Part shown: positions 1-64,000 of the stretch, one piece after another
Layout: each line of letters opens with the position of its first letter
Numbering within the stretch: the first letter of the stretch is position 1
DNA from: Patescibacteria group bacterium
Lineage (GTDB): Bacteria > Patescibacteriota > Minisyncoccia > Phycocordibacterales > Phycocordibacteraceae
Length of the DNA stretch: 64,000 nt
Direction of reading: 5' to 3'
NCBI GenBank assembly: GCA_018971045.1
Contig: JAGWVF010000003.1
Location: 42,793-106,792 of the forward strand
Notes under the pieces: generated by a model
What the model saw: the letters and a program-made list of their open reading frames with translations, nothing else
The model's database searches: none
What the model was told of the DNA's origin: nothing
Position numbers and translations under genes: made by a program

Positions 1-103
1 CGCTTACGAGATACGCAAACGCTTCTTCGAGCGCCCGTTCGGCATTGCTCCCCACGATACCGACCTCGACGGGCATGCCCATAATCAGCCGGCGGTTTTT
101 CAT
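1..103 (-). CDS. partial CDS (N-terminal 34 aa only; gene continues beyond window start); weak resemblance to the N-terminus of ApbE-type FAD:protein FMN transferases
   Basis: Manual reverse-complement translation of 103..2 gives MKNRRLIMGMPVEVGIVGSNAERALEEAFAYLVS with no stops; the MG(T/M)-x-V-x-V block followed by A-rich helix resembles ApbE N-termini but only 34 aa are visible. Confidence 0.25.
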   Translation of the reverse strand, partial: MKNRRLIMGMPVEVGIVGSNAERALEEAFAYLVS

Positions 104-161
104 ATCCCCATATTACGCTCTTCGAGCGCTTTTTCATTCAGGCATGTTTTAGAATACCGGT

Positions 162-722
162 ATGACCACCTATACCCTCGAACAATCCCGATTCGCTCAT
201 TTCTTTACAGCCAATAAAGCAAGCGCTCCGCTTTGGTTCGTCATACGCCTCTATCTCGGATACGAGTTCCTTATGGCCGGCTGGGAGAAACTCGGCAGTG
301 CGGCGTGGTTCGGGAGCGGCGCAGGCGCCGCCCTGACCGGGTTTATACATGGAGCAGTCGCCAAGACCGTATGCGCTCCGAACATCGCCGCAGCAGCCTG
401 CCATCCCGACGTGCAGATGTGGTACGCATCATTCCTCCAGAATGCCGTACTTCCGAACGTGACAGTGTGGTCGAATGCCGTCGTCATCGGCGAGCTGGCG
501 ATCGGCCTCGGTCTTATCGTCGGCCTCTTCACCGGCGTTGCGGCGTTCTTCGCTTTCTTTATGTCGCTAAACTTTCTCTTCTCGGGCGCCGTCAGCGTCA
601 ACCCCATCATCATCATTCTCGCGTTGCCGCTTATCGCGTCGCGTCGCGTCGCGGGCTATTGGGGTCTCGATCGCTTCGCTCGCCCGTGTCTCCGCCGGAA
701 ATTTCACCGCTTCATTTCCTGA
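162..722 (+). CDS. DoxX-family small membrane protein
   Basis: 186 aa, 4 predicted TM helices, N-terminal pattern (YAL/FAL...RLYLGYEFLMAGWEKL) typical of DoxX/TQO small subunit family. Confidence 0.5.
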   Translation: MTTYTLEQSRFAHFFTANKASAPLWFVIRLYLGYEFLMAGWEKLGSAAWFGSGAGAALTGFIHGAVAKTVCAPNIAAAACHPDVQMWYASFLQNAVLPNVTVWSNAVVIGELAIGLGLIVGLFTGVAAFFAFFMSLNFLFSGAVSVNPIIIILALPLIASRRVAGYWGLDRFARPCLRRKFHRFIS

Positions 723-2138
723 TCACGAAACTCTGAAGTTTTCAAACTGCCACGGATCCGAAGCGTCAAAATGCTCCGGGAAGAGAATGCCGCGTCCCTC
801 AATCGGCGTCCAATCGGTATACACGCCCAGAATCTCTCCGAGATACGGCCGCGCAACGCTCATTAAAAGCTGGTGATCGATTTCATCGGCATCGACTAGC
901 CCTCGGCGCGGATTCCGTATCGCCCACACCATCGCTCCGATAATGCTCGCGGTCACCTGGAGCCCGGTCGCGTTATTGTGCGGAGCGGCGGCGCGCGCCT
1001 CGTCAATCGAGAGGCGCGAACCATACCAATAGGCGTTCTTCTCGTGTCCCATGAGGAGCACGCCGAGTTCATCGACGCCTCCGGGGAGAATGTCGGCGCC
1101 GATAAGCCGCTGTTCCTTTTGGAGAACGTCGTTATTTTCGGCGAGTTCTTCAAGCGAGAGCACCGCGCCGTCGCAGGGGCGGTAGGCGTAATGCACGGTC
1201 GGGCGATACACCACCTTCCCGTCTTCCCGGAGAGAGAGGTAGTCCGCGATAGAAATGGATTCATGGTGCGTCACGATCCATCCGTGCTGAGCCCCGGCAA
1301 TGGGCGTCCAGCTGCGCGCCTTCGTGAGAAAGCTCGGCTGGTCCAAATAGATCGCAGCGCCGCAGCCGAAGTCATGTTCATGTCCGTCTGGCGGCAACCG
1401 TTTCTCGTGCGTCCCCCATCCCATTTCTGACGGCTGGCTACTTTCTGAATGGAATCCGTCGATTGACCATGTGTTGACGAATTCGCCGATCTTCTTCGGC
1501 TGTACCGATTCTTGGGTATCGCGCTCAGCGATGTGGATGACTTTTATTCCGAGCTCCCGGGCGAGCTGCGCCCATCCTTCCCGGGTCGCGGGGATCTCGT
1601 TCTTCTTCCCCGTGTCGGCCGCAATATTGAGAAGCGCCTGCTTCACGAAGTGAGAGACGAGACCCGGATTCGCGCCGTGCGCGAGCACCGCAGTCGGGCG
1701 CTCTCCCGGCAACGCAAGCGATCGGAGCTTCAACACTTTCTCGCGCAATGCGTAGTTTGAACGATCCGATATGGAAAGCGCGGCATCGGTATAGGTCCCC
1801 GCCCAGGGTTCGATGCATGTGTCGAGATAGAGAATGTTATGGCGCTGGCAATGCTCGATCAGCGCCGCCGAGGAAACATCGACCGAAACATTCAGCAGAA
1901 AATCACCCGGACCGATATGCGAGAGAATGATGTCTTGATGATTATGCGGCAAGAGCGGATCAATGATGAATCGGACTCCATACTCGCGCGCCACGTCCTC
2001 GCCGCGCGTATCCGCCGTAACGATCGTGATGCGATCAGGCGTGACCGTAAAATGGCGCAAGAGAAGAGGCAGCGCGCCTTGTCCGATGCTTCCGAAACCT
2101 ACAATGAGAATCTTTCCCTCAAACGAATGCTTTTCCAT
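723..2138 (-). CDS. homospermidine synthase-like / saccharopine dehydrogenase family NAD(P)-binding protein
   Basis: 471 aa; N-terminal Rossmann motif ILIVGFGSIGQG; size and architecture match bacterial homospermidine synthase. Confidence 0.55.
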   Translation of the reverse strand: MEKHSFEGKILIVGFGSIGQGALPLLLRHFTVTPDRITIVTADTRGEDVAREYGVRFIIDPLLPHNHQDIILSHIGPGDFLLNVSVDVSSAALIEHCQRHNILYLDTCIEPWAGTYTDAALSISDRSNYALREKVLKLRSLALPGERPTAVLAHGANPGLVSHFVKQALLNIAADTGKKNEIPATREGWAQLARELGIKVIHIAERDTQESVQPKKIGEFVNTWSIDGFHSESSQPSEMGWGTHEKRLPPDGHEHDFGCGAAIYLDQPSFLTKARSWTPIAGAQHGWIVTHHESISIADYLSLREDGKVVYRPTVHYAYRPCDGAVLSLEELAENNDVLQKEQRLIGADILPGGVDELGVLLMGHEKNAYWYGSRLSIDEARAAAPHNNATGLQVTASIIGAMVWAIRNPRRGLVDADEIDHQLLMSVARPYLGEILGVYTDWTPIEGRGILFPEHFDASDPWQFENFRVS

Positions 2139-2261
2139 TTCGGATATGAAAACGAGAATCTAGTAAGATGAGCTTTGTATACGGGATTATGACACACCTG
2201 TCAAGACTCGCTGTGCATAAAAGCGTAGGGAGAAGATAGCGGCTAAGGTACTCTAGGAGTA

Positions 2262-3548
2262 ATGCATCGGATACGGAACTTCACCGAACTTGCGGCGACG
2301 CCGCTCCGCGCGAACGCGCTCGCGATCGCCGAGGCCGGCTACGGTGCCGTGAACGTCGGCGCGGCGCTTGCGCGCGACCTCCGCGTAGAGAACGGCGCGC
2401 TCCGCGTCGGCGAGAAGGAGTACGCGCTTACCAATCGGCGCGTTTATTTTGTCGGCATCGGAAAATGCGCTTTCGCAGCCGCTCAGGCGATCGAGAAGAT
2501 TCTCGGCGACTCTCTCACTGCGGGAATCGCGTTTGGCATCGGCGACATGCCCGAGAGAAGCGCGTCGATCGAGTTCCACTCCGGCACGCATCCGCTTCCG
2601 AGCGCAGTGAACGTTGCGGCGGCCAATCGCCTTCTCACTCTCCTCTCCGGACGCGAGGAGACCGATCTCGTACTGATGCTCATTTCAGGCGGCGGGTCGA
2701 CGCTTTTGTGCGCTCCTCACGATCCGATGACCTGCGTCGACGAGAGCGCTCTCTTCCACACCCTCACCGACCACGGCGCGTCGATACAAGAATTGAATAC
2801 GGTTCGAAAACATATTTCGCGCGCGCGCGGCGGCGGACTCGCGGTCGCGAGCTATCCTGCCGAAGTCGTCTCGCTCATTGTCTCGGACGTTCCCGGCGAC
2901 GATATCGAATACATTTCATCCGGCCCGACGCTGCTCGATTCCTCGACCGTTGCCGATGCTCGCGCCGTCCTTGAGAAATACGGCGTGCCGACTATCGCTC
3001 CGCTCACGCTCGTCGAGACGGAGAAAGAGCAGAAATATTTCGACCGCGTTACCAACCTTCTTTTCCTCACCAATAAGAACGCCCTCGCGGCGATGCAGAC
3101 TGAAGCGGCCGCGCGCGGCTACGCCGCCGAGATCGTCGACGACAAGATCGAGGGCGAAGCGCGCGAGGTCGGCCGCACGATCGCTGAGAGACTCCATGCC
3201 GCCGAATCGAAAACGGCGTTCCTCTATGCCGGCGAGACCACGGTAACGGTGGGCGGCGTGGGCGGCGCGGGCGGACGCAACCAGGAGATGGCGCTCGCGG
3301 CCCTCGCCGATATCGCCGAGGGCGAGCTCATTCTCGCCTGCGCCTCGGACGGTCACGACAACACTGATCACGCCGGGGCTATCGGCGATGCCGTTACGCG
3401 AACGCATGCGCACGAGCAGAACCTCTCGATTCCCGAATACCTCGCGGCGCATCGCTCCTACGATTTTTTCGCCGCGACCGGAGATGCCCTTATCACCGGG
3501 TATACTGGATCAAACGTGTCGGACTTTATTATTGCCTTAAAAAAATGA
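2262..3548 (+). CDS. glycerate kinase (MOFRL family, glycerate 2-kinase type)
   Basis: 428 aa; DUF4147-like N-domain plus C-terminal MOFRL block (GGETTVTV...GGRNQEMALAA...ASDGHDNTD); 4-bp overlap with downstream ppsA. Confidence 0.7.
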   Translation: MHRIRNFTELAATPLRANALAIAEAGYGAVNVGAALARDLRVENGALRVGEKEYALTNRRVYFVGIGKCAFAAAQAIEKILGDSLTAGIAFGIGDMPERSASIEFHSGTHPLPSAVNVAAANRLLTLLSGREETDLVLMLISGGGSTLLCAPHDPMTCVDESALFHTLTDHGASIQELNTVRKHISRARGGGLAVASYPAEVVSLIVSDVPGDDIEYISSGPTLLDSSTVADARAVLEKYGVPTIAPLTLVETEKEQKYFDRVTNLLFLTNKNALAAMQTEAAARGYAAEIVDDKIEGEAREVGRTIAERLHAAESKTAFLYAGETTVTVGGVGGAGGRNQEMALAALADIAEGELILACASDGHDNTDHAGAIGDAVTRTHAHEQNLSIPEYLAAHRSYDFFAATGDALITGYTGSNVSDFIIALKK

Positions 3549-5977
3549 GCATGAACGATTCTTTTATTTTGTGGTTTCAAGATATCTCCATGGACAACGT
3601 CGCCGAAGTCGGCGGGAAGAATGCGTCTTTGGGCGAGCTTATTCGCGCGCTCGAGCCGCAGGGCGTGCGCATCCCGCACGGATTTGCGGTAACCGCCGCG
3701 GCGTATTACCACTATTTGAAAGAGACGGGGCTCGATATTTTTATAGAAGCTACCCTCAAGGGACTCAATACCCGCAACCTCAAAGAGTTGTCTCGGCGCG
3801 GCAAGCTCGTCCGCGAGAAAATGCGGGCGACGCCGCTCCCCAAAGAGCTTGAACAGGCGATCGCTCTCGCTTATGCGCGTATGGAACAACAGTACGGCCG
3901 CCATACCGATGTGGCAGTACGTTCTTCGGCCACGGCTGAGGACTTGCCCGGCGCCTCTTTCGCAGGCGAGCAGGAAACGTATCTCAATATCCGCGGCGCG
4001 AAGGATGTGGCGCGCGCGGCTGTCTGGACGATGGCATCGCTGTTTACCGATCGGGCCATTTCTTATCGCGCAGACAAAGGATTCGACCATATGAAGGTCG
4101 CTCTTTCGGTCGGGGTACAGAAAATGGTCCGCTCCGATAAGGGCGCCTCGGGCGTAATGTTCACGGTCGACACCGAGAGCGGGTTCCATGACGTCGTGGT
4201 GGTGAATGCGACCTACGGCCTCGGCGAGATGATCGTGCAAGGACACGTTACTCCCGACGAATACCTGGTGAGAAAGTCCGCCATCGGCAATACGCGATCG
4301 CCCATCATTCTCAAAAAGATCGGCACCAATCTCAAGAAAATGATCTACGACACCGGAAAAAGCGGCGTAATCCAGACAAAGATCGTCTCCACTCCCGCAA
4401 TCGACGCGGCGCGCTTCGTTTTGACTGACGATGAGATCGTCACGATGGCCGGCTGGGGCGCTATCGTTGAAAAGCATTACTCCGAACGCGCGCAGAAGTG
4501 GACGCCGATGGATATGGAGTGGGCCAAGGACGGACTCACCGGCGAGTTGTATATCGTGCAGGCGCGCCCCGAGACCGTACAGGCCGAACGCGATTACACG
4601 AAACTCGTAGAGTACGCCGTCTCGGGCCAAGGCAAGGAACTCGCGCGGGGCATCTCGGTCGGCTCGAAAGCGGCTTCAGGCAAAGCGCATCTCATTATGA
4701 ATCCGAGACAAATTCGAGAATTCAGACAAGGGGAGATTCTCGTTACCGCGATGACTGATCCCGACTGGGAACCGATCATGAAAATGGCGAGCGCGATTGT
4801 TACCGATAAGGGCGGCCGCACGAGCCACGCGGCGATTGTCTCGCGCGAGCTCGGGCTTCCGGCGATTGTCGGATCCGGTAATGCGACCAAGGTGTTGAAA
4901 ACGGGCATGAGTATCACCGCCGATGCCTCGGGCAGCACGGGCGTCATTACCGCCGGTAAGGCGAAGATCATCGTGAAGGAGCACTCGCTTGGCACGCTTC
5001 CGAAAACGAAAACCAACATCATGGTGAACATCGCCTCGCCGGATATCGCCTTCGAGAACTCCTTCTTACCCGTCGAAGGCGTCGGGCTCGCGCGCGAGGA
5101 GTTCATTATCGCGTCAACGATCGGCATGCATCCGATGGCGCTCCTGAACTACAAGAAGCTCGACTCGAAGCTGAAGGCGGAAATCGCCAAGCGCATCCGG
5201 GGATGGAAGAGCCCCGTTGACTTCTATGTCGATAATCTTGCCTACGGCATCGCCAAGATCGGCGCCGCCTTCGCTCCAAGGAAGGTGATCGTCCGCTTCT
5301 CCGACTTCAAGACAAACGAATATTCAACGCTTCTTGGCGGCGCCGCATACGAACCAAAAGAAGAGAATCCGATGATCGGCTGGCGCGGCACCTCCCGTTA
5401 TTACGATCCGAAATTCAGAGACGCCTTCGCGCTTGAATGCCGAGCGCTCGTAAAGGTACGCGACGACATGGGGCTCGATAACGTTATCCCAATGCTCCCC
5501 TTCTGCCGAACGGTTCACGAGGCCGAGCAAGTGCTCTCGGTGATGGCCGCCCACGGCCTCACGGCGAAGTCGCTCGCAAAAGAGGGAGAGAAGGCGACGC
5601 CCGTCTATATGATGTGCGAGATTCCCTCGAACGTTCTCTTGGCCGAAGAGTTCCTCGATCTTTTCGACGGCATGTCGATCGGCAGCAATGACCTCACCCA
5701 GCTTACGCTCGGGCTCGACCGCGACTCGGGTATCGTTACCCATATCGGCAATGAAGATGACGAAGCGGTGCATGCACTCATCTCGATGGTAATCCGAAAA
5801 TGTAGCGCGCGCGGAAAATATATCGGCATCTGCGGCCAAGGACCCTCGGATCTTCCCGGTTTCGCTGAATTTCTCGTGAAAGAGGGTATTGAGAGCATGT
5901 CGCTTAATCCTGACTCGGTGGTAAAGACGATCGAGCATGTAGCCGAAGTCGAGGAGCGCATCGGCCGCTCGGTATGA
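3545..5977 (+). CDS. ppsA: phosphoenolpyruvate synthase (pyruvate, water dikinase)
   Basis: 810 aa; ATP-grasp N-domain, phosphohistidine swivel motif GGRTSHAAIVSRELGLPAIVG, C-terminal PEP-utilising TIM barrel. Confidence 0.85.
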   Translation: MSMNDSFILWFQDISMDNVAEVGGKNASLGELIRALEPQGVRIPHGFAVTAAAYYHYLKETGLDIFIEATLKGLNTRNLKELSRRGKLVREKMRATPLPKELEQAIALAYARMEQQYGRHTDVAVRSSATAEDLPGASFAGEQETYLNIRGAKDVARAAVWTMASLFTDRAISYRADKGFDHMKVALSVGVQKMVRSDKGASGVMFTVDTESGFHDVVVVNATYGLGEMIVQGHVTPDEYLVRKSAIGNTRSPIILKKIGTNLKKMIYDTGKSGVIQTKIVSTPAIDAARFVLTDDEIVTMAGWGAIVEKHYSERAQKWTPMDMEWAKDGLTGELYIVQARPETVQAERDYTKLVEYAVSGQGKELARGISVGSKAASGKAHLIMNPRQIREFRQGEILVTAMTDPDWEPIMKMASAIVTDKGGRTSHAAIVSRELGLPAIVGSGNATKVLKTGMSITADASGSTGVITAGKAKIIVKEHSLGTLPKTKTNIMVNIASPDIAFENSFLPVEGVGLAREEFIIASTIGMHPMALLNYKKLDSKLKAEIAKRIRGWKSPVDFYVDNLAYGIAKIGAAFAPRKVIVRFSDFKTNEYSTLLGGAAYEPKEENPMIGWRGTSRYYDPKFRDAFALECRALVKVRDDMGLDNVIPMLPFCRTVHEAEQVLSVMAAHGLTAKSLAKEGEKATPVYMMCEIPSNVLLAEEFLDLFDGMSIGSNDLTQLTLGLDRDSGIVTHIGNEDDEAVHALISMVIRKCSARGKYIGICGQGPSDLPGFAEFLVKEGIESMSLNPDSVVKTIEHVAEVEERIGRSV

Positions 5978-7158
5978 GAATTGATCGGCTCGAGGCCGTT
6001 ATGATTACCGACTCGCGCGGCAAGCCAACTCTCGAGACCACGATCTCGGCGAACGCGCTTTCGGCGACCGCCTCGGTGCCTTCGGGCAAGAGCACGGGAA
6101 TTCACGAAGCCGTCGAGCTTCGCGGCCCCGACGGGAACGTCGCGGAAGCGATAGCGAACGTCAATGGGGAGATCGCTCGCGCGATTGTCGGCAAGCGATT
6201 CTCGCTTGACGAACTCGACGCCGCGCTTATCAAGCTCGACGGCACGCCAAATAAATCGCGTCTCGGCGCCAACGCAATCCTCTCAGTCTCGATTGCGGCA
6301 CAGCGCCTCTTAGCGATGCTCGAGGATATTCCGCTGTGGAAAGCCATCGAGAAGCGGGCCGGAACGACTGCGGGCGCGCCGCGGCTCTTTATGAACGTGA
6401 TGAACGGCGGCGTGCATGCGGACTTCAAACTTCCGTTTCAGGAGTACCTCGTCGTCGTCGACGGCACGACTCGCGAGGCATTCGCGACCGCAAAAGAAGC
6501 GTTCGAGAAGCTCGGCGAACGGCTGGATGGCGTGCCAATGGGCGATGAGGGCGGCTACGCGCCCGCCTTCGATCAGCTTGAGGAACCATTCGAGATCCTC
6601 GCCGAGCTTGTCGCGCAGTTTCCGCACACCTCCATTGCGATCGATGCCGCGGCGAGTGAGTTCTATCGGGACGGCCAGTATCATATTTTGGATGCTTCTT
6701 ATTCAGCCGATGATCTCGCGCGGATCTACAGCGGCTTAGTGGAAAAATTTCCCTTTCACAGCATCGAGGATCCATTCGATGAGGAGTCCGCGGGCGACTT
6801 CACGCGATTCACCGCGTCTGTGGGGGAGAAAATTCTCGTGATCGGCGACGACTTCACGGTTACCAATCCGGATCGTATACTGAAAGCGCGCGAAGAACGG
6901 GCGATTAATGCGGTGCTTATTAAGCCGAACCAGATCGGCACGGTGAAAGAGGCTATCGAGGCGGTGCGGGCGACGTCCGCTGCCGGATGGAAAAGCGTAG
7001 CTTCGCACCGCTCGGGAGAAACGAATGACACCTTCATCGCCGACTTCGCGTATGGCGTCGGCGCGCACGGAATCAAAGCCGGCGGCCTCGGTCAGAAGGA
7101 ACGGATGGAAAAATACTACCGTCTGCTCGCTATCGAACGCGAGGCGGAACATAAATAA
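5974..7158 (+). CDS. eno: enolase
   Basis: Signature blocks SGKSTGIHEAVELRG, LGANAILSVS, GDEGGYAP, IKPNQIGT, SHRSGETND. Confidence 0.9.
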   Translation: MRIDRLEAVMITDSRGKPTLETTISANALSATASVPSGKSTGIHEAVELRGPDGNVAEAIANVNGEIARAIVGKRFSLDELDAALIKLDGTPNKSRLGANAILSVSIAAQRLLAMLEDIPLWKAIEKRAGTTAGAPRLFMNVMNGGVHADFKLPFQEYLVVVDGTTREAFATAKEAFEKLGERLDGVPMGDEGGYAPAFDQLEEPFEILAELVAQFPHTSIAIDAAASEFYRDGQYHILDASYSADDLARIYSGLVEKFPFHSIEDPFDEESAGDFTRFTASVGEKILVIGDDFTVTNPDRILKAREERAINAVLIKPNQIGTVKEAIEAVRATSAAGWKSVASHRSGETNDTFIADFAYGVGAHGIKAGGLGQKERMEKYYRLLAIEREAEHK

Positions 7159-7167
7159 CCTATCATC

Positions 7168-8169
7168 ATGAACATACACTATTTTTCAGGAGAGGCGTGG
7201 GAAGAACCGTTCGTGCGGGGGAAACTCCCGAACGACGAGATCACTTTTCATGACGGACCGTTTTCAGCGTACGCCGACCTTACCGACCTCGCCGCCGAAG
7301 CGCTCTGCACCTTTATAGAATCCAAGATTACTGATGCGGACATGGCGCGCTTCCCGTCTCTCAAGCTGATCGCGACGCGCTCTACCGGCTTTGATCATAT
7401 TGATCTTGCGGCCGCCAGCGCGCGCGGAATCTGCGTGGCGAATGTTCCCTTTTACGGAGAGAACACGGTCGCCGAATTCGCCTTCGCACTCCTCCTCGCG
7501 CTTTCCCGCCGCGTGATTGATGCGGACGAGCGCGTGCGCGAGGGAGTTTTCTCGCCGAAGGAACTGCGCGGCTTCGACCTCGCGGGCAAAACGATCGGCG
7601 TCATCGGCTGCGGACATATCGGCATGCACGTCATTAAGATGGCGAACGGCTTCGGGATGAAGGTGCTCGGCTTTGAGGTCCACCCGGATCCGAAGCGGGC
7701 GCAGGAAGGAGGCTTTACCTATGCGACAATGCCCGACCTTCTTGCGCAGTCTGACATCATTACCCTTCACGTCCCCTACAACGAGCACACCCACCATCTT
7801 ATCAACGCCGACACTATTAAAAATATCAAGAAAGGCGCGTACCTCATCAATACTGCGCGCGGCGCGGTTGTCGATACCTCCGCACTTGTCGGCGCGCTTA
7901 AAGACGGAACGCTCGCCGGCGCCGCGCTTGACGTTCTCGAAGAGGAAGGTGATCTCGCCGATGAGGTGGCGCTCCTTACGAACCCGCACCCGAACGCGGA
8001 GGAGCTTCGCGTAACGCTCGAAAATCATTATCTCATCGAACATCCGCGGGTAATCGTCACGCCGCACGTCGCTTTCAACACGATCGAGGCCGTCGAACGC
8101 ATCGTCGCGGCCACGATTGACAATATTAAAAACTTCGCCGCCGGCGCACCGACGAATGTCGTTTCTTAA
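7168..8169 (+). CDS. D-isomer-specific 2-hydroxyacid dehydrogenase (glycerate dehydrogenase/hydroxypyruvate reductase-like)
   Basis: 333 aa; NAD-binding GxGxxG (GVIGCGHIG), catalytic domain order typical of D-2-hydroxyacid DH family; sits in glycerate-PEP operon. Confidence 0.7.
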   Translation: MNIHYFSGEAWEEPFVRGKLPNDEITFHDGPFSAYADLTDLAAEALCTFIESKITDADMARFPSLKLIATRSTGFDHIDLAAASARGICVANVPFYGENTVAEFAFALLLALSRRVIDADERVREGVFSPKELRGFDLAGKTIGVIGCGHIGMHVIKMANGFGMKVLGFEVHPDPKRAQEGGFTYATMPDLLAQSDIITLHVPYNEHTHHLINADTIKNIKKGAYLINTARGAVVDTSALVGALKDGTLAGAALDVLEEEGDLADEVALLTNPHPNAEELRVTLENHYLIEHPRVIVTPHVAFNTIEAVERIVAATIDNIKNFAAGAPTNVVS

Positions 8170-9482
8170 AGATCGCTTCCAGGCTCGTAGGTAAACAGAT
8201 CATCGCTCGTTGTCGCCCATTTTTTCTGCAGCGGCGCGAGGATGCGCCACGATTCCAGAACCTCCTCGCTCGAAACGAAGAGGTCATGATCGCCGCGCAT
8301 CACGTCAACCAATACTTTTTCATACGCGTCCGGAAGCGCCGTATAGTAGTCAGCGTACGCGAAGCCGAGCGTCTGCTTCTCGACTAATCCCTCGTAGCCC
8401 GGGCGCCCTGACCAAATCGCGAGCGCCATTCCCTCATTCGGCTGCAGATGCAACACCAGCTCATTCGCCTCCTGATCCCGGTCTCTTTTGTAATAGACGC
8501 GAATCTCGGTCGTCTTTTTTGACAGCCTCTTCCCCGTCATAAGGCGAATCGGGACACCTTTCCATTGCGGCGCCGTTGATTCGAGCGTGAGATCGACATA
8601 CGTCTCGACCGTACTCGCCGGATTACCGACTTCCGTGCGGTATCCCGCGTATTGCCCGCGCCGCGCCGCGCCTGAAAGCCGAACGCGCTGGAGCGCGGCG
8701 TGGCGCCGTTTCGGGATACTCTCGATCTCCTGACCGTTCGGCAAAGCCATAAGGGTAAGCGCGGCGAGTTGAAGCAGGTGACTCTGCATCACGTCGCGGA
8801 GCGCGCCGGTCTGTTCGTAGAAGCGAGCGCGTCCCTCGATACCGATCGTTTCGCTCGCGCGGATCTCGATGCGCTCGATGAAATCTCCGTTCCAGGTTCG
8901 CCGAAACAGCGAATTGCGCTCGCGAAATACGATCAAATCTTGCGCCATGTGCTTCGCGAGATAATGGTCGATCCGATACACCTGCTCAGACGCGAAGTGC
9001 GCGCCGATATGTTCGGCAAGATCGGCGGCTGAGGCCAGATCGGTTCCAAATGGTTTCTCGAGCAACAGCTTCGTCTCCGGAATCCGCGCGAGACCCGAGA
9101 CGCCGAGATGTTCGACGATAGGTCGCACGGCGCGCGGCGGCACTGACATATAAAAGAGCCGCTGAGCGCGCGTGCCGAGCTCTTGCTCGATCAGGGCGAG
9201 TCTCGCCTTAAGACGCGCATAGGCTCGAGGATCATCGGTATCCATCGTAAAGAATTGGAGGCGATCGCGCACATGCGGCATCGTCGCCGCATTGACCCTT
9301 TCAACAGGTATCGATCCCTGGCGCGTGGTGCCGATAATGCGAGAATCCTTGGGGAGCGCACCGGCCCGGGCGATCGCCTCGATCGCGGGAAGGAGTTTCC
9401 GTCCCGCGAGGTCGCCCGTGATGCCGATGATGACGAGTAGGGCGGGAATCGCCGAGTCCATAGGTTTTCCAGTATACTGCAT
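8166..9482 (-). CDS. zwf: glucose-6-phosphate 1-dehydrogenase
   Basis: NADP-binding GITGDLAGRKLLPA near N-terminus, RIDHYLAKHMAQDL (G6PD active-site motif variant). ORF track extends to 9812 but the G6PD N-terminus begins at Met 9482 or 9461; the upstream extension overlaps the divergent sigma gene. Confidence 0.8.
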   Translation of the reverse strand: MQYTGKPMDSAIPALLVIIGITGDLAGRKLLPAIEAIARAGALPKDSRIIGTTRQGSIPVERVNAATMPHVRDRLQFFTMDTDDPRAYARLKARLALIEQELGTRAQRLFYMSVPPRAVRPIVEHLGVSGLARIPETKLLLEKPFGTDLASAADLAEHIGAHFASEQVYRIDHYLAKHMAQDLIVFRERNSLFRRTWNGDFIERIEIRASETIGIEGRARFYEQTGALRDVMQSHLLQLAALTLMALPNGQEIESIPKRRHAALQRVRLSGAARRGQYAGYRTEVGNPASTVETYVDLTLESTAPQWKGVPIRLMTGKRLSKKTTEIRVYYKRDRDQEANELVLHLQPNEGMALAIWSGRPGYEGLVEKQTLGFAYADYYTALPDAYEKVLVDVMRGDHDLFVSSEEVLESWRILAPLQKKWATTSDDLFTYEPGSDL

Positions 9483-9485
9483 CCC

Positions 9486-10037
9486 ATGGATACGCCGCTC
9501 GAGCAAAAGACGGACGAGGAGCTCGTGCGGCTGGTGCAACGAAAGAATGAGACGGCATTCGGTGTAGTAATGAGCAGATATCAGCCGAAATTGCTTCGGT
9601 ATGGGAGAAAGTTCTTGTCGGATACGGCGCCTATCGAGGACGTGGTGCAGGAGGTGTTTATTAAAGCGTATCAAAATATCCAGAGCTTCGATACCGCGCG
9701 GCCATTCTCGCCATGGATCTACCGCATCGCCCATAATATGTTCGCCAATGCGCTGCGAGCCCGCGACCGCCTTCCGTTCATCACCGTCGATCTGGATATG
9801 TTTTCGGCGCACACCGCCTACGAGATCGATCCGGCAGGCGATGAAGAGCGCGGGCAGACGCGCGCGCTCGTTGAGCGCGGCCTCGCCTCGCTTTCGCCGC
9901 TCTACCGCGAAGTTCTGGTACTGTATTACATCGAACAGTTAAGCTATCAAGAGATCACCGAGGTTCTCCATGTGCCGATAGGGACGGTGGGCATCCGGCT
10001 CCGCCGCGCCCGCGAAGCTCTAAAAAAATATGTCTGA
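9486..10037 (+). CDS. ECF-type RNA polymerase sigma-70 family factor
   Basis: 183 aa; region 2 (AFGVVMSRYQPKLLRYGRKFL...VQEVFIKAY) and region 4 HTH (LSYQEITEVLHVPIGTVGIRLRRAREALKK). Confidence 0.8.
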   Translation: MDTPLEQKTDEELVRLVQRKNETAFGVVMSRYQPKLLRYGRKFLSDTAPIEDVVQEVFIKAYQNIQSFDTARPFSPWIYRIAHNMFANALRARDRLPFITVDLDMFSAHTAYEIDPAGDEERGQTRALVERGLASLSPLYREVLVLYYIEQLSYQEITEVLHVPIGTVGIRLRRAREALKKYV

Positions 10038-10743
10038 GGAACATAACATTCAGAAAAAGGTGCTCGATAAAATCCGCGCCGGAAGCGTGGGGATGCGTTC
10101 GCATGCCTATTTTGTCGCGCGCGCGTCACTCATTGGCATTACGGCGGGACTCGTCCTTATCTTCTCGCTCTTTGTGTTAAGTTATGTCTTTTTCAGTATC
10201 CGCGAGAGCGGCACCCATCTCCTTCTCACGTTTGGCGCGCACGGCGTCGCCACGTTCGCCGCGCTTTTCCCGTGGGCTTTTTTCATACTATGTCTTCTTC
10301 TGCTCTTTTTCTTGGGTGAAATGATCCGCCGCCATACATCCGCGTATCGACTCTCGCTCATCCGCCTGTTTGGCGGGATTCTCAGCGGCTCTATCGCTCT
10401 CAGCGCGCTTATCATGCTAACGCCGCTTCACTCTTCGTTTCTCTCGGCGGCGGATCACGATCGTCTGCCCTTCTTGAAATCATGGTATGACCAGATACAC
10501 AGGTCTCACACCGACCGCGGCATCTATCGAGGAACCGTCGTGACGGTCGCCACTTCGAGCTTCACCATTGCGCATAACGAGACCGACCCCGACTCCGACG
10601 AAGGCACCTGGACGGTTGAGCCGCCGACCAATTTCAATATCCGCGCGCTTGCCGTCGGAGAAAAGGTATACGTGGCTGGTACGGCCGCCGCCGGCACCAT
10701 ACGCGCGTTCGGCATCCGCGTGGTACCGCCGCGGCTCAAGTGA
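10030..10743 (+). CDS. putative membrane anti-sigma factor (hypothetical membrane protein co-transcribed with ECF sigma)
   Basis: 8-bp overlap with sigma gene; short cytoplasmic N-terminus then 3-4 TM helices and an extracytoplasmic C-domain; no recognisable family. Confidence 0.4.
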   Translation: MSEEHNIQKKVLDKIRAGSVGMRSHAYFVARASLIGITAGLVLIFSLFVLSYVFFSIRESGTHLLLTFGAHGVATFAALFPWAFFILCLLLLFFLGEMIRRHTSAYRLSLIRLFGGILSGSIALSALIMLTPLHSSFLSAADHDRLPFLKSWYDQIHRSHTDRGIYRGTVVTVATSSFTIAHNETDPDSDEGTWTVEPPTNFNIRALAVGEKVYVAGTAAAGTIRAFGIRVVPPRLK

Positions 10744-10797
10744 AAGAGAGGCCGCATCGATCGTGTATCTAGACTGTACTCTTAAAGCGATTCCTCT

Positions 10798-11319
10798 ATG
10801 CCTATCGGTAAAAAACTCATGCTCTCTGCCGGACTGATTGTTGTATCCGCGGCCTATGCGGTCTATCTGCGAGTGGTCAGTCCCGCATCTTCTGCCGCCG
10901 CGGTGCTACCCTCGGTAGCGAATCAGTCCGGAGTGGTTCAAATCGAACCGGCGCCCGCGCCCGCGCAACCGACGGCGGCAGAACCGGCTCCGACACCCGT
11001 ATCGGCGGCGGCGCCCGTCAAAAAAGCGGCCGGACAATACGCCGACGGTTCCTACACCGGAGGCGCCGTTGACGCCTATTACGGCATCGTCCAAGTAAAG
11101 GCGATCGTATCGGGCGGGAAGCTCACGGATATCCAGTTCCTCCAGTATCCGAATGATCGCGACCACACGCGCGAACTCAGCTTCTACGCGATGCCGCTCC
11201 TGAAGCAGGAAGCGATTTCGGCCCAGAATGCTCAGGTTGACAGCATCTCGGGAGCGACCGCCACGAGTGAAGGATTTTCTCAATCGCTCTCATCCGCGCT
11301 CGCTCGGGCGAAAAATTAA
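10798..11319 (+). CDS. extracytoplasmic FMN-binding domain protein (NqrC/RnfG-like) with flavinylation motif
   Basis: N-terminal membrane anchor, Ala/Pro-rich linker, C-terminal FMN_bind-type block ending DSISGATATSEGFSQSL (D-x-x-S-G-A-T is the ApbE flavinylation consensus). Confidence 0.65.
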   Translation: MPIGKKLMLSAGLIVVSAAYAVYLRVVSPASSAAAVLPSVANQSGVVQIEPAPAPAQPTAAEPAPTPVSAAAPVKKAAGQYADGSYTGGAVDAYYGIVQVKAIVSGGKLTDIQFLQYPNDRDHTRELSFYAMPLLKQEAISAQNAQVDSISGATATSEGFSQSLSSALARAKN

Positions 11320-12831
11320 ATGAACTTCATCGACTCATTCCTCAACAAAATAACGATGTACCGCCTCGTTCTGTATTACCTCGCGGCAATACTCGGCATA
11401 GCGGCGATCTTAAGCCTCTTCGGGATTCTCTCCGTCAATCCCGCCGATCTCGCTTTCTCGGCGTTTATCATTCTTGGCGCTTGCTGGAGCAGCAATTGGC
11501 TTTTCGCGAAGACGTTCGACGCGACCGCAAACGTTGAATCATTCTTCATCACCGCGCTCATTTTAACGCTTCTTATCTCACCGGTCGCGCCGACCGATCC
11601 GGCCGGCATCGGCTTCCTCATCTTCGCTTCCGTGTGGGCAATGGCGTCGAAATATATCCTCGCTCTCGGGAAAAAGCACGTCTTCAATCCCGCGGCATTC
11701 GGCGTCGCGCTCTCGGCGCTCGCAATCGGCCGGTCGGCGAGCTGGTGGGGCGCGAGTAACGCGGCGCTTCTTCCGATCATCCTTATTGGCGGACTGCTCG
11801 TCGTGCGCAAGATCCGCCGATTCGATCTCGCGCTTTCTTTCGCGATCGTCTCTTTCCTCACGATCGCCCTCACGGCGACCGGTAACGGCTTTACCGCGAT
11901 TGTGCAGACTGTCCTGCATTCTCCCTTTTTCTTTTTTGGACTCGTGATGCTCACCGAGCCGCTCACGATGCCGCCGAGCCGGCTCTTGCGCTTCTGTTAC
12001 GGCGCTCTGGTCGGCTTCCTCTTCGCGCCGAACATCCATATTGGAACGCTCTACTTTACTCCCGAGCTTGCACTCCTTATCGGCAACATCTTCGTCTATG
12101 CGGTAAGTCCCAAAGGCCGGTATCAGATGGCGCTCGTGGCGAGAAATGAGTTGGCCGCCGGTACGTATGAATTCGTATTCGCTCCGGATCGCCTCTTTCA
12201 TTTCCGTCCTGGACAATATCTCGAATGGACGCTCGGCCACAATAATCCCGACAGCCGCGGCAATCGCCGCTTCTTCACGATCGCTTCGTCGCCGACTGAA
12301 GCAGACGTTCGGCTGGGCGTGAAGTTTTACGGATCGAAAAGCAGCTTTAAGCGCGCGCTCGCGACCATGAAGGCGGCCGAGACGATTTCAGTCTGCCACC
12401 TCTCCGGAGACTTCGTACTGCCGAACGATAAAACAAAGAAACTCGTCTTTATCGCAGGCGGCATCGGCGTCACTCCTTTTCGCAGCATGGTACAATACCT
12501 GATCGATACGAAAGATACGCGCGCCGTCACCCTTCTCTACTCGAATGCTACCGCATCAGAAATTGCGTATAAGGAAGTGTTCGATCGCGCGGCGCGCGAG
12601 ATCGGCATGAAAACGCTGTACGTTCTCACCAACGAGCCGGCTTCCGTTCCTGGCGCCTACCATGGATTCATCGACGGCAAGGTCATTCGTCAGGCTGTTC
12701 CGGAGTACGAAGACTGCACGTTCTTTATCTCCGGCCCGCACGGCATGGTCGAAGCGTTTAAAAAGATATTGACGGACATGGGCGTCTCGCGCTTCAAGAT
12801 CAAGACCGATTATTTCCCGGGTTTCGCATAA
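11320..12831 (+). CDS. fusion protein: RnfD/NqrB-like polytopic membrane domain + FNR-like FAD/NAD(P)H oxidoreductase domain
   Basis: Residues ~60-280: LLISPVAPTD...KKHVFNPAAFGVALSAL and LTEPLT blocks parallel RnfD/NqrB (PPLAP...NPFNPAM...LTDPVT). C-terminal 220 aa: RRFFTIASSP (RxFS FAD motif) and KLVFIAGGIGVTPF (NAD(P)H motif). Starts 1 nt after upstream stop. Confidence 0.6.
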   Translation: MNFIDSFLNKITMYRLVLYYLAAILGIAAILSLFGILSVNPADLAFSAFIILGACWSSNWLFAKTFDATANVESFFITALILTLLISPVAPTDPAGIGFLIFASVWAMASKYILALGKKHVFNPAAFGVALSALAIGRSASWWGASNAALLPIILIGGLLVVRKIRRFDLALSFAIVSFLTIALTATGNGFTAIVQTVLHSPFFFFGLVMLTEPLTMPPSRLLRFCYGALVGFLFAPNIHIGTLYFTPELALLIGNIFVYAVSPKGRYQMALVARNELAAGTYEFVFAPDRLFHFRPGQYLEWTLGHNNPDSRGNRRFFTIASSPTEADVRLGVKFYGSKSSFKRALATMKAAETISVCHLSGDFVLPNDKTKKLVFIAGGIGVTPFRSMVQYLIDTKDTRAVTLLYSNATASEIAYKEVFDRAAREIGMKTLYVLTNEPASVPGAYHGFIDGKVIRQAVPEYEDCTFFISGPHGMVEAFKKILTDMGVSRFKIKTDYFPGFA

Positions 12832-12841
12832 TTCCTACCTT

Positions 12842-14683
12842 ATGAATGCCATCCTCACTCATATAACCGACACCGCAAAAATGATACCGACATGGTTCAT
12901 ATCACTGAAGAAAAAGATCGCGGCCCACAAAGTGATTTCTACCGTCATTATTCTTGTACTGCTCTACGCACTTTATTTTCTTTATGGCGTAATGACCGCG
13001 CCGTCAACCGCTATCCGCTACGTGACCGCTACGGTCGCCACGGGCACCGTCGTCGCGACAATAAGTGAAACCGGCCAAGTCTCGGCAAGCTCAAACGTAA
13101 GTATCCAGTCCCAGTCCTCCGGCGAAGTACTCTCGATCCCGGTGAGCGCCGGACAGCATGTCGTCGCCGGCGCGGCGCTCGCCTCTATCGATCCGACAAG
13201 CGCGCGACAAAACGTTACGAGTGCGCAGCAGGCGCTTCAGTCGGCACGGCTATCTCTCGCTAAACTCCAGGAGCCCGCCACTGCGGTGTCGTTAACTTCG
13301 GCACAAAATGCCGTCGCATCTGCACAGGCAAATCTCGTGCAGATACACCAAGCCGGCTACAACGATGTTTCTACTGCGTTTCTTGCACTTCCGGGAGTAA
13401 TTACGAATCTCGACGCGATCTTGCATGGGTTTGTTGTCCCCGGCCGCACGAGTGAACAAAACGAGTATGCCTATAACGATATGGTGATTCCCTACGATAG
13501 TAGCGTCATCCAGTACCAACAGACGGCCGAGAACGCCTATCAGACTGCCTATTCGGCGTATGCGCAAACGCTTGCTGATTTTAAATCAACACCGCGCACC
13601 GCGAGCGACTCCACGATCGAGGCGCTGATCGCCGAATCATATAAGACTGCCGCGAGTATTTCTGATGCGCTCAAAGCGGCCTCGAATTTCCTTAACTTCG
13701 TCAACTCGACGCTCACGAACCGCAACCTCTCGGTTCCTACCATCCTTACGACGCACCTCTCCACCCTTACCGCCTACACGACATCGACGAACGCGAGTGT
13801 CGCGGCGCTGTCGGCAGATACAGCAAACGTAACCAGTAATGAGCGCGCTCTTGCCGCCGCTCAAGCGGCGCTCACACAGGTAGAGGCTGGCGCTGATCCG
13901 CTCGACATTCAAGCGAGCCAGCTCTCGATCCAGATGAAGCAAGATGCCCTTATCCAGGCCGAACAGGCGCTCGCGAATACGGTCGTTCGGGCGCCGTTTA
14001 GCGGCACCCTCGCCAAACTCGCGGTGCAACAGTACCAGACTATCAGCAATGGAACGGCGGTTGCGACGATGGTAAGCGATAATCAGAGCGTTGCGCTTTC
14101 GGTTAATGAAGTCGATGCGGCGAAGCTTGCGGTTGGCCAGAAAGCGACTCTTACGTTTGACGCGCTTCCAAACATCTCCATTGCCGGAACAGTTTCGTCC
14201 GTCGATACTATTGGCACCGTCTCCTCGGGAGTCGTATCGTACAATGCAGTCGTCACCTTCGACACGCCAAACCAAGCCGTAAAGCCTGGTATGAGCGCGG
14301 CCGCGAGCATCATCACCGGTACCGAGACGGGTCTTCTCGTACCCCAAAGCGCGGTAAAAACCTCAAACGGCCAGAGTTACGTGCAGATCTTCTCGCCTCC
14401 GCTCGCCAATAGCTCGGGAACCACTGGCGCCACTTCATCGACTGCGCCGATACGCGCCTTCGTGACCACCGGTCTTTCGGACAACACGAATATCATCGTT
14501 GAAAGCGGGCTTCTTGACGGCGCACAAGTCGTTATCAAAACAATCGCCGGTTCATCGGCAACAGCCATGTCAAGCGCGGCGCAAAGCACCTCGATCTTCG
14601 GTATCGGCGGCAGCCGGATAGGAGGCGTCCCGGGCTCCACAATCCGTACGACCGGAAATACGGGGAATCGCGCCTCGCCATGA
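12842..14683 (+). CDS. HlyD/MacA-family periplasmic adaptor (membrane fusion protein) with long S/T/G-rich C-terminal tail
   Basis: 613 aa; N-terminal TM, biotin-lipoyl-like and coiled-coil segments, beta-barrel region (KATLTFDALP...), low-complexity tail; 4-bp overlap with downstream ABC ATPase. Confidence 0.6.
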   Translation: MNAILTHITDTAKMIPTWFISLKKKIAAHKVISTVIILVLLYALYFLYGVMTAPSTAIRYVTATVATGTVVATISETGQVSASSNVSIQSQSSGEVLSIPVSAGQHVVAGAALASIDPTSARQNVTSAQQALQSARLSLAKLQEPATAVSLTSAQNAVASAQANLVQIHQAGYNDVSTAFLALPGVITNLDAILHGFVVPGRTSEQNEYAYNDMVIPYDSSVIQYQQTAENAYQTAYSAYAQTLADFKSTPRTASDSTIEALIAESYKTAASISDALKAASNFLNFVNSTLTNRNLSVPTILTTHLSTLTAYTTSTNASVAALSADTANVTSNERALAAAQAALTQVEAGADPLDIQASQLSIQMKQDALIQAEQALANTVVRAPFSGTLAKLAVQQYQTISNGTAVATMVSDNQSVALSVNEVDAAKLAVGQKATLTFDALPNISIAGTVSSVDTIGTVSSGVVSYNAVVTFDTPNQAVKPGMSAAASIITGTETGLLVPQSAVKTSNGQSYVQIFSPPLANSSGTTGATSSTAPIRAFVTTGLSDNTNIIVESGLLDGAQVVIKTIAGSSATAMSSAAQSTSIFGIGGSRIGGVPGSTIRTTGNTGNRASP

Positions 14684-15420
14684 TCGAGTTTCAGAACATA
14701 TCGAAGATCTACAACCCGGGGACTCCTGAAGCATACACTGCTCTCCATAACATCAGCTTCGCCGTCAAAGACGAAGAATTCGTCGCCATCATGGGACCGT
14801 CGGGAAGCGGCAAGTCAACCTTGATGCATATTCTCGGGTGTCTTGATACGCCGACATCGGGTACGTATACACTCGATAACAAGGATGTCTCAACGATGAC
14901 CGACAACGAACTTGCCGAGATACGCAAGGATAAAATCGGTTTTGTCTTTCAGTCGTTTAATCTCCTTCCTCGAACGACTGTCCTCCGTAATGCGATGCTG
15001 CCGCTTGTCTACGCGGGCATCGCACCGCGGGAACGCGAAGCGCGTGCGATCGATGCGCTCCATGCGTCCGGCTTGACCGAAGAACACTTCTCGCATCTCT
15101 CGAATCAGCTCTCGGGCGGCGAGCGCCAGCGCGTCGCGATCGCGCGCGCGCTCGTGAACGAGCCGACTCTTATTCTCGCTGATGAGCCGACCGGCAATCT
15201 CGACTCGCACACGAGCCTGCTCGTCCTCGAGACGCTGCAACGGCTCAACCGTGAACATGGCGTCACTATCGTTCTCATTACGCATGAATCGGACATCGCT
15301 GGCCATGCGGCGCGCATTATCCGCGTTCGCGACGGAATCATTCTATCCGATGAAAAAAATGAGACGGTGCGCGATGCGGCTACTGAGACTAGACTCTATG
15401 ATGATCTCAAACGCTTATGA
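14680..15420 (+). CDS. ABC transporter ATP-binding protein, MacB/LolD family
   Basis: Walker A GPSGSGKST, signature LSGGERQRVAIARAL, Walker B ILADEPTGNLD. Confidence 0.9.
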   Translation: MIEFQNISKIYNPGTPEAYTALHNISFAVKDEEFVAIMGPSGSGKSTLMHILGCLDTPTSGTYTLDNKDVSTMTDNELAEIRKDKIGFVFQSFNLLPRTTVLRNAMLPLVYAGIAPREREARAIDALHASGLTEEHFSHLSNQLSGGERQRVAIARALVNEPTLILADEPTGNLDSHTSLLVLETLQRLNREHGVTIVLITHESDIAGHAARIIRVRDGIILSDEKNETVRDAATETRLYDDLKRL

Positions 15421-16652
15421 GAAACCGGGACCTTATTGACGAGACCTATTTTGCCTTGTCAGCGAACAAGGTGCGTTCTGGATTAACCGTCCTTGGTATC
15501 GTGATCGGCATCGCGTCGGTCATCGCGCTCACGGCGATTGGCCAAGGTGCGCAAACCTCGATTCAGACATCGATTCAATCAATCGGTTCCAATCTCATTG
15601 AAGTACTGCCGGGTGCCGCACGGCAATTCGGCTTTGGCGCCTCCGGCGGGCGTGGTACGGCCCGCTCGCTCACGGTCGATGATGAGAACGCGATTCTACA
15701 GGTTGCGAACGTCGCAGCCGTCTCCGGTGAGTTTACCAACCGGTACCAAATCGCCGCCGCGGGCGCGAATACCAATACGATGGTCACTGGCGTCAACGCT
15801 TCCTACGCTGCGATACGGAACCTTACCATTGATCAGGGGTCGTTCATCACGGACAATCAATCCTTATCGCTTGCCAAGGTTGCGGTTATCGGTCCGACGG
15901 TGGTTACGGATCTCTTCGGCGCAAGTGCGGTTTCAAGCGACGCCATCGGCCAGAATATCCGCATCAACAATATTCAATTCCAAATTATCGGCGTGACGAA
16001 AACCAAAGGCGGTTCGAGTTTTGGCAGCCAGGACACGATGGTGTTTATCCCGCTTGGCACCGCGCTCCAGTACTTTGCTGGTAATGGAAACGCTTACCTC
16101 TCGACCATCGATATCCAGGCGACCGATCAAAGCGCGATGACGCAAGTACAGAATGACGTCACCGCGCTCTTGCTTGCTCGCCACAACATGAGCGATCCAA
16201 CCAAAGCTGATTTCAGTATCCTTAATCAAACGGACTTGGTGACCGCCGCGTCAAGCGTCACTTCCACCCTCACGATGCTTCTCGCGGCGATCGCTGGGAT
16301 TTCGCTTATCGTCGGCGGCATCGGAATCATGAACATGATGCTCACGAACGTCACCGAGCGCATGCGCGAGATCGGGCTGCGGAAGGCGATCGGCGCAACC
16401 GAAAAGGACATTAATAATCAATTTCTCGTAGAAGCGATCGCGCTCACCTTTTTGGGCGGTATCTTCGGCATTGCGCTTGGCTGGGGAATATCCTTCGTCG
16501 TTACGCTCTCCGGACTCCTTACCGCACAGGTTACGCTTTCATCGATCCTTCTCGCCTCCGGCGTCTCTGCGGCGATCGGAATCGTTTTCGGCTGGTATCC
16601 CGCTCGCCAAGCGTCGAAACTCAATCCGATCGATGCCCTGCGCTACGAATAG
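15417..16652 (+). CDS. ABC transporter permease, FtsX/MacB family
   Basis: 411 aa; N-terminal TM, large periplasmic MacB_PCD-like domain, C-terminal FtsX 3-TM bundle (GIGIMNMMLTNVTERMREIGLRKAIGA). Confidence 0.85.
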   Translation: MRNRDLIDETYFALSANKVRSGLTVLGIVIGIASVIALTAIGQGAQTSIQTSIQSIGSNLIEVLPGAARQFGFGASGGRGTARSLTVDDENAILQVANVAAVSGEFTNRYQIAAAGANTNTMVTGVNASYAAIRNLTIDQGSFITDNQSLSLAKVAVIGPTVVTDLFGASAVSSDAIGQNIRINNIQFQIIGVTKTKGGSSFGSQDTMVFIPLGTALQYFAGNGNAYLSTIDIQATDQSAMTQVQNDVTALLLARHNMSDPTKADFSILNQTDLVTAASSVTSTLTMLLAAIAGISLIVGGIGIMNMMLTNVTERMREIGLRKAIGATEKDINNQFLVEAIALTFLGGIFGIALGWGISFVVTLSGLLTAQVTLSSILLASGVSAAIGIVFGWYPARQASKLNPIDALRYE

Positions 16653-16723
16653 CATAGATTGAGAAGTGAATGAAAAAGTGTACCGCGGTGTACTAGAGAT
16701 ATAATCAACAAATAAATAAATGT

Positions 16724-17128
16724 ATGAATAAAAAGAATAGCATTTTAGTCGCCATCGCTTTGGTCGTCGGTTTTGGCGCGGGCTACGCTCTCCATACCGT
16801 GCCAGTAGCGCCGACGGAGCCAACCGCGACAAGAATGGGCGGCGGCACATACAATGGTATGCGCGGAGGTATGAACGGCGGCGGATTCCTTTCAGGAACC
16901 GTAGCCGCTAAGGACTCGGGAAGCATCACTCTCGATACTCGTGACGGTAGTTCGCATATCATCATTCTTACGCCCGCGACTGTCGTCTCAAAGAGCGTCA
17001 GCGGCGCGCTTACCGATGTCACCGTCGGCTCAACGGCGATGGTATCGGGTACGACCAATAGCGACGGAAGCGTTTCCGCAAATATCATTCAACTACGTCC
17101 GACTTTTCAGCCATCCACAGCGCCTTAA
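16724..17128 (+). CDS. secreted/anchored Gly-rich hypothetical protein (DUF5666-like beta domain)
   Basis: Signal/anchor MNKKNSILVAIALVVGFGAGYA, Gly-rich linker, Thr/Ser/Val-rich beta-strand region. Confidence 0.4.
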   Translation: MNKKNSILVAIALVVGFGAGYALHTVPVAPTEPTATRMGGGTYNGMRGGMNGGGFLSGTVAAKDSGSITLDTRDGSSHIIILTPATVVSKSVSGALTDVTVGSTAMVSGTTNSDGSVSANIIQLRPTFQPSTAP

Positions 17129-17145
17129 CGACGGTTCCGTCGATT

Positions 17146-17598
17146 CTATTCAGCCGCCTTCTCTTTCAGGCGTTCGAGCGTCTTCGTAAAGACCGCGAGC
17201 TCGCGCGGCGACAGTACGGAAAAGAGCGCGCCGAGCAGTCCGATGCCCCGCGTGATGGCCTTGGCGAGCTCCGCCTTCCCCTTGAAGGTCAGGCGCAGGC
17301 GCAACATGCGCCGATCTTCGCGATCCGGCACATAGGAAACGAGCCCGTTTTTTACGAGTCCGCGTATAAGCGCGGTCGCCGATGGAGCCGAGATAGATAA
17401 GTAGTCGGCAATGTCTTTCATCTTCGGTTCAGGATGGTCGGAGATAAACTTGAGCGTCTCGATGCGCGGCCATGTCGCGGGATCAAGATGCGTGTCGCGC
17501 GCGAGTGTCGTACGCATGATGCGCCTGACCGCGAAGAACAGTGATATCGCATAGGCGACATCGTGAGACGAGTGGCGTCGTGTAAGCGTGCGCGGCAT
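17146..17598 (-). CDS. MarR-family transcriptional regulator
   Basis: 150 aa; winged-helix block DIADYLSISAPSATALIRGLVKNGLVSYVPDREDRRMLRLRLT. Confidence 0.75.
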   Translation of the reverse strand: MPRTLTRRHSSHDVAYAISLFFAVRRIMRTTLARDTHLDPATWPRIETLKFISDHPEPKMKDIADYLSISAPSATALIRGLVKNGLVSYVPDREDRRMLRLRLTFKGKAELAKAITRGIGLLGALFSVLSPRELAVFTKTLERLKEKAAE

Positions 17599-17610
17599 GG
17601 ATATATGGTA

Positions 17611-19134
17611 TCAGCCCGCGGCCGCTTCGGCGCGCGCTTCCGCCGATAGTTCCGCGTCGCCCGCATTCGTTCTGAGGAACACGAGCGCGACAATCGCGCC
17701 GATCAGCATCGCCAGCGCGGCGTATCCGAAAACGGATCCGTAGGCCAAGAGATCCGCTTTCAAGATGATGAGCTGAGCCGCTTCGGCAAGGATGGTCGGC
17801 GTTGAACCGATGATGTGGGAATTTTGCGCGACTCTCAGCACATCGGCATTGGTCGCATTCGCGAGCAGTGTCCCGAAAATCGCGATACCGAAAGCGCCGC
17901 CGATATTGCGCGTCAGATTCAGGAGCCCCGAGGACATGCCGACTTCGCTAATCGGCACGGCCGTAGTCGCCGCAGTCGTAAGCGGCGCCATTCCAAGCCC
18001 GAGTCCGGCGCCGAAAAGAACGAGGGGGAGAACGAAATTCCACGAGGTCATGGCGGGATCGAGATGCATCATGCGGTACAACCCGAACGCGGAAAGCGCC
18101 ATACCGAAGGCGACCGTATAGCGCGGATTGATCGACGCCGCGAGCCGACCGCCGAGCGGCGCGAAGAGCGGCAAGGCGAGCGCCATCGGAACAAAGAGGA
18201 GTCCGCTCTCGGTCGCCGAATAGTGCAAGAACGTCTGGGTGAATACAGGCAAGAGGAACATCGCGCCCATCATGCCTCCGAAGGAAATAAACGAGACCGC
18301 GAGTACCGACACGATGATCGGATTGCTGAAGAATTTGAAGTCGATAATCGGATGCGCATGTCGCGTCTCGAACCGATATACTAAGAACCCGAATACTGCC
18401 GTGCCTGCATAACAGAGCAGGCTCGCATTCGAGAGCCACCCCCACTCTTGGCCGCGGTCAACCACAAGCACGAGGCTCGAGATCGCGCCGGAGAGGAGCA
18501 GTGCGCCCAGCCAATCGAAAGCGCCGCGCTCGCCCGGACGGTCGTGCGGAAGAAAGAGGAGCGTCATAAGGAGACCCATGATGCCGATCGGCAAATTGAT
18601 GAAGAAGACCCAGCGCCATACGTAGTTATCAACAAGGTATCCGCCGAGCAACGGTCCGATGACCGCCGAAACGGCGAACGAGGACGACCAGATGCCGAGC
18701 GCCTGCGCGCGCGCTTTTTGATCGGTAAATGATTTCGCGATGAGAGACATCGCCGTTGGATATATCGCCGCTCCGACGAGCCCCTGCAACACGCGGAAGA
18801 AAACCATCGAGCTGAAATCCCACGCGAATCCCGCGAACATCGACACGATAATGAAGCCGGCAAAACTCCAGAGATAAATGACGCGATTGCCGAACAAGTC
18901 GCCCAGCTTGCCGAATACCGGCACGAAGATCGCGTTGCTGATGATGTAGGCCGTCGCAATCCACGCGGCCGTCGACACCGTGATGCCGAAATCGCTGATC
19001 ATCTTGGGCATCGCGAGATTCACCACGGTGCGATCGAGGCCGATGAGCAACGTGCCGACCATCACGGTCGAGAGCACGAGCCACGGATGTCCCGTGAGCC
19101 GGTGCGCCGATGACTGCTCAAGCGTCCGTTCCAT
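17611..19134 (-). CDS. MFS transporter, DHA2 (14-TMS EmrB/QacA-like) drug:H+ antiporter
   Basis: 507 aa, ~14 TM helices, MFS motif A GxLxDxxGxR (GKLGDLFGNRV). Confidence 0.85.
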   Translation of the reverse strand: MERTLEQSSAHRLTGHPWLVLSTVMVGTLLIGLDRTVVNLAMPKMISDFGITVSTAAWIATAYIISNAIFVPVFGKLGDLFGNRVIYLWSFAGFIIVSMFAGFAWDFSSMVFFRVLQGLVGAAIYPTAMSLIAKSFTDQKARAQALGIWSSSFAVSAVIGPLLGGYLVDNYVWRWVFFINLPIGIMGLLMTLLFLPHDRPGERGAFDWLGALLLSGAISSLVLVVDRGQEWGWLSNASLLCYAGTAVFGFLVYRFETRHAHPIIDFKFFSNPIIVSVLAVSFISFGGMMGAMFLLPVFTQTFLHYSATESGLLFVPMALALPLFAPLGGRLAASINPRYTVAFGMALSAFGLYRMMHLDPAMTSWNFVLPLVLFGAGLGLGMAPLTTAATTAVPISEVGMSSGLLNLTRNIGGAFGIAIFGTLLANATNADVLRVAQNSHIIGSTPTILAEAAQLIILKADLLAYGSVFGYAALAMLIGAIVALVFLRTNAGDAELSAEARAEAAAG

Positions 19135-19136
19135 CG

Positions 19137-19751
19137 TTATTTCGTATAAATCTGCATGCGCGCCGACATTCCGTTTCTGAGCTCTTGAAAGGCGTTCGTG
19201 TCGAAACGCGCTTTGATATCGAACTGCTGTATCTGGCGCTGATCTGAAATATTAAACACGATACCCGATTGATTCGAGGTTGGCGCGATCTCGTCGATGA
19301 TGCCGGTAAACTGCCGCGATCCGAAAGCGTCAACGGTAAATGTAACCGGATCGCCGACGCGTATCTCGGCGAACCCCTTCGTCTCGTCGATGCGTCCTAC
19401 GACGCGCAGATCCGTTGGGTCGATCATCGTGACTACCGGCACGCTCGAGGTTATCTGCGATCCGATCGCGCCGTTAATGGAAACGATAAGGCCGGCGACC
19501 TTGCTCGTGAGAGTCTGCGTCCCTACTTCAGCGAGCGGCTGATTCGCGGTAACGGTATCTCCCGGCTGCACATACACGGCATCGAGCCGTCCCGATGCCG
19601 CAGGTGTGAGCGCGATAAGCGGGGCTTGGATGCTCGCCGTGTCAACCGACACGCGGCCATTCGTCGCGATACCATACGCGGCAGTGAGGCCGGCCGCTAT
19701 GATGAGCAGAGCCGCTCCTCCGACATAGAGCTGTTTCGTGTGATTTTTCAT
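19137..19751 (-). CDS. short HlyD-family membrane fusion protein
   Basis: 204 aa; N-terminal TM, lipoyl-like hairpin (VQPGDTVTANQPLAEV) and beta-barrel segment; no coiled coil. Confidence 0.5.
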   Translation of the reverse strand: MKNHTKQLYVGGAALLIIAAGLTAAYGIATNGRVSVDTASIQAPLIALTPAASGRLDAVYVQPGDTVTANQPLAEVGTQTLTSKVAGLIVSINGAIGSQITSSVPVVTMIDPTDLRVVGRIDETKGFAEIRVGDPVTFTVDAFGSRQFTGIIDEIAPTSNQSGIVFNISDQRQIQQFDIKARFDTNAFQELRNGMSARMQIYTK

Positions 19752-19752
19752 A

Positions 19753-21042
19753 TTATTTCGCCGTGCCGAATGTAAGCACTGCCGTTCCCGCCGAAATGCC
19801 CGAGACGATTTCCGTCATGCCGTTTGCGCCCGCGAGACCGGTCGTAACGAGCGTCTTTATCGGAGCGCCTTGGCCGTTCTGCACATACACAAAGGACTGG
19901 CCGGCGTCCTGGATAATGCTACTTGTGGGCACGATGAGCGCGCTTGCCTTACTTCCTCCCGCCGTCTCGATCGAGACGATGATCTGTCCCGGCGCAACCG
20001 TCTGTCCCGGGTGCGCATTGAGCGCGGTAACCGTGCCAGCGACCGGCGCCGAGAGCGTCGATTCTCGGAGCGTTACCTCGATGCCGCGAAGCGCCGCGGC
20101 CGCGGCATCAACCGCCGCCCGCGCCGCCGCGATATCGTTATCAGTCGGTCCGGCCTTGGCGAGCGCCAAAATACCCTGAGCACCCTGCACCAGAGTCATG
20201 CCGTTCGTGAGAGCGCTTACTGACCCCGAGACTGCTAGGCGCGCCGCGGTGATGTTCGCTTGATATCCTTGAAGGACTGCCGTCGGCATCACCGAAGACG
20301 CCGATGTCTCGGCAAGAAGCGTGGAGATATCGTTCAGTAGCGTCGAAATGCGCGTAAGACGCTGTTCCGCAAGAGCCGCTTCCGCGAGCGGGTCAGAAGC
20401 CGCGCCGCTCTGCCCCCTATTCGCAGTCTTCAATTGGAGGCTCCAATCGTTCATCATCGATTCCAGATCGCTTCGCTCCGACAAAACAACATTTTGTAAC
20501 GCTTGATCCGAGGGGGTGAACGCGAGCGTCGGCCACGCGGTCCGAGGATTGATAAACAGCTGATCCGCTTTGTTATGAATGGCGTCATCGGCGGTGATGT
20601 ACGCGTTGCGGATAGTGTCGTAAAGCGCCGCCTCAGCTTGGCGTACGTTCGTCTCATCAATCGCCAATTGCTCGGGGCGCGTTCCCGCAAGCAACGCGTC
20701 GAGCCGCGCTTGGGCCGCCTCTGTATTCGCCACGGCGCCCGCGCGCGTCGCCCGGAGCATCGACTGATCGAGCTCGACAAGCGGCGCGTGCGCGACGACC
20801 GTCTCTCCGATTGACGACGAGAGAGCCGCGACCTGACCGGGGATTTGGAACGAGAGGTCAATATTCGCGCCGCCGACGGCGGTAATCGGCGCGAGGGCGG
20901 CGCGCGTGTACGCCCCTGACGGAGTCACGGCGCTCGTCTTCCACGCAACGCCTACCATGACAAGCGCGATAAGCGCCGCGCCGCCGAGCGCTATTTTCGG
21001 CTTCGCCAGAAATGCCAATACCGACTTCGAAAGCTCCCGCAT
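19753..21042 (-). CDS. HlyD/EmrA-family membrane fusion protein
   Basis: 429 aa; TM anchor, long Ala/Leu/Gln coiled coil, C-terminal beta-barrel/MP domain (VAPGQIIVSIE...). Confidence 0.55.
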   Translation of the reverse strand: MRELSKSVLAFLAKPKIALGGAALIALVMVGVAWKTSAVTPSGAYTRAALAPITAVGGANIDLSFQIPGQVAALSSSIGETVVAHAPLVELDQSMLRATRAGAVANTEAAQARLDALLAGTRPEQLAIDETNVRQAEAALYDTIRNAYITADDAIHNKADQLFINPRTAWPTLAFTPSDQALQNVVLSERSDLESMMNDWSLQLKTANRGQSGAASDPLAEAALAEQRLTRISTLLNDISTLLAETSASSVMPTAVLQGYQANITAARLAVSGSVSALTNGMTLVQGAQGILALAKAGPTDNDIAAARAAVDAAAAALRGIEVTLRESTLSAPVAGTVTALNAHPGQTVAPGQIIVSIETAGGSKASALIVPTSSIIQDAGQSFVYVQNGQGAPIKTLVTTGLAGANGMTEIVSGISAGTAVLTFGTAK

Positions 21043-21113
21043 AAATACTTAGGTAAGCGAACTATATCACCGCGACGCGGGCGGCGCAACCCCCCCCCGC
21101 GCCGCACCCGCGC

Positions 21114-22106
21114 TTAACAGGCGATATTCTGATCGACCGCGGTCGGACTCGCCTCGTACTGGATAATCCAGACGGGACTGCCGGGAATGAGCATGCTTCC
21201 CGTGAGACAGGCATTCGTCGCTTTCACCTGCGAGGCGACGCCGATCGGAAACCACGTCGGCGTGGTGATGTTCTCTTTCGCTATCGTCTGCGCAGGCACG
21301 AAGGCGGTACCCGCGATGCGGCGCCACATATACGGCATCGAATAGATACCGGCGCGAACCCCCTCCGTATTCAGAAAATCGATCGCGCCCTGGATAACCG
21401 CGTCGTTGACCGCCGTGTCGATTGACCAGCTGTTCTCTTCTTCGATATCAAGCCACCAGAAGAACGAGGAGACGCCGACGCTATTCGCGTGCCGATAGGC
21501 GCTTTTCGCCGCATTGTAGCCGTAATTGTAGCTCGCGCACGCGCTCGGCTCCGGATAGGTGCCGCCGGACGCCCGAGACGTCGTGGTCGCGCCAAAGAGT
21601 ACGTCGCAGGTCCGCGGCGCGCTCATGTGCTCGCTCGTCGCCGTACTTCCATAGGGCGCATTCAGATTAAGATACAGCGTGGGGAGCGTCGCGCCGAACT
21701 GCGCAAGCGCGTATTCGGAATGAAGACGATTATTGTAAACGTATGCTTTCCCGGCGGTAACGCCGACGACCATGAACCCGCCCGAGGCGTCCGGATAACT
21801 CCGCGTATTAAAGGAGAGGTCGTAGCCGAGACTGCCCGAGCGGTAGGGACTGCCTGTCGTGTCCGGGCGCGTAAGCGGCGCGGGAATCGAGGATGTAGCC
21901 GCCGAGTTCGGGAGAGGATCAGAGATTGACGAGCCGCCGAGAGCACCAGCGACGCTCGCGATAACCGTCTCGGGTGCGCTGAAAGCGCGCAGGAGGCCGA
22001 GAATGGCGCCCACCTGCGACGATGTCAGACCGGCGGCAGACGCCAGAGAAGGCGCCGCCATCATAAGCGCGAACGCCGCCGTCTGAACGAAACTCCTTCG
22101 CCGCAT
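21114..22106 (-). CDS. Tat-secreted glycoside-hydrolase-like protein (DUF1906 / GH25-like TIM barrel)
   Basis: Twin-arginine signal MRRRSFVQTAAFALMMAAPSLASAAG; C-terminal region with WWLDIEE and WIIQY blocks reminiscent of the Rv2525c/DUF1906 family. ORF track extends to 22532 but upstream part overlaps the divergent gene and lacks signal logic. Confidence 0.45.
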   Translation of the reverse strand: MRRRSFVQTAAFALMMAAPSLASAAGLTSSQVGAILGLLRAFSAPETVIASVAGALGGSSISDPLPNSAATSSIPAPLTRPDTTGSPYRSGSLGYDLSFNTRSYPDASGGFMVVGVTAGKAYVYNNRLHSEYALAQFGATLPTLYLNLNAPYGSTATSEHMSAPRTCDVLFGATTTSRASGGTYPEPSACASYNYGYNAAKSAYRHANSVGVSSFFWWLDIEEENSWSIDTAVNDAVIQGAIDFLNTEGVRAGIYSMPYMWRRIAGTAFVPAQTIAKENITTPTWFPIGVASQVKATNACLTGSMLIPGSPVWIIQYEASPTAVDQNIAC

Positions 22107-22155
22107 AGACTTCAGTATAACTCGAGGAAACCCATTTTGTGATAGACTTCTAGTC

Positions 22156-22551
22156 ATGGAAGGTTTATTCGCCAAGAAGAAAGCAATTTCCGTCTTTGCG
22201 GGCGTCTTCTTTCTGACGATAAGTATCGGCGGCGTGTATATGGCGGCCATGCCGATGCAGGACGGCATCATGCACGAATGTCCGTTCATGGGCGTACCTG
22301 CATTGTGCCACATGAGCCCACTCGAACATCTCACGCAGTGGCAAACAATGTTTGCGGCTACGGTACAGCAAGCACTGATCCTGTTCACTGCGCTGGCACT
22401 CATCGTCGCCCTTGGGTGGCATTTCATACGAGACCTCCTCTTACCTGAGCGCGCCAAGGCGTTCTCACCGAGATATCGGAAAAGAGAACCGATAGTGGAC
22501 CCCTTACGGCTTGCCTTAGCCAAAGGAATCATTCACTCAAAAGCATTCTAA
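22156..22551 (+). CDS. small membrane protein with Cys/His/Met-rich periplasmic loop (possible copper-binding accessory protein)
   Basis: 131 aa; two TM helices flanking MHECPFMGVPALCHMSPLEH; immediately upstream of copA. Confidence 0.35.
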   Translation: MEGLFAKKKAISVFAGVFFLTISIGGVYMAAMPMQDGIMHECPFMGVPALCHMSPLEHLTQWQTMFAATVQQALILFTALALIVALGWHFIRDLLLPERAKAFSPRYRKREPIVDPLRLALAKGIIHSKAF

Positions 22552-22597
22552 CGGAAGATGGTTGCGTCTTTTGGCGCGTTATATCTAACCATCTCCT

Positions 22598-24838
22598 ATG
22601 AATCAAACTCAAACCTACACAATCAAAGGAATGCACTGCGCCTCGTGCGCGAGCATCATAGAAAAAACTTTTAGAAAATTACCCGGCGTGAATTCTGTCG
22701 AGGTTAATTACGCGACCGAGACCGCCAAAGTTACACACGGGGTGCATGTGGATCGCGCCCGGCTCTCGAAGAGTATCGAACCTTTGGGCTACTCACTCGC
22801 ACAAACCGCCGAGGAGATGGGCATGTCTCCAGAGGAGCACGCGGGTCATCTTGGGCTTAATCAAACGAAAGAAGAGAAGCTTGCTGAGCTCAAGGCGATG
22901 CGCACCAAGGTGGTTATCTCTCTTCCGCTTGCAGTGGTGGCGGCGCTGAACATGGTGCTTGGCATCGTGCCTAACAGTTTGCTGTGGCTTATGGCCACCG
23001 TAATGCTCTTTTGGGTCGGCCAGCCGTATCTCATGGGCTTTTGGCGCTTCTTGCGCTATGGAGCGGCCAACATGGACACGCTCATCGGCATCGGAACTTC
23101 AGCCGCGTACCTCTACAGCGCAATTGTAAGCGTATTCGCGTTACAATTAAAAACGTATCTCGACGTGACCGGCACCTACTGGGACGCCGCTATCGTAGTC
23201 ATCGCGTTCATCACGCTCGGTAAGTATCTTGAAGCGCGCAGCAAACTAAAAACCGGCGACGCGATAGAAAAACTGCTCACTCTTCAGGCAAAAGTCGCGT
23301 TGGCGGTGCGCGATGGCAAAGAAGTTGAAGTGCCGATCGCAGACATCGTGCAGGGCGACATGATCGTAGTGAAGCCTGCGGGCAAAATCCCCGTCGACGG
23401 TGTTATCGCTGAAGGTTCATCGTTTGTCGATGAGTCGATGCTCACAGGCGAGCCGATACCGGTTGAAAAAAATATCGGCGACACAGTTGTTGGCGGCACG
23501 CTCAATACGACCGGCGCCTTCACCTTCCGCGCTACGAACGTGGGCGGCGATACTATGCTCGCGCACATCATCAACATGGTCGCCGAGGCGCAAGGCAGCC
23601 GGGCGCCAATTCAAGCTCTAGCCGATAAAATCAGCAGCGTCTTCGTGCCTATTGTGCTCGTGCTCGCGTTCCTGGCGCTTGGCGCGTGGCTATTGATCGG
23701 CGGGGCGTATCTCGGCTTTGCGCAGGCGCTTAGCCTCGGACTCGCTTCCTTCGTTGGGATACTGGTTATTGCGTGCCCGTGCGCACTCGGCCTCGCTACG
23801 CCGACCGCCATCATCGTAGGAGTCGGCAAGGGCGCCAAGGAAGGCATTCTCATCAAGGACGCCGCGACGTTACAGAAGCTTGCCCAGGTCGACATTGTCG
23901 TGCTCGACAAAACAGGTACGCTCACACAAGGCCGCCCCGAAGTTACGGCTCTCAATAACTACTCTAAGCTCACTGACGATCAGATACTTGCCATCGCCGC
24001 CGCGCTTGAAAGCAAATCAGAGCACCCGATAGCGCACGCGGTCGTGGGCCACGCTAACGCTCGCAAGCTAGCATTGCCGAGTGTAGACCGCTTTGAGGCG
24101 CTCAATGGCAAGGGGCTTAAGGGATTGGTAGACGGTGTTGAATACTACGCCGGCAACTTAAAGCTGTTACGCGATCTTGGCCTCGTGGCTGACGCACAAG
24201 CAGTTGCCGCAGGAACGGAGGCTGGGAATACGCCCGTCTTCCTTGCGACGAAAGATACTATTCTTGCACTCATATTGGTGGCGGATGCGCTTAAAGAAAA
24301 TGCAAAAGATGCCATTAACAAACTTCATGCTATGCGTGTCCGCGTCATGATGCTCACGGGCGACGACAAGCGCACGGCCGCCCACATAGCGCGGCTTGCG
24401 GGCATCGATGAAGTGGCAGCCGAGGTTCTTCCCGAAGACAAACTCACCACCATCAAGAAATTGCAGACTGAAGGCCGCGTGGTTGCGATGGCGGGCGACG
24501 GCGTTAACGATGCCCCCGCCTTGGCGCAAGCCGATGTCGGCATCGCCATGGCCACAGGTACCGATGTTGCTATCGAGACCGCAGGTATTGCGTTATTGTA
24601 TGGCGATCTCGGTAAACTCGTTAAAGCCGTCTCGCTCAGCAAACTCACGATGCGCGGCATCAAACAAAATCTCTTCTGGGCGTTCATCTACAACATCGTG
24701 GGTATTCCGCTCGCAGGCGGGCTCTTCTACCCTCTGCTCGGTTGGGCGATAAGCCCGGTCTTTGCCGGTGCCGCTATGGCGCTCTCGAGCGTCTCAGTTA
24801 TCAGCAACTCGCTGCGCATTAAAGCTAAAACTCTCTAA
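22598..24838 (+). CDS. copA: copper-translocating P1B-type ATPase
   Basis: N-terminal HMA domain [11 protein letters not shown] motif [14 protein letters not shown], phosphorylation site [17 protein letters not shown] hinge. Confidence 0.9.
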
Positions 24839-24843
24839 AAACT

Positions 24844-25866
24844 ATGAGCACTCAAACACTTGCCTTGCACATACAGGGCATGCACTGCAAAGCGTGCACG
24901 ATCCTTACCGAATCCGAAGCGCAGGAGCTGCCGTACATCACTCGTGCGAAGGCGGATCTCAAGCATCACACCGTTACCGTCGAAGGCGCATTGGAGTCGA
25001 AATTGCCGCAAGAAATCGCGGCAGAACTTACCGAGCGTCTGCGCTCTCACGGCTATACGGTTTCAGTCGAACGCCGGCGCCAGCCCGTGAAGTGGAGCGA
25101 CTTCAAGTTAGCTGTTCCCATCGCGCTGGCGTTTGCGGCGCTGTTTGTCCTATTGCAAAAACTCGGTCTCGTGAACTTTGTCGGGGGAGGGTCAATGACA
25201 TACGGCACCGCATTCGCTATTGGCGTAGTCGCATCGCTCAGCACTTGCATGGCAGTCGTCGGCGGCCTCGTGCTGTCGATGTCTGCCACCTTCGCCAAAG
25301 AAGGCGACCGCGTGCGCCCGCAGGTTCTGTTCCATGTTGGCCGGCTACTCTCGTTCGTGCTCTTAGGCGGCGTGATCGGAGCGATAGGCTCTGCGTTCGC
25401 GCTCAATACGACTGCGACCTTCGTACTTACGGTCATCATCGGGCTCGTGATGCTCCTTCTGGGCATCAACTTGCTCGATATCTTCCACTGGAGCAAGCGC
25501 TTGCAACCTGCCATGCCGGCTTTCATGGCTCGACATACCTACGGCATAGCGCAGGTCAATCACACGCTTACGCCGTTTCTTGTGGGCGTGGCGACCTTCT
25601 TCTTGCCATGCGGATTCACCCAGGCGATGCAGCTCTATTCGCTCGGGACCGGCAGCTTTGTCGCGGGAGCGCTCACCATGGGCTCCTTTGCGCTTGGCAC
25701 CCTGCCCGTACTTGGCCTGTTATCGTTCAGTTCGTTCAGCATCCAGCGCAGTTCGTGGGCAGGCGTATTCTTCAAGACAGCGGGACTCGTGGTCATCCTC
25801 TTCGCGCTCTACAATCTGCTTAACGCGCTCGTTATTATCGGCCTCATCCAGCCCCTCGGCCTGTAG
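24844..25866 (+). CDS. HMA-domain protein fused to polytopic membrane domain with intramembrane Cys pairs (DsbD_2/TauE-like)
   Basis: N-terminal GMHCKACT heavy-metal-associated fold; 6-8 TM helices with conserved LSTCMAV and FLPCGFTQA. Confidence 0.5.
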   Translation: MSTQTLALHIQGMHCKACTILTESEAQELPYITRAKADLKHHTVTVEGALESKLPQEIAAELTERLRSHGYTVSVERRRQPVKWSDFKLAVPIALAFAALFVLLQKLGLVNFVGGGSMTYGTAFAIGVVASLSTCMAVVGGLVLSMSATFAKEGDRVRPQVLFHVGRLLSFVLLGGVIGAIGSAFALNTTATFVLTVIIGLVMLLLGINLLDIFHWSKRLQPAMPAFMARHTYGIAQVNHTLTPFLVGVATFFLPCGFTQAMQLYSLGTGSFVAGALTMGSFALGTLPVLGLLSFSSFSIQRSSWAGVFFKTAGLVVILFALYNLLNALVIIGLIQPLGL

Positions 25867-25869
25867 CAT

Positions 25870-26262
25870 ATGAAATCAACAACTATATCGATTGTGTTCG
25901 CAGGACTGCTTATTGCTGGAGCAATCTTCTACACGGGAGCAAGTAGTACACCGGGAAGCAGTGGCACACCCGTTGCCAACAATGTCAGTGTGGTGAACGG
26001 TACGCAGATCGTGGAGATAAGCGTGCGCGGCGGTTATCATCCGCAACGCAGCCAGGCTAAAGCAGGCATTCCGACTGTGCTGCGATTTGAGACCAACGGC
26101 AGCTTTGACTGCTCGTCCTCGGTCCGTATTCCAAGCCTTGGTATCGCTCAAAGTCTGCCGTCGTCGGGCAACACAGACATAAGCGCCGGCACACCGTCTG
26201 CAGGCGTTCTGCGCGGCACCTGTGGCATGGGCATGTACAGTTTTGAGATAGGCTTCAGCTAG
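25870..26262 (+). CDS. cupredoxin-like (Cupredoxin_1) copper-binding exported protein
   Basis: Signal anchor; VRGGYHP...GTCGMGMYSFEIGF matches the V-K-GGYSP...C-x-MGMY pattern of CopA-associated cupredoxin_1 proteins. Confidence 0.65.
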   Translation: MKSTTISIVFAGLLIAGAIFYTGASSTPGSSGTPVANNVSVVNGTQIVEISVRGGYHPQRSQAKAGIPTVLRFETNGSFDCSSSVRIPSLGIAQSLPSSGNTDISAGTPSAGVLRGTCGMGMYSFEIGFS

Positions 26263-26279
26263 CTTCAAAGTTATAAATC

Positions 26280-27158
26280 TTGATTATAAAAACTAAGCAC
26301 GTTGTCCCCGCTCTCTATATAAATGGTGATTGTCACGACTTGCTTAAGACGCGTGAATTTAAGGTTAGAGTATGCAATGATGCCCTCATGTACAAAGAAT
26401 TGACTCCCGGAGGCGTTCGGAAGATGTTTGGTGTCTCTGAGAACTATACGGTGGAGGCCCTTCTCACGTTCGGTACACATCCGAAAACGAAGGAGTATCC
26501 CTTCTTCGAGGAGGCCTTGCGCACGCAAGGTATCGAACCGATTTACGAAACGATTCCAAGTGTTTTTTTCGGCGACATACGGAGCATCATGACGCCGCAT
26601 GGGAGACTCTGGTTTGACGTCATCTATGGGAGCGCGTACGGGAGCGAAGTCGCACATATCGCTTCCCTACTCGGAGCAAAGGCTATCATTCATATCGGGA
26701 AAACCGGTGGCTTGCAGAAAGATCTCAAGACCGGGGACATTGTCGTTCCTTCTCGTGCGGACGCGGATGACAGCGCACCACGCATGTATGCTCGTCCAGA
26801 GACTGCGAAAGTGTTTCCGAGCGATGCTCAGCTCAGCGAAGAACTCACAGAAAACATTGGTGCGCCGATCGACCGCCGACCTATCATATCGATTCAAGCG
26901 ATGCTCGCTGAGACTCGCGAGGACGTCGTCGCATGGGAGAAAGAAGGCTACGCTGGTGTCGATCTTGAGTGCGCAACCATATTTGCTGTCGCGAATCATT
27001 TCAAGATCCCAGTCGCGGCGGCGGTCTACACCGCCGACAATCTTGCGAATGAATCGCTTGTGACCGATACGGGCTATGCTGAATCAAAAGAACATCGTCA
27101 GGAGGCAAAACGCCAGATCTATGCTGCAGCAGTAAAGACTCTTTTCGGGCGTATGTAA
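26280..27158 (+). CDS. nucleoside phosphorylase, PNP/UDP (PNP_UDP_1) family
   Basis: 292 aa; phosphorylase-fold blocks HIGKTGGL, DLECATIFAVANHFKIPVAAAVYTADN. Confidence 0.55.
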   Translation: MIIKTKHVVPALYINGDCHDLLKTREFKVRVCNDALMYKELTPGGVRKMFGVSENYTVEALLTFGTHPKTKEYPFFEEALRTQGIEPIYETIPSVFFGDIRSIMTPHGRLWFDVIYGSAYGSEVAHIASLLGAKAIIHIGKTGGLQKDLKTGDIVVPSRADADDSAPRMYARPETAKVFPSDAQLSEELTENIGAPIDRRPIISIQAMLAETREDVVAWEKEGYAGVDLECATIFAVANHFKIPVAAAVYTADNLANESLVTDTGYAESKEHRQEAKRQIYAAAVKTLFGRM

Positions 27159-27200
27159 AAGAACGAGGCCAGGAGTGTATCCTGGCCCGTTGGAGAAGGA

Positions 27201-27527
27201 TTAATTGGTAATTTCTCTCTGATCCGGACCGGAATCGGCCGGGCCGCTCTCGGCTTCGTGCTGGACGTTCGCGTTCACGTCCGTGCCCGCGTCGTCAGCC
27301 GTCTCGCCATCGAGCTGCTTCGGATCTTGGGCGGAGGTTTGCACCTGCGCACCGGAGTCGTCTGCCTGCTCCCCGTCGAGATTCTGCGGATCCTGTGCGA
27401 CCGCCTGCGCCTGTGTCGTCGGGCCGGCCTGGCTCATGCTCGCGGCATGGACGGCATAGCCCGCGGCTCCGGTGATGCCGACGATGAAGGCGGCAAGGAT
27501 CGGAAGATATTTCTTGGTTGAAAACAT
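27201..27527 (-). CDS. small secreted acidic protein with tandem 19-aa repeat
   Basis: Signal MFSTKKYLPILAAFIVGITGAAGYAVHA; repeats AQDPQNLDGEQADDSGAQV / AQDPKQLDGETADDAGTDV. Confidence 0.4.
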   Translation of the reverse strand: MFSTKKYLPILAAFIVGITGAAGYAVHAASMSQAGPTTQAQAVAQDPQNLDGEQADDSGAQVQTSAQDPKQLDGETADDAGTDVNANVQHEAESGPADSGPDQREITN

Positions 27528-27602
27528 AACGTTCGATTAGATTACTGATAATGAGGTCGCCCTCGTCAACCACTACGCAACCCATCCCAGATTCCTTACA
27601 AA

Positions 27603-28094
27603 TCAGTCCGCGCCGTCACTTGGAGCCGTGAATACGCCCTGAAGAGAGACTCGATGCGGCAAGTGCCTGTACACGCGCTGCCCAAAGTCGAAGTGGTTGA
27701 GGATGATGCCGAGCGATATGCTGAACAACACCACGACAAGCACGAGCGTGGTCGTAGCGTACGTATAGCCGCGGCGCGTGCGACGGAGGCCGCAGTATGC
27801 GACGACCGTGAAGAAGGCCGTGATACCGAGCCACACGAAGGGGATGCTCTGCGCTATATCCTGGATCGACGAACCTTGAAGCTTCGCGATGCCGTCGTTA
27901 TCAAAGAAGACGAATTCGGCAATGGCGAAGGCAATACCGCCGATGACAACTGATGCGACAGCGAGAAACCAGATCATGCCGCGGCTCACGAGAAACTTCC
28001 ATCGCGCAATGGGCACTGCGCCGCGCGCCTCAAGCTCTTTCACGAGCTCCTGTGGGAATGCGTCGCTTGTCTCCATATTAGGTGTGTTCATCAT
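27603..28094 (-). CDS. putative membrane anti-sigma factor (hypothetical)
   Basis: 163 aa; overlaps upstream sigma gene by 17 bp; cytoplasmic N-terminus then 3 TM helices; same architecture as 10030..10743. Confidence 0.4.
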   Translation of the reverse strand: MMNTPNMETSDAFPQELVKELEARGAVPIARWKFLVSRGMIWFLAVASVVIGGIAFAIAEFVFFDNDGIAKLQGSSIQDIAQSIPFVWLGITAFFTVVAYCGLRRTRRGYTYATTTLVLVVVLFSISLGIILNHFDFGQRVYRHLPHRVSLQGVFTAPSDGAD

Positions 28095-28650
28095 ACCTCT
28101 TTAGTTTTTCTTTTAGTTTCGACTTCGCCCGATTTATATAAACAGCGACCGTTCCAGACGGCAATTCCAAGATGTCCGAAATCTCATCGTAGCTCCTTTC
28201 TTCAAAGAATCGGAGGTACAGAACGTCACGGTACTTGAGATCGAGCGTTTCGAGCGCCTCGCGTACAGCTTTGGCGTTAATGGCGGTATCAACCTCGCGA
28301 GCAACGTCGAGATCGTCGGCGATCCTATCGAGCGCCTCAAGATTATCTTCGAACTTTGATGGTCGGGGACGATTCTTTTGCCTTCGGAAGTGATTGAAGG
28401 TCTCGTTGCGAGCGATGCGATACAACCAGGCGCTGAATGAAAGCGTGGAGTCGTAATCATTCAGGTGGACGTACGCCTTTATAAAAGTCTCTTGAAGAAT
28501 GTCCTTCGCTATCTCTGCATCGAGCGAACCGAGACGAACAATGTAGCGGAGAAGGCGCACATCGTATCGAACAACGAGCTGGGCGAACTCCTCGCGATTC
28601 GCGAGGGCCGCCCTTACCAGCTCAACATCCGTACGTGCGTCATCAGCCAC
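28078..28650 (-). CDS. ECF-type sigma-70 family factor (second copy)
   Basis: 190 aa; region 2 (LLRYIVRLGS...ILQETFIKAYVHL) and region 4 (RSYDEISDILELPSGTVAVYINRAKSKLKE). Confidence 0.8.
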   Translation of the reverse strand: MADDARTDVELVRAALANREEFAQLVVRYDVRLLRYIVRLGSLDAEIAKDILQETFIKAYVHLNDYDSTLSFSAWLYRIARNETFNHFRRQKNRPRPSKFEDNLEALDRIADDLDVAREVDTAINAKAVREALETLDLKYRDVLYLRFFEERSYDEISDILELPSGTVAVYINRAKSKLKEKLKRYDEHT

Positions 28651-28662
28651 CTGTCAACCATA

Positions 28663-29298
28663 TCACAGGGAAAAGAGCGACGCTTCTCCAAACAACTCGG
28701 TTCCCGAATCAGTAACGTGCATTCCGGCACCGTCCTTGCACGTATAGATTTCCCGTCCGTGCTTCTGTTTATACTCTGCTAGCCACGCGCGCTCGTCAGG
28801 CGTGTCAGCGAAATGCGGTTGGAATTCGAAATCAACAAAATCGAAACCGGTGAAATCAGTCATGCCGACTTCATTCTCGTCTTCAGAGGCCGCAATCTCG
28901 ATAGATGGCGTGCATATGATGCTTCCGGCACTCGCGCCGATGAGTACGCCACCGTTCGTGAGATGCTGTTCAAGAATCTTCTCGAGTCCGCGCTTGCGCG
29001 CACCGTCCATGAAAGTGAAGGTGTTCCCTCCAGAGAGATAGATGGCAGTATAGCTCGGGAGCGTTGCTAGCATCTCGTCGGTGAACGCGTCTGAAAGGTC
29101 GAAGTAGTCGACACCCAGCTCTGGACTGATCGCGGCATAATCGGCGATAGTAGATCGGTAATACGGACGATCGCCAATCTGTGGGCTCGAAGAAACATAC
29201 GCGACCTTTGTCCCCCGCTTGAGAATCTCTTGCGCGAGCGCTTCGCGCAGCTTCTCGTCGAGCGGGCTCATCATGCTGAGCAGGAAGATATTCTTCAT
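28663..29298 (-). CDS. peptidase S51 family (dipeptidase E / cyanophycinase-like, Asp-specific)
   Basis: YLSGGNTFTFM and GASAGSIIC (catalytic Ser) blocks; probable start MKNIFLL at 29298 (ORF track extends to 29373). Confidence 0.65.
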   Translation of the reverse strand: MKNIFLLSMMSPLDEKLREALAQEILKRGTKVAYVSSSPQIGDRPYYRSTIADYAAISPELGVDYFDLSDAFTDEMLATLPSYTAIYLSGGNTFTFMDGARKRGLEKILEQHLTNGGVLIGASAGSIICTPSIEIAASEDENEVGMTDFTGFDFVDFEFQPHFADTPDERAWLAEYKQKHGREIYTCKDGAGMHVTDSGTELFGEASLFSL

Positions 29299-29305
29299 GA
29301 TCTTC

Positions 29306-30160
29306 TTACTTACGAACAAGCTCCGTATCAAACCATTGCTCCTGAAAATGAATAGCCGCCATAATCTCACCATCCGTCATGGCCACGCCGCTTGGTACGA
29401 CGATGAGTTTGTCGTCGTCATTATCTTTCCTATGTGCAATAGCTATGCAAATACCGGACGCTTTTGCGAGCGGTTCCTGCACACCGAGATAATAAGCATC
29501 GAGCTCTTCGCCATCGGGTGCCTTGGTGTCAGGCACATAGCCGTAGTTCGCCTCATAGACGAAACCGTGCTTCGGATGTTTTGATCCAAGCGGTCGATCC
29601 ATCACCACTTCGACCTCCTTGCCGAGATAGTTATGGGCGAGTGCAAACGATCCTGACGGCTGTAGTTCAGCCTTCAATGCGAGAGCGCGCCGCATGAGGT
29701 GCTCGCCTATCTCTCCCCAGTCGAAATACTGTTTGATATCTGCCGGATTGATGAGCCGCATCTCTGTAACACCTTCGCCATCGCTAGAATCGGCATCCTC
29801 AACGAAAGGTCCGACGGGTTCGACGATGCAGACTGCGCGAACCTGCACCGAGAGGCGGTGCGGTTCTGTTACTTCTTGGTAGCCGATAATGCGCTGTTTG
29901 AGCACGCGCATGTTCGTCTCTTCGAGCACTTCCCGTACAATCGCTTCTTCTGCCGTCTCTCCCGGCTCTACCCCGCCGCCCGGCGGCGTCCAGTATCCCT
30001 TCCCTTCTGAATACACGATGACGAGCTGATCATCGACAAAGCAGAACGCGTGCACGCCGTGCGCCATCCGGTCACCAAGCTCTTCAAACGAGTCAAGATC
30101 CCGGTACACCACAGGCACCGTACCCAGCTTTCGCGTCTGCATCGTTGATCTGATTTCCAT
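29306..30160 (-). CDS. NUDIX hydrolase fused to family-I inorganic pyrophosphatase-like domain
   Basis: Nudix box GGGVEPGETAEEAIVREVLEETN in N-half; C-half has DRPLGSKHP...EANYGYVPDTKAPDGEELDAYYLG and GICIAIAHRKDNDDDKLIVV paralleling PPase DRP...NYGFIPxT..DGDPLDVLV / VIGVLxMxDEGExDxKIIAV. Confidence 0.6.
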   Translation of the reverse strand: MEIRSTMQTRKLGTVPVVYRDLDSFEELGDRMAHGVHAFCFVDDQLVIVYSEGKGYWTPPGGGVEPGETAEEAIVREVLEETNMRVLKQRIIGYQEVTEPHRLSVQVRAVCIVEPVGPFVEDADSSDGEGVTEMRLINPADIKQYFDWGEIGEHLMRRALALKAELQPSGSFALAHNYLGKEVEVVMDRPLGSKHPKHGFVYEANYGYVPDTKAPDGEELDAYYLGVQEPLAKASGICIAIAHRKDNDDDKLIVVPSGVAMTDGEIMAAIHFQEQWFDTELVRK

Positions 30161-30163
30161 ATC

Positions 30164-30748
30164 CTATTCTTTCGCCTTCAAGTATCCCTTGAATCCTTCC
30201 TCGTCTTTCACGCCGTGTCGCATGACAGCCTTGTAGAAATCGGTACTGATGACGCCGTCGCGATACCCCTTCCCGTCTCTCCACTTCTCCTTAAGACGGA
30301 GGATGACGAGACGTTGCTCGTCGGTACTCGCGTCGAGCTCGGAAGCGTCATAATCTCCGATCTCTCCTCGCTTCCCGAACCACATATCAACTTTCCATTC
30401 GCCAGAGGGCTGTACCGTGCGCACGCCGACGTAGTACGCATGAGGGAAATTGATACGGTCTTTCCGGAAATCTCTCCGCAACTCGCGATAATTATTGAAA
30501 TGCACCATCTGAATGATTGGCATTTTCGCGAGCACCGGGAGAAGATCTACGACTGCTTCAAGACTTGATTCTTTCATCCAAGCATGAATATCAATATCGG
30601 GCATAACCATAAGCCCGCTCTTCACGCTTCCGACAATTTCCGGTTCAGAGATTCTCCCGATAATCGAGAGCAGATCGAGGTCTTTCAAAATCCGCTGCGC
30701 CTCCTCTTGCAAAGATTGTGCCCTGACGATCAATTGTCCATCGGTCAT
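30164..30748 (-). CDS. nucleotidyltransferase-fold protein (pol-beta-like NTase superfamily)
   Basis: GSVKSGLMVMPDIDIH = GS-x9-D-x-D NTase signature near N-terminus; 194 aa. Confidence 0.45.
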   Translation of the reverse strand: MTDGQLIVRAQSLQEEAQRILKDLDLLSIIGRISEPEIVGSVKSGLMVMPDIDIHAWMKESSLEAVVDLLPVLAKMPIIQMVHFNNYRELRRDFRKDRINFPHAYYVGVRTVQPSGEWKVDMWFGKRGEIGDYDASELDASTDEQRLVILRLKEKWRDGKGYRDGVISTDFYKAVMRHGVKDEEGFKGYLKAKE

Positions 30749-31227
30749 TCAAGTATTCTACTCAAAATAAGCCTGGTCGTCTCTTCTGGTGTTTGCTTCG
30801 TAGTATCTATAGTCTCTCCAAAACTCGGGTTATGGATGCCTATATTGTAGTGATGCTTGATCCTTTCTTTTTCCCAATCATCGAGTTCCCGTGCACCTCT
30901 GTTAGTCAGAGCTTTCTCAAGCTGCGGCGCGAACGTGAACACTCGAATATCGACATTCAAATCTCTCAGATTTTCCATTAGGAAATCATAGTTCTTTTGT
31001 GAGAGCGGATATGGAACAATGACATTAAGGTCTCTTTTTACGAAATTCGTAATGATCGATATCGCATTCTCAAGATTGAGCGGGATGCTCTGCTCGAGCG
31101 GCATCCAACCAACCATCTCACGTAACGCATCAATTTCGACCACGGCGGTATGTGGCAATTCTTTGAGGAGCAACTTTGCAACCGTGCTCTTCCCGGCGTT
31201 GATTGAGCCATTGAGGAAAATGATCAT
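30745..31227 (-). CDS. P-loop NTPase/kinase (AAA_33/zeta-toxin-like small kinase)
   Basis: Walker A GSINAGKST at residues 7-15; 160 aa; 4-bp overlaps with both neighbours. Confidence 0.5.
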   Translation of the reverse strand: MIIFLNGSINAGKSTVAKLLLKELPHTAVVEIDALREMVGWMPLEQSIPLNLENAISIITNFVKRDLNVIVPYPLSQKNYDFLMENLRDLNVDIRVFTFAPQLEKALTNRGARELDDWEKERIKHHYNIGIHNPSFGETIDTTKQTPEETTRLILSRILE

Positions 31228-32279
31228 GGCGAGAAAGTAGCATATATTTTCCGTGCTTTTCCGTCGATGCGAATACGTCCGCCGTACGGTAATGATATCT
31301 GCGGACTGGTATGGCCTATGTCGAGATTCTGTATCATGGGGATTGTCGGGTTGTATGCGCGGACAGCCTTGAGGATGGTCTCACGCTGTTCTGCACGATA
31401 GGCGGCCTGCCAAGCTTCGTCGTGCTCGTTGCCGAACTCCCACGCTTTGGGTCTTCCCACAAGTACACCCTTAACGCGCGCAAGAATACCTCGTTCCCCA
31501 AGCGCTCGGTATACGCGAAAGACATAGTCTGCTGGCGGCATCTCTTCCGACGTCTCGGTAAAAAGGATTATGTTCTCGAACTCATCAAGCGACGGGGTAG
31601 TCGTACCGTGTCGGAGCATCTCATCGATGGATTCGAGACATCCTCCCCAACTTATACCGTCAGCATCCTTTCCTCCGTCCCAGTACCACCCCTCGTTCGG
31701 CAGAAATGTCTCGAACTTCTCAAGATTCGCGGGATCGTTCCAATCGAGTCCCATATCCGAGAACGTCGGGCTCGATTCGAGCTCGTATTCTCCTGATTCA
31801 AAGAGGGCGATATTCAAGTATTTCAGCGTGAAGTCGTCAATCTTCCCCTCCATCGCGAATTGAGTGAAGAGCGCGCCACCGTAGTACGACGCGATTCCCT
31901 GTTGCCAGAGGAAGTTCTCGAGATGCGTGTTGTCGCTGTAGCCGAACACCGGCTTCGGATTGTGCGCAAATGGTTCAGGCGGAAGATTCTTGATGTAGGT
32001 CACCTGGTCGTCACCGCCAAGCGAGGTGATGATCCCTTTGATCGTCGAATCCTCAAACGCGGCGACTAGGTCGGCCGCGCGCTCCTTGCCAGACGCGCCG
32101 AGCTTGGCTGTTGTTGGAAATGCAACTGGCTCGAGGCCAAAATCTTCTCGCAGACGCTTAAGCCCGAGTTCATACACGTGAGGGAATCTGCCGGGCGCAG
32201 CGAACGAGGGCGAAAGGATGGCAACCCGATCACCTCGTTTCAGCTTGGGCGGTGTAACCAGCTTTTTCATGCAATTCAT
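31224..32279 (-). CDS. S66-family LD-carboxypeptidase (MccF-like)
   Basis: 351 aa; RGDRVAILSPS N-terminal block, nucleophile motif FGYSDNTHL, two-domain size typical of S66. Confidence 0.7.
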   Translation of the reverse strand: MNCMKKLVTPPKLKRGDRVAILSPSFAAPGRFPHVYELGLKRLREDFGLEPVAFPTTAKLGASGKERAADLVAAFEDSTIKGIITSLGGDDQVTYIKNLPPEPFAHNPKPVFGYSDNTHLENFLWQQGIASYYGGALFTQFAMEGKIDDFTLKYLNIALFESGEYELESSPTFSDMGLDWNDPANLEKFETFLPNEGWYWDGGKDADGISWGGCLESIDEMLRHGTTTPSLDEFENIILFTETSEEMPPADYVFRVYRALGERGILARVKGVLVGRPKAWEFGNEHDEAWQAAYRAEQRETILKAVRAYNPTIPMIQNLDIGHTSPQISLPYGGRIRIDGKARKIYATFSP

Positions 32280-32386
32280 TATACTTCGTATCGAAGATTT
32301 CGTACCATACTGCCCCTAGGGCCGACCAGTACCGGTTCTTGGTGTCACAATCGCACTGCGCTGGTAGCATGAGATCTCGCAACCTA

Positions 32387-32977
32387 CTACCGACGGGCGA
32401 GAAATGGGTTTGGCTCATCAAAAGTGAGATGTATGACAGTGTCTTTGGAAAGATTGTCAGGATGAATACCGTAAACCATCTCATATATCTCACCTGCTCC
32501 ACAGAATTTCGCACTTTCCCAATCAAAACCTAGTTTCTCGGCGGCGGATCTCACCTGTTCTTCGTCAGGTCCTTCGATTTCAACATATGGCTTTAAATGC
32601 GGCCACGTATCGATGTCGACCTCCACGCCATCGAGTTCCCATCTCTCTCGAAGAGTCTCCGAATAGTTCGTCATCCGCGCTCCAAGCGCTTTCATAAATT
32701 CAGCACCGCGTTCCATATCTGAGATTGTAAATTCAACTTCTTTTTGTTGGTCTATGGTCGCCTCGGGCGGGATCTTCTTATACGCCATAGTCACCTTATC
32801 GCCTTCGTCCCGTACTCGCACCCATTCCCAAAAATCTCGACCGAGACTTTGCAAATCGAAATTCACGCGGCGCTGCTTGTATTCGTTGCGTAAAAGATTC
32901 GCGCCAAGCGCTTTAAGCTTATTTCTGAACGCGTCCTTATCGACATCTAGAAATGTCGCCTCGTATTCCGTCTGCAT
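32387..32977 (-). CDS. CYTH-domain protein (class IV adenylyl cyclase / triphosphate tunnel metalloenzyme-like)
   Basis: 196 aa; N-terminal EYEATFLDVD (ExE tunnel motif), alternating charged beta-strands typical of CYTH. Confidence 0.5.
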   Translation of the reverse strand: MQTEYEATFLDVDKDAFRNKLKALGANLLRNEYKQRRVNFDLQSLGRDFWEWVRVRDEGDKVTMAYKKIPPEATIDQQKEVEFTISDMERGAEFMKALGARMTNYSETLRERWELDGVEVDIDTWPHLKPYVEIEGPDEEQVRSAAEKLGFDWESAKFCGAGEIYEMVYGIHPDNLSKDTVIHLTFDEPNPFLARR

Positions 32978-33077
32978 GGTGCAATAGTATCATTTCATAC
33001 TGTTAGGGATGGGTCGGCCTTCTAGTATTTGCGGCCTTTGGCCGCTTTCGTAGCATAAATCGGTATAGAATAGGATT

Positions 33078-33989
33078 ATGAACATCTTCCGAAGTCAGCT
33101 CGTCACATATCTGCGCACACTCCTTCCTGCTATGGGTGAAGCGAACGTGTCGTTCCCACCGCAAGGCATGAGTAGCCATGTGTTTTTCTTAACCTCCGGC
33201 GATACGGCGTACGCGGTGAAATACGGTCCTGATGCAACCAAAGACGTGCCCACCCTCACGCTTATTCACGAGTGCGGTACCCGGGTGCCGGTGCCCGAGG
33301 TGGTAACCGAGTTCGTTTTCGAAAGCGTACCCGTTTTGGTTATGACATGCATTCAATTTCCGCTACTTGATACGGTGGCAGTGACCGAGCTTCCGCTCTA
33401 TATTCCGAGCATGGTATCCGTGATGCGCAAGCTCCACACGATTACGAATCCGGTGCCACGCGTACTCTCCGCGGCAAAAGATCTTCCCTCGTGGCAAGAG
33501 TATCTGCTCGCGCAATTCGATGGCCGGACGATCGATTGGACTGAAGTACTCGACCGCCCAACGCTCGATCGCGCGCTCGTCGCCGAAGCGCTTGCACGGC
33601 ATCACGCCACACTCTCCACCTTCGAGCTCAAGCTGCCCGAGTATGCCCTGCTCCACACAGACTTCAATCAGCGCAACTTGTTTGTCAATTCAACAACAAG
33701 ATCTATCAGCGGTGTCATCGACTGGGAAGATGCCGTGTTCGGCGATCCGATATATGATTTTTCCCGCATACGCATGCTCCTTTGGCACTTCGATCTTCCT
33801 GATTCGGTCGTGCGGACATACGACGAGCTCATGCGCTATACCGATGCCGAGCACAGGCGCGAGCGTCTCTACTGGACCGGACGAGTCATCCAATATCTCG
33901 CGTGGTATTCCGAGGAGGATACGCCGTTTAATACCGCACGCATTGCATTGCATCAAAAATACTTGCACACATTGCTGAATAACCCATAA
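33078..33989 (+). CDS. aminoglycoside/choline-kinase-type phosphotransferase (APH family)
   Basis: Brenner motif HTDFNQRN and VIDWEDAVFGDPIYD (DxE...GDP) block. Confidence 0.65.
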   Translation: MNIFRSQLVTYLRTLLPAMGEANVSFPPQGMSSHVFFLTSGDTAYAVKYGPDATKDVPTLTLIHECGTRVPVPEVVTEFVFESVPVLVMTCIQFPLLDTVAVTELPLYIPSMVSVMRKLHTITNPVPRVLSAAKDLPSWQEYLLAQFDGRTIDWTEVLDRPTLDRALVAEALARHHATLSTFELKLPEYALLHTDFNQRNLFVNSTTRSISGVIDWEDAVFGDPIYDFSRIRMLLWHFDLPDSVVRTYDELMRYTDAEHRRERLYWTGRVIQYLAWYSEEDTPFNTARIALHQKYLHTLLNNP

Positions 33990-34011
33990 AACACATGATT
34001 ATCGTCAGTAG

Positions 34012-34371
34012 TCAGCCAACTTTCGCAATCCGTATCCCCACGACGCCGTACTTCTGCTCGTCTTCCTTTGAATAGAACTGTCGTATCTGATTGAGCAGAA
34101 ATTCTCGGCTTTCACCACCGAAAAGAGAAGGATCGAGGTCTGCAAAAAGCTCTTTGAACGATTGATGCCGAAGAAGTCCTACGACCTTCGCGCGTACCTT
34201 ATTCTCGGGATGCTTGCTCTCGCTGAATTCAATCTCGTCGCCGAGCGCGATCTGCTGGCGCTTTTCGTCGTAGAGGCGCGACTCAACGACCTTCGTGCCA
34301 GAAGCAATCTGGTTGAACGGCTCTGTCGATAATTTCATCTCGTGTTGCATACGTTTTTTATCAGACTCCAT
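34012..34371 (-). CDS. ASCH-domain protein
   Basis: 119 aa; EPFNQIASGTKVVESR...GDEIEF pattern of ASCH/PUA-like fold. Confidence 0.5.
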   Translation of the reverse strand: MESDKKRMQHEMKLSTEPFNQIASGTKVVESRLYDEKRQQIALGDEIEFSESKHPENKVRAKVVGLLRHQSFKELFADLDPSLFGGESREFLLNQIRQFYSKEDEQKYGVVGIRIAKVG

Positions 34372-34700
34372 GGTGGTTGCAGGGGGCCGACATATACTTT
34401 AGGACCCCCGAATTGATCTGCAGTAATATCAATAACGGTTTTGTCGGCGACTAAGAACGTATGATCATACTCTCCATACTTCCCTTGGGTAACTTCTCCT
34501 CCCAATCTCTTTTGGAGATACAAAGATGCAAGACCGCAGTTCCCATCTGGGAAGATATCTTTTGCTTTGCTTACAAAACGCGCAGTATCACCAACGTCTG
34601 TATAATTTCGATATAGCTCAATGAGCAAGTCTTGGTTGATCGATCCAGCCTCGAACTGTCTTCGAGCCTCAAACGCCGCCTTTTTATTGGAAACGCTCAT
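34335..34700 (-). CDS. hypothetical protein
   Basis: 121-aa ORF, codon usage consistent with neighbours, 37-bp overlap with ASCH gene; no recognisable motif. Confidence 0.3.
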   Translation of the reverse strand: MSVSNKKAAFEARRQFEAGSINQDLLIELYRNYTDVGDTARFVSKAKDIFPDGNCGLASLYLQKRLGGEVTQGKYGEYDHTFLVADKTVIDITADQFGGPKVYVGPLQPPWSLIKNVCNTR

Positions 34701-34788
34701 AAAATGATGGCCTCATCGGAAACCCGATGAGGCCATTTTAACATACCGCTCGCGTTTATCTTTTCAAGACCCTTAGAGATTCTGATTT

Positions 34789-35451
34789 TTGCTATACTTA
34801 CAGGACTACATGAAAAGAGTATATTTCATACGTCACGGAGAAAGTGAAGGGAACGCGGGACCCTTACGACGAGGGGCTGACGCTCCCTTGACTGAGCGGG
34901 GCAGAAATCAAGTATTGTCAGTGGTGAGCCGCCTTGCGACACTTCCCGTCGAGACTATTATCATCAGTAGTACCGATGTTCGTGCAAAAGAGACCGCAGA
35001 AATCATTCAGGATGCGTTACATAAAAACGTGACTGTATCCGAGCTATTTGTTGAGCGGCGGCGGCCTTCGGAGGTTTTTGGGCAACTTAAGAATTCTCCC
35101 ATATCGCGTCGTGTGGGTGATGCCATTAGAATAAATTTTCATATACCCGGATATCGCTTTTCCGATGAGGAAAACTTCGACGATCTAAAAAATCGAGCAC
35201 ACAAAGCGCTCACATTTCTATCTGAACAATCAGAATCTTCTTTAATTTGTGTAACGCATGGGTTTTTCATACGCATCCTCATCGCGTATGCACTACACAG
35301 CGAAACTTTGACGAGCGAAATTTGTGAACATCTCATACGCGCTCTAAATATGGAAAATGCGGGGATAACGATCCTTGATTACAACGAGGAGGACACTTCA
35401 TGGAAGCTTTTGACTTGGAATGATCACTCGCATTTATCAGAATCCGTTTAG
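34789..35451 (+). CDS. histidine phosphatase (phosphoglycerate mutase-like) family protein
   Basis: RHG catalytic motif VYFIRHGESEGN near N-terminus; CVTHGFFIR second His block. Confidence 0.75.
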   Translation: MLYLQDYMKRVYFIRHGESEGNAGPLRRGADAPLTERGRNQVLSVVSRLATLPVETIIISSTDVRAKETAEIIQDALHKNVTVSELFVERRRPSEVFGQLKNSPISRRVGDAIRINFHIPGYRFSDEENFDDLKNRAHKALTFLSEQSESSLICVTHGFFIRILIAYALHSETLTSEICEHLIRALNMENAGITILDYNEEDTSWKLLTWNDHSHLSESV

Positions 35452-35596
35452 TAATTAGGAACCTTGATCCCTTACGCTCGCCAATCGTTAAACAGATATT
35501 TGAAAATATCGGCAACGACAGGTGGAGTGGCCGCCAGGTATATGGGTGGCCTGGAGGCGCAACATACGCCGCGACTTTTGCGCACGTGATGCCGAG

Positions 35597-35661
35597 CGGT
35601 ACCGTACTCGTCCCGACGGGGGACGGTATTGGTTCCTGGCGTCACAACCGTGTTGCGGGGG
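35597..35661 (+). repeat. intergenic hairpin repeat, copy R1 (family of three)
   Basis: cggtaccgtactcgtcccgacgggggacggtattggttcctggcgtcacaaccgtgttgcggggg; 63/65 identical to R2; imperfect palindrome GGTACCGTAC...GTCCC/GGGAC...GGTA; lies between convergent genes. Confidence 0.7.
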
Positions 35662-35696
35662 TCATAGACGAATCGGACTTTCTACGACCTAGATGC

Positions 35697-36257
35697 TCAA
35701 GTTCGATTCCTGTCCCCATTTTCGCGTATCATTTCTTCATATTCATGAATAGATGATAGTCCCATCTCTGCTCGCCGCGTGTCGATCTCTCGCGGATCTT
35801 CAAAGGGAAAGAATGATATGGATCCATCCTCGTTTATCGCGCTGTATTGCGTCCCGTACCGTTGCGGCCTCCCTTCCCGCACCAGCAATTTGTCGGTGAT
35901 AAATGCCGCATGAGACGTGTCAACGTCCTCTGTCTCAGAGGCAAGGATGGCATTTGCAACTTGATCCATAAATCCAGGATCGTCGGAATGCAAGACGAGC
36001 GCAATGAATGCCCGGTAGGCATCCTCACCAACAAGTCGTATCTTTGGAAATTCGATTTCAAATATCCTGCGCGCCTCTTCTGTGCGTGCATGAATCGCGT
36101 TATTTATATCTTCAAGACTTAGCGTCCCTGCTTTATATTGTTTTAAGTCCTCCTGATCCTCCGCGAGCAACTGGAGAAGATGCTCAGATAATCCAAAGTC
36201 TCTCATGTTTCGATTCTCGTGCTCGTTATTTTGATATTGAGCTTTGGTACTCAGCAA
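35697..36257 (-). CDS. hypothetical protein
   Basis: 186 aa, acidic; overlaps upstream NTase gene by 32 bp; no family recognised. Confidence 0.35.
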   Translation of the reverse strand: MLSTKAQYQNNEHENRNMRDFGLSEHLLQLLAEDQEDLKQYKAGTLSLEDINNAIHARTEEARRIFEIEFPKIRLVGEDAYRAFIALVLHSDDPGFMDQVANAILASETEDVDTSHAAFITDKLLVREGRPQRYGTQYSAINEDGSISFFPFEDPREIDTRRAEMGLSSIHEYEEMIRENGDRNRT

Positions 36258-36639
36258 TAAGTTCTATGTCGCGGAAGTCTTTCGGTCTGGCGAGTATGCG
36301 CTTTATTTCGACGAGTTTCTCGAGCGGCAGAAATGGTATGCCGTCAATCATCTGTGAATCGGCAATAAGCGCGGCGGGGTCAGGATGATGGCCGCCGTAC
36401 CAGAAGTCCCTATAGACCTCCACTTCTCCACGACTAAGCCGTTCCCGTATCCGTCCTTCTATCTCGATTTTCTCAAATGTCCAACCCGCAACGCGAAGCT
36501 CATCGAACACGCGCGGCGACACGATCAGGTCTATGTCGCCGATTTCTCGAATACCGAGCGCTCCAAGAATTCCACTTCCAAACACAAGATACTCTCCGTC
36601 TGGCAGATTGAGCTCCCTCACTTTTTCAGACACGTTCAT
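36226..36639 (-). CDS. nucleotidyltransferase-fold protein (minimal NTase/MNT-like)
   Basis: 137 aa; GSGILGALGIREIGDIDLIV = GS...D-x-D NTase motif. Confidence 0.5.
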   Translation of the reverse strand: MNVSEKVRELNLPDGEYLVFGSGILGALGIREIGDIDLIVSPRVFDELRVAGWTFEKIEIEGRIRERLSRGEVEVYRDFWYGGHHPDPAALIADSQMIDGIPFLPLEKLVEIKRILARPKDFRDIELIAEYQSSISK

Positions 36640-36756
36640 ATGATGAATGTATCATCAAAACAAAGGAAAAGCTCGCCACTTTTTTATAGTGCGCAATAAC
36701 CGCTTGACTAATCGGATACTTTCGGATAGTATCGGATATATAGTCAATATACACAT

Positions 36757-37803
36757 ATGGAAGATCGCCTCTCAAAACGCATCAAGCTCACCCCGAGCAT
36801 TCTGAAGAAAATCGCCTTCATCGACGAGTTCAAAGGCCGCTGGCGCGGCACGGCTGAGATGAGCCCGAAGATACTCGACCGTCTGCGCGCCTCGGTCATC
36901 ATCACCTCGACCGGATCCTCAACCCGCATCGAAGGTTCGGCTCTAAGCGACGAAGAAGTCGCGCGGCTCCTACGAGGGTTAAAATCGAAGCCGCCGGTCG
37001 GTCGTGACGAAGAAGAGGTTGCCGGGTATGCCGATCTTCTTGGTCGGATATTCGATCACTATTCTGACCTTTCACTATCCGAGAGCCGCATTCTCCAGTT
37101 CCATGAGATTCTCCTCCACTACGCCAAGAAGGACGCGCTCCACAAGGGCGCGTACAAGACGACCGACAATGTCGTCGTAATGCGCGGCGAGAAGGGCGAG
37201 GAGATTGTCCTCTTCCGTCCCACTCCACCGTACCTCGTGAAGAAGGAGATGGATGACTCCATTGCATGGTTTGATGACGCGCACGACCAGCATCCGCTTC
37301 TCGCCATCGCCAACTTCATCTTCGAGTTTCTCGTGATCCACCCTTTCCACGACGGGAATGGGCGACTCTCGCGTGCGCTCACGAATCTGTTCCTCTTGCG
37401 CGCCGGATACGGCTATACTCCCTCTGTTTCGCTCGACGAGATTATCGAAGAGCGCAAGACTGATTATTATCTCGCCCTCCGCCAGACACAGAAACATCAC
37501 AAGACAGACAACGAGGACATTACGCCCTGGACTGAGTTCTTGCTCGATGCGCTCCTTGAGCAGTCGATGCGCGCCGAGAAGCTCCTCGGAGAGAAACATC
37601 CGGAGATGCTTCTCTCGTCCAAGCAACTCGCTGTTTTTGAGCTCTTCGCAGGTGGCGAGGAGCTCTCGGTGCGCGAGATATACGATCGCCTCGATGGCGC
37701 TATCGCCGTGCCGACCATCAAGAAGACTCTTCTGCGTCTTATGAGCCATCTGCTTATCATGCGTCTCGGCCAAGGTCGCGCAACACGGTATCGTAAGATA
37801 TAA
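36757..37803 (+). CDS. Fic/DOC family protein (AMPylator-type)
   Basis: Canonical Fic motif HPFHDGNGRLSRAL; 348 aa with C-terminal winged-helix-like segment. Confidence 0.85.
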   Translation: MEDRLSKRIKLTPSILKKIAFIDEFKGRWRGTAEMSPKILDRLRASVIITSTGSSTRIEGSALSDEEVARLLRGLKSKPPVGRDEEEVAGYADLLGRIFDHYSDLSLSESRILQFHEILLHYAKKDALHKGAYKTTDNVVVMRGEKGEEIVLFRPTPPYLVKKEMDDSIAWFDDAHDQHPLLAIANFIFEFLVIHPFHDGNGRLSRALTNLFLLRAGYGYTPSVSLDEIIEERKTDYYLALRQTQKHHKTDNEDITPWTEFLLDALLEQSMRAEKLLGEKHPEMLLSSKQLAVFELFAGGEELSVREIYDRLDGAIAVPTIKKTLLRLMSHLLIMRLGQGRATRYRKI

Positions 37804-37805
37804 AT

Positions 37806-38282
37806 ATGAACTTAAATCTGACCAAAGAAGAGTTCGTCGAATTGCTCCAGGTCGTGTATTTAGGTACCTATGTCCGCAACGCGGTACGCGAGCAAGAAGG
37901 AGAATACGACCACGCACGAGATGAGGCGCTGGGAAATAGGTTATATCGCATTGCTCTCGAACTCGGAGTACCGGGGATTGAACAGGATGAAAAGTACAAG
38001 TATGTCGGACCATCAAACGCTCTCGAGAAGGAATGGCACGATATCATCGAAGCGTATGAGGAGGATGAATTCTGGCACGAGCTTGAGGTTCTCCTTGGGA
38101 AACGCGACTTCTATCGAACGATGACACGAGAGGATTCCGAGACTCTGGAGAAAACCGGCTGGCTGCCTGAAAGAATTCACGACCTTTATGAGAAATATGC
38201 CGATGAATTCGAGAAATTCGGAATTGAGCGTCTCGAGATTAATAAAAATGCTCCGATCTCAGACGTGCGGGACTTGCTGTAG
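37806..38282 (+). CDS. hypothetical acidic protein (co-transcribed with Fic)
   Basis: 158 aa, starts 3 nt after Fic stop; Glu/Asp-rich; followed by strong terminator. Confidence 0.35.
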   Translation: MNLNLTKEEFVELLQVVYLGTYVRNAVREQEGEYDHARDEALGNRLYRIALELGVPGIEQDEKYKYVGPSNALEKEWHDIIEAYEEDEFWHELEVLLGKRDFYRTMTREDSETLEKTGWLPERIHDLYEKYADEFEKFGIERLEINKNAPISDVRDLL

Positions 38283-38290
38283 TATTTAAA

Positions 38291-38330
38291 CACGAAAGCC
38301 GCGGCATACGTCGCGGCTTTCGTGTTCTTT
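38291..38330 (+). terminator. Rho-independent terminator
   Basis: cacgaaagccgcg-gcatacgt-cgcggctttcgtg 13-bp GC-rich stem followed by TTCTTT, 9 nt after stop of 37806..38282. Confidence 0.6.
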
Positions 38331-38347
38331 CGGAGCCAGATGCCTGT

Positions 38348-38463
38348 CGGTACCGTACTCGTCCCGACGAGGGACGGTATTGGTTCCTAGCGTCACAACC
38401 GTGTTGCCCGAGACGATACCGTACCAGACCATACAAGGTATATAAGGGTTCCTTGGTGACACT
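38348..38463 (+). repeat. intergenic hairpin repeat, copy R2 plus a degenerate tandem second unit
   Basis: 38348..38408 near-identical to R1; 38412..38463 (gataccgtaccagacc...gggttccttggtgacactcc) is a diverged second copy of the same unit. Confidence 0.65.
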
Positions 38464-38639
38464 CCTCCCTCTTTATTTTATGGGGGTCGGTATGGCTCGG
38501 CTTTCAAACATTTGCAACGTCTTCGCTTGCTTTAAGCGGCCGAATAAGGGCGGCAGTACCGTACCCAGCAAATACATAGGACTACCCTATGTAGACCTCG
38601 ATACTACAATCGACTCAAGGATAGATTTCTATACCTTCA

Positions 38640-39236
38640 TTAACGCTTGGAAGCAATAATATCAAATACGTGCCAAAACTTATCCGGGCCAGTTGCCGTG
38701 GGACGAATGCCTTTCTTTTCGAGAAGCTTGTGTATCACATAAGAAGAAAAAAGTGACTTGACTTGCTCTCTTGTATGGAAGCTCATATCTGTGCGCTTTG
38801 ACCATTCGTCCTCTGGACCAAATAACTGACCCACAAACACACCATCTTCTTTTAGGGAAGAGGTCATACTCGCAAATACATCTGCAAAAGTCTCGGGGTT
38901 ATTAAATGGTAACGAGTATCGCGCGTTTATCAAAATAAAATGATTGGGAGGAAATGGAAAATTATCGAACTTGGTTATTTCAAGATCAATAGGATCCCTG
39001 TCTTGAAGCAAATATTGCTTAACGTCTGGATTTGAATCCACAGCTGTAACTGTGTATCCAAGACTTGAAAGATAATAGGCTTCATTCAACGCTCCGGCTC
39101 CCAAATCGAGTACCGGACCGTCTCCTTGAACATACAATAACGCCTCGACCAATAATTTGCTTGGTTGATTATTTGCGGTTTTTGCGAGATATTCTTTCCA
39201 CACCACTACTACAATTCTATCCGAAAATCGGAGCAA
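38640..39236 (-). CDS. class I SAM-dependent methyltransferase (TehB-like small MTase)
   Basis: Motif I VLDLGAGALNEAYYLSSLGYTVTAVD; 198 aa. Confidence 0.65.
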   Translation of the reverse strand: MLRFSDRIVVVVWKEYLAKTANNQPSKLLVEALLYVQGDGPVLDLGAGALNEAYYLSSLGYTVTAVDSNPDVKQYLLQDRDPIDLEITKFDNFPFPPNHFILINARYSLPFNNPETFADVFASMTSSLKEDGVFVGQLFGPEDEWSKRTDMSFHTREQVKSLFSSYVIHKLLEKKGIRPTATGPDKFWHVFDIIASKR

Positions 39237-39295
39237 AAAGAAGCCCTCGCAACAAGCGAGGGCAATTACCTAAGACTCTCTGAAGAAATGTGTGT

Positions 39296-39730
39296 TCAGT
39301 TGTTCGTCACGGATGTCGGTCTTGAGTCAAGTTCATCCGGCGACCACCACGCACAGGATGACTGGGAGCAGCAATCGGCATTGAGATTTCCGAAGCGCTT
39401 CACATTCATCGCCGGATCGGGATTCGGCACATGATGCAAGAACTGGCCGAAATTTTCCTTGCAGAACGCCTCGTATTCGCGAGTGTGCAGGATATGGGCA
39501 TGCCATACCTCGTCACCATCAAGCGGCGGCAGAACGTACAGGTTGCGGTTCGCGCTGATGTAGGCCAGGTATTCCCGATATTCAGCGAGTGCCGCACCGA
39601 TACGCTCTTGCGACCAGTCTGGGTGGTCTTTCGCAACACGGACCGCCACAAAAGAAAGATCGGCGGACATGATGGCAGCTGCAGAACTTCTGGCGCTACT
39701 GATAGACGCCAATGAGATTTCGCTTTTCAT
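39296..39730 (-). CDS. hypothetical protein
   Basis: 144 aa; His/Cys/Trp-containing C-terminal half (WHAHILHTREYEAFC...CCSQSSCAWW); no family recognised. Confidence 0.35.
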   Translation of the reverse strand: MKSEISLASISSARSSAAAIMSADLSFVAVRVAKDHPDWSQERIGAALAEYREYLAYISANRNLYVLPPLDGDEVWHAHILHTREYEAFCKENFGQFLHHVPNPDPAMNVKRFGNLNADCCSQSSCAWWSPDELDSRPTSVTNN

Positions 39731-39923
39731 AACAAAGATCCTTTTCTAGCTAGAGTTGAAGAGAACGGTCTGGAGCACGTCTACTCCAGAGACAACAATA
39801 GCACAGAAGTTACCTATGAATCAACTGTACGGAAATCATTTTGCGCATAATTGCAACACGGAACTGAGCCGAATACGAGAATAGGAATCGAACTGGATAT
39901 ATGTTGTAAATGCTACGTAGCAG

Positions 39924-39957
39924 AAAAAGCGCTCTACGTATGTAGGCGCTTTTTCTG
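39924..39957 (-). terminator. bidirectional Rho-independent terminator downstream of tRNA(CAT)
   Basis: aaaaagcgc-tctacgtatgtag-gcgcttttt: 9-bp stem with A/T tracts on both sides. Confidence 0.55.
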
Positions 39958-40026
39958 GTGATTATGGGGACCGGTACAGTACCCGTTTTGACGGGCGTCG
40001 GTACTGGTTCCTGGCGTCACAACCGT
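39958..40026 (+). repeat. intergenic hairpin repeat, copy R3 (diverged), overlapping the 3' end of tRNA(CAT)
   Basis: ggggaccggtacagtacccgttttgacgggcgtcggtactggttcctggcgtcacaaccgtgttgcggggg; 3' 30 nt identical to R1; hairpin arm shows compensatory changes relative to R1/R2. Confidence 0.65.
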
Positions 40027-40088
40027 GTTGCGGGGGCCGGAATCGAACCGGCGTCTGGAGGTTATGAGCCTCCCGAGGTACCTCTCCT
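40018..40088 (-). tRNA. tRNA-Met(CAU), initiator-like (fMet) features
   Basis: Manual cloverleaf: acceptor AGCGGGG/CCCCGCA with A1xA72 mismatch, U8 A9, D-stem GAGG/CCTC with A11:U24, anticodon stem GGAGG/CCTCC, loop CUCAUAA, 4-nt variable, T-arm GCCGG-TTCGATT-CCGGC, discriminator A; CCA not encoded. Confidence 0.65.
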
Positions 40089-40471
40089 CTACCCCGCTTT
40101 ATACGCCGCGGATTTCCGCAGCTTCTTCATTATACACAGCGGCACCCTTGCGGCAACCTGAGACACACGGAGCGGCGACTGCAGTCGCCGCTCTTTTGTC
40201 ACGCCTCTTCAAGTTTCCTCCTTGATTTCTCCTCTTCCTGAATGGCTTTGTTCAACCGCTTCAGCGAATCGCAGAAGGGCGAGACACACAAGAGGATGAC
40301 GAATCCTAGAGCGATCACGAATGGCGCGAAACAAATCGCCATGACTAAACCGATATACTTGAGAGCCTTCACTACCGTCTCCTTTCAGGCGAATAGACAT
40401 GCGCTGTCATCAACGCATACGCGTACAGTACAATGGAGTCGCGAGCGCGTCAAAGGCGCGGCGGCTCGAGA

Positions 40472-41065
40472 TTATGAAACGACTTTAAACTCCCGAAAGA
40501 CGGTCTCGTAGCGGGCGATCGTGCGTCGCGCGAGCTGTTCGGTAAGGTCGAACCGCGATCCCTCGTGCGCGATCTGGTTACGTACCTTATGCGCCTCCCA
40601 GGCGTCTTGGATCGAGCTGAAGTTCACGTGATCCGCGTTCTTGAGCTTGTCGCTTACGCTCTCGCCCGCATAGCCCGCGCGAGTGAGCGTCTCGTCGAGA
40701 AGGATATCGGCCTCGATGATCGCTTCGCGCCACTCGCTCGGACTCGAGCCCTCGGAGAGTTCCTTGATGTGCTCCCATCGCGGGTGGCCGCCGGCCTCGG
40801 CATCGGGCGCTAAGATAACGGTGCCGTAATATTCCTCTTCGCGCTTTCGCAATTCGAAGATCCGGACGGTCGAATAGATAATCATAAAAAGCCCGATGAT
40901 CGAGAGCGCGTATCCGATATAAATAATCCACATCCAGATCTGCGCGAGAAGCGCGAGAAGCGGCGCGAGGTTTGGCGAGCCGTAACAGCCGCCGTGCATG
41001 CAGTCATACAGCAGGCGGAAAAAGTACTCGACGTTCGCCTGTTCAGCCGTCGTTCCAGAATTCAT
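40472..41065 (-). CDS. hypothetical membrane protein
   Basis: 197-aa ORF in high-GC host-like composition; 2 TM helices then a charged cytoplasmic domain; true start may be internal. Confidence 0.3.
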   Translation of the reverse strand: MNSGTTAEQANVEYFFRLLYDCMHGGCYGSPNLAPLLALLAQIWMWIIYIGYALSIIGLFMIIYSTVRIFELRKREEEYYGTVILAPDAEAGGHPRWEHIKELSEGSSPSEWREAIIEADILLDETLTRAGYAGESVSDKLKNADHVNFSSIQDAWEAHKVRNQIAHEGSRFDLTEQLARRTIARYETVFREFKVVS

Positions 41066-41088
41066 CGTATCCAGTATAATCGATAGAT

Positions 41089-42537
41089 CTACGCCGTGCG
41101 GAGTTTCTCAACTGCCGCACCCGCCGTAAAGAGCCTCTCTTCAGCCTGATGCGGCACCGTGAAGTGAATGCCGATCGGAAGCGGCTTCCCTTCCCGTGGA
41201 AGGGTGCCCATGGGAACCGAGATCGCCGGCATCCCCGTGAGATTGGCCGTAACGGTAAACACGTCTTCAAGATAGAGCGAGAGCGGATCGGCCTTCGCTC
41301 CGATCGTGAATGCGGGCGTCGGCATCGTCGGCGTCGCGATAATATCAACCGACTCGAAGGCCTGTTCGTATTCGCGGCGCAGAGCGGCCCGCGCGGCGTG
41401 CGCCTTGCGGTAATACGCGTCAATGTATCCCGACGAGAGGACGAAGGTACCGAGCACGATGCGCCGCTTCGTCTCTCTGCCGAACCCTTCGGTGCGCGAG
41501 CGCAGATAATCGTCAAGCAGCGTCTCTCCGCGCACGGAGCGTCCGTAGCGGATACCGTCGAAGCGCGCGAGATTGGCCGACACTTCGGCGAAATTGATGA
41601 TGTAGTAAGCGGCGAGCGCCGGCTTCGCCGACGGGATATCAATGTCCTTGACGGCGTATCCGAGCGATTGGATCGTCGTCCGAAATCGCTCGAGCATGTC
41701 CGCGTCGATGCCTTCTGCGAGAAATCTCGCGGGAATACCAACGGTCTTGATTCCCTCCGATCGTCTCGGATAGAGTTCATCGGGGATGCTCGTCGAATCC
41801 ATCGGGTCGCGTCCGCGGATCGCGTCAAGAAGAATGCGCGCATCGGCGACGCTCTTCGCGATCGGTCCGACTTGATCAAAGGATGACGCGGCGGCGATAA
41901 CGCCCGATCGGGAGACTGCGCCATAGGTCGGCTTCAAACCGACGACGCCGCAGAAGCTCGCCGGATTGCGAACCGAACCGCCGGTGTCGGTGCCGAGTCC
42001 CGCGATCGCCATATGCGCCGAGACGGCCGCCGCCGAGCCTCCCGAGGTCCCGCCCGCTACCCGCGTCACGTCATGCGGGTTCTTCGTGACGCCGAAGGCG
42101 GAATGTTCGGTCGATCCGCCGAGCGCGAATTCGTCCATATTCGTGCGTCCGACAAAGAGCGCGCCTGCCTGCCTCAATTTCCGGATAACCGTCGCGTCGT
42201 AGGTCGCCCGATAATTCTCGAGCATCCTGGAGGCCGCGCTCGCGATCTTCCCGTCTATTAAAATATTGTCTTTGACGGCGAGCGGAATGCCGCAGAGGAG
42301 CGGCGCGTCCGCGCCTTCGGTGTCGATGCGCCGCTGTGCCGCGGCGATGGCCGCTTCATCGGCGTCAAAAATCTCAAGAAAAGCGTGAAGTAACGGATTC
42401 TTCTCCTGCGCGGCCGCCGCGCACGCGTCCCAGAGCTCGCGCACCGTCACTTCGCGCGCGCGGAGCAAGCGCGCCGCTTCAGCGATCGTGAGTTCATTCG
42501 GCCGGAGGTTTCGAGTTTTTTCTGGGAAATCAGTCAT
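41089..42537 (-). CDS. gatA: aspartyl/glutamyl-tRNA(Asn/Gln) amidotransferase subunit A
   Basis: 482 aa; amidase signature family (GGSSGGSAAAVSA..., catalytic Ser-cisSer-Lys layout). Confidence 0.9.
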   Translation of the reverse strand: MTDFPEKTRNLRPNELTIAEAARLLRAREVTVRELWDACAAAAQEKNPLLHAFLEIFDADEAAIAAAQRRIDTEGADAPLLCGIPLAVKDNILIDGKIASAASRMLENYRATYDATVIRKLRQAGALFVGRTNMDEFALGGSTEHSAFGVTKNPHDVTRVAGGTSGGSAAAVSAHMAIAGLGTDTGGSVRNPASFCGVVGLKPTYGAVSRSGVIAAASSFDQVGPIAKSVADARILLDAIRGRDPMDSTSIPDELYPRRSEGIKTVGIPARFLAEGIDADMLERFRTTIQSLGYAVKDIDIPSAKPALAAYYIINFAEVSANLARFDGIRYGRSVRGETLLDDYLRSRTEGFGRETKRRIVLGTFVLSSGYIDAYYRKAHAARAALRREYEQAFESVDIIATPTMPTPAFTIGAKADPLSLYLEDVFTVTANLTGMPAISVPMGTLPREGKPLPIGIHFTVPHQAEERLFTAGAAVEKLRTA

Positions 42538-42823
42538 GGGAAATGATCTGCTTTACCGAAAGAGCATCTCCCTTGCGCGCCGGAAATTGTTCGGCGATTT
42601 TTTCCGTATACGCCCTCGCCTCGTGCGGACGCTCGTCATCGCGCAGCACGTTATAGAGCGCCGGCTTCTCAGCGCGCCCGTCAAGCGCTATCTCAAGCGA
42701 CTCGAGCTGTCCGACATACGCCACGATCGCGTCGAATTCACGAGTAAACGCTTCCAGTTCGGCTTCGTCGACTGAGATCCGCGCGAGAGCCGCGAGCTTC
42801 TTCACCTCTTCTTTCGTCGCCAT
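42530..42823 (-). CDS. gatC: aspartyl/glutamyl-tRNA amidotransferase subunit C
   Basis: 97 aa; KEEVKKLAALARISVDEAELEAF N-terminal GatC pattern; 8-bp overlap with gatA. Confidence 0.85.
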   Translation of the reverse strand: MATKEEVKKLAALARISVDEAELEAFTREFDAIVAYVGQLESLEIALDGRAEKPALYNVLRDDERPHEARAYTEKIAEQFPARKGDALSVKQIISHD

Positions 42824-42835
42824 GGCTAGACTGTA

Positions 42836-45358
<2,523 letters not shown>

Positions 45359-45368
<10 letters not shown>

Positions 45369-45937
45369 GGCGTGAGATGATCGCTCGTGGTTACGGAATA
45401 GGGCGATCCGTGAAAATTCCACGTTACGGTTGACGTAATAAGCTCATCGGTCGGCGTCACCGCGGCCGCCTGAATCGATCGGGTAAAGAACGGCTGGACG
45501 TCCGCAATAATTTTTTGCGTGTAGACTTGTGTGTCTGGATCCAAATACAAGGGACCGCAGGGCTGGTTCAAGCCACAACTGGCAATTTGCTGTGCCAGAG
45601 GAGCTTCCGGATCAAGGGTACACATTCCTGGACTGATACACGGCTCGATCGAGTTCGGATCGCCGAGCCCGCCTGTAAGGAAACCGGAATTTCCGTTGTT
45701 ACTCCACGCGTCCGCGGACGCGTTCGGATTTCCCGATACGTACTGCCTCAGGTATTCATTATCGCGCATCATGCGCACGTACTCGATGCCCTCTTGGGCG
45801 AGATACGACGCGACAAGCTGATTCTTCGCGTTACTCGCGACGATCATACTGCGGCTCGCGGTATAGAGTGGCGCGCTGATCGCGATCGCGATAATCGCCA
45901 CCGCGACGAGAGCTTCGATGAGAGTAAATCCTTTCAT
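45359..45937 (-). CDS. type IV minor pilin (prepilin-type N-terminal domain)
   Basis: MKGFTLIEALVAVAIIAI class III signal with Gly-1/Glu+5. Confidence 0.65.
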
Positions 45938-45944
45938 ACGCTCA

Positions 45945-46496
45945 TTATAGGTCAGAACCGCGCATCGCCGCCGACGTCTCGAGATAGAGAGTCAATGGCG
46001 GAGTCGAAGGGCCGGTCGACACGCTGCCCTTGATAAGGATAAGAACATAGGGCTGTCGGGCATCGCGCGATGCCGCCGGAGCCGTACCGGATACGTAGAA
46101 CGTGAGCGATTTCACATCGACGGTCGTCGTATCAGTCAGCGGATTGCCGTTCTGCGTGATATATCCAATGCCATTAGCAACGGTTCTTCCAAAGGTAACG
46201 TCCTGTCCGACGCCGCCAATGAAGCTGTGAACCTTGAATACGGTGCCCGATGGGTTGTTGCAATCTCCGACTCCGTTACAAGAATACTGGGTTCCGCTAC
46301 GGATCGTGCGCGTCATCGTCTCAAGCGCGAAGGAGAGATTATCAATGCCGACTGCCTCCGCCTGGGCCTGACGATTCAAGTTAATCATGATGAGATACGC
46401 GCCTGCGGCGAGCAGAAGCACGATGGCGAAGAGCCCGAGCGAGACGATGAGCTCGACCAGCGTGAACCCCTTCGATTTTCGTGAGGCTATTGACAT
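45945..46496 (-). CDS. type IV minor pilin (PilW/PilV-like)
   Basis: SKGFTLVELIVSLGLFAIV prepilin signal. Confidence 0.65.
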   Translation of the reverse strand: MSIASRKSKGFTLVELIVSLGLFAIVLLLAAGAYLIMINLNRQAQAEAVGIDNLSFALETMTRTIRSGTQYSCNGVGDCNNPSGTVFKVHSFIGGVGQDVTFGRTVANGIGYITQNGNPLTDTTTVDVKSLTFYVSGTAPAASRDARQPYVLILIKGSVSTGPSTPPLTLYLETSAAMRGSDL

Positions 46497-47128
46497 ATGT
46501 TGTTAGGCGCGGTATAATTAACATTAATAAGTCCGGAAGCGCTCACCTTAATATACCGGCTATTCCCTTGCGGCGCCGTAAGCCTCAAACACGCGGAAGT
46601 ATCCTTGTGCGACGTATCGCCATTCACCACAACCGTCGTGACCATATTCGGCCGCGCGAACGAGATGTCGAGCGTATTAACGGCATCCGTACTGCATTGA
46701 CCGGAATCGGTGTCGCAGAACTTGTCTATGGTGATATTGTTCCCGAGCGTGTAGGTTTGATACCTCACATCCGCTCCGTCAGTGTACGCGCCGTCTCCCG
46801 GCCTACAGGTGGGCAGGCTCCCAGCGTTGCACGACTGACCTCCCGCCGTATCGGCAAAGATGAAAAAGGTGCTTGTATTTCCATTTCCTCTAACAAAATG
46901 AAGGCCGAAGGCGACGTTCGGATTCGAGCTGGCGAATCGGCTGCTGATCCCGAACCCCTCCGCCGAACGAATCGTGAGCGCCACGTCGTAGGCGGTGTTG
47001 GCGAGTATCAGCGTCTTATTAAACGTGCCCTGATTCACCATCGCGATGACGGTGATGATGCCGATGATCCCCAGCACCACCAGAAGTTCGATCAGCGAAT
47101 AGCCGCGACGAAGAGAAAGGGATTCCAT
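46487..47128 (-). CDS. FimT/GspH-like pseudopilin
   Basis: RRGYSLIELLVVLGIIGIITVIAMV prepilin signal; size and Cys pair typical of GspH/FimT. Confidence 0.6.
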   Translation of the reverse strand: MESLSLRRGYSLIELLVVLGIIGIITVIAMVNQGTFNKTLILANTAYDVALTIRSAEGFGISSRFASSNPNVAFGLHFVRGNGNTSTFFIFADTAGGQSCNAGSLPTCRPGDGAYTDGADVRYQTYTLGNNITIDKFCDTDSGQCSTDAVNTLDISFARPNMVTTVVVNGDTSHKDTSACLRLTAPQGNSRYIKVSASGLINVNYTAPNNICQ

Positions 47129-47856
47129 TGGGTGAAATAGGCGAGGAGGAAGCCGGCCGCGAGAAAGGGCGCGAAAGGAACCTCAACTCCCATTCTAGAT
47201 CCTCGAGGCCTCCTCGCCAAGATCGCGATACCAACAGCCGCTCCGATCCAAAACGAGAAGAGGAAGCCCGCGGCGGCGGCCGGTCCGACCAGGAGCGCAC
47301 AGCCGAGAACAAACGGCGCATCCGCGAAGCCCATCGCCCGCCCTCGCGAGAAAAAATGGATGCTTCCGATAAATAACGCGAGGAAGGAGGCGATCTCGAT
47401 AGCCGTGATAAAGTCTTCCAACGACGGCGTGAGCATCCAGCCGGCCGCGGCGCTCGCCGCCACGAAGAACCAGAGCGGCAGGGTCGGCAGAATCTGGTGC
47501 CTGCCGTCATAGAGCACCAAGAGCGCCATGAGAGATAAAGCGATTAAAAAGAACGGGAGCGCAGGCGAGAGGCCGATCCGCAAATAGGAAAGAAGGAAGA
47601 GTCCTCCAAGTAAAATCTCGGAAAACGGGGCGTAGAAAGACATTAAGGCTCCGCAACAGCCCGCCCGCCCGCCCGCGGCAATAAAGGAGACTATCGGCAC
47701 CAGCGAGCGGGGCGGCAATATCGCCGAGCACGCGTCGCAACGGGATCGCCCATATACAAAGCTCTGGCCGGTATGCATCCGCGCCGCAACGACGCCGATG
47801 AAGCTCGCCGCAACAGCGCCGAGAAGAAAGAATACCGCGGCGAGGAGGCCAGTCAT
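47092..47856 (-). CDS. pilD: prepilin peptidase (A24 family)
   Basis: 254 aa polytopic; N-terminal Zn-binding CxxC pair (CDAC), DGR catalytic Asp region. Confidence 0.75.
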   Translation of the reverse strand: MTGLLAAVFFLLGAVAASFIGVVAARMHTGQSFVYGRSRCDACSAILPPRSLVPIVSFIAAGGRAGCCGALMSFYAPFSEILLGGLFLLSYLRIGLSPALPFFLIALSLMALLVLYDGRHQILPTLPLWFFVAASAAAGWMLTPSLEDFITAIEIASFLALFIGSIHFFSRGRAMGFADAPFVLGCALLVGPAAAAGFLFSFWIGAAVGIAILARRPRGSRMGVEVPFAPFLAAGFLLAYFTQWNPFLFVAAIR

Positions 47857-47900
47857 CTCTCAATCATAGCAGACCTTCTCGGCAAAACCGCCCGCGCTCA

Positions 47901-48401
47901 TTAATTAGTCGAATCGCACGCCCCGCACGAGGCTCCGACAAGCAAATTTGAATTTACGCCGCAGTTATGATTCTCACTGTCAACGCACCAATAGGTCGAG
48001 GGCGGCGCCGGATTTATCGGGCGAGTAACCGCTACGGAAAATCCGGTATCATTAGCAAGACACATCGCGGTACCTCCTCCAGAATCAACCACTGCGGCCG
48101 CGATGGCATTCTCGATCGTACTGTCATAAACTACGCTCGGTCCTTGGGCTCCGGGCAACGGACACTGCAGGGGAATCCCGTTCCCGTCTCCGAACGTTCC
48201 GAATGAACTGCCGTTGTCCGAATAATAAATCGCTCCCTGCGTCTGCACCGAGTGCAGATTTGATTTAATGCCGGCGTCGCTCCCCTTCCCTCGAGCGGAA
48301 TTAAGAGATGCGAGCACGACTGCCGCAAGGATGCCGATAATCGCGATCACGACCAGAAGTTCGATGAGCGTAAAGCCTCGATGGAAGAGAGTCCTTCTCA
48401 T
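47901..48401 (-). CDS. pilA: type IV major pilin paralog 1
   Basis: HRGFTLIELLVVIAIIGILAAVVLASLNSAR; C-terminal Cys pair. Confidence 0.75.
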   Translation of the reverse strand: MRRTLFHRGFTLIELLVVIAIIGILAAVVLASLNSARGKGSDAGIKSNLHSVQTQGAIYYSDNGSSFGTFGDGNGIPLQCPLPGAQGPSVVYDSTIENAIAAAVVDSGGGTAMCLANDTGFSVAVTRPINPAPPSTYWCVDSENHNCGVNSNLLVGASCGACDSTN

Positions 48402-48442
48402 ATGCCGTGGATTATATCATCCCCCTACGGGGGGGAGATCGC

Positions 48443-48937
48443 TTACGAACATCTGATATTGTTCTGAAAAAGGCTCGGATCACCGCTGTAGACGCCGGAA
48501 AATCCGGTCGAGTCGATGCACCAGTAGGTCCCGTCTGAAAGCTTCGCCGCGACGACATACGCAGGCTTGGGCGCTAGTGCACTGTAACAATACATCTGGC
48601 CAACAGTCGGGCCGGAGATATTCGAGACCGCCGTAAGCGCATTCGCTATCGTGGGGTCTTTAAAAAGCGAATTATTGGCCGGACCGCCCCCTTGAACGAG
48701 AACGCACTTCCCCACCATCGACGAGCTCCCGTAGGTGTTGGCATATTGCCCGATAGCAGAGCTGGAAAAGACCTCTGCCTGTATGCGAATAGTAGCCAAA
48801 TTCGCTTTAATAGCCGTATCGTTCGCTCGCGAGCGGGCGACACTAAGAGAAGCGAGAACAATGGCAGAAAAAACACCGATGATCGCGATGACCACTAGAA
48901 GTTCAATGAGGGAGAACCCGCGTGGTGATGATTTCAT
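48443..48937 (-). CDS. pilA: type IV major pilin paralog 2
   Basis: PRGFSLIELLVVIAIIGVFSAIVLASL; start taken at MKSSPRG. Confidence 0.75.
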   Translation of the reverse strand: MKSSPRGFSLIELLVVIAIIGVFSAIVLASLSVARSRANDTAIKANLATIRIQAEVFSSSAIGQYANTYGSSSMVGKCVLVQGGGPANNSLFKDPTIANALTAVSNISGPTVGQMYCYSALAPKPAYVVAAKLSDGTYWCIDSTGFSGVYSGDPSLFQNNIRCS

Positions 48938-49034
48938 AATGCTTCTACTATACCCTGTTGACGCCACGCACTATATAGAAAGAAGTCCCCAGATGGGGAC
49001 TTCTTTGGGAAACCGTAAATGAGATGAGGTGGTA

Positions 49035-49544
49035 CTATTGGCACGTCTGGCCGTTGAGTACGGCGCCCTCTTGCTTCCCTTGTCCACTACTATCTACGCA
49101 CCAATAGGTATTGGCTGCTGACAGCGGGACCTGGATAGCCCATTGGGTTATTCGTGCGGCACCGCCACCATCATTGCCGCATCTGACATTGGTCGGAGTA
49201 GCACCTCCTGCACCACCTGACGCTTTGTCGGCAGAAGCGATAGCTTGAGCAACGGTCGTATCCGTAAAGAGGGTCTGCGCGACTGCGCACGCGGCAGCCG
49301 TACCAACCGAGGTGGCCGGGGTTGTACCGGTTTCGCTGTAGTACACACCATTACCTTTTTGATCAATGTAGATAGCTGCTTGGCTACGAATAGTATCTAG
49401 ATTCGACTTAACCGCCGCATCATTACCCTTCTGCCGCGCGCTGTTGAGCGACGCGAGCACGACCGCCGAGAGAATGCCGATGATCGCGATGACCACCAGA
49501 AGCTCAATGAGGGTGAAACCTTTGGAACGATTGTTATATATCAT
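49035..49544 (-). CDS. pilA: type IV major pilin paralog 3
   Basis: SKGFTLIELLVVIAIIGILSAVVLASLNSAR. Confidence 0.75.
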   Translation of the reverse strand: MIYNNRSKGFTLIELLVVIAIIGILSAVVLASLNSARQKGNDAAVKSNLDTIRSQAAIYIDQKGNGVYYSETGTTPATSVGTAAACAVAQTLFTDTTVAQAIASADKASGGAGGATPTNVRCGNDGGGAARITQWAIQVPLSAANTYWCVDSSGQGKQEGAVLNGQTCQ

Positions 49545-49613
49545 ATTTTATTTAGCTAATGCCTCTATTGTACGCTCTCCTGCTCTCCTCTAGGGAGGAG
49601 GGTGTGGATAAGG

Positions 49614-50819
49614 CTAGATCGCGCCGGCGAGATTGTAGATCGGGATCAGCACCGCGGCGACGAGAATACCGACGCCGAGGCCGAGGAGCACGATCATCAA
49701 GGGCTCGATGAGCCCGACGAGCGTATCAACGGCGTTCGCGACTTCACGATTATAGAACTTCGCGAGCGTGCTCAAGATCTTGCCGAGCTCGCCGGTCTCC
49801 TCGCCAACCTTCGCCATCGCCACCAAAATGCCCGGAATTTCCGGATTCTTTCCAAAGGCGTCCGCGATCGACGATCCGCCCTTCACGCTCGCCGTCACGT
49901 CGCGCAAGACGCGCTCATACACCGCATTTTCCACGACCGAGCTCGTGATCTCGAGCGCTTCGATAACCGGCACGCCCGCGAGGAGCATCGTCGCCAAATT
50001 GTCCGAGATGCGCGCGAAATAAAGCTTCTGATAGAGCGTCCCGATGTAGGGCACGGAGATCTTGACCCGATCGAGGATGAGCTTTCCATTTTCAGTCTTT
50101 CCGAGACGATACACGTAAAACGCGAACGCGATGAGCGCGATTAAGATGAATATGCCGTAATTCACGATGAAGTTCGACGCGCCGATGACGATCTGCGTAT
50201 AGAGGGGTACCCCTTGTCCGGAATCGGTAAGAATAGCGCTTATCTTCGGTATCACCAGCGTCAGCATCAGCGCCATCACGGTGACGAAGACGACGAGCAC
50301 GAACGCCGGGTAGATGAGCGCGTTCTGCGCTTTACTCATGAGGTCGTAGGAGCGGTCGAGATAGTCGGCGAGATAATTGAACGTCTCGGAGAGACGGCCC
50401 GACTCCTCGCCGGCGCGTACCATATTCACGTAAAACATGCTGAAAACGGTGGGGTGGCGCGAGAGCGCCTTGCTGATCGGACTGCCGCCTTGCAGATCGT
50501 CGCCGATCGTCGAGAGGATGATGCGCAGCTTTTTATTTTCGACTTCAGTCGCGAGAAGCCGGAAGACGCGGAGCGCCGGCACCTGCGCCTCAAAGAGAGT
50601 CGCGACTTGGCGCGAGAGAATCACGACGTCCTTGTTCTTCACGCGGCTGAAAAACGGGATATCCATCTCAAAGAACGATTTCTTATCGGCGGAGTCTATC
50701 GCCGAGATGATGAGATTGCGGCGCTGAAGCGACGAGATCGCGACTTCCTTCGATGAAGCTTCGATGGTTCCGTCGCGCTCGAATCCGTCTTGATCAACTG
50801 CGTGGTATTTAAAGAGCAT
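49614..50819 (-). CDS. pilC: type IV pilus platform protein (GspF family)
   Basis: 401 aa; two T2SSF repeats, 3 TM. Confidence 0.85.
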   Translation of the reverse strand: MLFKYHAVDQDGFERDGTIEASSKEVAISSLQRRNLIISAIDSADKKSFFEMDIPFFSRVKNKDVVILSRQVATLFEAQVPALRVFRLLATEVENKKLRIILSTIGDDLQGGSPISKALSRHPTVFSMFYVNMVRAGEESGRLSETFNYLADYLDRSYDLMSKAQNALIYPAFVLVVFVTVMALMLTLVIPKISAILTDSGQGVPLYTQIVIGASNFIVNYGIFILIALIAFAFYVYRLGKTENGKLILDRVKISVPYIGTLYQKLYFARISDNLATMLLAGVPVIEALEITSSVVENAVYERVLRDVTASVKGGSSIADAFGKNPEIPGILVAMAKVGEETGELGKILSTLAKFYNREVANAVDTLVGLIEPLMIVLLGLGVGILVAAVLIPIYNLAGAI

Positions 50820-50824
50820 GGGAG

Positions 50825-51886
50825 TTAGAGATAGTGCTCGAGCGTCTTAATATCCATCGCATAATCGTACGCGCTGTCCACCGTGATCTGCCCCTGCCGC
50901 ACGAGTTCGGCGAGAGAGCGATCCATGTCGATCATTCCCTCTTGCGACGACGTTTGGACCACGGTGTCGATTTCGTGCGTGCGGGCGTCGCGGATGAGCG
51001 TGCTGACGGCGTTATTATTAATGAGCAGCTCGTACGCCGGCACCAGTCCTCCGGAAACGCGCGGAATGAGCCTCTGCGAGAAGATGCCGGCGAGACTTCC
51101 GGCAAGCTGAATACGAACCTGCATTTGCTGTTCCGCCGGGAACATGTCGATGATGCGGTCAATGGTCTGCGCCGCGTTATTGGTGTGCAGGGTCGAGAAA
51201 ACCAGGTGTCCGGTCTCGGCGGCGGTAACCGCCGCCGATATGGTCTCGAGATCGCGCATCTCGCCGACCATAATGACGTCCACGTCTTCTCGAAACGCGG
51301 ATTGGAGCGCGGTGTGGAAGTTCGGCGTATCGATATGCACTTCGCGCTGATGGATGAGCGATTTCTTCGGCGTGAAGAGATATTCGACCGGATCCTCGAT
51401 GGTGAGAATATGCTCCGTCCGGGTGTCGTTAATGCGGTTGATCATCGCCGCGAGCGTGGTCGACTTCCCTTGCCCCACCGGACCGACGCAGAGGAAGAAC
51501 CCCTGTTCGCGCTGCGTAAAGACTTCAAGGATCGACGGGAGATTGAGCTCGGCGAACGTGCTCGCCGCGCGCGGGATGAGGCGGAACGCGAGCGCAACGG
51601 CTCCCTGCACGCGGTAACCGTTCACGCGGAACCGGTCGGATTGGCCGTGCGCGTAGGAAAAGTCGATGGTCTGATCCCGCTCGAATATGCCCCACCGCTC
51701 GGTCGGCACGACGCTCTTCAGCATTTCTTCGGTCTCGGCGGCGTCAAATGCCTTATACCGGCTCACGGCCAGAAGCGAGCCCGACACGCGGATCATCGGC
51801 GGGCCTCCGGCGAAGATGTGGAGATCCGACCCTGCTTGCGAGATGACGAGATCGAGAAGTTCGTTGAGATTTTTTTCGGCAGACAT
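50825..51886 (-). CDS. pilT: twitching-motility retraction ATPase
   Basis: 353 aa; Walker A GPVGQGKST, Asp box, His box, short N-terminus typical of PilT. Confidence 0.85.
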   Translation of the reverse strand: MSAEKNLNELLDLVISQAGSDLHIFAGGPPMIRVSGSLLAVSRYKAFDAAETEEMLKSVVPTERWGIFERDQTIDFSYAHGQSDRFRVNGYRVQGAVALAFRLIPRAASTFAELNLPSILEVFTQREQGFFLCVGPVGQGKSTTLAAMINRINDTRTEHILTIEDPVEYLFTPKKSLIHQREVHIDTPNFHTALQSAFREDVDVIMVGEMRDLETISAAVTAAETGHLVFSTLHTNNAAQTIDRIIDMFPAEQQMQVRIQLAGSLAGIFSQRLIPRVSGGLVPAYELLINNNAVSTLIRDARTHEIDTVVQTSSQEGMIDMDRSLAELVRQGQITVDSAYDYAMDIKTLEHYL

Positions 51887-51898
51887 GGCAGTAAAGAG

Positions 51899-52288
51899 TT
51901 ATTCCGGCGCCGCTTCGATGGTGCGAACCGTCTCGGCTAACACCTCGGAAGGAATGGCCGAGGCCTTGACGATGTAGCCGTCCGCGGCGAGCTGCTTCGC
52001 ACGCTCGATGTCCGAGTCCTGTCCTTGATTCGAGAGGATAATGATCTTCGTATGGGGGATTAAATTCTCCTTCCGTATTTCCTCGATCGCCTCGAATCCG
52101 CCCATACCCGGCATAATAAGGTCGACGAGAATCGCGTCCGGATCTTTCGTATCGGCCTTATGCAAGGCGGCGAGGAGCTCTTCTCCGCTCGCGAACGAGT
52201 ATACGTCGTGCCCGGAATTTTTAAACTTCACGGCGTACAAGTCGAGAAGGAACTTATCATCATCAACAAGATAAATGCGGTATATCAT
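51899..52288 (-). CDS. single-domain response regulator (CheY/PilH-like receiver)
   Basis: 129 aa; DD pair (YLVDDD), phospho-acceptor Asp (ILVDLIMP), Thr/Lys (ILSNQG...YIVKA). Confidence 0.75.
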   Translation of the reverse strand: MIYRIYLVDDDKFLLDLYAVKFKNSGHDVYSFASGEELLAALHKADTKDPDAILVDLIMPGMGGFEAIEEIRKENLIPHTKIIILSNQGQDSDIERAKQLAADGYIVKASAIPSEVLAETVRTIEAAPE

Positions 52289-52316
52289 TGCCGATCAGTA
52301 TACTACAGTTCCCGCG

Positions 52317-54104
52317 TCAATTGACATCTTCTTCGGGGAAAAGCTCTCCGCCGAGCGTATTGATCTCTTCAAAAGGAATCTCCCCGGCGAGCGCCTTCAG
52401 GATAGCGTTCTCGCGCATCGTGAGCATGCCGCTCGCGCGAGCCGCGGCATAGACTTTTTCTTCGACCGGTTCTTGCAGAATGACCTGTTCGAGTTCCTTA
52501 TTCATGCGCAGAATCTCGAATACGCCGGTTCGGCCCCGCACGCCGCTCGGACATTCATCGGTCGGCATCGCGTGATAGAATTGTTTAAACTCGGGAAGCG
52601 AGCTACGGTACTCCTTCGGCAAGTCGGCAAAATCCTGTTCCAAAAGGAGTTTGATGCTGTCGTTGATGACAAACGGCTTGCCGGCCCCGGGACACAACTT
52701 TTGCACCAGTCGCTGGCCGATCACCGCGATCAATGTCGGAGCGATAAGGAATGGATCCACCCCCATGTCAATAAGACGCGGGATGGCGCCGGCCGCCGTA
52801 TTGGTGTGCACCGTCGTGAAGACGAGGTGGCCGGTGAGCGCCGCCTGTACCGCGAGCGCGGCGGTCTCTTTGTCGCGAATCTCGCCGACCATAATGATAT
52901 CGGGGTCCTGGCGCAGGATCGAGCGCAGACCGCTCGCGAAGGTGTAGTCAATCTCCGGCCGCACCTGGCTCTGCGCGACGCCGGAAATCTCATATTCCAC
53001 CGGATCTTCAAGCGATACGACGTTTTTTGTCTCCCGATCCGTCTCCGAGAGCATTCCGAAGAGCGTCGTCGATTTGCCGGATCCGGTTGGGCCGGAAATG
53101 AGGATGATGCCGTACGGGACCTTCATCATCGCGCGAACCGCCGCAAGCTGTACGGCCGAGAACCCGACAGAATCGAGCGTTACGGTCGATCCCGATTGAT
53201 CGAGAATGCGCATCACCACCTTCTCGCCGAATTCGGTGGGAAAGGTCGATACGCGAAAATCGATTCGCCGCTTCTCGACGACCGCCGAGAAACGCCCGTC
53301 TTGCGGCTTGCGCTTTTCGTCGAGGCGGAGCTTCGCCAGAATCTTGATGCGGGCAACCACGGCCTCGTGCACCTTGTTCGGCAGTTCGAGCGATGTGTGG
53401 AGCTTGCCGTCGAGACGGAAACGCACCCGCGTTTTCGTCGGCGACGGCTCGATGTGCACATCTGATGACCGACCTTCGATCGCGTAGCGTAATATCGTGG
53501 AAACGATCTTCGTAACCGGAGCATCCTCCTTCAGCGTTTCGCGCGGACCGCCAAGATTGAGCGTCTCTTCCGCAAGAGCGATGGCGGCTTCATTCTGTTC
53601 AGACGCGCCCGGCTGCGCGGACGCTTCCGACGGCGGCTTCGCGATAGTCTCGTATTCGGACAGTGCCTTCCCCACCTCGCCCGAGAGATTTTGATATGTC
53701 TGCAACACCCGATCAAAGTCTTCTTGGGTAATGAGAACGATCTTGTACGGCATTCCGATCTTCCCGGAGATGAATTGCAGCGCGTCGAAGGCTTCGATAT
53801 TGTCCGGATCGACCATTCCGACTTCGAGCGCGCCGTCAACGACCGAGAGAGGAACGAAGCCGTAGTGCCGCGCCGAATCGAGCGGTATGTAGCCGAGCGC
53901 CTCATCTTGAGCCGGCGGATCGCCGAGAATCCGAGTCGGTAGCCCATACGCCTCGCCGACGAGTGCGAGCGCATCCGAGAGCGAAATGTTGCGCTCGGCA
54001 AAAACTTCCGACATGGGTCGCTTCTTCGCGAGTTCGGCCTCTATGACTGCGCGGTCTCCGGAAGAAATAAGGCCTTTGTCAACAAGTAGTCCAAGAAGAT
54101 TCAT
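52317..54104 (-). CDS. pilB: type IV pilus assembly ATPase (GspE family)
   Basis: 595 aa; N-terminal T2SSE_N domain, Walker A GPTGSGKST, tetracysteine/His box region. Confidence 0.85.
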   Translation of the reverse strand: MNLLGLLVDKGLISSGDRAVIEAELAKKRPMSEVFAERNISLSDALALVGEAYGLPTRILGDPPAQDEALGYIPLDSARHYGFVPLSVVDGALEVGMVDPDNIEAFDALQFISGKIGMPYKIVLITQEDFDRVLQTYQNLSGEVGKALSEYETIAKPPSEASAQPGASEQNEAAIALAEETLNLGGPRETLKEDAPVTKIVSTILRYAIEGRSSDVHIEPSPTKTRVRFRLDGKLHTSLELPNKVHEAVVARIKILAKLRLDEKRKPQDGRFSAVVEKRRIDFRVSTFPTEFGEKVVMRILDQSGSTVTLDSVGFSAVQLAAVRAMMKVPYGIILISGPTGSGKSTTLFGMLSETDRETKNVVSLEDPVEYEISGVAQSQVRPEIDYTFASGLRSILRQDPDIIMVGEIRDKETAALAVQAALTGHLVFTTVHTNTAAGAIPRLIDMGVDPFLIAPTLIAVIGQRLVQKLCPGAGKPFVINDSIKLLLEQDFADLPKEYRSSLPEFKQFYHAMPTDECPSGVRGRTGVFEILRMNKELEQVILQEPVEEKVYAAARASGMLTMRENAILKALAGEIPFEEINTLGGELFPEEDVN

Positions 54105-54409
54105 TACTTAGTAGCGGTCGTGCCGGAAATGGGGGCAAGCGGATCGGCTCGACCGGCCGGCTCTTGCTGTATCGGCTGCGTGATATCGACAAGCGCGATG
54201 AATCGGGGGTCCGAAAAGATGGAGGTGTCGAAAGAAACGGGCAGTTGACTGCTGAGCGAATCGAACTGCATTTGAGTGCTCGACGGTTCCGGTACGGCCG
54301 TGAGCGGCGCTTGATTCCCCGCATTCATAAAGAAATACCAATAGGCCGCAAGGGCGACAAGGAAGGAAACGGCTACAAGAATGAGAGTGTTTTTTTTCAT
54401 AGATGACAC
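54104..54409 (-). CDS. small membrane-anchored hypothetical protein (possible PilP-like component)
   Basis: 101 aa; N-terminal TM then Pro/Ser-rich periplasmic tail; sits between pilO and pilB. Confidence 0.35.
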   Translation of the reverse strand: MSSMKKNTLILVAVSFLVALAAYWYFFMNAGNQAPLTAVPEPSSTQMQFDSLSSQLPVSFDTSIFSDPRFIALVDITQPIQQEPAGRADPLAPISGTTATK

Positions 54410-54411
54410 GA

Positions 54412-54963
54412 TTAGCGCAGCCAGTAGAGGCGTATCTTCAGTTTATAGGTATACACGCCCGTGTCGGATCCTTGGATGGAGAGATCCTGCACGTCAAGCA
54501 GGCGCTGGCTCTTCTCAATGCCCGCAAGGAACGTCTTAAACGCCGAATACGTGCCGACGAGCGTCAGTGAAAAGTCCATCGACTGTTCCGGAGACTGGAT
54601 CCCGGGTCCCGTACCCGGGACGGTTGCCGAGGCCTGCGCAATCGGTGATACGTCAATAGCCGAGACCGAGATGGAACTCTTCGCGGCAAGCGCATTCAAG
54701 TCGAGGATAAGGCCGATATTGTTGACCGAATCAGGAAGGAGCAGCATGAGCCGCGCGAGGTTCGCCGAGCCAATGGTGTTCTGCGCGTCGGTCAGTCGCT
54801 TGACTTGAGCCGCGAAAGAGCTCGCCGCGGCAAGCGCCTTGTCATCTGATGCGATTTTCGTCTTGGTATCGGCAATGGAGCCTGACAGAGTCGGGTTTAT
54901 GTACCCGAAGAATATGCCGAGGGCGACAATAACGGCGACAATGGAGAGAGTTCGGCTGTTCAT
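54412..54963 (-). CDS. pilO: type IV pilus assembly protein PilO-like
   Basis: 183 aa bitopic; N-terminal TM, coiled coil, position after pilN. Confidence 0.5.
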   Translation of the reverse strand: MNSRTLSIVAVIVALGIFFGYINPTLSGSIADTKTKIASDDKALAAASSFAAQVKRLTDAQNTIGSANLARLMLLLPDSVNNIGLILDLNALAAKSSISVSAIDVSPIAQASATVPGTGPGIQSPEQSMDFSLTLVGTYSAFKTFLAGIEKSQRLLDVQDLSIQGSDTGVYTYKLKIRLYWLR

Positions 54964-55565
54964 GGAGTAAAGGCGATGACTTTCGGATCGAGCGCCGCAG
55001 ACATCGTGAATGCGACGGAGCCGTCTTTCTGGTTGAGGACGATACCTGAGAAGATCGCTCCCTTGAAACGATTGTCCGCGGCAAATGCCGCTGAAGTCGC
55101 CGCAAGCGCGTTGAAGTTTTGCGCGGTGCCCGCCGCATCCAGCGTCGCTTCATGCTTGTCATTAAACGAGATCCGAATCGTGTTAAAGCGCACCGGACCG
55201 GGCGTTATCGCTTCAAGAATCGGGAAAAATCCCGACAGGGCGACGTGATTATTGACCAACGTCATTCCTGTCACGAGACGATCGTGCAGGCGCACAAAGG
55301 CAGGGACCGTGGAAGTGTCGAGCGCCGCGACCGCCTTAGCGAGCTGCGCATCTTCCGCGTTTTTGGTCATCAAGAGCACGCGGCCGTATAAAAACACGCC
55401 GATCGCGAATACGAAGATCGCTCCCGCGACCACATAACCGAGAAAAGCGAGTACGCCGATAATCGTTTCGCTCGCGTCGTGCTTGGGTGAAGAAGCGGAT
55501 TGCGGAAGAAACGACGTCGGAAGTGTCGGAGGAGCCATTGACTGTAGTATACGATACGCGCGCAA
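54960..55565 (-). CDS. pilN: type IV pilus assembly protein PilN-like
   Basis: 201 aa bitopic; 4-bp overlap with pilO, follows pilM. Confidence 0.5.
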   Translation of the reverse strand: MRAYRILQSMAPPTLPTSFLPQSASSPKHDASETIIGVLAFLGYVVAGAIFVFAIGVFLYGRVLLMTKNAEDAQLAKAVAALDTSTVPAFVRLHDRLVTGMTLVNNHVALSGFFPILEAITPGPVRFNTIRISFNDKHEATLDAAGTAQNFNALAATSAAFAADNRFKGAIFSGIVLNQKDGSVAFTMSAALDPKVIAFTP

Positions 55566-55595
55566 GGAGCGCTTGAAACCAACTGTGCAAAACCA

Positions 55596-56696
55596 TCAAC
55601 GCACTTCGTCGAGTTTGCGCAACGCGAGACCGACCGCTACGGCGAATTCCGGACCGATCTCTTCGAGAATCGGACGCATGAACGCCGGCGCCTGAACTTT
55701 TTTAAAAGGATTCGCAACGTGCACGTCAATTGAAAAAATATGTTTCGCATAATCGCTCAGCTGTTTCGTCACCCCGCCGCCGCCCGTAAGAACGATCGCG
55801 GTAACGGGTTTCTTGTGCGCCGTTTCAAACTGGATAAGCACGCGGCGCGCTTCCGAAAATATGCGCGAGAACACCGCCTCCGAACTGCCGAGCGATCCGC
55901 CGCTTTGCAGTCCCCGCTGCTTCTTCAAGATCTCCGCCTGCTGTATCGGCACATTGCTCGCTATCGATATCGCCCGGGTAATATCCTGACTCCCGGTGCT
56001 GAGCGCATGAGAGAGCGCGACGACTCCATGCTCAATAATGTATATCTTCGTCGACGCGGCGCCGATATCGAGCACCATAACCGGCCGCACGGGCTCGTCG
56101 ACTACCGCGCGGATCGTGCTGAATATTTCAATCTCGTAAAAGGTTGACGCGAGGCCGACATTCGCCACGATATTTTGAAGCAATAAGAGCTCGTCATTGT
56201 GAACTGCGACTAAGAGCGCCTCGATGGTCTCGCGCGACGATCCGACCGCCGGCGTAAGGATATTGCCGACCTGTTCCTGTTCGGGCTTCGGCAAGATAAA
56301 CCAGTCGAGCTGTACCTCGGATACGGGAATCGGAATGTATTTGCGGGCTTCAAGCTCGATGACGGTCTTCTGCTCCTTAGGATCCTTTCGGTAGGGGAGC
56401 TTCACCATGATCAAGAGCGATCGCGCGTACGGAATCGAAACGCCACAGTTCCTGGTCGTCACTTTCGATTCGCGCAAGAGATCGCGCAACGTCTCGGTAA
56501 TCTGTTCGACGGAGAGATTGGTCGCCTGCCCCACTTCTGATCCGCCGTAAGGTCCGAGTGCCATTTCGCCGTACGTCTCAAGCACCGCTTGATCATGATC
56601 CTTGCGCAACTGAACAACCTTCAGCGAAGACGAACCGATATCAACCCCAAGGACACTCTTTTCCTTTTTCTTAAAGAGAGAATCGAAGAACGACAT
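55596..56696 (-). CDS. pilM: type IV pilus assembly ATPase-fold protein
   Basis: Actin-like fold; N-terminus MSFFDSLFKKKEKSVLGVDIGSSSLKVVQL; ORF track extends to 56810 but start taken at MSFFD. Confidence 0.8.
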   Translation of the reverse strand: MSFFDSLFKKKEKSVLGVDIGSSSLKVVQLRKDHDQAVLETYGEMALGPYGGSEVGQATNLSVEQITETLRDLLRESKVTTRNCGVSIPYARSLLIMVKLPYRKDPKEQKTVIELEARKYIPIPVSEVQLDWFILPKPEQEQVGNILTPAVGSSRETIEALLVAVHNDELLLLQNIVANVGLASTFYEIEIFSTIRAVVDEPVRPVMVLDIGAASTKIYIIEHGVVALSHALSTGSQDITRAISIASNVPIQQAEILKKQRGLQSGGSLGSSEAVFSRIFSEARRVLIQFETAHKKPVTAIVLTGGGGVTKQLSDYAKHIFSIDVHVANPFKKVQAPAFMRPILEEIGPEFAVAVGLALRKLDEVR

Positions 56697-56710
56697 GCGA
56701 CAATAATAGC

Positions 56711-57355
56711 ATGATACGCCTTCTTGACCTTCTTTTTCCACCACGCAACGACGAGACACGCCTGCGCGACGCGGCCGGCGATGAATTTCTTTCTCTGCTT
56801 TCTCCCGCACTCGCGCCTGATACGCGACCCGCGGCGACGATTCTCTTCTCCTTCGGCGATCCGCTCGTGCGAAGCGCCATCCATGAAGCGAAATACCACG
56901 GCAACCGCCGCGCCTTTCAGTATCTCGGGCTCGCGCTCGCTGAGTATCTTCGCGGTCTCGGAGATGATTGGGTGGCCTCGAGCCACGTCGTACTGGTCCC
57001 GGTCCCTCTTGGCGCGAAGCGACAGAAAGAGCGCGGATTCAATCAGGTAACGGAAGTCATACGCGCCGCGCTCGCCCATCTTCCGCTCCAGTCGTTTACG
57101 CTCGACGCTTCCCTTCTCAAGCGCGTTCGGGAAACGGAAACTCAGGTGTCGCTCACCCGCGAGAAGCGGGAGCAAAATATGCGCGGCGCGTTTACGGCGT
57201 CAGTGAGATCGGCCGAACAGGGGCGGATCAATCCCTCCGCCACGTATGTGCTCATTGACGACGTCCTCACGACGGGCGCCACTTTGCAGGCCGCGATCGA
57301 CGCGCTTCGCGCCGCAGGCGCGGTAACCATCAGCCCGCTCGCTCTCGCGCACTAA
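56711..57355 (+). CDS. comF: ComF family protein (phosphoribosyltransferase-like competence protein)
   Basis: 214 aa; C-terminal PRTase block YVLIDDVLTTGATLQAAIDALRAAGA; divergent from pilM with 14-bp spacer. Confidence 0.7.
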   Translation: MIRLLDLLFPPRNDETRLRDAAGDEFLSLLSPALAPDTRPAATILFSFGDPLVRSAIHEAKYHGNRRAFQYLGLALAEYLRGLGDDWVASSHVVLVPVPLGAKRQKERGFNQVTEVIRAALAHLPLQSFTLDASLLKRVRETETQVSLTREKREQNMRGAFTASVRSAEQGRINPSATYVLIDDVLTTGATLQAAIDALRAAGAVTISPLALAH

Positions 57356-57376
57356 ATTTGGTATTCTGCAGTTCAC

Positions 57377-57465
57377 GGAGACGTGGCTGAGTGGTCGAAA
57401 GCACCTCGCTGCTAATGAGGCAGGGGAGAAATCCTCTCGTGGGTTCAAATCCCACCGTCTCCGCC
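57377..57465 (+). tRNA. tRNA-Ser(GCU)
   Basis: Acceptor GGAGACG/CGTCTCC, D-arm GGCTGAGTGGTCGAAAGC (Ser-type), anticodon loop CUGCUAA, long variable arm CAGGGGAGAAATCCTCTC, T-arm GTGGG-TTCAAAT-CCCAC, discriminator G. Confidence 0.85.
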
Positions 57466-57508
57466 GGATCGGCGACTTTGAACCTTAGATAATCGTAGTT
57501 ATATTAAT

Positions 57509-58210
57509 ATGCAAAAACGAACACTAAGCCAAATCAAAAAGGCGCTTCAAGAACTTTCAGAAAAAGGCTGGATTAAGTCTAATCGCAGTCACAACACTGG
57601 AATAGGTAAAACCCTAGAGGACTATCTTGGTATTACAGAAAACAATATTGCTCTGCCGGACTTTGGGGTAATGGAATTGAAATCGCAAAGAATCAATACT
57701 CTTTCAATGATGACATTATTCACAAAGAGCCCCGAAGGAATTACAAATTCTGAGATTCGAAAGCGTTTCGGTTATCCTGACCCAGAATTTCCAAAGATTA
57801 AGATCTTGCATCAAACAATCAGCGATGGTGAAAGGAACAAAATGGGTTTTCAAGCTACTGTCGATGAAAAACAAGGTAAACTTCTTATTCTCAAAAAGGG
57901 CAAGTTGCTAGGTTATTACAGTCTAGATTTTTTAAGGAAAAAAGCTTTGGAGAAAATAGGAAATGGTCTTATATTGGTTCGCGCAGAAACAAAGAAAATC
58001 CGCGGACACGAATATTTCCACTACAGAGACGCATATTTATTGAAAGAAATTGATCCTACTAAATTTCTTGACCATTCAAAATACGATATTCGTCTAGGTG
58101 TATATCATAGCGGTAAAAACGCTGGTAAACCCCACGATCATGGTTCTGCTTTCCGTATTACAGAAAAGTCCTTACCTCTCTTATTTAAAATTCAGAAAAA
58201 GATTCTCTAA
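57509..58210 (+). CDS. MvaI/BcnI-family type II restriction endonuclease-like protein (MutH-like PD-(D/E)xK)
   Basis: 233 aa (size class of R.MvaI/R.BcnI); N-terminal DNA-recognition-like block then PD...ELK motif (ALPDFGVMELKSQ); convergent with and 4-bp overlapping the MTase gene. Confidence 0.5.
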   Translation: MQKRTLSQIKKALQELSEKGWIKSNRSHNTGIGKTLEDYLGITENNIALPDFGVMELKSQRINTLSMMTLFTKSPEGITNSEIRKRFGYPDPEFPKIKILHQTISDGERNKMGFQATVDEKQGKLLILKKGKLLGYYSLDFLRKKALEKIGNGLILVRAETKKIRGHEYFHYRDAYLLKEIDPTKFLDHSKYDIRLGVYHSGKNAGKPHDHGSAFRITEKSLPLLFKIQKKIL

Positions 58211-60072
58211 TTCTTTCTTAGCACAACAATACTTTCTTTATTCATTGTTTCCTCTAAAGCACCTACAATATTCGTCGGGGAATTTTTGATTGGCATTCTT
58301 TTGCCCGGGATATTTCGAACAACTATATCCTCGCAAGTAAAACCGATTTTTTCTGCCAGTTCAGCAATAATAAAATCGGTTGGAATTCTAACTTGTTTTA
58401 CTAATCTATTGCCCACAACAAGACAAAAATATTTTTTAGGTTTTAAGATTGTATGTGCTTGTTTCAAACAGTCATTCAATCCAATATAAAAACTTAAAAC
58501 ATCCTTGGCTCTTACTTCATCCTGCTTTGCTATCTTCTCTAAAGATTCTTTAAGAAAGTCGGACGAAAGCATATGTGATAGGTTTTTGGTGGCTCTACCG
58601 CCAAGTAGTTCATTATCCACGCCAGAGGCATCGTTTGGGTCATTAAAAATATCAATCCACTGTGCCGAAAGACGAGAAAATTGTCCGTAAGCAACCGTGG
58701 TTCTACTATCTCCATATGGTGGAGAAGTAATAACGCAATCAATTGAATTTGGCTTTATGCCGGTTGTTTTTGATGAATCTCCATAAATAATTTTTGTCCA
58801 CGAATCTTTGTCGGCATCTTTATAAAATTCTGCCATTCCCGCTATATTTTTCTCGGCATTTTTGCGGAAGATCGCTAAGACATTCGGATCGTGTTTTTCA
58901 AGTTTCTCTCCTTTTACACGCACAAGTTTGAATTCTCCAGTTTTTGTGTTGGAGGAATAGCGAACAGTCTCACTAAAAGCAACCATTAAGAAACTTTGAA
59001 TTGATTCGTCTTTTATATCGCGTATGACTTTTTTCAACTTGGCAAGCTGAACAATTACTTTATCTTTAAACCAAAAATCTATATTCTTAAAATCTGGTCG
59101 CTTTATTTCATTATCTTTGATTTTTTCTACTCTATCAAGCAAAGCTAAATATACTTTTGTTAGTTTTTGTGGATTGATCGGGACTGTCTTTGCGTGAGCA
59201 AGAAAAATAGCCAAAGGATTAAGATCAATGCCGTAAGCATTTCTACCTATTAATCTACTTTCAACAAGAGCAGTGCCTGAACCGCAAAAAATATCACAAA
59301 TAGTGTCGCCCTTTTTGCTGTAAGTTTCTAATAATCTTCTGCCGACCTGCGGAATGAACATTGCGGGATAGGTGTGTATTCCGTGTGTATACGATTTTGT
59401 TTTTTCGCCTCTATAATCCCACGAATAATCTATTTTACGGACATATTTTTCAGTTCTTGATTGCCCTCGATCAAGTTGTGATTCAAGATTGCGAATTATT
59501 TTTACGACAACACCCCTAACTTCTACTTCGTCGCGATATATCGGGAATAAAGTCGGGTTTGCAGGTTGTAATCTAAACTTTCCATTCTCACGATAAAGTT
59601 TTTTTAGAGTTGCTTCGTTGTCATCAATTACGGCGACAACTGTTTGGCCGTTCTCTGCTACTTCTTGTTTTCGTATAACAACAATATCGCCATCAAAGAT
59701 ACCCTCATTAATCATACTGCTACCTAGAACGCGCAAAGCATAATGTTTGCCTTGCTGTCCAATTTCATCTTTTGTGATTGTGATAGTCTCGTCTGGAATT
59801 TCTATAGCTTCAATTGGCTGACCAGCGGCGATTACTCCAAGGATAGGAATCTCTATCATCTGTTTTGCCTCAACTGTCGAAACAGCACGAGGTTGGTTGT
59901 GTTCTTTGTTCAGAAATCCTGCCTCTTGTAACTTCGTGATGTAATAGTGGGAAGTAGAGACAGAGGCAAGTTTAAATTTTCGCTTGATTTCCTCAAGAGA
60001 GGGAGCATAGCCCCTCTTTGTCCTATAGGTTTTGATGAAATCAAGGACTTGTGCTTGCTTTTTTGTAAGCAT
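58207..60072 (-). CDS. fusion protein: LexA-like repressor (wHTH + S24 autopeptidase) N-terminal domain + SPPY-type (probable N4-cytosine) DNA methyltransferase
   Basis: Residues 1-195 align block-for-block with LexA: VLDFIKTYRTKRGYAPSLEEI (HTH), IPILGVIAAGQPIEA (cleavage-site region, AG), ALRVLGSSMINEGIFDGDIVVIRKQ (Ser nucleophile/Lys), VEVRGVVVKIIRNL (C-terminus). Residues ~250-621: motif I DIFCGSGT, motif IV CVITSPPYGD; single uninterrupted 621-aa frame. Confidence 0.7.
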   Translation of the reverse strand: MLTKKQAQVLDFIKTYRTKRGYAPSLEEIKRKFKLASVSTSHYYITKLQEAGFLNKEHNQPRAVSTVEAKQMIEIPILGVIAAGQPIEAIEIPDETITITKDEIGQQGKHYALRVLGSSMINEGIFDGDIVVIRKQEVAENGQTVVAVIDDNEATLKKLYRENGKFRLQPANPTLFPIYRDEVEVRGVVVKIIRNLESQLDRGQSRTEKYVRKIDYSWDYRGEKTKSYTHGIHTYPAMFIPQVGRRLLETYSKKGDTICDIFCGSGTALVESRLIGRNAYGIDLNPLAIFLAHAKTVPINPQKLTKVYLALLDRVEKIKDNEIKRPDFKNIDFWFKDKVIVQLAKLKKVIRDIKDESIQSFLMVAFSETVRYSSNTKTGEFKLVRVKGEKLEKHDPNVLAIFRKNAEKNIAGMAEFYKDADKDSWTKIIYGDSSKTTGIKPNSIDCVITSPPYGDSRTTVAYGQFSRLSAQWIDIFNDPNDASGVDNELLGGRATKNLSHMLSSDFLKESLEKIAKQDEVRAKDVLSFYIGLNDCLKQAHTILKPKKYFCLVVGNRLVKQVRIPTDFIIAELAEKIGFTCEDIVVRNIPGKRMPIKNSPTNIVGALEETMNKESIVVLRKN

Positions 60073-60243
60073 AAGAATATTATAGAAAATAAATAGAAAG
60101 TATACAAATTTAGTTATTCACAACGGATGAACTTTGTAATACACTCTTTAATTGCTGTATATTTTTATCAAAAATCGCGAAGTTAAGCCGTATTTTCGGT
60201 TCAAACTTCCGGAAATCGTCACCACACTTGATCCTGCACTCGC

Positions 60244-61725
60244 TTATATCGACGCGATGTTGTCGTAAAATTGAACGTCCTGGCGATAGCCTCCGTGTCC
60301 GTCGCCGATCGTTCGCAGGTCATCCACGAATTCTATCGATTTCAAATATTTCACCATCTTGAAGCCGAGCCGCGATTCGGCTCGTACTCTGAGCGGCGCG
60401 CCGTGCTCGAGCGGGAGCGGCTTTCCGTTCATTTCGTAAGCGAGAATTGACTGCGGCATCATCATCTCTTTAAGCGTGAAGCTCCCATAGTACTTCCGGC
60501 CTTCGACGCCTTCCGTATCGTACTTCGTATCGTACGCGTAAAATACCATGTACCGCGCCTTCGAAAACGGCTCTACCCTTTTTATAAGATCGGACACGGA
60601 CACTCCGCCCCACTTGGCGACTCCCGACCATCCCTGGATGCAATTATGCTTCGTGATTTGCTCGACTTTCGTGAATTCGCGCTTTAGATCTTCAAGCGAT
60701 AAGCTACACGGCCGCTTCACGAGCCCGCCGATCTCGAGCTTCCAGTCCTTGAAGTCATTCTCCTTAAGCGTCTGCCAATCCGCGTCTCTTGGCGGCGGGC
60801 CGTTCACGATGAAGTAGGGGGAAATATCCTTCTCCGTGTACGCTTGGCGCGAAGGAAGCCGTCCGAGAATCCGCATAAATACGTTTACGAACGGGTCGAG
60901 GATATCCTGAACGCGGCGCTGGTGGCGCAGGGTATACCACGTGATGGCTACATTCAAAAGAATCATAAAGAGGATCGCGAGCCAGAAAATGGTGATGGCG
61001 AGATTCCAGTTACCCGTCGGTCCGCCGACGGTGATATTCATGATGAGCGTTCGGCTATGCACGAACGCGACCAGCGTTACGTGGATGATGACGAAGACGA
61101 CGAAAGAAACAAACCCCAAAAAATGCAGACTGCGCGCCGCCTGCTTGCCGCCGAGCATTTTGGAGTACCAAGGGAAGCGTCCGATGAACGACGGCGACAT
61201 TCCGAGTCCGGTGATGATCTGGAGCGGCGAGAGGATGAATATGATGATGAAATAGGTAAGCTGTTGCAGAGGATCGAACGGATTGTAAGCGGCAAGAGGC
61301 GGGACGTGGAAACTGGCGTACGTGAGAAACGTGTGCCACGCGTCCGGAAAGATAGACCAGCTGACGGGCACGTACCGCAACCACTCGCCGGTTGCGAAAA
61401 GGAGCGTTACGTAGATGAAGCCGTTCGTTACCCAGAGAATCGCCGTGAAGAAATGCCAGCGCCGCGCCGCGCCGAGATTATGGCGTCCGCCGGTAATTCC
61501 CAAAACCGGATTGATCGCTTCCGCCTGATCGAGAGACGTCCAGAGCTTATCTTTGGGCATCACTTTCTTGCCGAATTTTATCCATTCGCTCCCGGGAGCG
61601 CAGTCGTCGTTCCAATACAGCATCGGGTGGTCGGCGAGAATCTGCATGCCGCTCCGCATAAGGAGCGTCATAAAAATGATATTCAAATAATGGCCGATCC
61701 GTAACCAGAGCGGGAATCCGAGCAT
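60244..61725 (-). CDS. fused b-type cytochrome membrane domain + molybdopterin-dependent oxidoreductase (sulfite-oxidase/MsrP-YedY family) domain
   Basis: N-terminal ~6 TM helices with conserved His (HYLN, WHFF, HTFLTYASFH, HFLGF, IIHVTL); C-terminal Moco domain with conserved Cys block HNCIQGWSGVAKWGGVSV. Confidence 0.55.
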   Translation of the reverse strand: MLGFPLWLRIGHYLNIIFMTLLMRSGMQILADHPMLYWNDDCAPGSEWIKFGKKVMPKDKLWTSLDQAEAINPVLGITGGRHNLGAARRWHFFTAILWVTNGFIYVTLLFATGEWLRYVPVSWSIFPDAWHTFLTYASFHVPPLAAYNPFDPLQQLTYFIIIFILSPLQIITGLGMSPSFIGRFPWYSKMLGGKQAARSLHFLGFVSFVVFVIIHVTLVAFVHSRTLIMNITVGGPTGNWNLAITIFWLAILFMILLNVAITWYTLRHQRRVQDILDPFVNVFMRILGRLPSRQAYTEKDISPYFIVNGPPPRDADWQTLKENDFKDWKLEIGGLVKRPCSLSLEDLKREFTKVEQITKHNCIQGWSGVAKWGGVSVSDLIKRVEPFSKARYMVFYAYDTKYDTEGVEGRKYYGSFTLKEMMMPQSILAYEMNGKPLPLEHGAPLRVRAESRLGFKMVKYLKSIEFVDDLRTIGDGHGGYRQDVQFYDNIASI

Positions 61726-61853
61726 AGATCCAGTATACTCCTATTCCGAATGTCGTTGTCAATTCTCACTCTACGGTGTAGTGTTGATTTGGATTGTAGT
61801 ACGGCAAATGCACAGCCGAGAAAAATGTGCATGTTCACAAACGGAGAAATAGA

Positions 61854-62210
61854 ATGGCTAGGAGTGTTATTGTGGTGTGCGATTCAATCGAAAATCGCCG
61901 GCGCAGTCTCGTTGAGCTGCTTTTATTTTATAATCATGCTGTTCACGAGGTTGACAATCCGCGCGACGCGCTTCGTGCCTCCGCGCAGTACGAGTCTGAC
62001 CTCGTGGTGATGGACGACCATATTCCGGCATCCGGGATGACCGGCCGGCAAGCCGCGAGCCTGCTCGCCAAGCGCGAGGCCGCGGTACTGATCATGACTG
62101 ATGACCCCACGAAGGCTTCCAGTCGCAGCTGGATTATGCGGCCATTTGAGCCGCAAACATTTCTCAATAAGATCAACGGACTTCTTTCGCCGGCTTTCGC
62201 GGCGAAATAA
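61854..62210 (+). CDS. atypical receiver (REC)-like domain protein
   Basis: VIVVCDS...DLVVMDDHIP...AAVLIMTD pattern of CheY fold but lacking the N-terminal acidic pair; start taken at MARSV (ORF track starts 61827). Confidence 0.4.
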   Translation: MARSVIVVCDSIENRRRSLVELLLFYNHAVHEVDNPRDALRASAQYESDLVVMDDHIPASGMTGRQAASLLAKREAAVLIMTDDPTKASSRSWIMRPFEPQTFLNKINGLLSPAFAAK

Positions 62211-62275
62211 ACAGAGAGTTCACACGGTCGCCGGCGCTTCGCGCCGGCGGTTTTCTTTCTGTGAGAGGACGGCCG

Positions 62276-62950
62276 CTACGCCTTCGCATCAGCGATGATT
62301 CTCCCGTCGTCAATCTTGACGAGCCGCTCCGCGTATCGCGCATACTCTTCCTCGTGCGTTACCATGATGATCGTTTGTCCGCCCTCGTGAAGCTCTTTAA
62401 AAATATTCATCACGACCCCTGAAGACTCTTTATCGAGATTCGCGGTCGGCTCGTCGGCGAAGAGAATCGCGGGCGCGTGAGCGATCGCCCGCGAGATGGA
62501 GACGCGCTGCTGCTCTCCTCCCGAGAGCTGGCTGGGAAGATTCGAGAGCCTTTCTCCGAGACCGACTCGATTGAGCGCCTCCCGCGCCTTCTCATTGGCG
62601 ATCGCCCGCGGGATATTTTGCATATACAGCGGAAGAGCCGTGTTCTCAAGCGCCGTCAGCTCGGGAAGAAGCGCGTAATCCTGAAACACGTACCCGAACT
62701 CGGAAAGACGGAACCGCATCTTCTCGCGCTCGCTCATGCGGCTCGTCTCCTTGCCGTCTATAACGATTTCTCCCGAAGTAGGTTCGTCAAGAAGAGATAT
62801 TTGATACAAAAAAGTGCTCTTCCCCGCCCCCGAACGGCCCATGATCGCCACGAATTCTCCTTGATCGGCCGCAAACGTAATGCCTTTCAATACATGCGTT
62901 ACGACGGTTCCGTCGGTAAACGATTTTACGATATCCTTTGCTTGAATCAT
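62276..62950 (-). CDS. ABC transporter ATP-binding protein, MacB/LolD family
   Basis: Walker A GRSGAGKST, signature LSGGEQQRVSISRAI, Walker B LFADEPTANLD; start taken at MIQAKDIV. Confidence 0.85.
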   Translation of the reverse strand: MIQAKDIVKSFTDGTVVTHVLKGITFAADQGEFVAIMGRSGAGKSTFLYQISLLDEPTSGEIVIDGKETSRMSEREKMRFRLSEFGYVFQDYALLPELTALENTALPLYMQNIPRAIANEKAREALNRVGLGERLSNLPSQLSGGEQQRVSISRAIAHAPAILFADEPTANLDKESSGVVMNIFKELHEGGQTIIMVTHEEEYARYAERLVKIDDGRIIADAKA

Positions 62951-62952
62951 GG

Positions 62953-64000
62953 CTAGTTGCGTCCGAGGATCGAATTGAGGGTATTCTTCCGAACGATCAT
63001 CCGCGACGGAAGGTACCCCGCGACGATTGTCGCCGCGACGAGGAGCACGATGCGGATGAGCGTGCCGTTCCACGGAGCTACGATGATCGCATTGCTGATC
63101 GGAAGTACGATCGGATGAGCTCCGACATAGGGCACGAGAAATCCGTATAAAAAGAGGAGTCCGACTCCGGCTCCGATCGCGGCGTAAAAGAGCGATTGAA
63201 AAACATACGCCGACTCAATCGCCGCGCCGGAAATCCCGATTCCCTTAAGAATGCCGATGAATTTGCGCCGCGTAACGGCGTTAATAAATATCACGATAAA
63301 GATCGTGATGGCCGCGACCACGAGCCCGACCGAGCTGATCGCGTCGCCGATCAAAGCGAAGGTGTTTTTCACATCCGCGATACCGTTCGGCATCGCGTCG
63401 TCAAAGGTGCGGATTTTCGCATTGGCGCCGATCCCGCTTCGCTTCAAGACGTCGCGGAACGCGGACGGATCGGTTCCGCGGGTAAGGAGAATCGCGATTT
63501 CATTCACGGCATAATCGGTACGCCCCATGAGCATCCGTACCTCCTCGGACGGCATAAACGCGCGCATGGCCAGCGGCGAGTTCGCCGGAACCGAAAGAAT
63601 GCCTTTTACGATCACTTCGCGAGTGTTTCCGTTGATAACCAGACGGACCTTCGTACCTGGATACACATTCCTCAGCGGCGTCAACCCGGGGAATTGTCCG
63701 AATGAATACCGGTCTATCAACTGCGGCCCGAGTAGCACCTCGTCGTAATCTCCGGGAGATAAATACGCGCCCTCGTGCACGTATTTAGATAAATCGGAAA
63801 AAGAATTCTCGGCTACGGCGTCTATGCCGCTTATGACCACTCCCGTTTTATTCGGTTTCGCATTTACGTCGCGAGAAAGATAGTTGGCTTCGAGCGTGCC
63901 GTTCGCCACATACCGCGCAGTAACGCCCGCGACGCCCGGCAAAGACTTGATAAACGCGATGACCTGCGGGCTGTTCTCTATGAAATCTTTTTCATCGAGC
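62953..64000 (-). CDS. ABC transporter permease, FtsX/MacB family (5' end beyond window)
   Basis: C-terminal FtsX bundle (GILKGIGISGAAIESAYVFQS...); reading frame stays open to the window edge, so the N-terminus lies outside. Confidence 0.75.
   Translation of the reverse strand, partial: LDEKDFIENSPQVIAFIKSLPGVAGVTARYVANGTLEANYLSRDVNAKPNKTGVVISGIDAVAENSFSDLSKYVHEGAYLSPGDYDEVLLGPQLIDRYSFGQFPGLTPLRNVYPGTKVRLVINGNTREVIVKGILSVPANSPLAMRAFMPSEEVRMLMGRTDYAVNEIAILLTRGTDPSAFRDVLKRSGIGANAKIRTFDDAMPNGIADVKNTFALIGDAISSVGLVVAAITIFIVIFINAVTRRKFIGILKGIGISGAAIESAYVFQSLFYAAIGAGVGLLFLYGFLVPYVGAHPIVLPISNAIIVAPWNGTLIRIVLLVAATIVAGYLPSRMIVRKNTLNSILGRN

Follow-up and report, generated by a model that had tools for sequence, protein, structure and literature searches.

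A two-gene NQR/RNF-like module from a Patescibacteria bacterium, predicted to pass electrons from NAD(P)H to an extracytoplasmic flavoprotein

The genes at positions 10798 to 12831 of the window, the 64,000-nucleotide stretch of Patescibacteria DNA that was analyzed, probably encode a two-subunit NQR/RNF-like complex that would provide a path from NAD(P)H to an extracytoplasmic FMN; the probability of this reading is put at about 0.7. Judged by its sequence features, the locus is a genuine member of the published NQR/RNF-like system, a predicted electron exporter. That system was defined by Meheust et al. (2021; eLife, PMC8238504) and modeled by Huang et al. (2024; PMC10979944), and both papers propose a one-way route that leads from NAD(P)H to an extracytosolic FMN. 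An earlier interpretation of the same DNA (the sequence-only reading) had arrived at an NAD(P)H-to-extracytoplasmic-flavin conduit. The analysis supports that interpretation, with a mechanism that is a predicted one both here and in the literature; because the basic idea was already in print, the locus itself is no discovery. What is new is the displacement of apbE, the leaderless ApbE proteins, the link to an OB-fold anti-sigma factor, the recurrence of MacB and DUF5666 neighbors, and the size of the family.

The four open reading frames between 9486 and 12831, whose coordinates were confirmed, encode an ECF sigma factor, an anti-sigma-like protein, an FMN_bind protein, and a 503-amino-acid fusion (Table 1). 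The stop codon of the FMN_bind gene ends at 11319 and the ATG of the fusion is the next base, in line with the earlier claim that the 503-amino-acid protein follows 1 nt later.

Table 1. Coordinates of the features discussed, in window positions
Feature	Position	Strand	Remarks
apbE, first 34 codons	1..103	-	remaining part of the 247-aa gene is outside the window, past its left edge
ECF-type sigma factor, 183 aa	9486..10037	+	Sigma70_r2, Sigma70_r4_2, TIGR02937
Putative anti-sigma factor, 237 aa	10030..10743	+	8-nt overlap with sigma gene
FMN_bind protein, predicted to be membrane anchored, 173 aa	10798..11319	+	PF04205
ApbE flavinylation motif D148-S-I-S-G-A-T154	11239..11259	+	motif scan
RnfD/NqrB-like membrane domain of fusion, residues 1-265, ~10 TM helices	11320..12114	+	
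Short loop of fusion, predicted extracytoplasmic, GRSASWWGASNA	11725..11760	+	alignment to E. coli RsxD
FNR-type FAD/NAD(P)H domain of fusion, predicted cytoplasmic, residues 268-503	12121..12831	+	without 2Fe-2S domain
HlyD-family membrane-fusion protein, 613 aa	12842..14683	+	HlyD_3 E=4.7e-14
MacB-type ABC transporter, ATPase gene	14680..15420	+	ABC_tran 1e-34
MacB_PCD/FtsX permease gene	15417..16652	+	MacB_PCD 4.7e-41, FtsX 2.4e-21
Small membrane-anchored DUF5666 protein, 134 aa	16724..17128	+	PF18914 E=7.3e-4, below threshold

The published definition (Meheust et al., 2021) calls for a C-terminal PF00175 domain, which the fusion has, and for a gene encoding FMN_bind or ApbE no more than five genes away; here an FMN_bind gene ends one base ahead. 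The flavinylated threonine described as missing from the NqrB/RnfD-like subunit (Huang et al., 2024) is also missing from the fusion. The system and the locus share an NqrB/RnfD-like domain fused to PF00175, an adjacent FMN_bind protein with an ApbE motif and a predicted membrane anchor, a membrane subunit without the flavinylated threonine, and a range of taxa that includes the candidate phyla radiation, Chloroflexota (including Ktedonobacteria), and Actinobacteria. The locus differs from the published system in that apbE lies outside the operon and in that the module follows an ECF sigma/OB-fold anti-sigma pair and precedes MacB-type ABC and DUF5666 genes; associations with sigma/anti-sigma, MacB, or DUF5666 genes were not found in the available portions of PMC8238504 or PMC10979944. 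No biochemical experiments on any NQR/RNF-like member were found in the literature searched.

The partner protein had been described as a flavinylatable protein of the NqrC/RnfG type, with a PF04205 search as the suggested check. This search gave a match above the gathering score (E=4.5e-8; residues 94 to 168), and the match and the ApbE motif together support a flavinylatable FMN_bind domain. The DSISGATATS motif is present as described, but it occupies residues 148 to 157 of 173 rather than the end of the protein. Thr154 (11257 to 11259) is the predicted site of FMN phosphoester attachment, and a motif scan of the whole window found no other match to D-x-x-[ST]-G-A-[TS] within a real gene. 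The label "NqrC/RnfG-type" holds for the FMN_bind domain only and fails with the NCBIfam models, since TIGR01938 nqrC scored 19.2 bits (cut-off, 144) and RnfG_DVU2794 scored 16.4 bits (cut-off, 205), with about the last 40 residues alone matching in both cases. In a PDB profile search, the closest solved relative was 8p2a_A (E=1.8e-22), which is a small, stand-alone domain that binds FMN; chains of NqrC or RnfG were absent at E≤1. The N terminus consists of MPIGKK and an 18-residue hydrophobic stretch that resembles a signal anchor or signal peptide, followed by an Ala/Pro-rich linker and then the FMN_bind domain. A hydrophobic N-terminal segment (maximum 15-residue hydropathy, >1.6) was present in 49 of 53 FMN_bind family members, and D-x-[IV]-[ST]-G-A-[TS] is kept at an equal distance from the C terminus in the majority of these 53 partners.

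The membrane half of the fusion had been assigned to the RnfD/NqrB family, to be verified with the family HMM. PF03116 (NQR2_RnfD_RnfE) did align with residues 20 to 260, but its score of 20.3 bits (E=3.9e-4) was below the gathering score of 27.7, and the sequence match to RnfD on its own is marginal (E=0.013). All of the motifs quoted for this half are present (PVAPTD, residues 88 to 93; HVFNPAAFG, 120 to 128; LTEPLT, 211 to 216), and their counterparts PPLAP, NPFNPAM, and LTDPVT were read directly in E. coli RsxD. In the alignment, RsxD residues 143 to 228, including D-G-I-S-Q-A-T187, have no counterpart in the fusion, where just 12 residues (144 to 155 in this alignment) stand against the 86-residue stretch. 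The short loop (residues 136 to 147) lies at the site where RnfD/NqrB carry the insert of ~86 residues with the flavinylated threonine, and a motif scan found no D-x-x-[ST]-G-A-[TS] in the fusion. An RnfD/NqrB fold without the flavinylated threonine, as originally proposed, is supported. Helix count and the positive-inside rule suggest that the short loop is on the outer face; A140, W142, and W143 within it are invariant across the family. The fusion has a mean column identity of 77% across 53 homologues, and many of its dozens of invariant residues are in the membrane domain.

The soluble half likewise has the expected motifs (RRFFTIASSP, residues 316 to 325; GGIGVTPF, 380 to 387). It matched PF00175 NAD_binding_1 (E=8.6e-16), and no Fer2 match was found with Pfam or NCBIfam, which agrees with an FNR-type domain devoid of the 2Fe-2S domain. 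TIGR01941 nqrF scored 57 bits (cut-off, 295), with only residues 227 to 403 of the model matching. The FNR barrel begins immediately past the last transmembrane helix, with no NqrF-type transmembrane helix and 2Fe-2S domain ahead of it.

In the arrangement that we infer, with its cofactors, direction of electron flow, and topology, NAD(P)H would reduce FAD in the cytoplasmic FNR domain, and electrons would then traverse the membrane via the RnfD/NqrB-like domain, most likely with the use of a noncovalent flavin assumed to sit at the RnfD/NqrB riboflavin position. They would arrive at an FMN held covalently on Thr154 of the separate FMN_bind protein, rather than on the membrane domain, and this FMN may occupy or sample the outer pocket vacated by the deletion of the RnfD flavinylation loop before passing electrons to an extracytoplasmic acceptor. 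The 247-amino-acid ApbE would attach the FMN. RnfD/NqrB riboflavin is near the cytoplasmic face and FMN is near the periplasmic face, 8 Å apart (review, PMC12174285), so a pair of flavin sites would suffice to bridge the membrane.

The proposed path would correspond to the NADH-RnfC-RnfD-RnfG half of Rnf, with the fused FNR domain in the place of RnfC. Compared with Rnf (PDB 8ahx and 7zc6), the locus has no RnfA/E [2Fe-2S] pair, RnfB, or RnfC in the window and no return path to the cytoplasm; the ~86-residue flavinylation loop of RnfD is deleted, and the partner is compact (about 85 residues) and resembles the stand-alone FMN-binding domains (8p2a) more than it does RnfG. When E. coli RsxA, RsxB, RsxC, and RsxE were compared with the six-frame translation of the window, no credible homologues were found, and the best match (E=0.011) lay antisense to the ABC gene, consistent with the view that this is not a six-subunit Nqr or Rnf. 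Compared with Na+-NQR (PDB 7xk3 and 8a1t), the locus lacks the NqrF 2Fe-2S domain and transmembrane anchor, NqrA, NqrD, NqrE, and the covalent-FMN site in the membrane domain. It is quite unlikely that the complex is a minimal ion-translocating redox pump, in which the RnfD/NqrB-like domain would keep the Na+/H+ pathway proposed for RnfD/NqrB and NAD(P)H oxidation would drive ion export. Such a pump would offer a membrane potential to an organism without a respiratory chain, but coupling in current models depends on a swinging RnfG/NqrC and on the RnfA/E (NqrD/E) switch, a pair that the window lacks, and the ion path is disputed in Rnf itself.

NOX/FRE/MsrQ-type reductases have an unrelated membrane domain; the RnfD/NqrB fold of the fusion presumably holds flavins and has no bis-His heme sites, and its outer redox center is predicted to be on a separate flavinylated protein. 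The flavin-based extracellular electron transfer route of Listeria (Ndh2, EetA/B, PplA, and FmnB) is similar to the locus in that it employs an ApbE-family enzyme, has an FMN_bind protein at the surface to carry electrons on the outside, and draws them ultimately from NAD(P)H. However, electrons in the Listeria route pass via the quinone pool and EetA/B, whereas a direct protein wire is predicted here, and FmnB is a secreted lipoprotein, whereas the ApbE of this genome is leaderless.

The apbE gene, for which a genome-wide search had been suggested, was found across the left edge of the window. Operon-type ApbEs matched positions 103 to 2 (tblastn; E about 1e-4), and the fragment translates as MKNRRLIMGMPVEV... 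Contig L081, which shares 10,722 nt with the window at 100% identity, carries the whole gene with a PF02424 match. Along its entire length the product shares 55 to 60% identity with the ApbEs encoded inside related operons, and ApbE orthologues matched PF02424 at E=1e-35 to 1e-38. The survey of co-occurrence that had likewise been suggested showed that in 51 of 76 related loci (Patescibacteria, Chloroflexota, Proteobacteria, Spirochaetota, and Actinobacteria) the FMN_bind and fusion genes directly flank apbE, in the order FMN_bind, ApbE, fusion. Here, apbE is instead outside the operon, 10.7 kb upstream of the module on the minus strand. None of 55 operon-type ApbE open reading frames, including the one from this genome, had a signal peptide or hydrophobic leader even at maximal N-terminal extension, and the first strand motif starts at about residue 8. 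Leaderless cognate ApbEs are hard to square with the flavinylation of an extracytoplasmic domain, and this topology puzzle points to a specific conflict, accessible to experiment, within the present NQR/RNF-like model.

If a leaderless ApbE modifies the FMN_bind domain, the domain might simply stay on the inner face, making the complex an NAD(P)H:membrane-acceptor reductase, such as a quinone reductase that works through the quinone and riboflavin side known from NqrB, rather than an electron exporter. There are precedents for cytosolic ApbEs acting on targets in the cytosol (PMC12052999), and the quinone site of NqrB is beside the cytoplasm-side riboflavin. Nevertheless, this seems very unlikely. 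The FMN_bind proteins begin with Lys/Arg, a hydrophobic helix, and Pro/Ala/Thr-rich linkers, as is typical of N-in/C-out anchors, and both helix count and the positive-inside rule put the deleted flavin loop on the outer side of the membrane. Patescibacteria, to our knowledge, generally lack quinones, which also counts against a cytoplasm-facing domain. The AlphaFold-multimer model in PMC10979944 places the flavinylation site of the partner beside the flavin pocket of the RnfD-like subunit, with the domain docked at the FMN(NqrB)-equivalent outer pocket.

The sigma factor matched Sigma70_r2 (E=4.3e-19) and Sigma70_r4_2 (E=3.7e-15) as well as TIGR02937 sigma70-ECF (102 bits; cut-off, 42.9), with regions 2 and 4 only. 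The protein that follows has a short cytoplasmic N-terminal helix, with only about 30 cytoplasmic residues available, three predicted transmembrane helices, and a predicted extracytoplasmic C-terminal OB-fold (DUF5666-like) domain. No recognizable class I (ZAS/RskA type) anti-sigma domain was found in it with Pfam or NCBIfam, and its putative assignment as an anti-sigma factor is based on the gene overlap and conserved pairing with the sigma factor. Homologous sigma/anti-sigma pairs flank the module in three distinct gene orders (L084, L086, L091, L092, L041, L093, and L094). The OB-fold anti-sigma family is tiny, and it adjoins the module at every locus with visible flanking genes. The link to an ECF sigma factor noted in the sequence-only reading is real but confined to a small lineage.

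The HlyD-family gene begins 10 nt past the fusion, recurs next to the module in related loci, and by its spacing is probably cotranscribed with the module. In 14 of 77 loci (the 76 related loci plus the window), ABC/FtsX genes were no more than five genes away from the fusion, and in L093 and L094 they come directly after the sigma/anti-sigma pair. The DUF5666 family adjoins the module in 6 loci, one of which is the window. Terminator and promoter scans gave background levels only, and cotranscription is predicted from gene spacing. Most likely, the module in this lineage is transcribed under its dedicated ECF sigma/OB-fold anti-sigma pair jointly with the MacB-type ABC exporter, which would make it an inducible envelope function rather than part of housekeeping respiration. 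No candidate electron acceptor was evident in the neighborhood. A specific role in assimilation, as a reductase of metals (Fe3+/Mn/Cu) or flavins that supplies an uptake system, analogous to NOX/FRE-type ferric reductases with flavins in the place of hemes, is unlikely, because no metal transporter adjoins the module in the window (the nearest metal genes, for CopA, HMA-DsbD, and cupredoxin, start 9.8 kb downstream), most loci have none within five genes of the fusion, and the recurrent neighbors are MacB-type ABC, DUF5666, and signaling genes.

Two linked ideas about the module are possible but doubtful as a pair. The first is that in a small Paceibacteria lineage the reductase is the output of a dedicated envelope-signaling unit, composed of the ECF sigma factor and a three-helix anti-sigma factor with an OB-fold/DUF5666-like sensor, and that the reductase, the MacB-type ABC exporter, and the DUF5666 proteins may form an inducible electron disposal or detoxification system in bacteria without a respiratory chain. 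The second starts from the predicted cytoplasmic ApbE in every lineage examined: either FMN may be attached before export of the carrier domain, by a maturation route not yet described for extracytoplasmic flavoproteins, or the outward-facing topology given in the literature may be wrong. For Patescibacteria, with their tiny genomes and lack of a conventional respiratory chain, a two-protein transmembrane NAD(P)H device could be a means of restoring the balance of redox cofactors or of reducing substrates outside the cell. The gene neighborhood and signaling context provide the best available clue to the acceptor of the NQR/RNF-like system.

More than 7,470 homologues were found among 8,000 candidates scored from a collection clustered at 90% identity, and the membrane domain alone formed 1,574 clusters at 50% identity. 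The family is present in at least 429 species-level genomes of five or more phyla, with the same architecture and the same loop deletion across at least five phyla. A functionless, decaying remnant of an Rnf/Nqr operon might be expected to look like this locus in having only two of six subunit types, no flavinylation loop, and a displaced apbE, but such decay is effectively refuted by the intact reading frames, the number and spread of homologues, and the conservation of the fusion. The first account of the NQR/RNF-like system (PMC8238504) listed 127 clusters, far fewer than the family is now seen to contain. Those clusters came from a strict Pfam screen, and a search of this kind would probably overlook the present fusion, which scores under the PF03116 threshold.

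Eight closely packed plus-strand genes occupy window positions 9486 to 17128 and include adjoining genes for an FMN_bind protein and a 503-aa fusion of an RnfD/NqrB-like membrane domain with a C-terminal FNR-type FAD/NAD(P)H domain. The sequence-only reading had taken this pair for a minimal NAD(P)H-to-extracytoplasmic-flavin conduit, and every motif that it quoted was found where expected. NCBI lists the fusion, at 100% identity, as the hypothetical protein KGM48_01700 of a Patescibacteria MAG. Its score against PF03116, the RnfD/NqrB family, was 20.3 bits, below the gathering score of 27.7. The fusion has no 2Fe-2S domain, and RnfA, RnfB, RnfC and RnfE were not detected in the window. Scans for sigma-70 promoters and terminators gave background levels only.

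Features of the window, with coordinates and strand
Feature	Position	Strand	Remark
apbE, first 34 codons	1-103	-	found by tblastn
DoxX-family membrane protein	162-722	+	divergent from apbE
Lower-glycolysis and NAD(P)H-metabolism genes	2262-9461		between apbE and the FMN_bind-fusion pair
ECF sigma factor	9486-10037	+	ECF type by Pfam and NCBIfam
Anti-sigma-like membrane protein, 237 aa	10030-10743	+	8-nt overlap with sigma gene
FMN_bind protein, 173 aa	10798-11319	+	FMN_bind E = 4.5e-8 (Pfam)
Fusion, 503 aa	11320-12831	+	starts on the base after the FMN_bind gene; NAD_binding_1 E = 8.6e-16
HlyD-family adaptor, ABC ATPase, MacB/FtsX permease, small DUF5666 protein		+	downstream of fusion
MarR regulator, MFS transporter, two HlyD-like adaptors	17146-21042	-	directly downstream of operon
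Copper-handling cluster	22598-26262	+	
Second ECF sigma factor group	27201-28650	-	includes 108-aa secreted-looking protein, which follows the sigma/163-aa pair
163-aa gene	27603-28094	-	no Pfam match; overlaps second sigma gene
Second ECF sigma factor	28078-28650	-	
Low-GC stretch	about 29000-40100		47-53% GC versus about 57%
tRNA-Met	40027-40098		end of low-GC stretch
tRNA-Ser	57377-57465		
MvaI/BcnI-family restriction endonuclease	57509-58210	+	adjoins 621-aa ORF
621-aa ORF	58207-60072	-	LexA DNA-binding domain, S24 self-cleaving peptidase, N6/N4 DNA methyltransferase
493-aa fusion	60244-61725	-	PF01292 and PF00174

The AlphaFold2 model of the fusion, computed with 53 homologues as input, was confident (pLDDT 86.8, pTM 0.75) and had about 10 membrane helices in residues 1 to 262, followed by a beta-barrel and then a Rossmann-type domain. 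RnfD was the sole PDB match of the membrane-domain profile (E = 0.013), a weak but consistent indication of homology at the sequence level. The family profile aligned with RsxD, the RnfD of E. coli, in two blocks, with residues 18 to 143 corresponding to RsxD 23 to 142 and residues 156 to 261 to RsxD 229 to 336. In this alignment RsxD 143 to 228, which carries the flavinylated D-G-I-S-Q-A-T187, is replaced by twelve residues in the fusion, and thus the covalent-FMN loop has been deleted rather than mutated. What remains of the loop is residues 136 to 147, in which A140, W142 and W143 are invariant. The possibility that the invariant SA(S/T)WW stretch (residues 139 to 143) is a relic flavinylation motif was rejected, because it aligns to RsxD '..MTSW' 139 to 142 right after the NPFNPAM helix and not to DGISQAT187. 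Helix count and the positive-inside rule suggest that the loop faces outward and that the FNR domain is cytoplasmic; the positive segments are RKIRR 163 to 167, R221/R224 and K265/R267.

The FMN_bind partner begins with a Lys-rich N-terminus and an 18-residue hydrophobic segment, which an Ala/Pro-rich linker connects to a compact FMN_bind domain. A scan of the whole window found no ApbE-type motif in a real gene other than the partner's V-D-S-I-S-G-A-T-A-T-S (Thr154), and most of the 53 partner proteins encoded at related loci keep the motif at this position. Among solved structures, the domain profile matched 8p2a_A, a stand-alone FMN-binding domain (E = 1.8e-22); at E ≤ 1 it gave no chain of NqrC or RnfG, and the NqrC and RnfG family models scored far under their cut-offs on the protein. 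As judged from these profile comparisons, the partner is an FMN_bind-superfamily protein with a putative RnfG-like role and not an NqrC/RnfG orthologue.

The feature is real and was correctly read, and its kind is already in print. Meheust et al. 2021 (PMC8238504) defined the NQR/RNF-like system by a PF03116-PF00175 fusion encoded in a flavinylation-associated cluster, and counted 127 such clusters, chiefly from Actinobacteria and candidate phyla radiation bacteria. To be included in that survey, a cluster needed a Pfam PF03116 match and a predicted signal peptide. The window's fusion and many of its relatives would probably not pass this screen, which helps to account for the small published number. 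Huang et al. 2024 (PMC10979944) modelled the Ktedonobacter complex and pointed out that its NqrB/RnfD-like subunit has no flavinylated Thr; in their proposal, the covalent FMN of the partner samples the membrane subunit's flavin pocket. The earlier interpretation of the pair matches both publications point for point. A literature text search found neither further papers on the NQR/RNF-like system nor experimental tests of it. The interest of the locus lies in its displaced apbE, a dedicated ECF/OB-fold signalling pair, a recurrent MacB/DUF5666 partnership and an ApbE without a leader.

From the observed folds, flavinylation motif, loop deletion and conserved neighbourhoods we infer an electron path, including its cofactors, sidedness, direction of flow and acceptor. 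NAD(P)H would reduce FAD in the cytoplasmic FNR domain, and the FAD would pass electrons to a flavin held non-covalently by the RnfD/NqrB-like domain. On the outer face they would then reach the FMN bound covalently to Thr154 of the anchored partner, and finally an extracytoplasmic acceptor. Riboflavin (near the inner face) and FMN (near the outer face) lie 8 Å apart in RnfD/NqrB (PMC12174285), and therefore two flavin positions would suffice to cross the membrane.

Clustering of neighbour genes at 76 loci gave a canonical three-gene unit of FMN_bind, ApbE and fusion, with an ApbE of about 246 aa (PF02424, E about 1e-35) directly upstream of the fusion in 51 loci. The window's module is this unit without its middle gene. 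An HMM of 55 operon ApbEs, run in all six frames, had no internal match in the window, where the only apbE sequence is the fragment at the left edge. The complete 247-aa apbE, with 55 to 60% identity to operon-embedded ApbEs, is present on L081, a public contig that shares 10,722 identical nt with the window. Just left of the window (L081:1-1485, minus strand), a TMD-NBD ABC exporter gene follows apbE.

Two close relatives show how apbE and the module genes separated. In L087 the order is that of the window: apbE, doxX, glycerate kinase, PPDK-type enzyme, enolase, 2-hydroxyacid dehydrogenase, FMN_bind and fusion. In L085 apbE is divergent from an operon of 2-hydroxyacid dehydrogenase, FMN_bind and fusion, and the dehydrogenase gene overlaps the start of FMN_bind. 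The apbE-doxX pairing is conserved in L087. Between apbE and the FMN_bind-fusion pair, this clade (the window, L085 and L087) has genes of lower glycolysis and NAD(P)H metabolism (glycerate kinase, PPDK/PEP-utilising enzyme, enolase and D-2-hydroxyacid dehydrogenase, with G6PD in the window only), a possible sign that the module helps to balance NAD(P)H.

In operon-type ApbEs the sequence begins right at the fold's first strand (M-K-x-T-R-x-x-M-G-M-P). Even when extended as far as possible at the N-terminus, all 55 lack a hydrophobic leader, in contrast to 49 of the 53 FMN_bind partners, which have one. Canonical ApbE works outside the membrane. Leaderless ApbEs have been described only for cytosolic targets (PMC12052999). 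Three explanations remain, namely that the partner is flavinylated before export, that the enzyme gets outside by some route, or that the FMN domain is cytoplasmic, the last of which seems unlikely.

The anti-sigma-like protein belongs to a family of just 8 clusters in 5.8 billion proteins, and its gene adjoins an ECF sigma factor and the reductase module in every locus with visible flanks. The order is sigma, anti-sigma, FMN_bind, fusion in the window and L084; ApbE precedes FMN_bind in L086 and L092 and follows it in L091 (sigma, anti-sigma, FMN_bind, ApbE). In L093 and L094 the module is divergent from sigma, anti-sigma, MacB/FtsX and ABC genes, and L094 has a 146-aa gene with no Pfam match between the anti-sigma and MacB genes. 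A single-sequence scan of metagenomes recovered no anti-sigma relatives, and an alignment query only four short loci. The aligned 135 nt upstream of five sigma genes contained no conserved motif indicative of a shared ECF promoter. BLASTP gave no significant match between the anti-sigma-like protein and the DUF5666 protein at 16724; a weak Pfam match in one homologue and the OB fold hint at a link. The block of MarR, MFS and HlyD-like genes beyond the operon also follows the fusion gene in L085.

The fusion was found in at least 429 genomes in a scan of GTDB species representatives, spanning Patescibacteria, Chloroflexota (including Ktedonobacteria), Alpha- and Gammaproteobacteria, Spirochaetota and Actinobacteria. 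The membrane domain alone gave 1,574 clusters at 50% identity, mostly of about 500 aa. Some contigs labelled 'uncultured Gammaproteobacteria' (L041, L045, L048 and L057 among them) carry a Patescibacteria-like module; their gene content resembles that of the candidate phyla radiation, and mis-binning or mislabelling is possible.

Elsewhere in the window, the copper-handling cluster encodes a 746-aa CopA-like P-type ATPase, recognised solely from an N-terminal metal-binding motif, together with a 340-aa HMA-DsbD_2 fusion and a 130-aa cupredoxin-like protein; a cupredoxin also lies near the module in L094. The low-GC stretch is possibly an integrated island; its genes include those for a NUDIX-pyrophosphatase fusion, an LD-carboxypeptidase, an APH-family kinase and a Fic-domain protein. 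The LexA-methyltransferase and endonuclease genes lie in an island of 37% GC immediately behind tRNA-Ser; together they resemble a mobile restriction-modification system in which a LexA-type repressor is fused to the methylase, an unusual control arrangement. The 493-aa protein joins a cytochrome b561-type membrane domain to a sulfite-oxidase/MsrP-like molybdopterin oxidoreductase domain; it would be a second extracytoplasmic redox device, dependent on haem and Moco, which is unexpected in a Patescibacteria genome.

Follow-up and report, generated by a model that had tools for sequence, protein, structure and literature searches.

A probable decayed tandem array of serine-recombinase-type elements behind an initiator-like tRNA-Met gene in a Patescibacteria genome

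How accessory genes of deviating composition came to lie directly behind a tRNA-Met gene is the question raised by the genome of an ultra-small bacterium of the Patescibacteria (Kaiserbacteria/Paceibacteria-like), of which a window of 64 kb (the whole stretch of DNA analysed) is considered here. The initial annotation had described an accessory island at 26270-40088, between a copper locus and gatCA, formed by serial integration at the tRNA and since decayed. The features of the region are collected in table 1. A type IV pilus cluster, located at 45-57 kb, neighbours the array.

Table 1. Features of the variable region, from the tRNA gene outward
Feature	Positions	Strand	Remarks
Initiator-like tRNA-Met(CAT)	40027..40098	-	72 nt, CCA not encoded; ARAGORN, Rfam RF00005 58.9 bits; anchors array
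Repeat copy 0, att-like	39965..40045	-	last 19 nt of tRNA, core CAACACGGTTGTG, conserved right arm; nhmmer 76 bits
Terminator-like GC hairpin	39921..39958		A/T runs both sides; just past copy 0; kept in L011, L047; sequence and fold
Segment A	38421..39964		tRNA-proximal, probably youngest; 45.8% GC; Pfam, Logan annotation
orf144	39296-39730	-	Segment A
Small SAM methyltransferase	38640-39236	-	Segment A
Repeat R2	38340..38420	-	left arm CGGTATCGTCTCGGGCAAC; repeat search of window, nhmmer 65-70 bits
Segment B	35670..38339		50.9% GC; Pfam
orf158	37806-38282	+	Segment B
Fic	36757-37803	+	Segment B; antisense to tRNA; Pfam
orf137	36226-36639	-	Segment B; homologue in L132
DUF6624	35697-36257	-	Segment B; Pfam
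Repeat R1	35589..35669	-	left arm CGTCTATGACCCCCGCAAC; repeat search, nhmmer
LSR gene relic	35463..35549	+	29 residues (LDPLRSPIVKQIFENIGNDRWSGRQVYGW), no intact ORF; antisense to tRNA; 40 nt from R1
Segment C	32354..35588		48.7% GC; Pfam
His_Phos_1	34789-35451	+	Segment C
YunG-like ORF	34335-34700	-	Segment C
ASCH	34012-34371	-	Segment C
APH	33078-33989	+	Segment C
CYTH	32387-32977	-	Segment C
Repeat R0, degenerate	32302..32353	-	right arm only; nhmmer E=6e-6 in window-only search, E=1e-3 in 1.3 Mb
Segment D	27160..32301	-	presumably older; operon; 53.1% GC; Pfam
S66 LD-carboxypeptidase	31224-32279	-	Segment D
CPT-like kinase	30745-31227	-	Segment D
orf194	30164-30748	-	Segment D
NUDIX+PPase	29306-30160	-	Segment D
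S51 peptidase	28663-29373	-	Segment D
ECF sigma	28078-28650	-	Segment D
Membrane ORF	27603-28094	-	Segment D
orf108	27201-27527	-	Segment D
Presumably oldest part of variable region	21043..27159		repeats not recognisable; tetranucleotide deviation from ~22.5 kb
PNP_UDP	26280-27158		oldest part
Cupredoxin	25870-26262		oldest part
HMA-DsbD_2	24844-25866		oldest part
CopA	22598-24838		oldest part
orf472	21114-22532	-	oldest part

The annotated minus-strand initiator-like tRNA(CAT) is recovered by both ARAGORN and Rfam. It shows the A1xA72 mismatch together with A11:U24, G30:C40 and G31:C39, and the other tRNA(CAT) of the relatives is of the elongator type. The gene content is mostly borne out by Pfam, i.e., PNP_UDP, ECF sigma, S51, NUDIX+PPase, CPT-like kinase, S66, CYTH, APH, ASCH, YunG, His_Phos_1, Fic and the small methyltransferase. 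The exception is a supposed "NTase pair", which consists of DUF6624 and an ORF with only a sub-threshold match to NTP_transf_5 (E=0.008).

The region is indeed poor in GC (50.9% in 26270-40088), but its host flanks stand at 57-58% and not at the ~62% previously given. Genes in the region have a median GC3 of 0.577, against 0.675 for those outside it (Mann-Whitney p=5e-5). GC3 and tetranucleotide usage deviate significantly from ~22.5 kb up to the tRNA, where the edge is sharp. The left boundary at 26270 is arbitrary, the tetranucleotide shift beginning inside the copper locus. GC climbs with distance from the tRNA (in the order A, C, B and D, followed by 55.9% at 21-27 kb and the host value), and this is counted in favour of serial insertion. 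Judged by composition and by the synteny of closer relatives, the variable region extends from ~21-22.5 kb to 40.0 kb, and by more distant relatives from 8.2 to 40.0 kb; the repeat-delimited array within it is 32302-40045.

That the region is no island at all is highly improbable and already largely refuted. Its genes would then be vertically inherited with gene-specific GC bias, and the repeats described below would be a dispersed REP/MITE-like family or duplicated tRNA trailers acting as RNA elements. Such a reading could draw on the stretch at 26.3-30 kb, which deviates only mildly (52-57% GC), on a NUDIX homologue in L010, 82% identical and more conserved than GatA, and on the trailer, which including the tRNA folds somewhat better than shuffles (z=-2.6). 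It is contradicted by the GC3 and tetranucleotide shifts with their sharp tRNA edge, by a gene content 3' of the tRNA that changes in almost every relative and by the repeats, which show no covariation and, in the window and in 103 loci, are restricted to the 3' side of tRNA-Met and to its orientation.

The synteny comparison shows that gatCA-orf197-tRNA-Met is conserved among the relatives, the tRNA keeping its position behind gatA-orf197, and that the stretch 3' of it varies in both content and length. The distance from the tRNA to a conserved 2-hydroxyacid-dehydrogenase/enolase/PPDK block is 31.9 kb in the window, 0.7 kb in L006, ~1.8 kb in L011 and L167, and 3-10 kb in L090, L143, L047 and L099. 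All relatives are distant, with GatA at most 75% identical to that of the window, and ordinary rearrangement may therefore account for some of the 32-kb difference.

The copper locus, previously taken as the left flank, falls within the variable region and does not form its conserved border. In L114, L164 and L010 an orf472 homologue is placed within the array, and the conserved distal flank of L114 and L165 begins at the homologue of 19753-21042. Homologues of Segment D (65-82% identity) are found directly after the tRNA or a repeat in L165, L120, L140, L115 and L010. In L140, L165 and L120 it is the S66/S51/NUDIX genes that immediately follow, as expected were Segments A-C later insertions. 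As with R0 in the window, S66 also follows a repeat in L140, there the tRNA copy.

The recurrence of the tRNA 3' end and trailer at two places in the island (R1 and R2), reported in the initial annotation, stands; the repeat unit, however, is ~82 nt long (82-88 nt) instead of 9 nt plus trailer, and R0 is an additional fourth copy. The four direct copies are co-oriented and confined to the 7.7 kb 3' of the tRNA. The 19 tRNA nucleotides of copy 0 correspond to the T-arm and the acceptor 3' strand. The 21-mer CCCCGCAACACGGTTGTGACG, composed of tRNA 3' end and trailer, matches at 35640-35660 (no mismatches) and 38391-38411 (three mismatches), with zero matches in 100 shuffles. R1 and the tRNA end share a 32-nt exact match, at which short-read contigs from independent assemblies stop (R1 and tRNA junctions), and R2 is spanned by an independent Logan contig. 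The upstream arm of R1 is homologous to distal copies in L011 and L025. R0, the copy farthest from the tRNA and the most degenerate, sits in the 107-nt spacer from CYTH to the S66 gene.

The repeat core shows an imperfect dyad whose centre is the ACG immediately following the tRNA 3' end; the symmetry is modest (16-nt arms 53-61% complementary) and its centre falls on a base, not between two bases. Neither RNA covariation nor an attC-like conserved structure was found in the repeats, and the lack of covariation would fit a protein-bound DNA site. Over the ~200 nt 3' of the tRNA, the window is 83-85% identical to L011 and L047. Array-less relatives carry a plain terminator immediately 3' of the tRNA, and the right arm of the repeat is therefore element-derived.

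Using nhmmer, the repeat was located in 103 loci, always in the tRNA orientation and with all copies of a locus on the same strand; GatA-anchored loci have them exclusively downstream of the tRNA. The core is invariant among hosts whose GatA differs by 25-45%. The 3' site of tRNA-Met is a conserved hotspot across this Patescibacteria clade. Between the repeats lie 51 segments of 0.7-9 kb (median 1.5 kb), and their cargo is hyper-diverse, with 297 clusters from 430 ORFs. Fic homologues are present in 13-16 other repeat-bearing loci, antisense in all, with the 5' end 76-141 nt from a distal repeat. In most loci (L098, L105, L116, L120, L127 and L169), this Fic-side repeat has a ATATTCTGG-type left arm, and the Fic proteins there are 44-70% identical to that of the window. 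Fic in L154 is a single gene closely flanked by intact repeats, and CYTH in L132 is similarly a single-gene segment between two repeats.

The earlier statement that no integrase, recombinase or transposase is visible is not quite correct. The tblastn search it had suggested for a degraded integrase detected a relic of a large serine recombinase (LSR) gene beside R1, with 59-69% identity to 10 LSRs (E about 5e-9), which hmmsearch places at positions 197-225 of the LSR family (E=1e-12). This family, with Resolvase, Recombinase and Zn_ribbon_recom domains, is represented by at least 16 ORFs in repeat-bearing loci, and 16/16 run antisense to the tRNA. In the unbiased, GatA-anchored set, the LSR is found only downstream of the tRNA (L016, L043, L064, L009 and L069). 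The LSRs are mutually 75-97% identical (median 86%; GatA of repeat-bearing hosts, median 73%) and 24-27% identical to phage serine integrases. In L149, orf401 and an LSR are located between two repeats, a unit which looks like a minimal element. It is the only one of the 51 segments with an LSR, and most segments would therefore need to have decayed or to depend on mobilisation in trans. The 64-kb window holds no intact recombinase, and current mobility can therefore not be claimed.

We consider it likely that the window carries a decayed tandem array of LSR-type integrative elements, serially inserted at the tRNA 3' end. The earlier reading as a decayed tRNA island gains support from the variable 3' DNA of relatives, the locus-specific co-oriented repeats, the LSR in intact relatives and the relic. 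The DNA 3' of the initiator-type tRNA-Met would be a hotspot for site-specific integration, where each arriving element would bring an att site with a variable left arm, the invariant core CAACACGGTTGTG, overlapping the tRNA's final bases, and a right arm of ~60 nt that is conserved. We infer that the LSR acted on these sites with the crossover in the core. Recombination at the tRNA end would insert the element and regenerate the tRNA, and newer elements would enter at the tRNA-proximal site and displace older ones outward, so that each element would leave a single repeat in the shared orientation (copy 0, R2, R1 and R0). Most likely the clade-specific LSR served as recombinase; its genes run antisense to the tRNA where elements are intact, and in the window they would have been deleted save the 29-codon relic. 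The cargo left over would be Fic, the methyltransferase, APH, CYTH, the phosphatases and the S66/NUDIX/S51/ECF operon, with the copper genes probably included as well.

LSRs normally recombine only attP with attB, which share little sequence. Co-oriented sites alike over ~60-80 nt, and repeated insertion beside an attL-like site, depart from textbook LSR behaviour. The tolerance of sites alike on both sides would be accounted for by homologous recombination, with the repeats as homology anchors only. Cassettes would then come and go, in most events without a site-specific recombinase, by natural transformation and RecA exchange in which the tRNA or the repeats pair off with the conserved distal flank as the two endpoints. 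Shared tracts could support such exchange (tRNA plus ~200 nt in the window, L011 and L047; the 32-nt exact repeats in the window), and a type IV pilus cluster is nearby. We hold this to be quite improbable, as it fails to explain the precise joining of the distinct left arms of new segments at the core and the association of one LSR family with the site in a fixed orientation.

A limited but real chance is given to an integron-like platform working in trans. The integrase-less segments of 0.7-3 kb would be gene cassettes with one 82-nt site each, excised and inserted at the tRNA-proximal site by a recombinase whose gene lies in another part of the genome or on a rare element bearing an LSR, and the window would be a cassette array still at work, not a graveyard. 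In its favour, 50/51 segments are without recombinase, many are single-gene and tightly repeat-flanked (Fic in L154, CYTH in L132), Fic is antisense everywhere with mostly the same left arm despite its divergence, and the core remains invariant across divergent hosts. Sedentary chromosomal integrons and CALINs resemble the window in their long arrays of short, mostly single-gene segments, closely similar lineage-specific repeats and proximal-end insertion. Unlike them, the window is devoid of IntI and attC-type structure, its gene orientation is mixed, and the association is with a serine, not a tyrosine, recombinase. Speaking against the platform, the repeats lack an attC-like structure and covariation, the cassettes are of mixed orientation and several are multi-gene, and neither the XerD probe nor Pfam revealed a tyrosine (IntI-like) recombinase in the vicinity of any array. 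The LSR relic inside a window segment further indicates the decay of a once autonomous element, as in the preferred reading of a decayed LSR array.

Genomic islands of this type are familiar, and it is the conserved hotspot and its apparent service by an LSR that stand out. In staphylococcal SCC/SCCmec, the target of the CcrAB/CcrC LSRs is an essential, conserved gene, rlmH, behind whose 3' end the elements are inserted. Direct repeats bound the tandem "composite" arrays there, and many units are recombinase-less (pseudo-SCC) and thought to be mobilised in trans. In contrast, the target in the window is a tRNA end and not a protein gene, the repeats are ~80 nt vs ~15-18 nt, the LSR is single, with only 24-27% identity to phage serine integrases, and the hosts are uncultured CPR bacteria.

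The tycheposons of Prochlorococcus share with the window a streamlined genome and tRNA-adjacent islands in which newcomers displace older elements (10.1101/2020.12.28.424599). Partial tRNAs and fragmented integrases are scattered in those islands, cargo elements are common and a minority use LSRs (10.1101/2020.12.28.424599). The window differs in phylum (Patescibacteria), in its single site (initiator Met) and in segments which are mostly very short and integrase-less; replication/primase modules and capsid genes were not seen. The tandem tRNA-gene arrays of Islander/TIGER (PMC7192596, PMC4383910) likewise have an intact tRNA at one end and displaced 3'-end fragments as direct repeats, with successive elements at one site, variable cargo, atypical composition and a sporadic presence among relatives. 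Classical tRNA islands use tyrosine integrases with the crossover inside the tRNA (PMC4383910). The window, on the contrary, is LSR-associated, the tRNA 3' end or the bases directly beyond it hold the conserved core, and ~60 nt of each repeat are element-derived trailer rather than tRNA.

The accessory island that ends at the 3′ end of tRNA-Met(CAT) is best explained as a decayed tandem array of integrative elements, inserted at an att site located at the tRNA end. The feature within the window is an ordinary decayed island of a known kind. What it adds is a clade-wide hotspot at the initiator tRNA of Patescibacteria, with a defined 82-nt att-like unit and a cognate family of large serine recombinases (LSRs), of which no description was found in the literature searched. 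The initial annotation had read the island as the product of serial integrations at a tRNA, and this reading proved essentially correct in view of the repeats, the variable synteny and the composition.

The interval flagged at first, from 26270 to the tRNA end, has 50.9% GC versus 57–58% in its flanks, which is below the ~62% initially given for the host. The median GC3 of the genes is 0.577 inside the interval and 0.675 outside (Mann-Whitney p=5e-5). The tetranucleotide distance from the core approximately doubles (28–34 versus 13–18) from ~22.5 to 40.5 kb and falls back sharply at tRNA-Met. Therefore, the right edge is real and the left edge at 26270 is arbitrary, the shift beginning at ~22.5 kb, and the atypical composition holds for GC, GC3 and tetranucleotide usage alike. 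Overall, GC rises with distance from tRNA-Met, from segment A, the first repeat-delimited stretch, to the stretch at 21–27 kb.

Pfam supports most of the gene content listed originally, that is, CopA, HMA-DsbD_2, cupredoxin, PNP_UDP phosphorylase and ECF sigma, followed by an operon of S51 peptidase, NUDIX+PPase, orf194, CPT-like kinase and S66 LD-carboxypeptidase. Further toward the tRNA lie CYTH, APH, ASCH, a YunG-like ORF, His_Phos_1, DUF6624 and orf137, and proximal to it Fic, orf158, a small methyltransferase and orf144. The "NTase pair" of the same list found no support beyond a sub-threshold match of orf137 to NTP_transf_5 (E=0.008).

Positions of the features in the window and in the comparison loci (L-numbers) from relatives and metagenomes
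Feature	Locus	Position	Strand	Remarks
tRNA-Met(CAT)	window	40027-40098	-	72 nt (ARAGORN); Rfam tRNA model 58.9 bits
Repeat R2	window	38340-38420
Repeat R1	window	35589-35669
Repeat R0	window	32302-32353		degenerate; in the CYTH-S66 spacer
21-mer copy in R2	window	38391-38411
21-mer copy in R1	window	35640-35660
T-arm-like motif, tRNA side	window	39870-39897
T-arm-like motif, R1 left arm	window	35697-35724
Segment A	window	38421-39964		45.8% GC
Segment B	window	35670-38339		50.9% GC
Segment C	window	32354-35588		48.7% GC
Segment D	window	27160-32301		53.1% GC
Distal stretch	window	21-27 kb		55.9% GC
LSR relic	window	35463-35549	+
Fic	window	36757-37803
Fic	L154	856-2212
Fic	L105	5760-7033
Fic	L120	7850-9057
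Fic	L127	88-1355
LSR	L153	4237-5625		PF00239, PF07508, PF13408
LSR-bearing element	L121	2337-10101		beside tRNA-Met
2-hydroxyacid dehydrogenase	window	7168-8169
Further gene with L006 homologue	window	2262-3548
Homologue of HlyD/HlyD/MFS/MarR block	window	17146-21042
orf197	window	40472-41065	-
Split tRNA-Met	L005	12572-12956
Intron of split tRNA-Met	L005	12604-12856		group I (RF00028, 73.1 bits, E=1e-18)
Second trailer family	L010	2436-2500
Second trailer family	L018	12174-12260
Inverted tRNA 3′-end copy	L007	~5085-5140
Inverted tRNA 3′-end copy	L025	~12250-12310
Inverted tRNA 3′-end copy	L017	~5070-5130
Pilus/pseudopilin cluster	window	44856-56810
tRNA-Ser(GCT)	window	57377-57465	+
Low-GC islet	window	57466-60200		36.6% GC; GC3 ~0.30-0.33
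MvaI/BcnI-family restriction endonuclease	window	57509-58210		in the islet
LexA/S24/methyltransferase fusion	window	58207-60072	-	621 aa; in the islet

The tRNA at the right edge was described as initiator-like and on the minus strand, and ARAGORN, the Rfam model and the initiator hallmarks all agree. Judged by its sequence features, the label is justified, because the gene has the A1xA72 mismatch, A11:U24, and G30:C40 and G31:C39 in the anticodon stem, whereas the acceptor stem of the other tRNA(CAT) in the relatives is paired throughout, with C11:G24. Position 29:41 is A:U, which leaves two of the three canonical G:C pairs of the anticodon stem; the orthologue in L007 has the canonical C1xA72. 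To the right follow orf197, gatA, gatC and ligA, and the order gatC-gatA-orf197-tRNA-Met (72 nt) is kept in most GatA relatives of GTDB. The ORF orf197 is kept between gatA and the tRNA in 72 of the 80 GatA-anchored Patescibacteria loci, gives no Pfam match even at E<=5 and takes the place at which a gatCAB operon would have gatB.

Many relatives have an orthologous initiator tRNA-Met that is split by ~250–290 nt inserted at the anticodon loop (L005, L008, L009, L014, L015, L016, L023, L024, L053 and L066). ARAGORN misses these split genes; that of L005 contains a group I intron. The tRNA-Met of the window has no intron.

The end of the tRNA and its trailer had been noted to recur twice in the island. 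The 21-mer that joins the last 9 nt of tRNA-Met to 12 nt of trailer is indeed found again, exactly in R1 and with three mismatches in R2; it is present three times in the window versus no such match in 100 shuffles. The recurrence stands, but the extent given to it does not, since alignment and repeat search show a unit of ~82–88 nt. The first repeat (copy 0) overlaps the last 19 nt of the tRNA, and R1 and the tRNA end are exactly alike over 32 nt. A fourth, degenerate copy (R0) was recovered by profile search (E=6e-6), and no copy lies left of 32.3 kb in the window (nhmmer --max and a core search allowing two mismatches). All four copies are on the strand of the tRNA; segments A, B and C are the pieces into which they split the 7.7 kb next to it.

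Two T-arm-like motifs (AGTTCGATTCC) of the window are mutually inverted (79% over 28 nt). The one near the tRNA lies inside a conserved 200-nt module that follows the tRNA and is common to L011 and L047; the other is in the left arm of R1, an arm common to the distal copies of L011 and L025.

The contiguity of A-R2-B is confirmed by an independent contig, a 4403-nt Logan contig (SRR32006837) that spans DUF6624-orf137-Fic-orf158-R2-methyltransferase-orf144 (window ~35632-40034) and ends at the two 32-nt exact repeats. The Logan contigs that contain the identical GatA stop at window position ~40007, inside the repeat. Such stops at the exact repeats explain the fragmentation of short-read assemblies here; the junctions at R1 and the tRNA come from the assembly of the window.

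The repeat is not particular to the window. Searches with blastn and nhmmer placed it downstream of tRNA-Met in relatives from GTDB, frequently with several copies in one locus (L014, L017, L018, L025, L011, L005 and L047), and an exact-pattern scan for the core in JGI metagenome contigs returned 91 stretches. In all data, 103 loci have copies and 37 of them at least two, always on one strand within a locus. The segments between repeats (n=51) are between 2 nt and 9 kb long (median 1.5 kb). The GatA-anchored loci, selected without regard to the repeat, have copies solely downstream of tRNA-Met. In array-less relatives (L006, L007, L013, L020 and L031), a plain terminator stands right after ...CCCCGCAAC; therefore, the 60-nt right arm is element-borne and not the native trailer.

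The alignment of 94 distinct copies consists of an invariant block (CAACACGGTTGTGACGCCAGGAACCAGTACCG), ~20 variable nt and then GTAC[A/T]GTACCG. The left arms fall into discrete classes, namely the tRNA type, CGATTATGGACCC, CAGTACCGACACGGG, ATATTCTGGTCC, CAATTCCTGCCC and CGTCTATGACCCC, the last being that of R1. A structured RNA or attC-like hairpin was rejected, given that RNAalifold on these copies found five invariant pairs and a covariation term of -0.01; it is the sequence that is conserved and not the structure. The best axis of dyad symmetry passes through the ACG that directly follows the tRNA, and its 16-nt arms are 53–61% complementary versus 25% by chance. The att sites of LSRs measure ~40–50 bp and are imperfectly symmetric around a central dinucleotide; here the dyad centre falls on a base, and the likeness from site to site reaches ~60 nt on one side. 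Invariant sequence, no covarying structure and a dyad axis make a pattern that suits a protein-recognised DNA site, with a candidate crossover within the core CAACACGGTTGTG.

In L010 and L018 the tRNA is followed by a different but related trailer family (GTAGTGCGGCCTG..CAGACCGCCCGGCATCAAAA..). Its scores with the repeat model are low (16–18 bits), and it may represent the att arm of elements from a sister family. Past the terminator of the tRNA, L007, L025 and L017 have the tRNA 3′ end once more, inverted and interrupted (GTTGCGGGGG...TCCGGAATCGAA). The first full repeat comes ~190–260 nt past the tRNA in L025 and L017.

GatA identity points to Patescibacteria MAGs (Kaiserbacteria/Paceibacterota) as the best relatives in GTDB, at no more than 73–75%, and among them the DNA 3′ of tRNA-Met is not conserved. 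In L006, homologues of the 2-hydroxyacid dehydrogenase, enolase, PPDK and a further gene of the window start 0.7 kb past the tRNA. The dehydrogenase/enolase/PPDK block starts at ~1.8 kb in L011, L005 and L167 and at 3–10 kb in L090, L143, L133, L047 and L099. Thus, the distance from tRNA to flank is 0.7–10 kb in these distant relatives (GatA <=75% identical) versus 31.9 kb in the window, and cargo is almost never shared. The island is absent or different in relatives, as the initial reading implied: flanks are kept, while length and cargo vary, although the relatives are distant.

In closer loci (L114, L136, L165 and L135) the distal flank is an HlyD/HlyD/MFS/MarR block with a homologue in the window, which fits the compositional onset near 21–22.5 kb. 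The copper locus, beyond which the island had been thought to start, was rejected as a conserved flank; this role belongs to the dehydrogenase/enolase/PPDK block or, in closer relatives, the HlyD/MFS/MarR block. No relative compared has copA-DsbD-cupredoxin beside tRNA-Met, and the order of copA to cupredoxin followed directly by tRNA-Met and gatCA, envisaged at first for related genomes, appears in none. The copper locus therefore lies inside the variable region and is not its boundary. In L140, L165 and L120, homologues of S66, S51, CPT and NUDIX (65–82% identity) come directly after the tRNA or a repeat, whereas in the window this operon follows R0, as expected if C, B and A were inserted later.

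The candidate enzyme of the array is an LSR of 445–462 aa with the Pfam domains Resolvase, Recombinase and Zn_ribbon_recom. It was found solely by ORF clustering followed by a Pfam scan. The family HMM recovers it in L091, L097, L105, L121, L124, L131, L134, L139, L149, L151, L153 and L163, and in the GatA-anchored loci L016, L043, L064, L009 and L069, in the latter loci always downstream of the tRNA. All 16 LSR ORFs of repeat-bearing loci are antisense to the repeats. L149 has a 2.6-kb unit of orf401 and LSR with a repeat on each side. Pairwise identity within the family is 75–97% (median 86%), and the median for GatA of the repeat-bearing hosts is 73%; with phage serine integrases the family is merely 24–27% identical.

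It was stated at first that no integrase is visible in the island. This is not strictly true, since tblastn with ten LSRs detected a 29-residue relic (59–69% identity, E ~5e-9), an understandable miss. The relic, LDPLRSPIVKQIFENIGNDRWSGRQVYGW, aligns to positions 197–225 of the family HMM (E=1e-12) and covers only the start of the Recombinase domain; the N-terminal catalytic part and the C-terminal half are lost. It is 40 nt from R1 and antisense to the tRNA, like the LSRs of intact elements. No other LSR relic was found in the 64-kb window (tblastn E<=10). Of an integrase, the window has only these 29 residues; homologous arrays elsewhere do have intact LSR genes. The suggestion that the island is old or decayed is borne out by an LSR gene reduced to a relic.

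A tyrosine integrase or IntI was rejected: an E. coli XerD probe matched none of the 12,422 ORFs of all loci, and no Pfam scan that was run gave Phage_integrase. The sensitivity of the probe is limited: a gamma-delta resolvase probe missed the LSR family too, which shows that single-sequence probes of this kind are insensitive. A prophage was also rejected, with no Pfam match to phage structural or packaging genes in the window or the sampled elements and 0 matches of the repeat core in IMG/VR.

The ORFs downstream of the tRNA in repeat-bearing loci (430) form 297 clusters, and the two largest that are not common to the conserved flanks are Fic and the LSR. Sampled cargo includes an ABC-2 transporter pair, Ham1+HIT+beta-lactamase, an AIR-synthase-like protein, a Cap15-like protein, a two-component system and a complete type I restriction-modification system. 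Fic recurs most often (13–16 loci, among them L154, L105, L120, L127, L098, L169, L116, L167 and the window), in every case antisense to the tRNA. If there is a distal repeat, the Fic start codon is 76–141 nt from it, and in most such loci (L098, L105, L116, L120, L127 and L169) that repeat has a ATATTCTGG-type left arm. L154 has a 1.2-kb segment between two repeats with Fic as its sole gene. The Fic of the window does not adjoin a ATATTCTGG-type repeat.

A complete type I system is encoded in the LSR-bearing element of L121 and consists of a MerR-HsdM fusion, HsdS and HsdR together with a YgjP-like peptidase. PMC12455944, the one survey found on genomic islands in Patescibacteria, reports for a MAG an island that contains a full type I system; a term search of its main text found no mention of tRNAs, integrases or recombinases.

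Tandem arrays of integrative elements at tRNA-end att sites are well known (PMC7192596). New arrivals would insert beside tRNA-Met and older elements would decay, a picture also drawn for the tRNA islands and tycheposons of Prochlorococcus (10.1101/2020.12.28.424599). In the usual tRNA islands the enzyme is a tyrosine integrase, whereas the one associated with this array is an LSR. SCC/SCCmec composite islands combine LSRs, a target at a gene's 3′ end, tandem units and pseudo-elements without a recombinase, and by analogy they seem the closest functional counterpart. Two features depart from the textbook picture of LSRs: on one side the sites resemble each other over ~60 nt, and repeated insertion here requires recombination with an attL-like site. 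Serial insertion may be due to a permissive, Ccr-like LSR, or homologous recombination may contribute.

A bolder reading, which we consider unlikely, is that the initiator tRNA-Met of the Paceibacteria/Kaiserbacteria clade anchors an integron-like platform for gene capture, with the LSR in place of IntI. Short cassettes lacking an integrase, often of one gene such as Fic or CYTH and each with an 82-nt site, would be excised and inserted in trans by the clade-specific LSR at the tRNA-proximal position. Room for it is left by the inter-repeat segments, most of which are short and integrase-less, and by a Fic that is always antisense and whose distal repeat, where there is one, mostly belongs to one left-arm class. 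On the contrary, integrons and CALINs depend on an IntI-type tyrosine recombinase by the array, and none was found here by the XerD probe or Pfam; furthermore, attC sites conserve a hairpin with little sequence conservation, and the repeats conserve sequence and not structure. If true, these genome-reduced bacteria would have a dedicated safe locus for the exchange of accessory and defence genes.

Patescibacteria (CPR) have tiny genomes, and their gene exchange is poorly understood. The locus offers a candidate mechanism defined by sequence, that is, an att core at the initiator tRNA 3′ end, a cognate LSR family and diverse arrays. Over ~100 environmental loci its cargo comprises type I restriction-modification, Cap15-like proteins, Fic, transporters and resistance-type enzymes. 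Horizontal transfer in CPR would become testable through junction PCR or reads and recombinase assays, and the locus could supply a new serine integrase and att pair.

Elsewhere in the window, a second low-GC islet, much sharper than the main island, begins 44 nt after tRNA-Ser(GCT) and carries a restriction endonuclease and a fusion of LexA DNA-binding, S24 peptidase and N4/N6 DNA methyltransferase domains. Repeats of the tRNA-Ser 3′ end were looked for at the far edge of this 36% GC restriction-modification islet and none was found, and its reading as a tRNA-Ser island was rejected for lack of such bounding repeats. On the conserved side of tRNA-Met there is a type IV pilus/pseudopilin cluster with PilM, several N_methyl pilin paralogues, a prepilin peptidase, T2SSE/T2SSF and a response regulator. 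It is syntenic in relatives, with a varying number of pilin paralogues.

Follow-up and report, generated by a model that had tools for sequence, protein, structure and literature searches.

How far do six small, co-directional genes in a Patescibacteria MAG form a functional unit, and on what would their products act? The genes lie on the minus strand of the window, the 64,000-nucleotide stretch of DNA that we analysed (NCBI proteins MBU6214553-MBU6214558; Table 1), and an original prediction had read them as an operon joined by 4-bp overlaps or tiny gaps. All six ORFs exist, Pfam reproduces the domains that had been named, and intact domains with catalytic motifs are found in all six products. 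For the NUDIX-PPase gene the most likely start is 30160 (284 aa, MEIRST...), on which homologues and the NCBI model agree, and for the S51 gene it is 29298 (211 aa). The tight spacing holds from S66 through S51: the kinase gene overlaps both the S66 and the NTase genes by 4 bp, 3 nt separate NTase from NUDIX and 7 nt NUDIX from S51, and the ECF sigma gene follows after a further 12 nt. It does not hold for CYTH, which lies 116 nt from S66. Since this spacer contains a weak copy of the island repeat and a TATAAT box that precedes the S66 ATG by ~8 nt, CYTH is probably a transcription unit of its own, upstream of the rest. S66-kinase-NTase-NUDIX/PPase-S51 is the probable remaining unit, and its transcription possibly reads on into the ECF sigma genes. 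Past S51 the ECF sigma, TM and secreted repeat proteins are encoded in the same direction, until a strong terminator-like hairpin-T tract at 27188-27166 closes the run. The prediction had placed an ECF sigma/anti-sigma pair and a secreted repeat protein immediately downstream of the block; in L104, L108, L112 and L113 these genes are not beside the gene set.

Table 1. Features of the six-gene block and its surroundings (window positions).
Feature	Position	Strand	Evidence
Secreted repeat protein, 108 aa	27201-27527	-	
TM protein, putative anti-sigma, 17-nt overlap with ECF sigma	27603-28094	-	
ECF sigma factor	28078-28650	-	Pfam Sigma70_r2/r4
S51 peptidase, 211 aa	28663-29298	-	Pfam PF03575 E 8e-27
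NUDIX + mini-PPase fusion, 284 aa	29306-30160	-	PF00293 E 9e-13, PF00719 E 1.5e-6
NTase194, pol-beta-fold nucleotidyltransferase, 194 aa, uncurated family	30164-30748	-	
CPT-like P-loop kinase, 160 aa	30745-31227	-	PF07931 (CPT) E 3e-7
S66 serine peptidase, MccF-like branch, 348 aa	31224-32270	-	PF02016 E 2e-22, PF17676 E 6e-20
Weak fourth repeat copy, hairpin-containing, CYTH-S66 spacer	32304-32365		nhmmer E 0.009
CYTH/triphosphate-tunnel protein, 196 aa	32387-32977	-	Pfam PF01928 E 2e-11
APH-family phosphotransferase, divergent from CYTH	33078-33989	+	Pfam PF01636 E 7e-23
ASCH	34012-34338	-	Pfam
YunG	34335-34700	-	Pfam
88-nt repeat copy	35589-35676		
DUF6624	35697-36257	-	Pfam
Small NTase, 137 aa	36226-36639	-	Pfam
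88-nt repeat copy	38340-38427		
88-nt repeat copy at tRNA-Met, island anchor	39964-40051		
tRNA-Met(CAT)	40027-40098	-	ARAGORN + Rfam

The only contigs with the six genes in exactly this order are identical ones from the same Patescibacteria organism, so the block is not a fixed operon; with the order shuffled in relatives and CYTH set apart, the six-gene operon as a unit had to be abandoned. Its members nevertheless do not look like ordinary housekeeping orthologues, none of the six reaching a housekeeping equivalog cutoff in NCBIfam, and although the whole block is not conserved, parts of it recur and fusions link its families. The constant pair is NTase-NUDIX with its 3-nt gap, present at no fewer than seven loci (L005, L104, L108-L110, L014/L029/L030, L114 and the window), while the 4-bp kinase-NTase overlap is kept in L024 and L114. 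NUDIX is the top Pfam family within ±2 positions of the NTase (10 of 108 proteins, ~34 non-redundant CPR loci), whereas it accounts for none of the 61 proteins around non-CPR relatives (Fisher p 0.0097). S66, S51 and NUDIX stay together in three different orders: S66, an S51-PPase-C39 fusion and NUDIX in L112; S66, ASCH, a small NTase-S51 fusion and NUDIX in L113; and S66, kinase, NTase, NUDIX-PPase and S51 in the window. These three loci are not fully independent, because they come from fairly close relatives (S66 78% identical). In L010, L016, L052 and L057, S66 is likewise a direct or close neighbour of the NTase.

Fusions join the same families in other combinations. NUDIX and PPase are combined as NUDIX-PPase, in the reverse order and in a distant NUDIX+PPase protein; the remaining fusions are NUDIX-CYTH, S51-PPase, S51-PPase-C39, ASCH-mini-PPase (P0343), small NTase-S51 and ASCH-NTase194 (P0073, P0078, P0079 and P0081). 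The partners of S51 in P0332, P0236, P0234 and P0235 are mini-PPase, C39 or the small NTase, homologues of which are N-terminal to S51 in P0234 and P0235 (71% identity). A YunG gene comes after NTase-NUDIX in L104 and L110, where it is a called gene, and in L108 and L109, where it is an ORF match; DUF6624 adjoins ASCH and S51 in L104, and L006, L104 and L112 have GNAT genes next to the set. The block represents one lineage's version of a pool of ~10 small enzyme genes, which in a Patescibacteria clade remain close together while their order changes and fusions are frequent. The pool holds NTase194, the BsRppH-like NUDIX, mini-PPase, the CPT-like kinase, CYTH, the MccF-like S66, the putative Ser-His-Asp S51, ASCH, YunG, DUF6624 and the small NTase, joined by GNAT and C39 in relatives.

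The assignment of the S66 enzyme to the MccF type was borne out. Its PDB matches are led by B. anthracis Ba3275 (3e-47), followed by Lmo1638, BA_5613, BaMccF and EcMccF (1.7e-15), whereas the LdcA-type structures 6uuk/5z01 rank lower and align over the C-terminal part only; the catalytic residues are found as the Ser of GYSD, the Glu of ETSE and the His of GHT. NCBI names the product LD-carboxypeptidase, but an identity as LdcA was rejected (46.7 against an equivalog cutoff of 378), and judged by these matches the protein belongs to the MccF-like branch. For S51, PepE was rejected in the same way (46.4 against 156). Its triad appears to be Ser-His-Asp (S115/H154/D181, numbered on the 203-aa form starting at 29274), and the spacing from His to the third residue is 27, close to the 28 of MccG and unlike the 35 of PepE, where that residue is Glu. 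The closest PDB entries to S51 are Lmo0363 and DR_1070, which reportedly lack Asp-X dipeptidase activity, a point against a microcin C-type substrate. The earlier suggestion of two peptidases directed at Asp-nucleotides is strengthened by work on microcin C, in which MccF (S66) and MccG (S51, of the Ser-His-Asp clade) both cleave the Asp-nucleotide carboxamide bond of the processed compound and five of seven stand-alone MccG homologues tested protected cells (PMC9239234).

NTase194 has the GS...DxD...D signature and two-lobe fold of pol-beta nucleotidyltransferases, as in CD-NTases, TUTases/PAP, OAS, GrpB and antibiotic NTases, with TUT4/7, PAP, OAS1 and CD-NTases as best fold matches over ~165 of 194 residues. 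Unlike those enzymes it is only 194 aa long and forms a separate family of ~1356 clusters at 50% identity; neither Pfam nor NCBIfam has a model for it, and the PDB offers no sequence relative. The NUDIX half of the fusion, with the catalytic glutamates of its NUDIX box present, finds its best structural and NCBIfam match in B. subtilis RppH (YtkD), an RNA 5' pyrophosphohydrolase/NTP pyrophosphohydrolase; its score, however, is far under the equivalog cutoff (36.5 against 154), and unlike BsRppH it adjoins, in this clade, a small pol-beta NTase and is fused to a partial, mini family-I pyrophosphatase-like domain (~110 aa). The kinase has the Walker A motif GSINAGKST and exceeds the PF07931 cutoff (30.7 bits against 22), with weak matches to Gar/GrdA, (d)CMP kinase and AAA_33 and a PDB match to BH3686 only. 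In CYTH, EYEAT replaces the N-terminal ExExK motif, an ExExT variant that also occurs in the CYTH next to the NTase in L006; the protein stays below the cyaB cutoff (TIGR00318, 44.6 against 57.95) and weakly matches 1yem and the Saci_0718 TTM.

What, then, might the set do? Our preferred reading, held tentatively and built on analogy, is that it may provide immunity to, or salvage of, nucleotide conjugates, above all microcin C-type aminoacyl- or peptidyl-nucleotides, which it would neutralise and/or recycle inside the cell. S66 and S51 would release the nucleotide from its amino acid, the activity known for MccF and MccG; the kinase and NTase(s) would modify the compound or its remnants; and NUDIX-PPase and CYTH would hydrolyse phospho-nucleotide products and pyrophosphate. 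The known microcin C immunity enzymes are MccF (S66), MccG (S51), MccE2 (GNAT) and MccH (HIT), and most MccG homologues, according to the same authors, stand alone, outside any mcc biosynthetic cluster (PMC9239234; bioRxiv 10.1101/2020.03.04.977132), as do the genes of this locus. Shared with this repertoire are the MccF-like S66, an S51 predicted to be of the Ser-His-Asp type and, in relatives, GNAT, the enzyme class of MccE. In contrast to it, S66 and S51 are clustered with each other and clustered, even fused, with NUDIX, mini-PPase, CYTH, kinase and NTases, partners that are outside the known mcc immunity repertoire; the block has no HIT enzyme, MccC pump or producer genes, and the host is of a Patescibacteria lineage. 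The set would thus be an immunity or salvage system and not a biosynthetic operon: no mcc-type producer genes lie nearby, and the window contains neither an MccB/ThiF-type enzyme nor a precursor peptide. Given the recurrence and the MccF/MccG evidence on one side and the shuffled order and missing synthesis genes on the other, detoxification or turnover is the plausible part of the original interpretation, while synthesis and a fixed operon are not. Against neutralisation stand the constant core, which is NTase-NUDIX and not the peptidases, and the resemblance of the NUDIX domain to an RNA 5' pyrophosphohydrolase.

The clustering could also be passive, since the hypervariable hotspot collects RM systems and mobile-element genes as well. 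The set sits in a variable region whose anchor is the tRNA-Met that lies downstream of ligA-gatCA, where unrelated stand-alone house-cleaning or xenobiotic-modifying enzymes might pile up without a shared substrate or pathway, short gaps and fusions being by-products of compaction. The changing gene order fits this explanation, as do the occupants of the same site in relatives (type I RM, PrimPol, DNA methylase, MFS, ATP-grasp, PAP2 and other genes) and the 88-nt repeat that originated from the 3' flank of tRNA-Met and that, in the window as in L005, L024, L025 and L104, divides the island into modules; the weak fourth copy was found with an nhmmer profile built from the three strong ones. Behind hyp197 in L005 and L104 lies the same tRNA-Met. 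GC3 is heterogeneous and lower in the island genes (0.37-0.69, most <0.63) than in the flanking core of hyp197, gatC, gatA and ligA (0.65-0.74). About two thirds of the NTase loci have none of the partners nearby, the NUDIX loci L111, L115 and L118 lack other set members nearby, and distant NTase relatives occur in grab-bag neighbourhoods among SAM methyltransferases, GrpB, isochorismatase and beta-lactamase. The island resembles tRNA-linked hotspots and integron-like cassette arrays in its co-directional short genes (NUDIX, GNAT-like and other small enzymes), its hypervariable site beside a tRNA and the hairpin-containing repeats between modules; unlike such arrays, it has no integrase or attI that we could see in the window, only four repeat copies for ~20 genes, and several gene pairs that are conserved and fused. 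Several observations speak against mere co-location: at least three fusions joined NUDIX to mini-PPase, with either domain first and with different NUDIX lineages; the 3-nt and 4-bp junctions persist across lineages 73-82% identical; only the CPR clade shows the NUDIX enrichment; and S66, S51 and NUDIX remain together through three rearrangements. The set proteins are, moreover, as conserved as housekeeping proteins (69-82% identity to the counterparts in L104, L112 and L113, against 61-82% for housekeeping proteins). We regard passive accumulation as somewhat unlikely, if a serious competitor.

RNA-end metabolism, which we consider improbable, is a main rival in view of the TUTase/CD-NTase-like fold of the NTase and of the NUDIX domain, whose closest resemblance is to BsRppH. 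Here NTase194, RppH-like NUDIX, mini-PPase, CYTH, the P-loop kinase and ASCH would remodel RNA ends: CYTH and NUDIX would convert 5'-ppp to 5'-p, the kinase phosphorylate 5'-OH, the PPase clear PPi, the NTase tail 3' ends and ASCH provide targeting, with the peptidases as unrelated passengers or acting on aminoacylated 3' ends. The best fold matches of the NTase are indeed template-independent RNA/oligonucleotide NTases, ASCH (PUA-like, predicted to bind RNA) is fused to it, CYTH/TTM proteins include RNA triphosphatases and a NUDIX-CYTH fusion exists, and the weak AAA_33 match of the kinase points the same way. The family matches, however, are all far below equivalog cutoffs, as for YtkD, an enzyme that hydrolyses free NTPs too; the S51-PPase and small NTase-S51 fusions and the recurrent S66 are left unexplained, and the set has no RNase or other RNA-decay gene.

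Cell-wall scavenging is more doubtful still. In this scheme murein stem peptides would be the substrates of S66, working as an LD-carboxypeptidase, and of the peptidases S51/C39, while NUDIX-PPase, kinase and NTase would handle host-derived UDP-MurNAc-peptide or sugar-phosphate parts. The family and NCBI name of S66 agree with it, MurL, Mur ligase, FtsW and MurG are neighbours of NTase and S66 in L009/L010, set members in L104, L113 and L111 have PG_binding_1 and Amidase_2 genes nearby, and the kinase gene adjoining the block has the APH fold, as do the anomeric MurNAc kinases of the AmgK family. But the ranking of S66 places it among MccF-like proteins, with true LdcA matched only weakly, pol-beta NTases are not known to produce NDP-sugars, and the window has no MurNAc-specific enzyme. 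Least probable is a CBASS-like signal defence or peptidyl-nucleotide biosynthesis, in which a signal or antibiotic produced by the NTase would be tuned or matured by the hydrolases: PADLOC matched none of five of the six proteins and the NUDIX only weakly, the window contains no effector or Cap2/Cap3 besides lacking MccB/ThiF and a precursor peptide, there were no phage matches, and the NTase is half as large as CD-NTases. The APH neighbour of the block recurs as well, a homologue preceding PPase-kinase-NTase in L024 and another lying near the NTase in L025.

The six minus-strand ORFs that the original prediction placed at 28663-32977 are present, and Pfam and NCBIfam searches reproduced their domain calls. 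They encode a CYTH protein, an S66 peptidase, a P-loop kinase, a pol-beta-fold nucleotidyltransferase (henceforth NTase194), a NUDIX-pyrophosphatase fusion and an S51 peptidase. With the corrected starts, the CYTH and S66 genes are 116 nt apart and the junctions that follow measure -4, -4, 3, 7 and 12 nt. Past the S51 gene come an ECF sigma factor gene, one for a membrane protein that overlaps it and one for a secreted repeat protein, and the co-directional run stops at a strong hairpin-T tract (27188-27166). Operon borders were drawn from the gaps, one TATAAT box and a repeat element; a consensus scan for promoters and terminators revealed no enrichment of promoters. TATAAT/GATACT-like boxes lie ~6-12 nt before several ATGs (S66, CYTH, APH and the 197-residue flanking protein hyp197; for example 32271-32300, 32978-33007 and 41066-41085), so near that they suggest leaderless or very short-leader transcripts.

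In NCBI the block is MBU6214553-58 of a "Patescibacteria group bacterium" MAG, named as a CYTH domain protein, an LD-carboxypeptidase, two hypothetical proteins, a NUDIX domain protein and a type-1 glutamine-amidotransferase-like protein. In line with the original prediction, a check for housekeeping orthologs against NCBIfam found none of the six proteins reaching the score of a curated equivalog (bits against cutoff: LdcA 46.7/378; MutT 28/98; inorganic diphosphatase 20/200; CyaB 44.6/57.95 for the CYTH protein; PepE 46.4/156 and cyanophycinase 19.9/126.6 for the S51 peptidase; YtkD/RppH 36.5/154 for the NUDIX protein).

Coordinates of the block genes, the 88-nt repeat and other features (L-numbers denote loci of relatives)
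Feature	Position	Strand	Remark
CYTH	32387-32977	-	Pfam/NCBIfam
Two-domain S66 peptidase	31224-32270	-	PF02016 + PF17676
P-loop kinase, 160 aa	30745-31227	-	sole above-threshold family CPT (chloramphenicol-phosphotransferase-like)
NTase194, 194 aa	30164-30748	-	without any family match
NUDIX fused to partial family I pyrophosphatase match, 284 aa	start 30160 (MEIRST...)	-	start moved by homologue alignments
S51 peptidase, 211 aa	start 29298 (MKNIFLLSMMSPL...)	-	start moved by homologue alignments
88-nt repeat, three copies	39964-40051, 38340-38427, 35589-35676
88-nt repeat, fourth copy, weak	32304-32365		CYTH-S66 spacer; nhmmer E 0.009
88-nt repeat, L005	6253-6348
88-nt repeat, L104	2376-2458, 5345-5421
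88-nt repeat, L025	7664-7744, 9667-9748
88-nt repeat, L024	2462-2525
CYTH of L006	7597-8196		NTase-adjacent; EYEAT variant
Small NTase-like protein, 137 aa	36226-36639	-	weak NTP_transf_5 match
Fic-domain protein	36757-37803	+	PADLOC SoFic model, E 1e-39
ATP-grasp gene and 51-aa ORF, L104	5768-6968		MvdD/RimK-like
PaaK/ThiF/nitroreductase triad, L112	12727-16442
PaaK/ThiF/nitroreductase triad, L115	11750-15580
Copper/heavy-metal cluster	22598-26262	+	just past block
PNP/UDP-family phosphorylase	26280-27158		after copper/heavy-metal cluster

As a fixed six-gene operon, the block did not hold up. Searches with an NTase194 profile gave 12 loci in a set that holds a single genome for each species and 80 loci in JGI metagenomes, and none of the 12 or of the 80 has the six-gene order. 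Outside the window that order is seen only in L001-L004, identical Logan contigs from the same organism. An orthologous NUDIX gene (55-83% identical) follows the NTase by 3 nt in L005, L104, L108-L110, L014/L029/L030 and L114. The order is mini-PPase, NTase, NUDIX in L005 (mini-PPase being a ~110-residue truncated pyrophosphatase-like domain), APH, mini-PPase, kinase, NTase in L024, kinase, NTase and a NUDIX-CYTH fusion in L114, and NUDIX, NTase, CYTH, GNAT in L006, whose NTase is 53% identical to that of the window. The 4-bp overlap of kinase and NTase genes is retained in L024 and L114, and L010, L016, L052 and L057 have an S66 gene beside the NTase or close to it. Two loci without this NTase carry S66, an S51-PPase-C39 fusion and NUDIX (L112) or S66, ASCH, a fusion of the small NTase-like protein to S51, and NUDIX (L113), with S66 78% and S51 73-78% identical to the window proteins. 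Among neighbours up to two genes away from the NTase at Patescibacteria (CPR) loci, NUDIX is the top Pfam family (10 of 108 proteins, ~34 non-redundant loci), ahead of GNAT (5) and then S66, CYTH, YunG and HAD; by contrast, none of 61 neighbours of non-CPR relatives is a NUDIX protein (Fisher p 0.0097), their place being taken by SAM methyltransferases, GrpB, isochorismatase and similar proteins.

The same families are joined within single proteins (P-numbers denote homologous proteins). NUDIX precedes the PPase domain in P0238 and P0265 (49-53% identical to the window protein) and follows it in P0272, while P0354 joins a distant NUDIX to PPase and P0259 joins NUDIX to CYTH. Further fusions are S51-PPase (P0332), S51-PPase-C39 (P0236), ASCH-PPase (P0343) and ASCH/DUF3850 with NTase194 (P0073, P0078, P0079 and P0081). 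In P0234 and P0235, from other Patescibacteria, a homologue of the window's small NTase-like protein (~71% identical) forms the N-terminus of S51; the S51 fusions surfaced through a chimeric query of CYTH, kinase and S51 (3 matches). Repeated proximity through rearrangements, tight junctions that were kept and the many fusions together argue that the families are functionally connected, with the independently arisen NUDIX/PPase fusions in both orders weighing most.

The S66 peptidase has both domains of its fold and intact Ser/Glu/His motifs (GYSD, ETSE and GHT), which line up with conserved motifs in Ba3275, its best PDB match (3e-47), followed by Lmo1638, BA_5613, BaMccF (5e-21) and EcMccF (1.7e-15). 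The LdcA-type entries 6uuk (1.5e-13) and 5z01 (2e-6) rank below these and align in the C-terminal half only. Judged by sequence, the protein is thus nearer to MccF-like proteins than to the murein LD-carboxypeptidase LdcA; it also has a long inter-domain insert containing Trp residues. The window holds no ThiF/MccB homologue, which places the S66 peptidase outside any mcc biosynthetic cluster, but MccF-type activity is compatible with this absence since stand-alone homologues are known. The S51 domain (PF03575, E 8e-27) has the motifs GASAGS (S115), QPHF (H154) and KDGAG (D181), numbered on the 203-aa form, from which we infer a Ser115-His154-Asp181 triad; where Asp stands here, PepE has Glu. 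His and Asp are 27 residues apart (28 in MccG), while His and Glu are 35 apart in PepE, and the Asp-type triad would be common to this protein and the MccG clade (clade V, which includes B. subtilis PepE and N. vaccinii MccG) of Yagmurov et al. 2022, whereas PepE is of the Glu type. Among PDB structures, Lmo0363 and DR_1070 come nearest to it.

MccF cuts the Asp-nucleotide carboxamide bond in intact and processed microcin C, the S51 peptidase MccG cuts the same bond in processed forms, and five of seven tested stand-alone MccG homologues protected E. coli (PMC9239234). The remaining known microcin C immunity classes are GNAT (MccE2) and HIT (MccH) (PMC9239234; bioRxiv 10.1101/2020.03.04.977132). 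Our literature search found no paper connecting these families with NUDIX, PPase, CYTH or Patescibacteria. Because the removal of aspartate from an aspartyl-nucleotide is the one documented activity common to both peptidase families, nucleotide conjugates are the most economical shared substrate class, and we tentatively favour the reading that the block is an immunity or salvage set for such conjugates. The S66 and S51 peptidases would deacylate the conjugate, NUDIX-PPase and CYTH would degrade the phospho-nucleotide remnants and PPi, and the kinase and NTase would, in the least supported step, modify the compound or its products. Rather doubtful is a dedicated, fusion-linked pathway kept by the Patescibacteria clade, in which MccF-like S66, MccG-like S51, BsRppH-like NUDIX, mini-PPase, CYTH, kinase, ASCH and NTase194 would dismantle aminoacyl- or peptidyl-nucleotides, be they antibiotics or modified host nucleotides. 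In such a pathway new activities would fall to NTase194 and the mini-PPase, with nucleoside phosphoramidates as one example of a substrate, and the NUDIX-CYTH fusion could strip triphosphate groups in two steps.

The original interpretation, synthesis, turnover or detoxification of a peptidyl- or aminoacyl-nucleotide, thus stands in part: the observation behind it is confirmed, and synthesis is unsupported because an MccB-like enzyme and a precursor are absent. A triad near NUDIX/S66 in L112 and L115 that looked promising as mcc-like producer genes was set aside as a different known family that is absent from the window. It consists of a PaaK-like adenylate-forming ligase (~500 aa), an Rv1355c-type ThiF-family protein and an Acg-type FMN nitroreductase-like protein, and is conserved in related genomes a few kb from NUDIX/S66.

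The strongest rival is passive build-up at a site where accessory enzymes accumulate, which we regard as possible, if on the unlikely side, beside the fusions and retained junctions. The genes ligA-gatC-gatA, hyp197 and tRNA-Met(CAT) precede the variable region in the window, L005 and L104; L108 shares this run of genes, with the tRNA-Met missing at that position. The region holds NTase-NUDIX alone in L108, a type I RM system upstream of NTase-NUDIX in L109, PrimPol and a DNA methylase in L110, and in L104 an array of PPase, PAP2, MFS, ATP-grasp, DUF6624, ASCH, DUF3977 and S51, then two unknown genes, NTase, NUDIX, YunG and GNAT. The L104 ATP-grasp gene, which shares its tRNA-Met island with DUF6624, ASCH and S51, is followed at once by the 51-aa ORF, and the two may be a graspetide-type pair.

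The 88-nt repeat consists of the 3' flank of tRNA-Met(CAT) with the tRNA's last ~10-25 bases. Minus-strand gene modules have it at their 3' ends, and related genomes conserve it at this hotspot: in L005, L024, L025 and L104 its copies lie beside the tRNA or between modules. Every copy can fold into a hairpin that keeps its outer stem while the inner one varies from copy to copy, and no integrase was seen. The repeats probably mark module boundaries from serial insertion at the tRNA, and may represent att-type scars from successive integrations, a terminator or a recombination element. With such boundaries, CYTH would belong to an inserted module together with APH, ASCH, YunG and a histidine phosphatase, and the stretch from S66 to S51 would form the older flank, given that in L005 NTase-NUDIX lies directly after the tRNA. 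GC3 is 0.37-0.63 for most island genes (up to 0.69 for Fic) versus 0.65-0.74 for hyp197, gatC, gatA and ligA. Between relatives, however, the proteins of the set (the pool of about ten small enzyme families shuffled and fused among them) are 69-82% identical and housekeeping proteins 61-82%, and at this level of sequence conservation the set is not a recent foreign import. If its members do not act jointly, the locus is a clear example of accessory-enzyme shuffling at a CPR tRNA-Met hotspot.

RNA-end processing by an NTase-NUDIX-CYTH-kinase core agrees with the ASCH fusions and with the fold matches, yet offers no account of the fusions that involve the peptidases, and we consider it unlikely. 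NTase194 belongs to an uncurated nucleotidyltransferase family: G40-S41, D51-x-D53 and D121 are invariant across 42 homologues, and the AlphaFold model is confident (pLDDT 91). Antibiotic NTases are absent from the best 60 matches. It has no sequence match among PDB chains or Pfam models, and an exhaustive profile search at E<=1e-3 yielded 1356 50%-identity clusters, of which a few distant members match NTP_transf_2 or Polbeta weakly. Near relatives form 84 clusters at 50-100% identity, and those that carry a name come from Patescibacteria, Parcubacteria, Kaiserbacteria and Roizmanbacteria. A search for a phage link gave no match, and homologues on Streptomyces and Clostridium plasmids are isolated "hypothetical proteins".

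The PPase half of the NUDIX fusion covers only positions 31-95 of the 153 of PF00719. The mini-PPase is strongly conserved regardless of fusion partner and retains YxxNYGY, DGEELD and DDDK, which align with the metal-binding core of family I pyrophosphatases; residues are mapped on what we take to be the numbering of the E. coli enzyme. The stretch linking strand 1 to the NYGY motif is deleted and W-F stands where the C-terminal Tyr-Lys would be, so that the module is not a complete family I pyrophosphatase in the sense of a full-length domain with all metal- and PPi-binding residues. In the CYTH protein, EYEAT replaces the N-terminal ExExK (Lys to Thr), as it does in the CYTH protein of L006.

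Scavenging of murein peptides is improbable, with an S66 peptidase that ranks closer to MccF than to LdcA. A CBASS-like or biosynthetic role is very improbable: PADLOC gave no NTase match, the window holds no effector, and the fold likeness of NTase194 to CD-NTases is no more than any pol-beta NTase shows. A known defence system was likewise rejected, as PADLOC yielded a weak NUDIX match, SoFic for the distant Fic gene, and nothing else. The Fic gene is followed by a 158-aa ORF without a family, and both are in the island module of DUF6624 and the small NTase-like protein.

The locus combines known kinds of genes, stand-alone Mcc-type immunity peptidases, within a previously undescribed fusion-linked enzyme set. 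Its main value lies in testable links to the uncurated NTase family and the new mini-PPase module: it offers a functional context for the 194-residue pol-beta NTases (>1000 50%-identity clusters, no Pfam model), for the ~110-residue module fused to NUDIX, S51 and ASCH, and for the ExExT CYTH variant. Should the set act jointly, it would give the first sign that Patescibacteria, ultra-small and host-dependent as they are, devote conserved genes to peptide-nucleotide immunity or recycling, and the microcin C immunity repertoire (MccE, MccF, MccG and MccH) would gain nucleotide-degrading partners.

Elsewhere in the window, the copper/heavy-metal cluster encodes a P-type ATPase with an HMA domain, an HMA-DsbD_2 membrane protein and a cupredoxin-like protein. 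At ~57000-60100, beside tRNA-Ser(GCT) (57377-57465), GC falls sharply to 0.37-0.43; this stretch, which holds a 233-aa ORF (+) and a 621-aa ORF (-) with a LexA-like N-terminus in appearance, may be a second tRNA-linked insertion.
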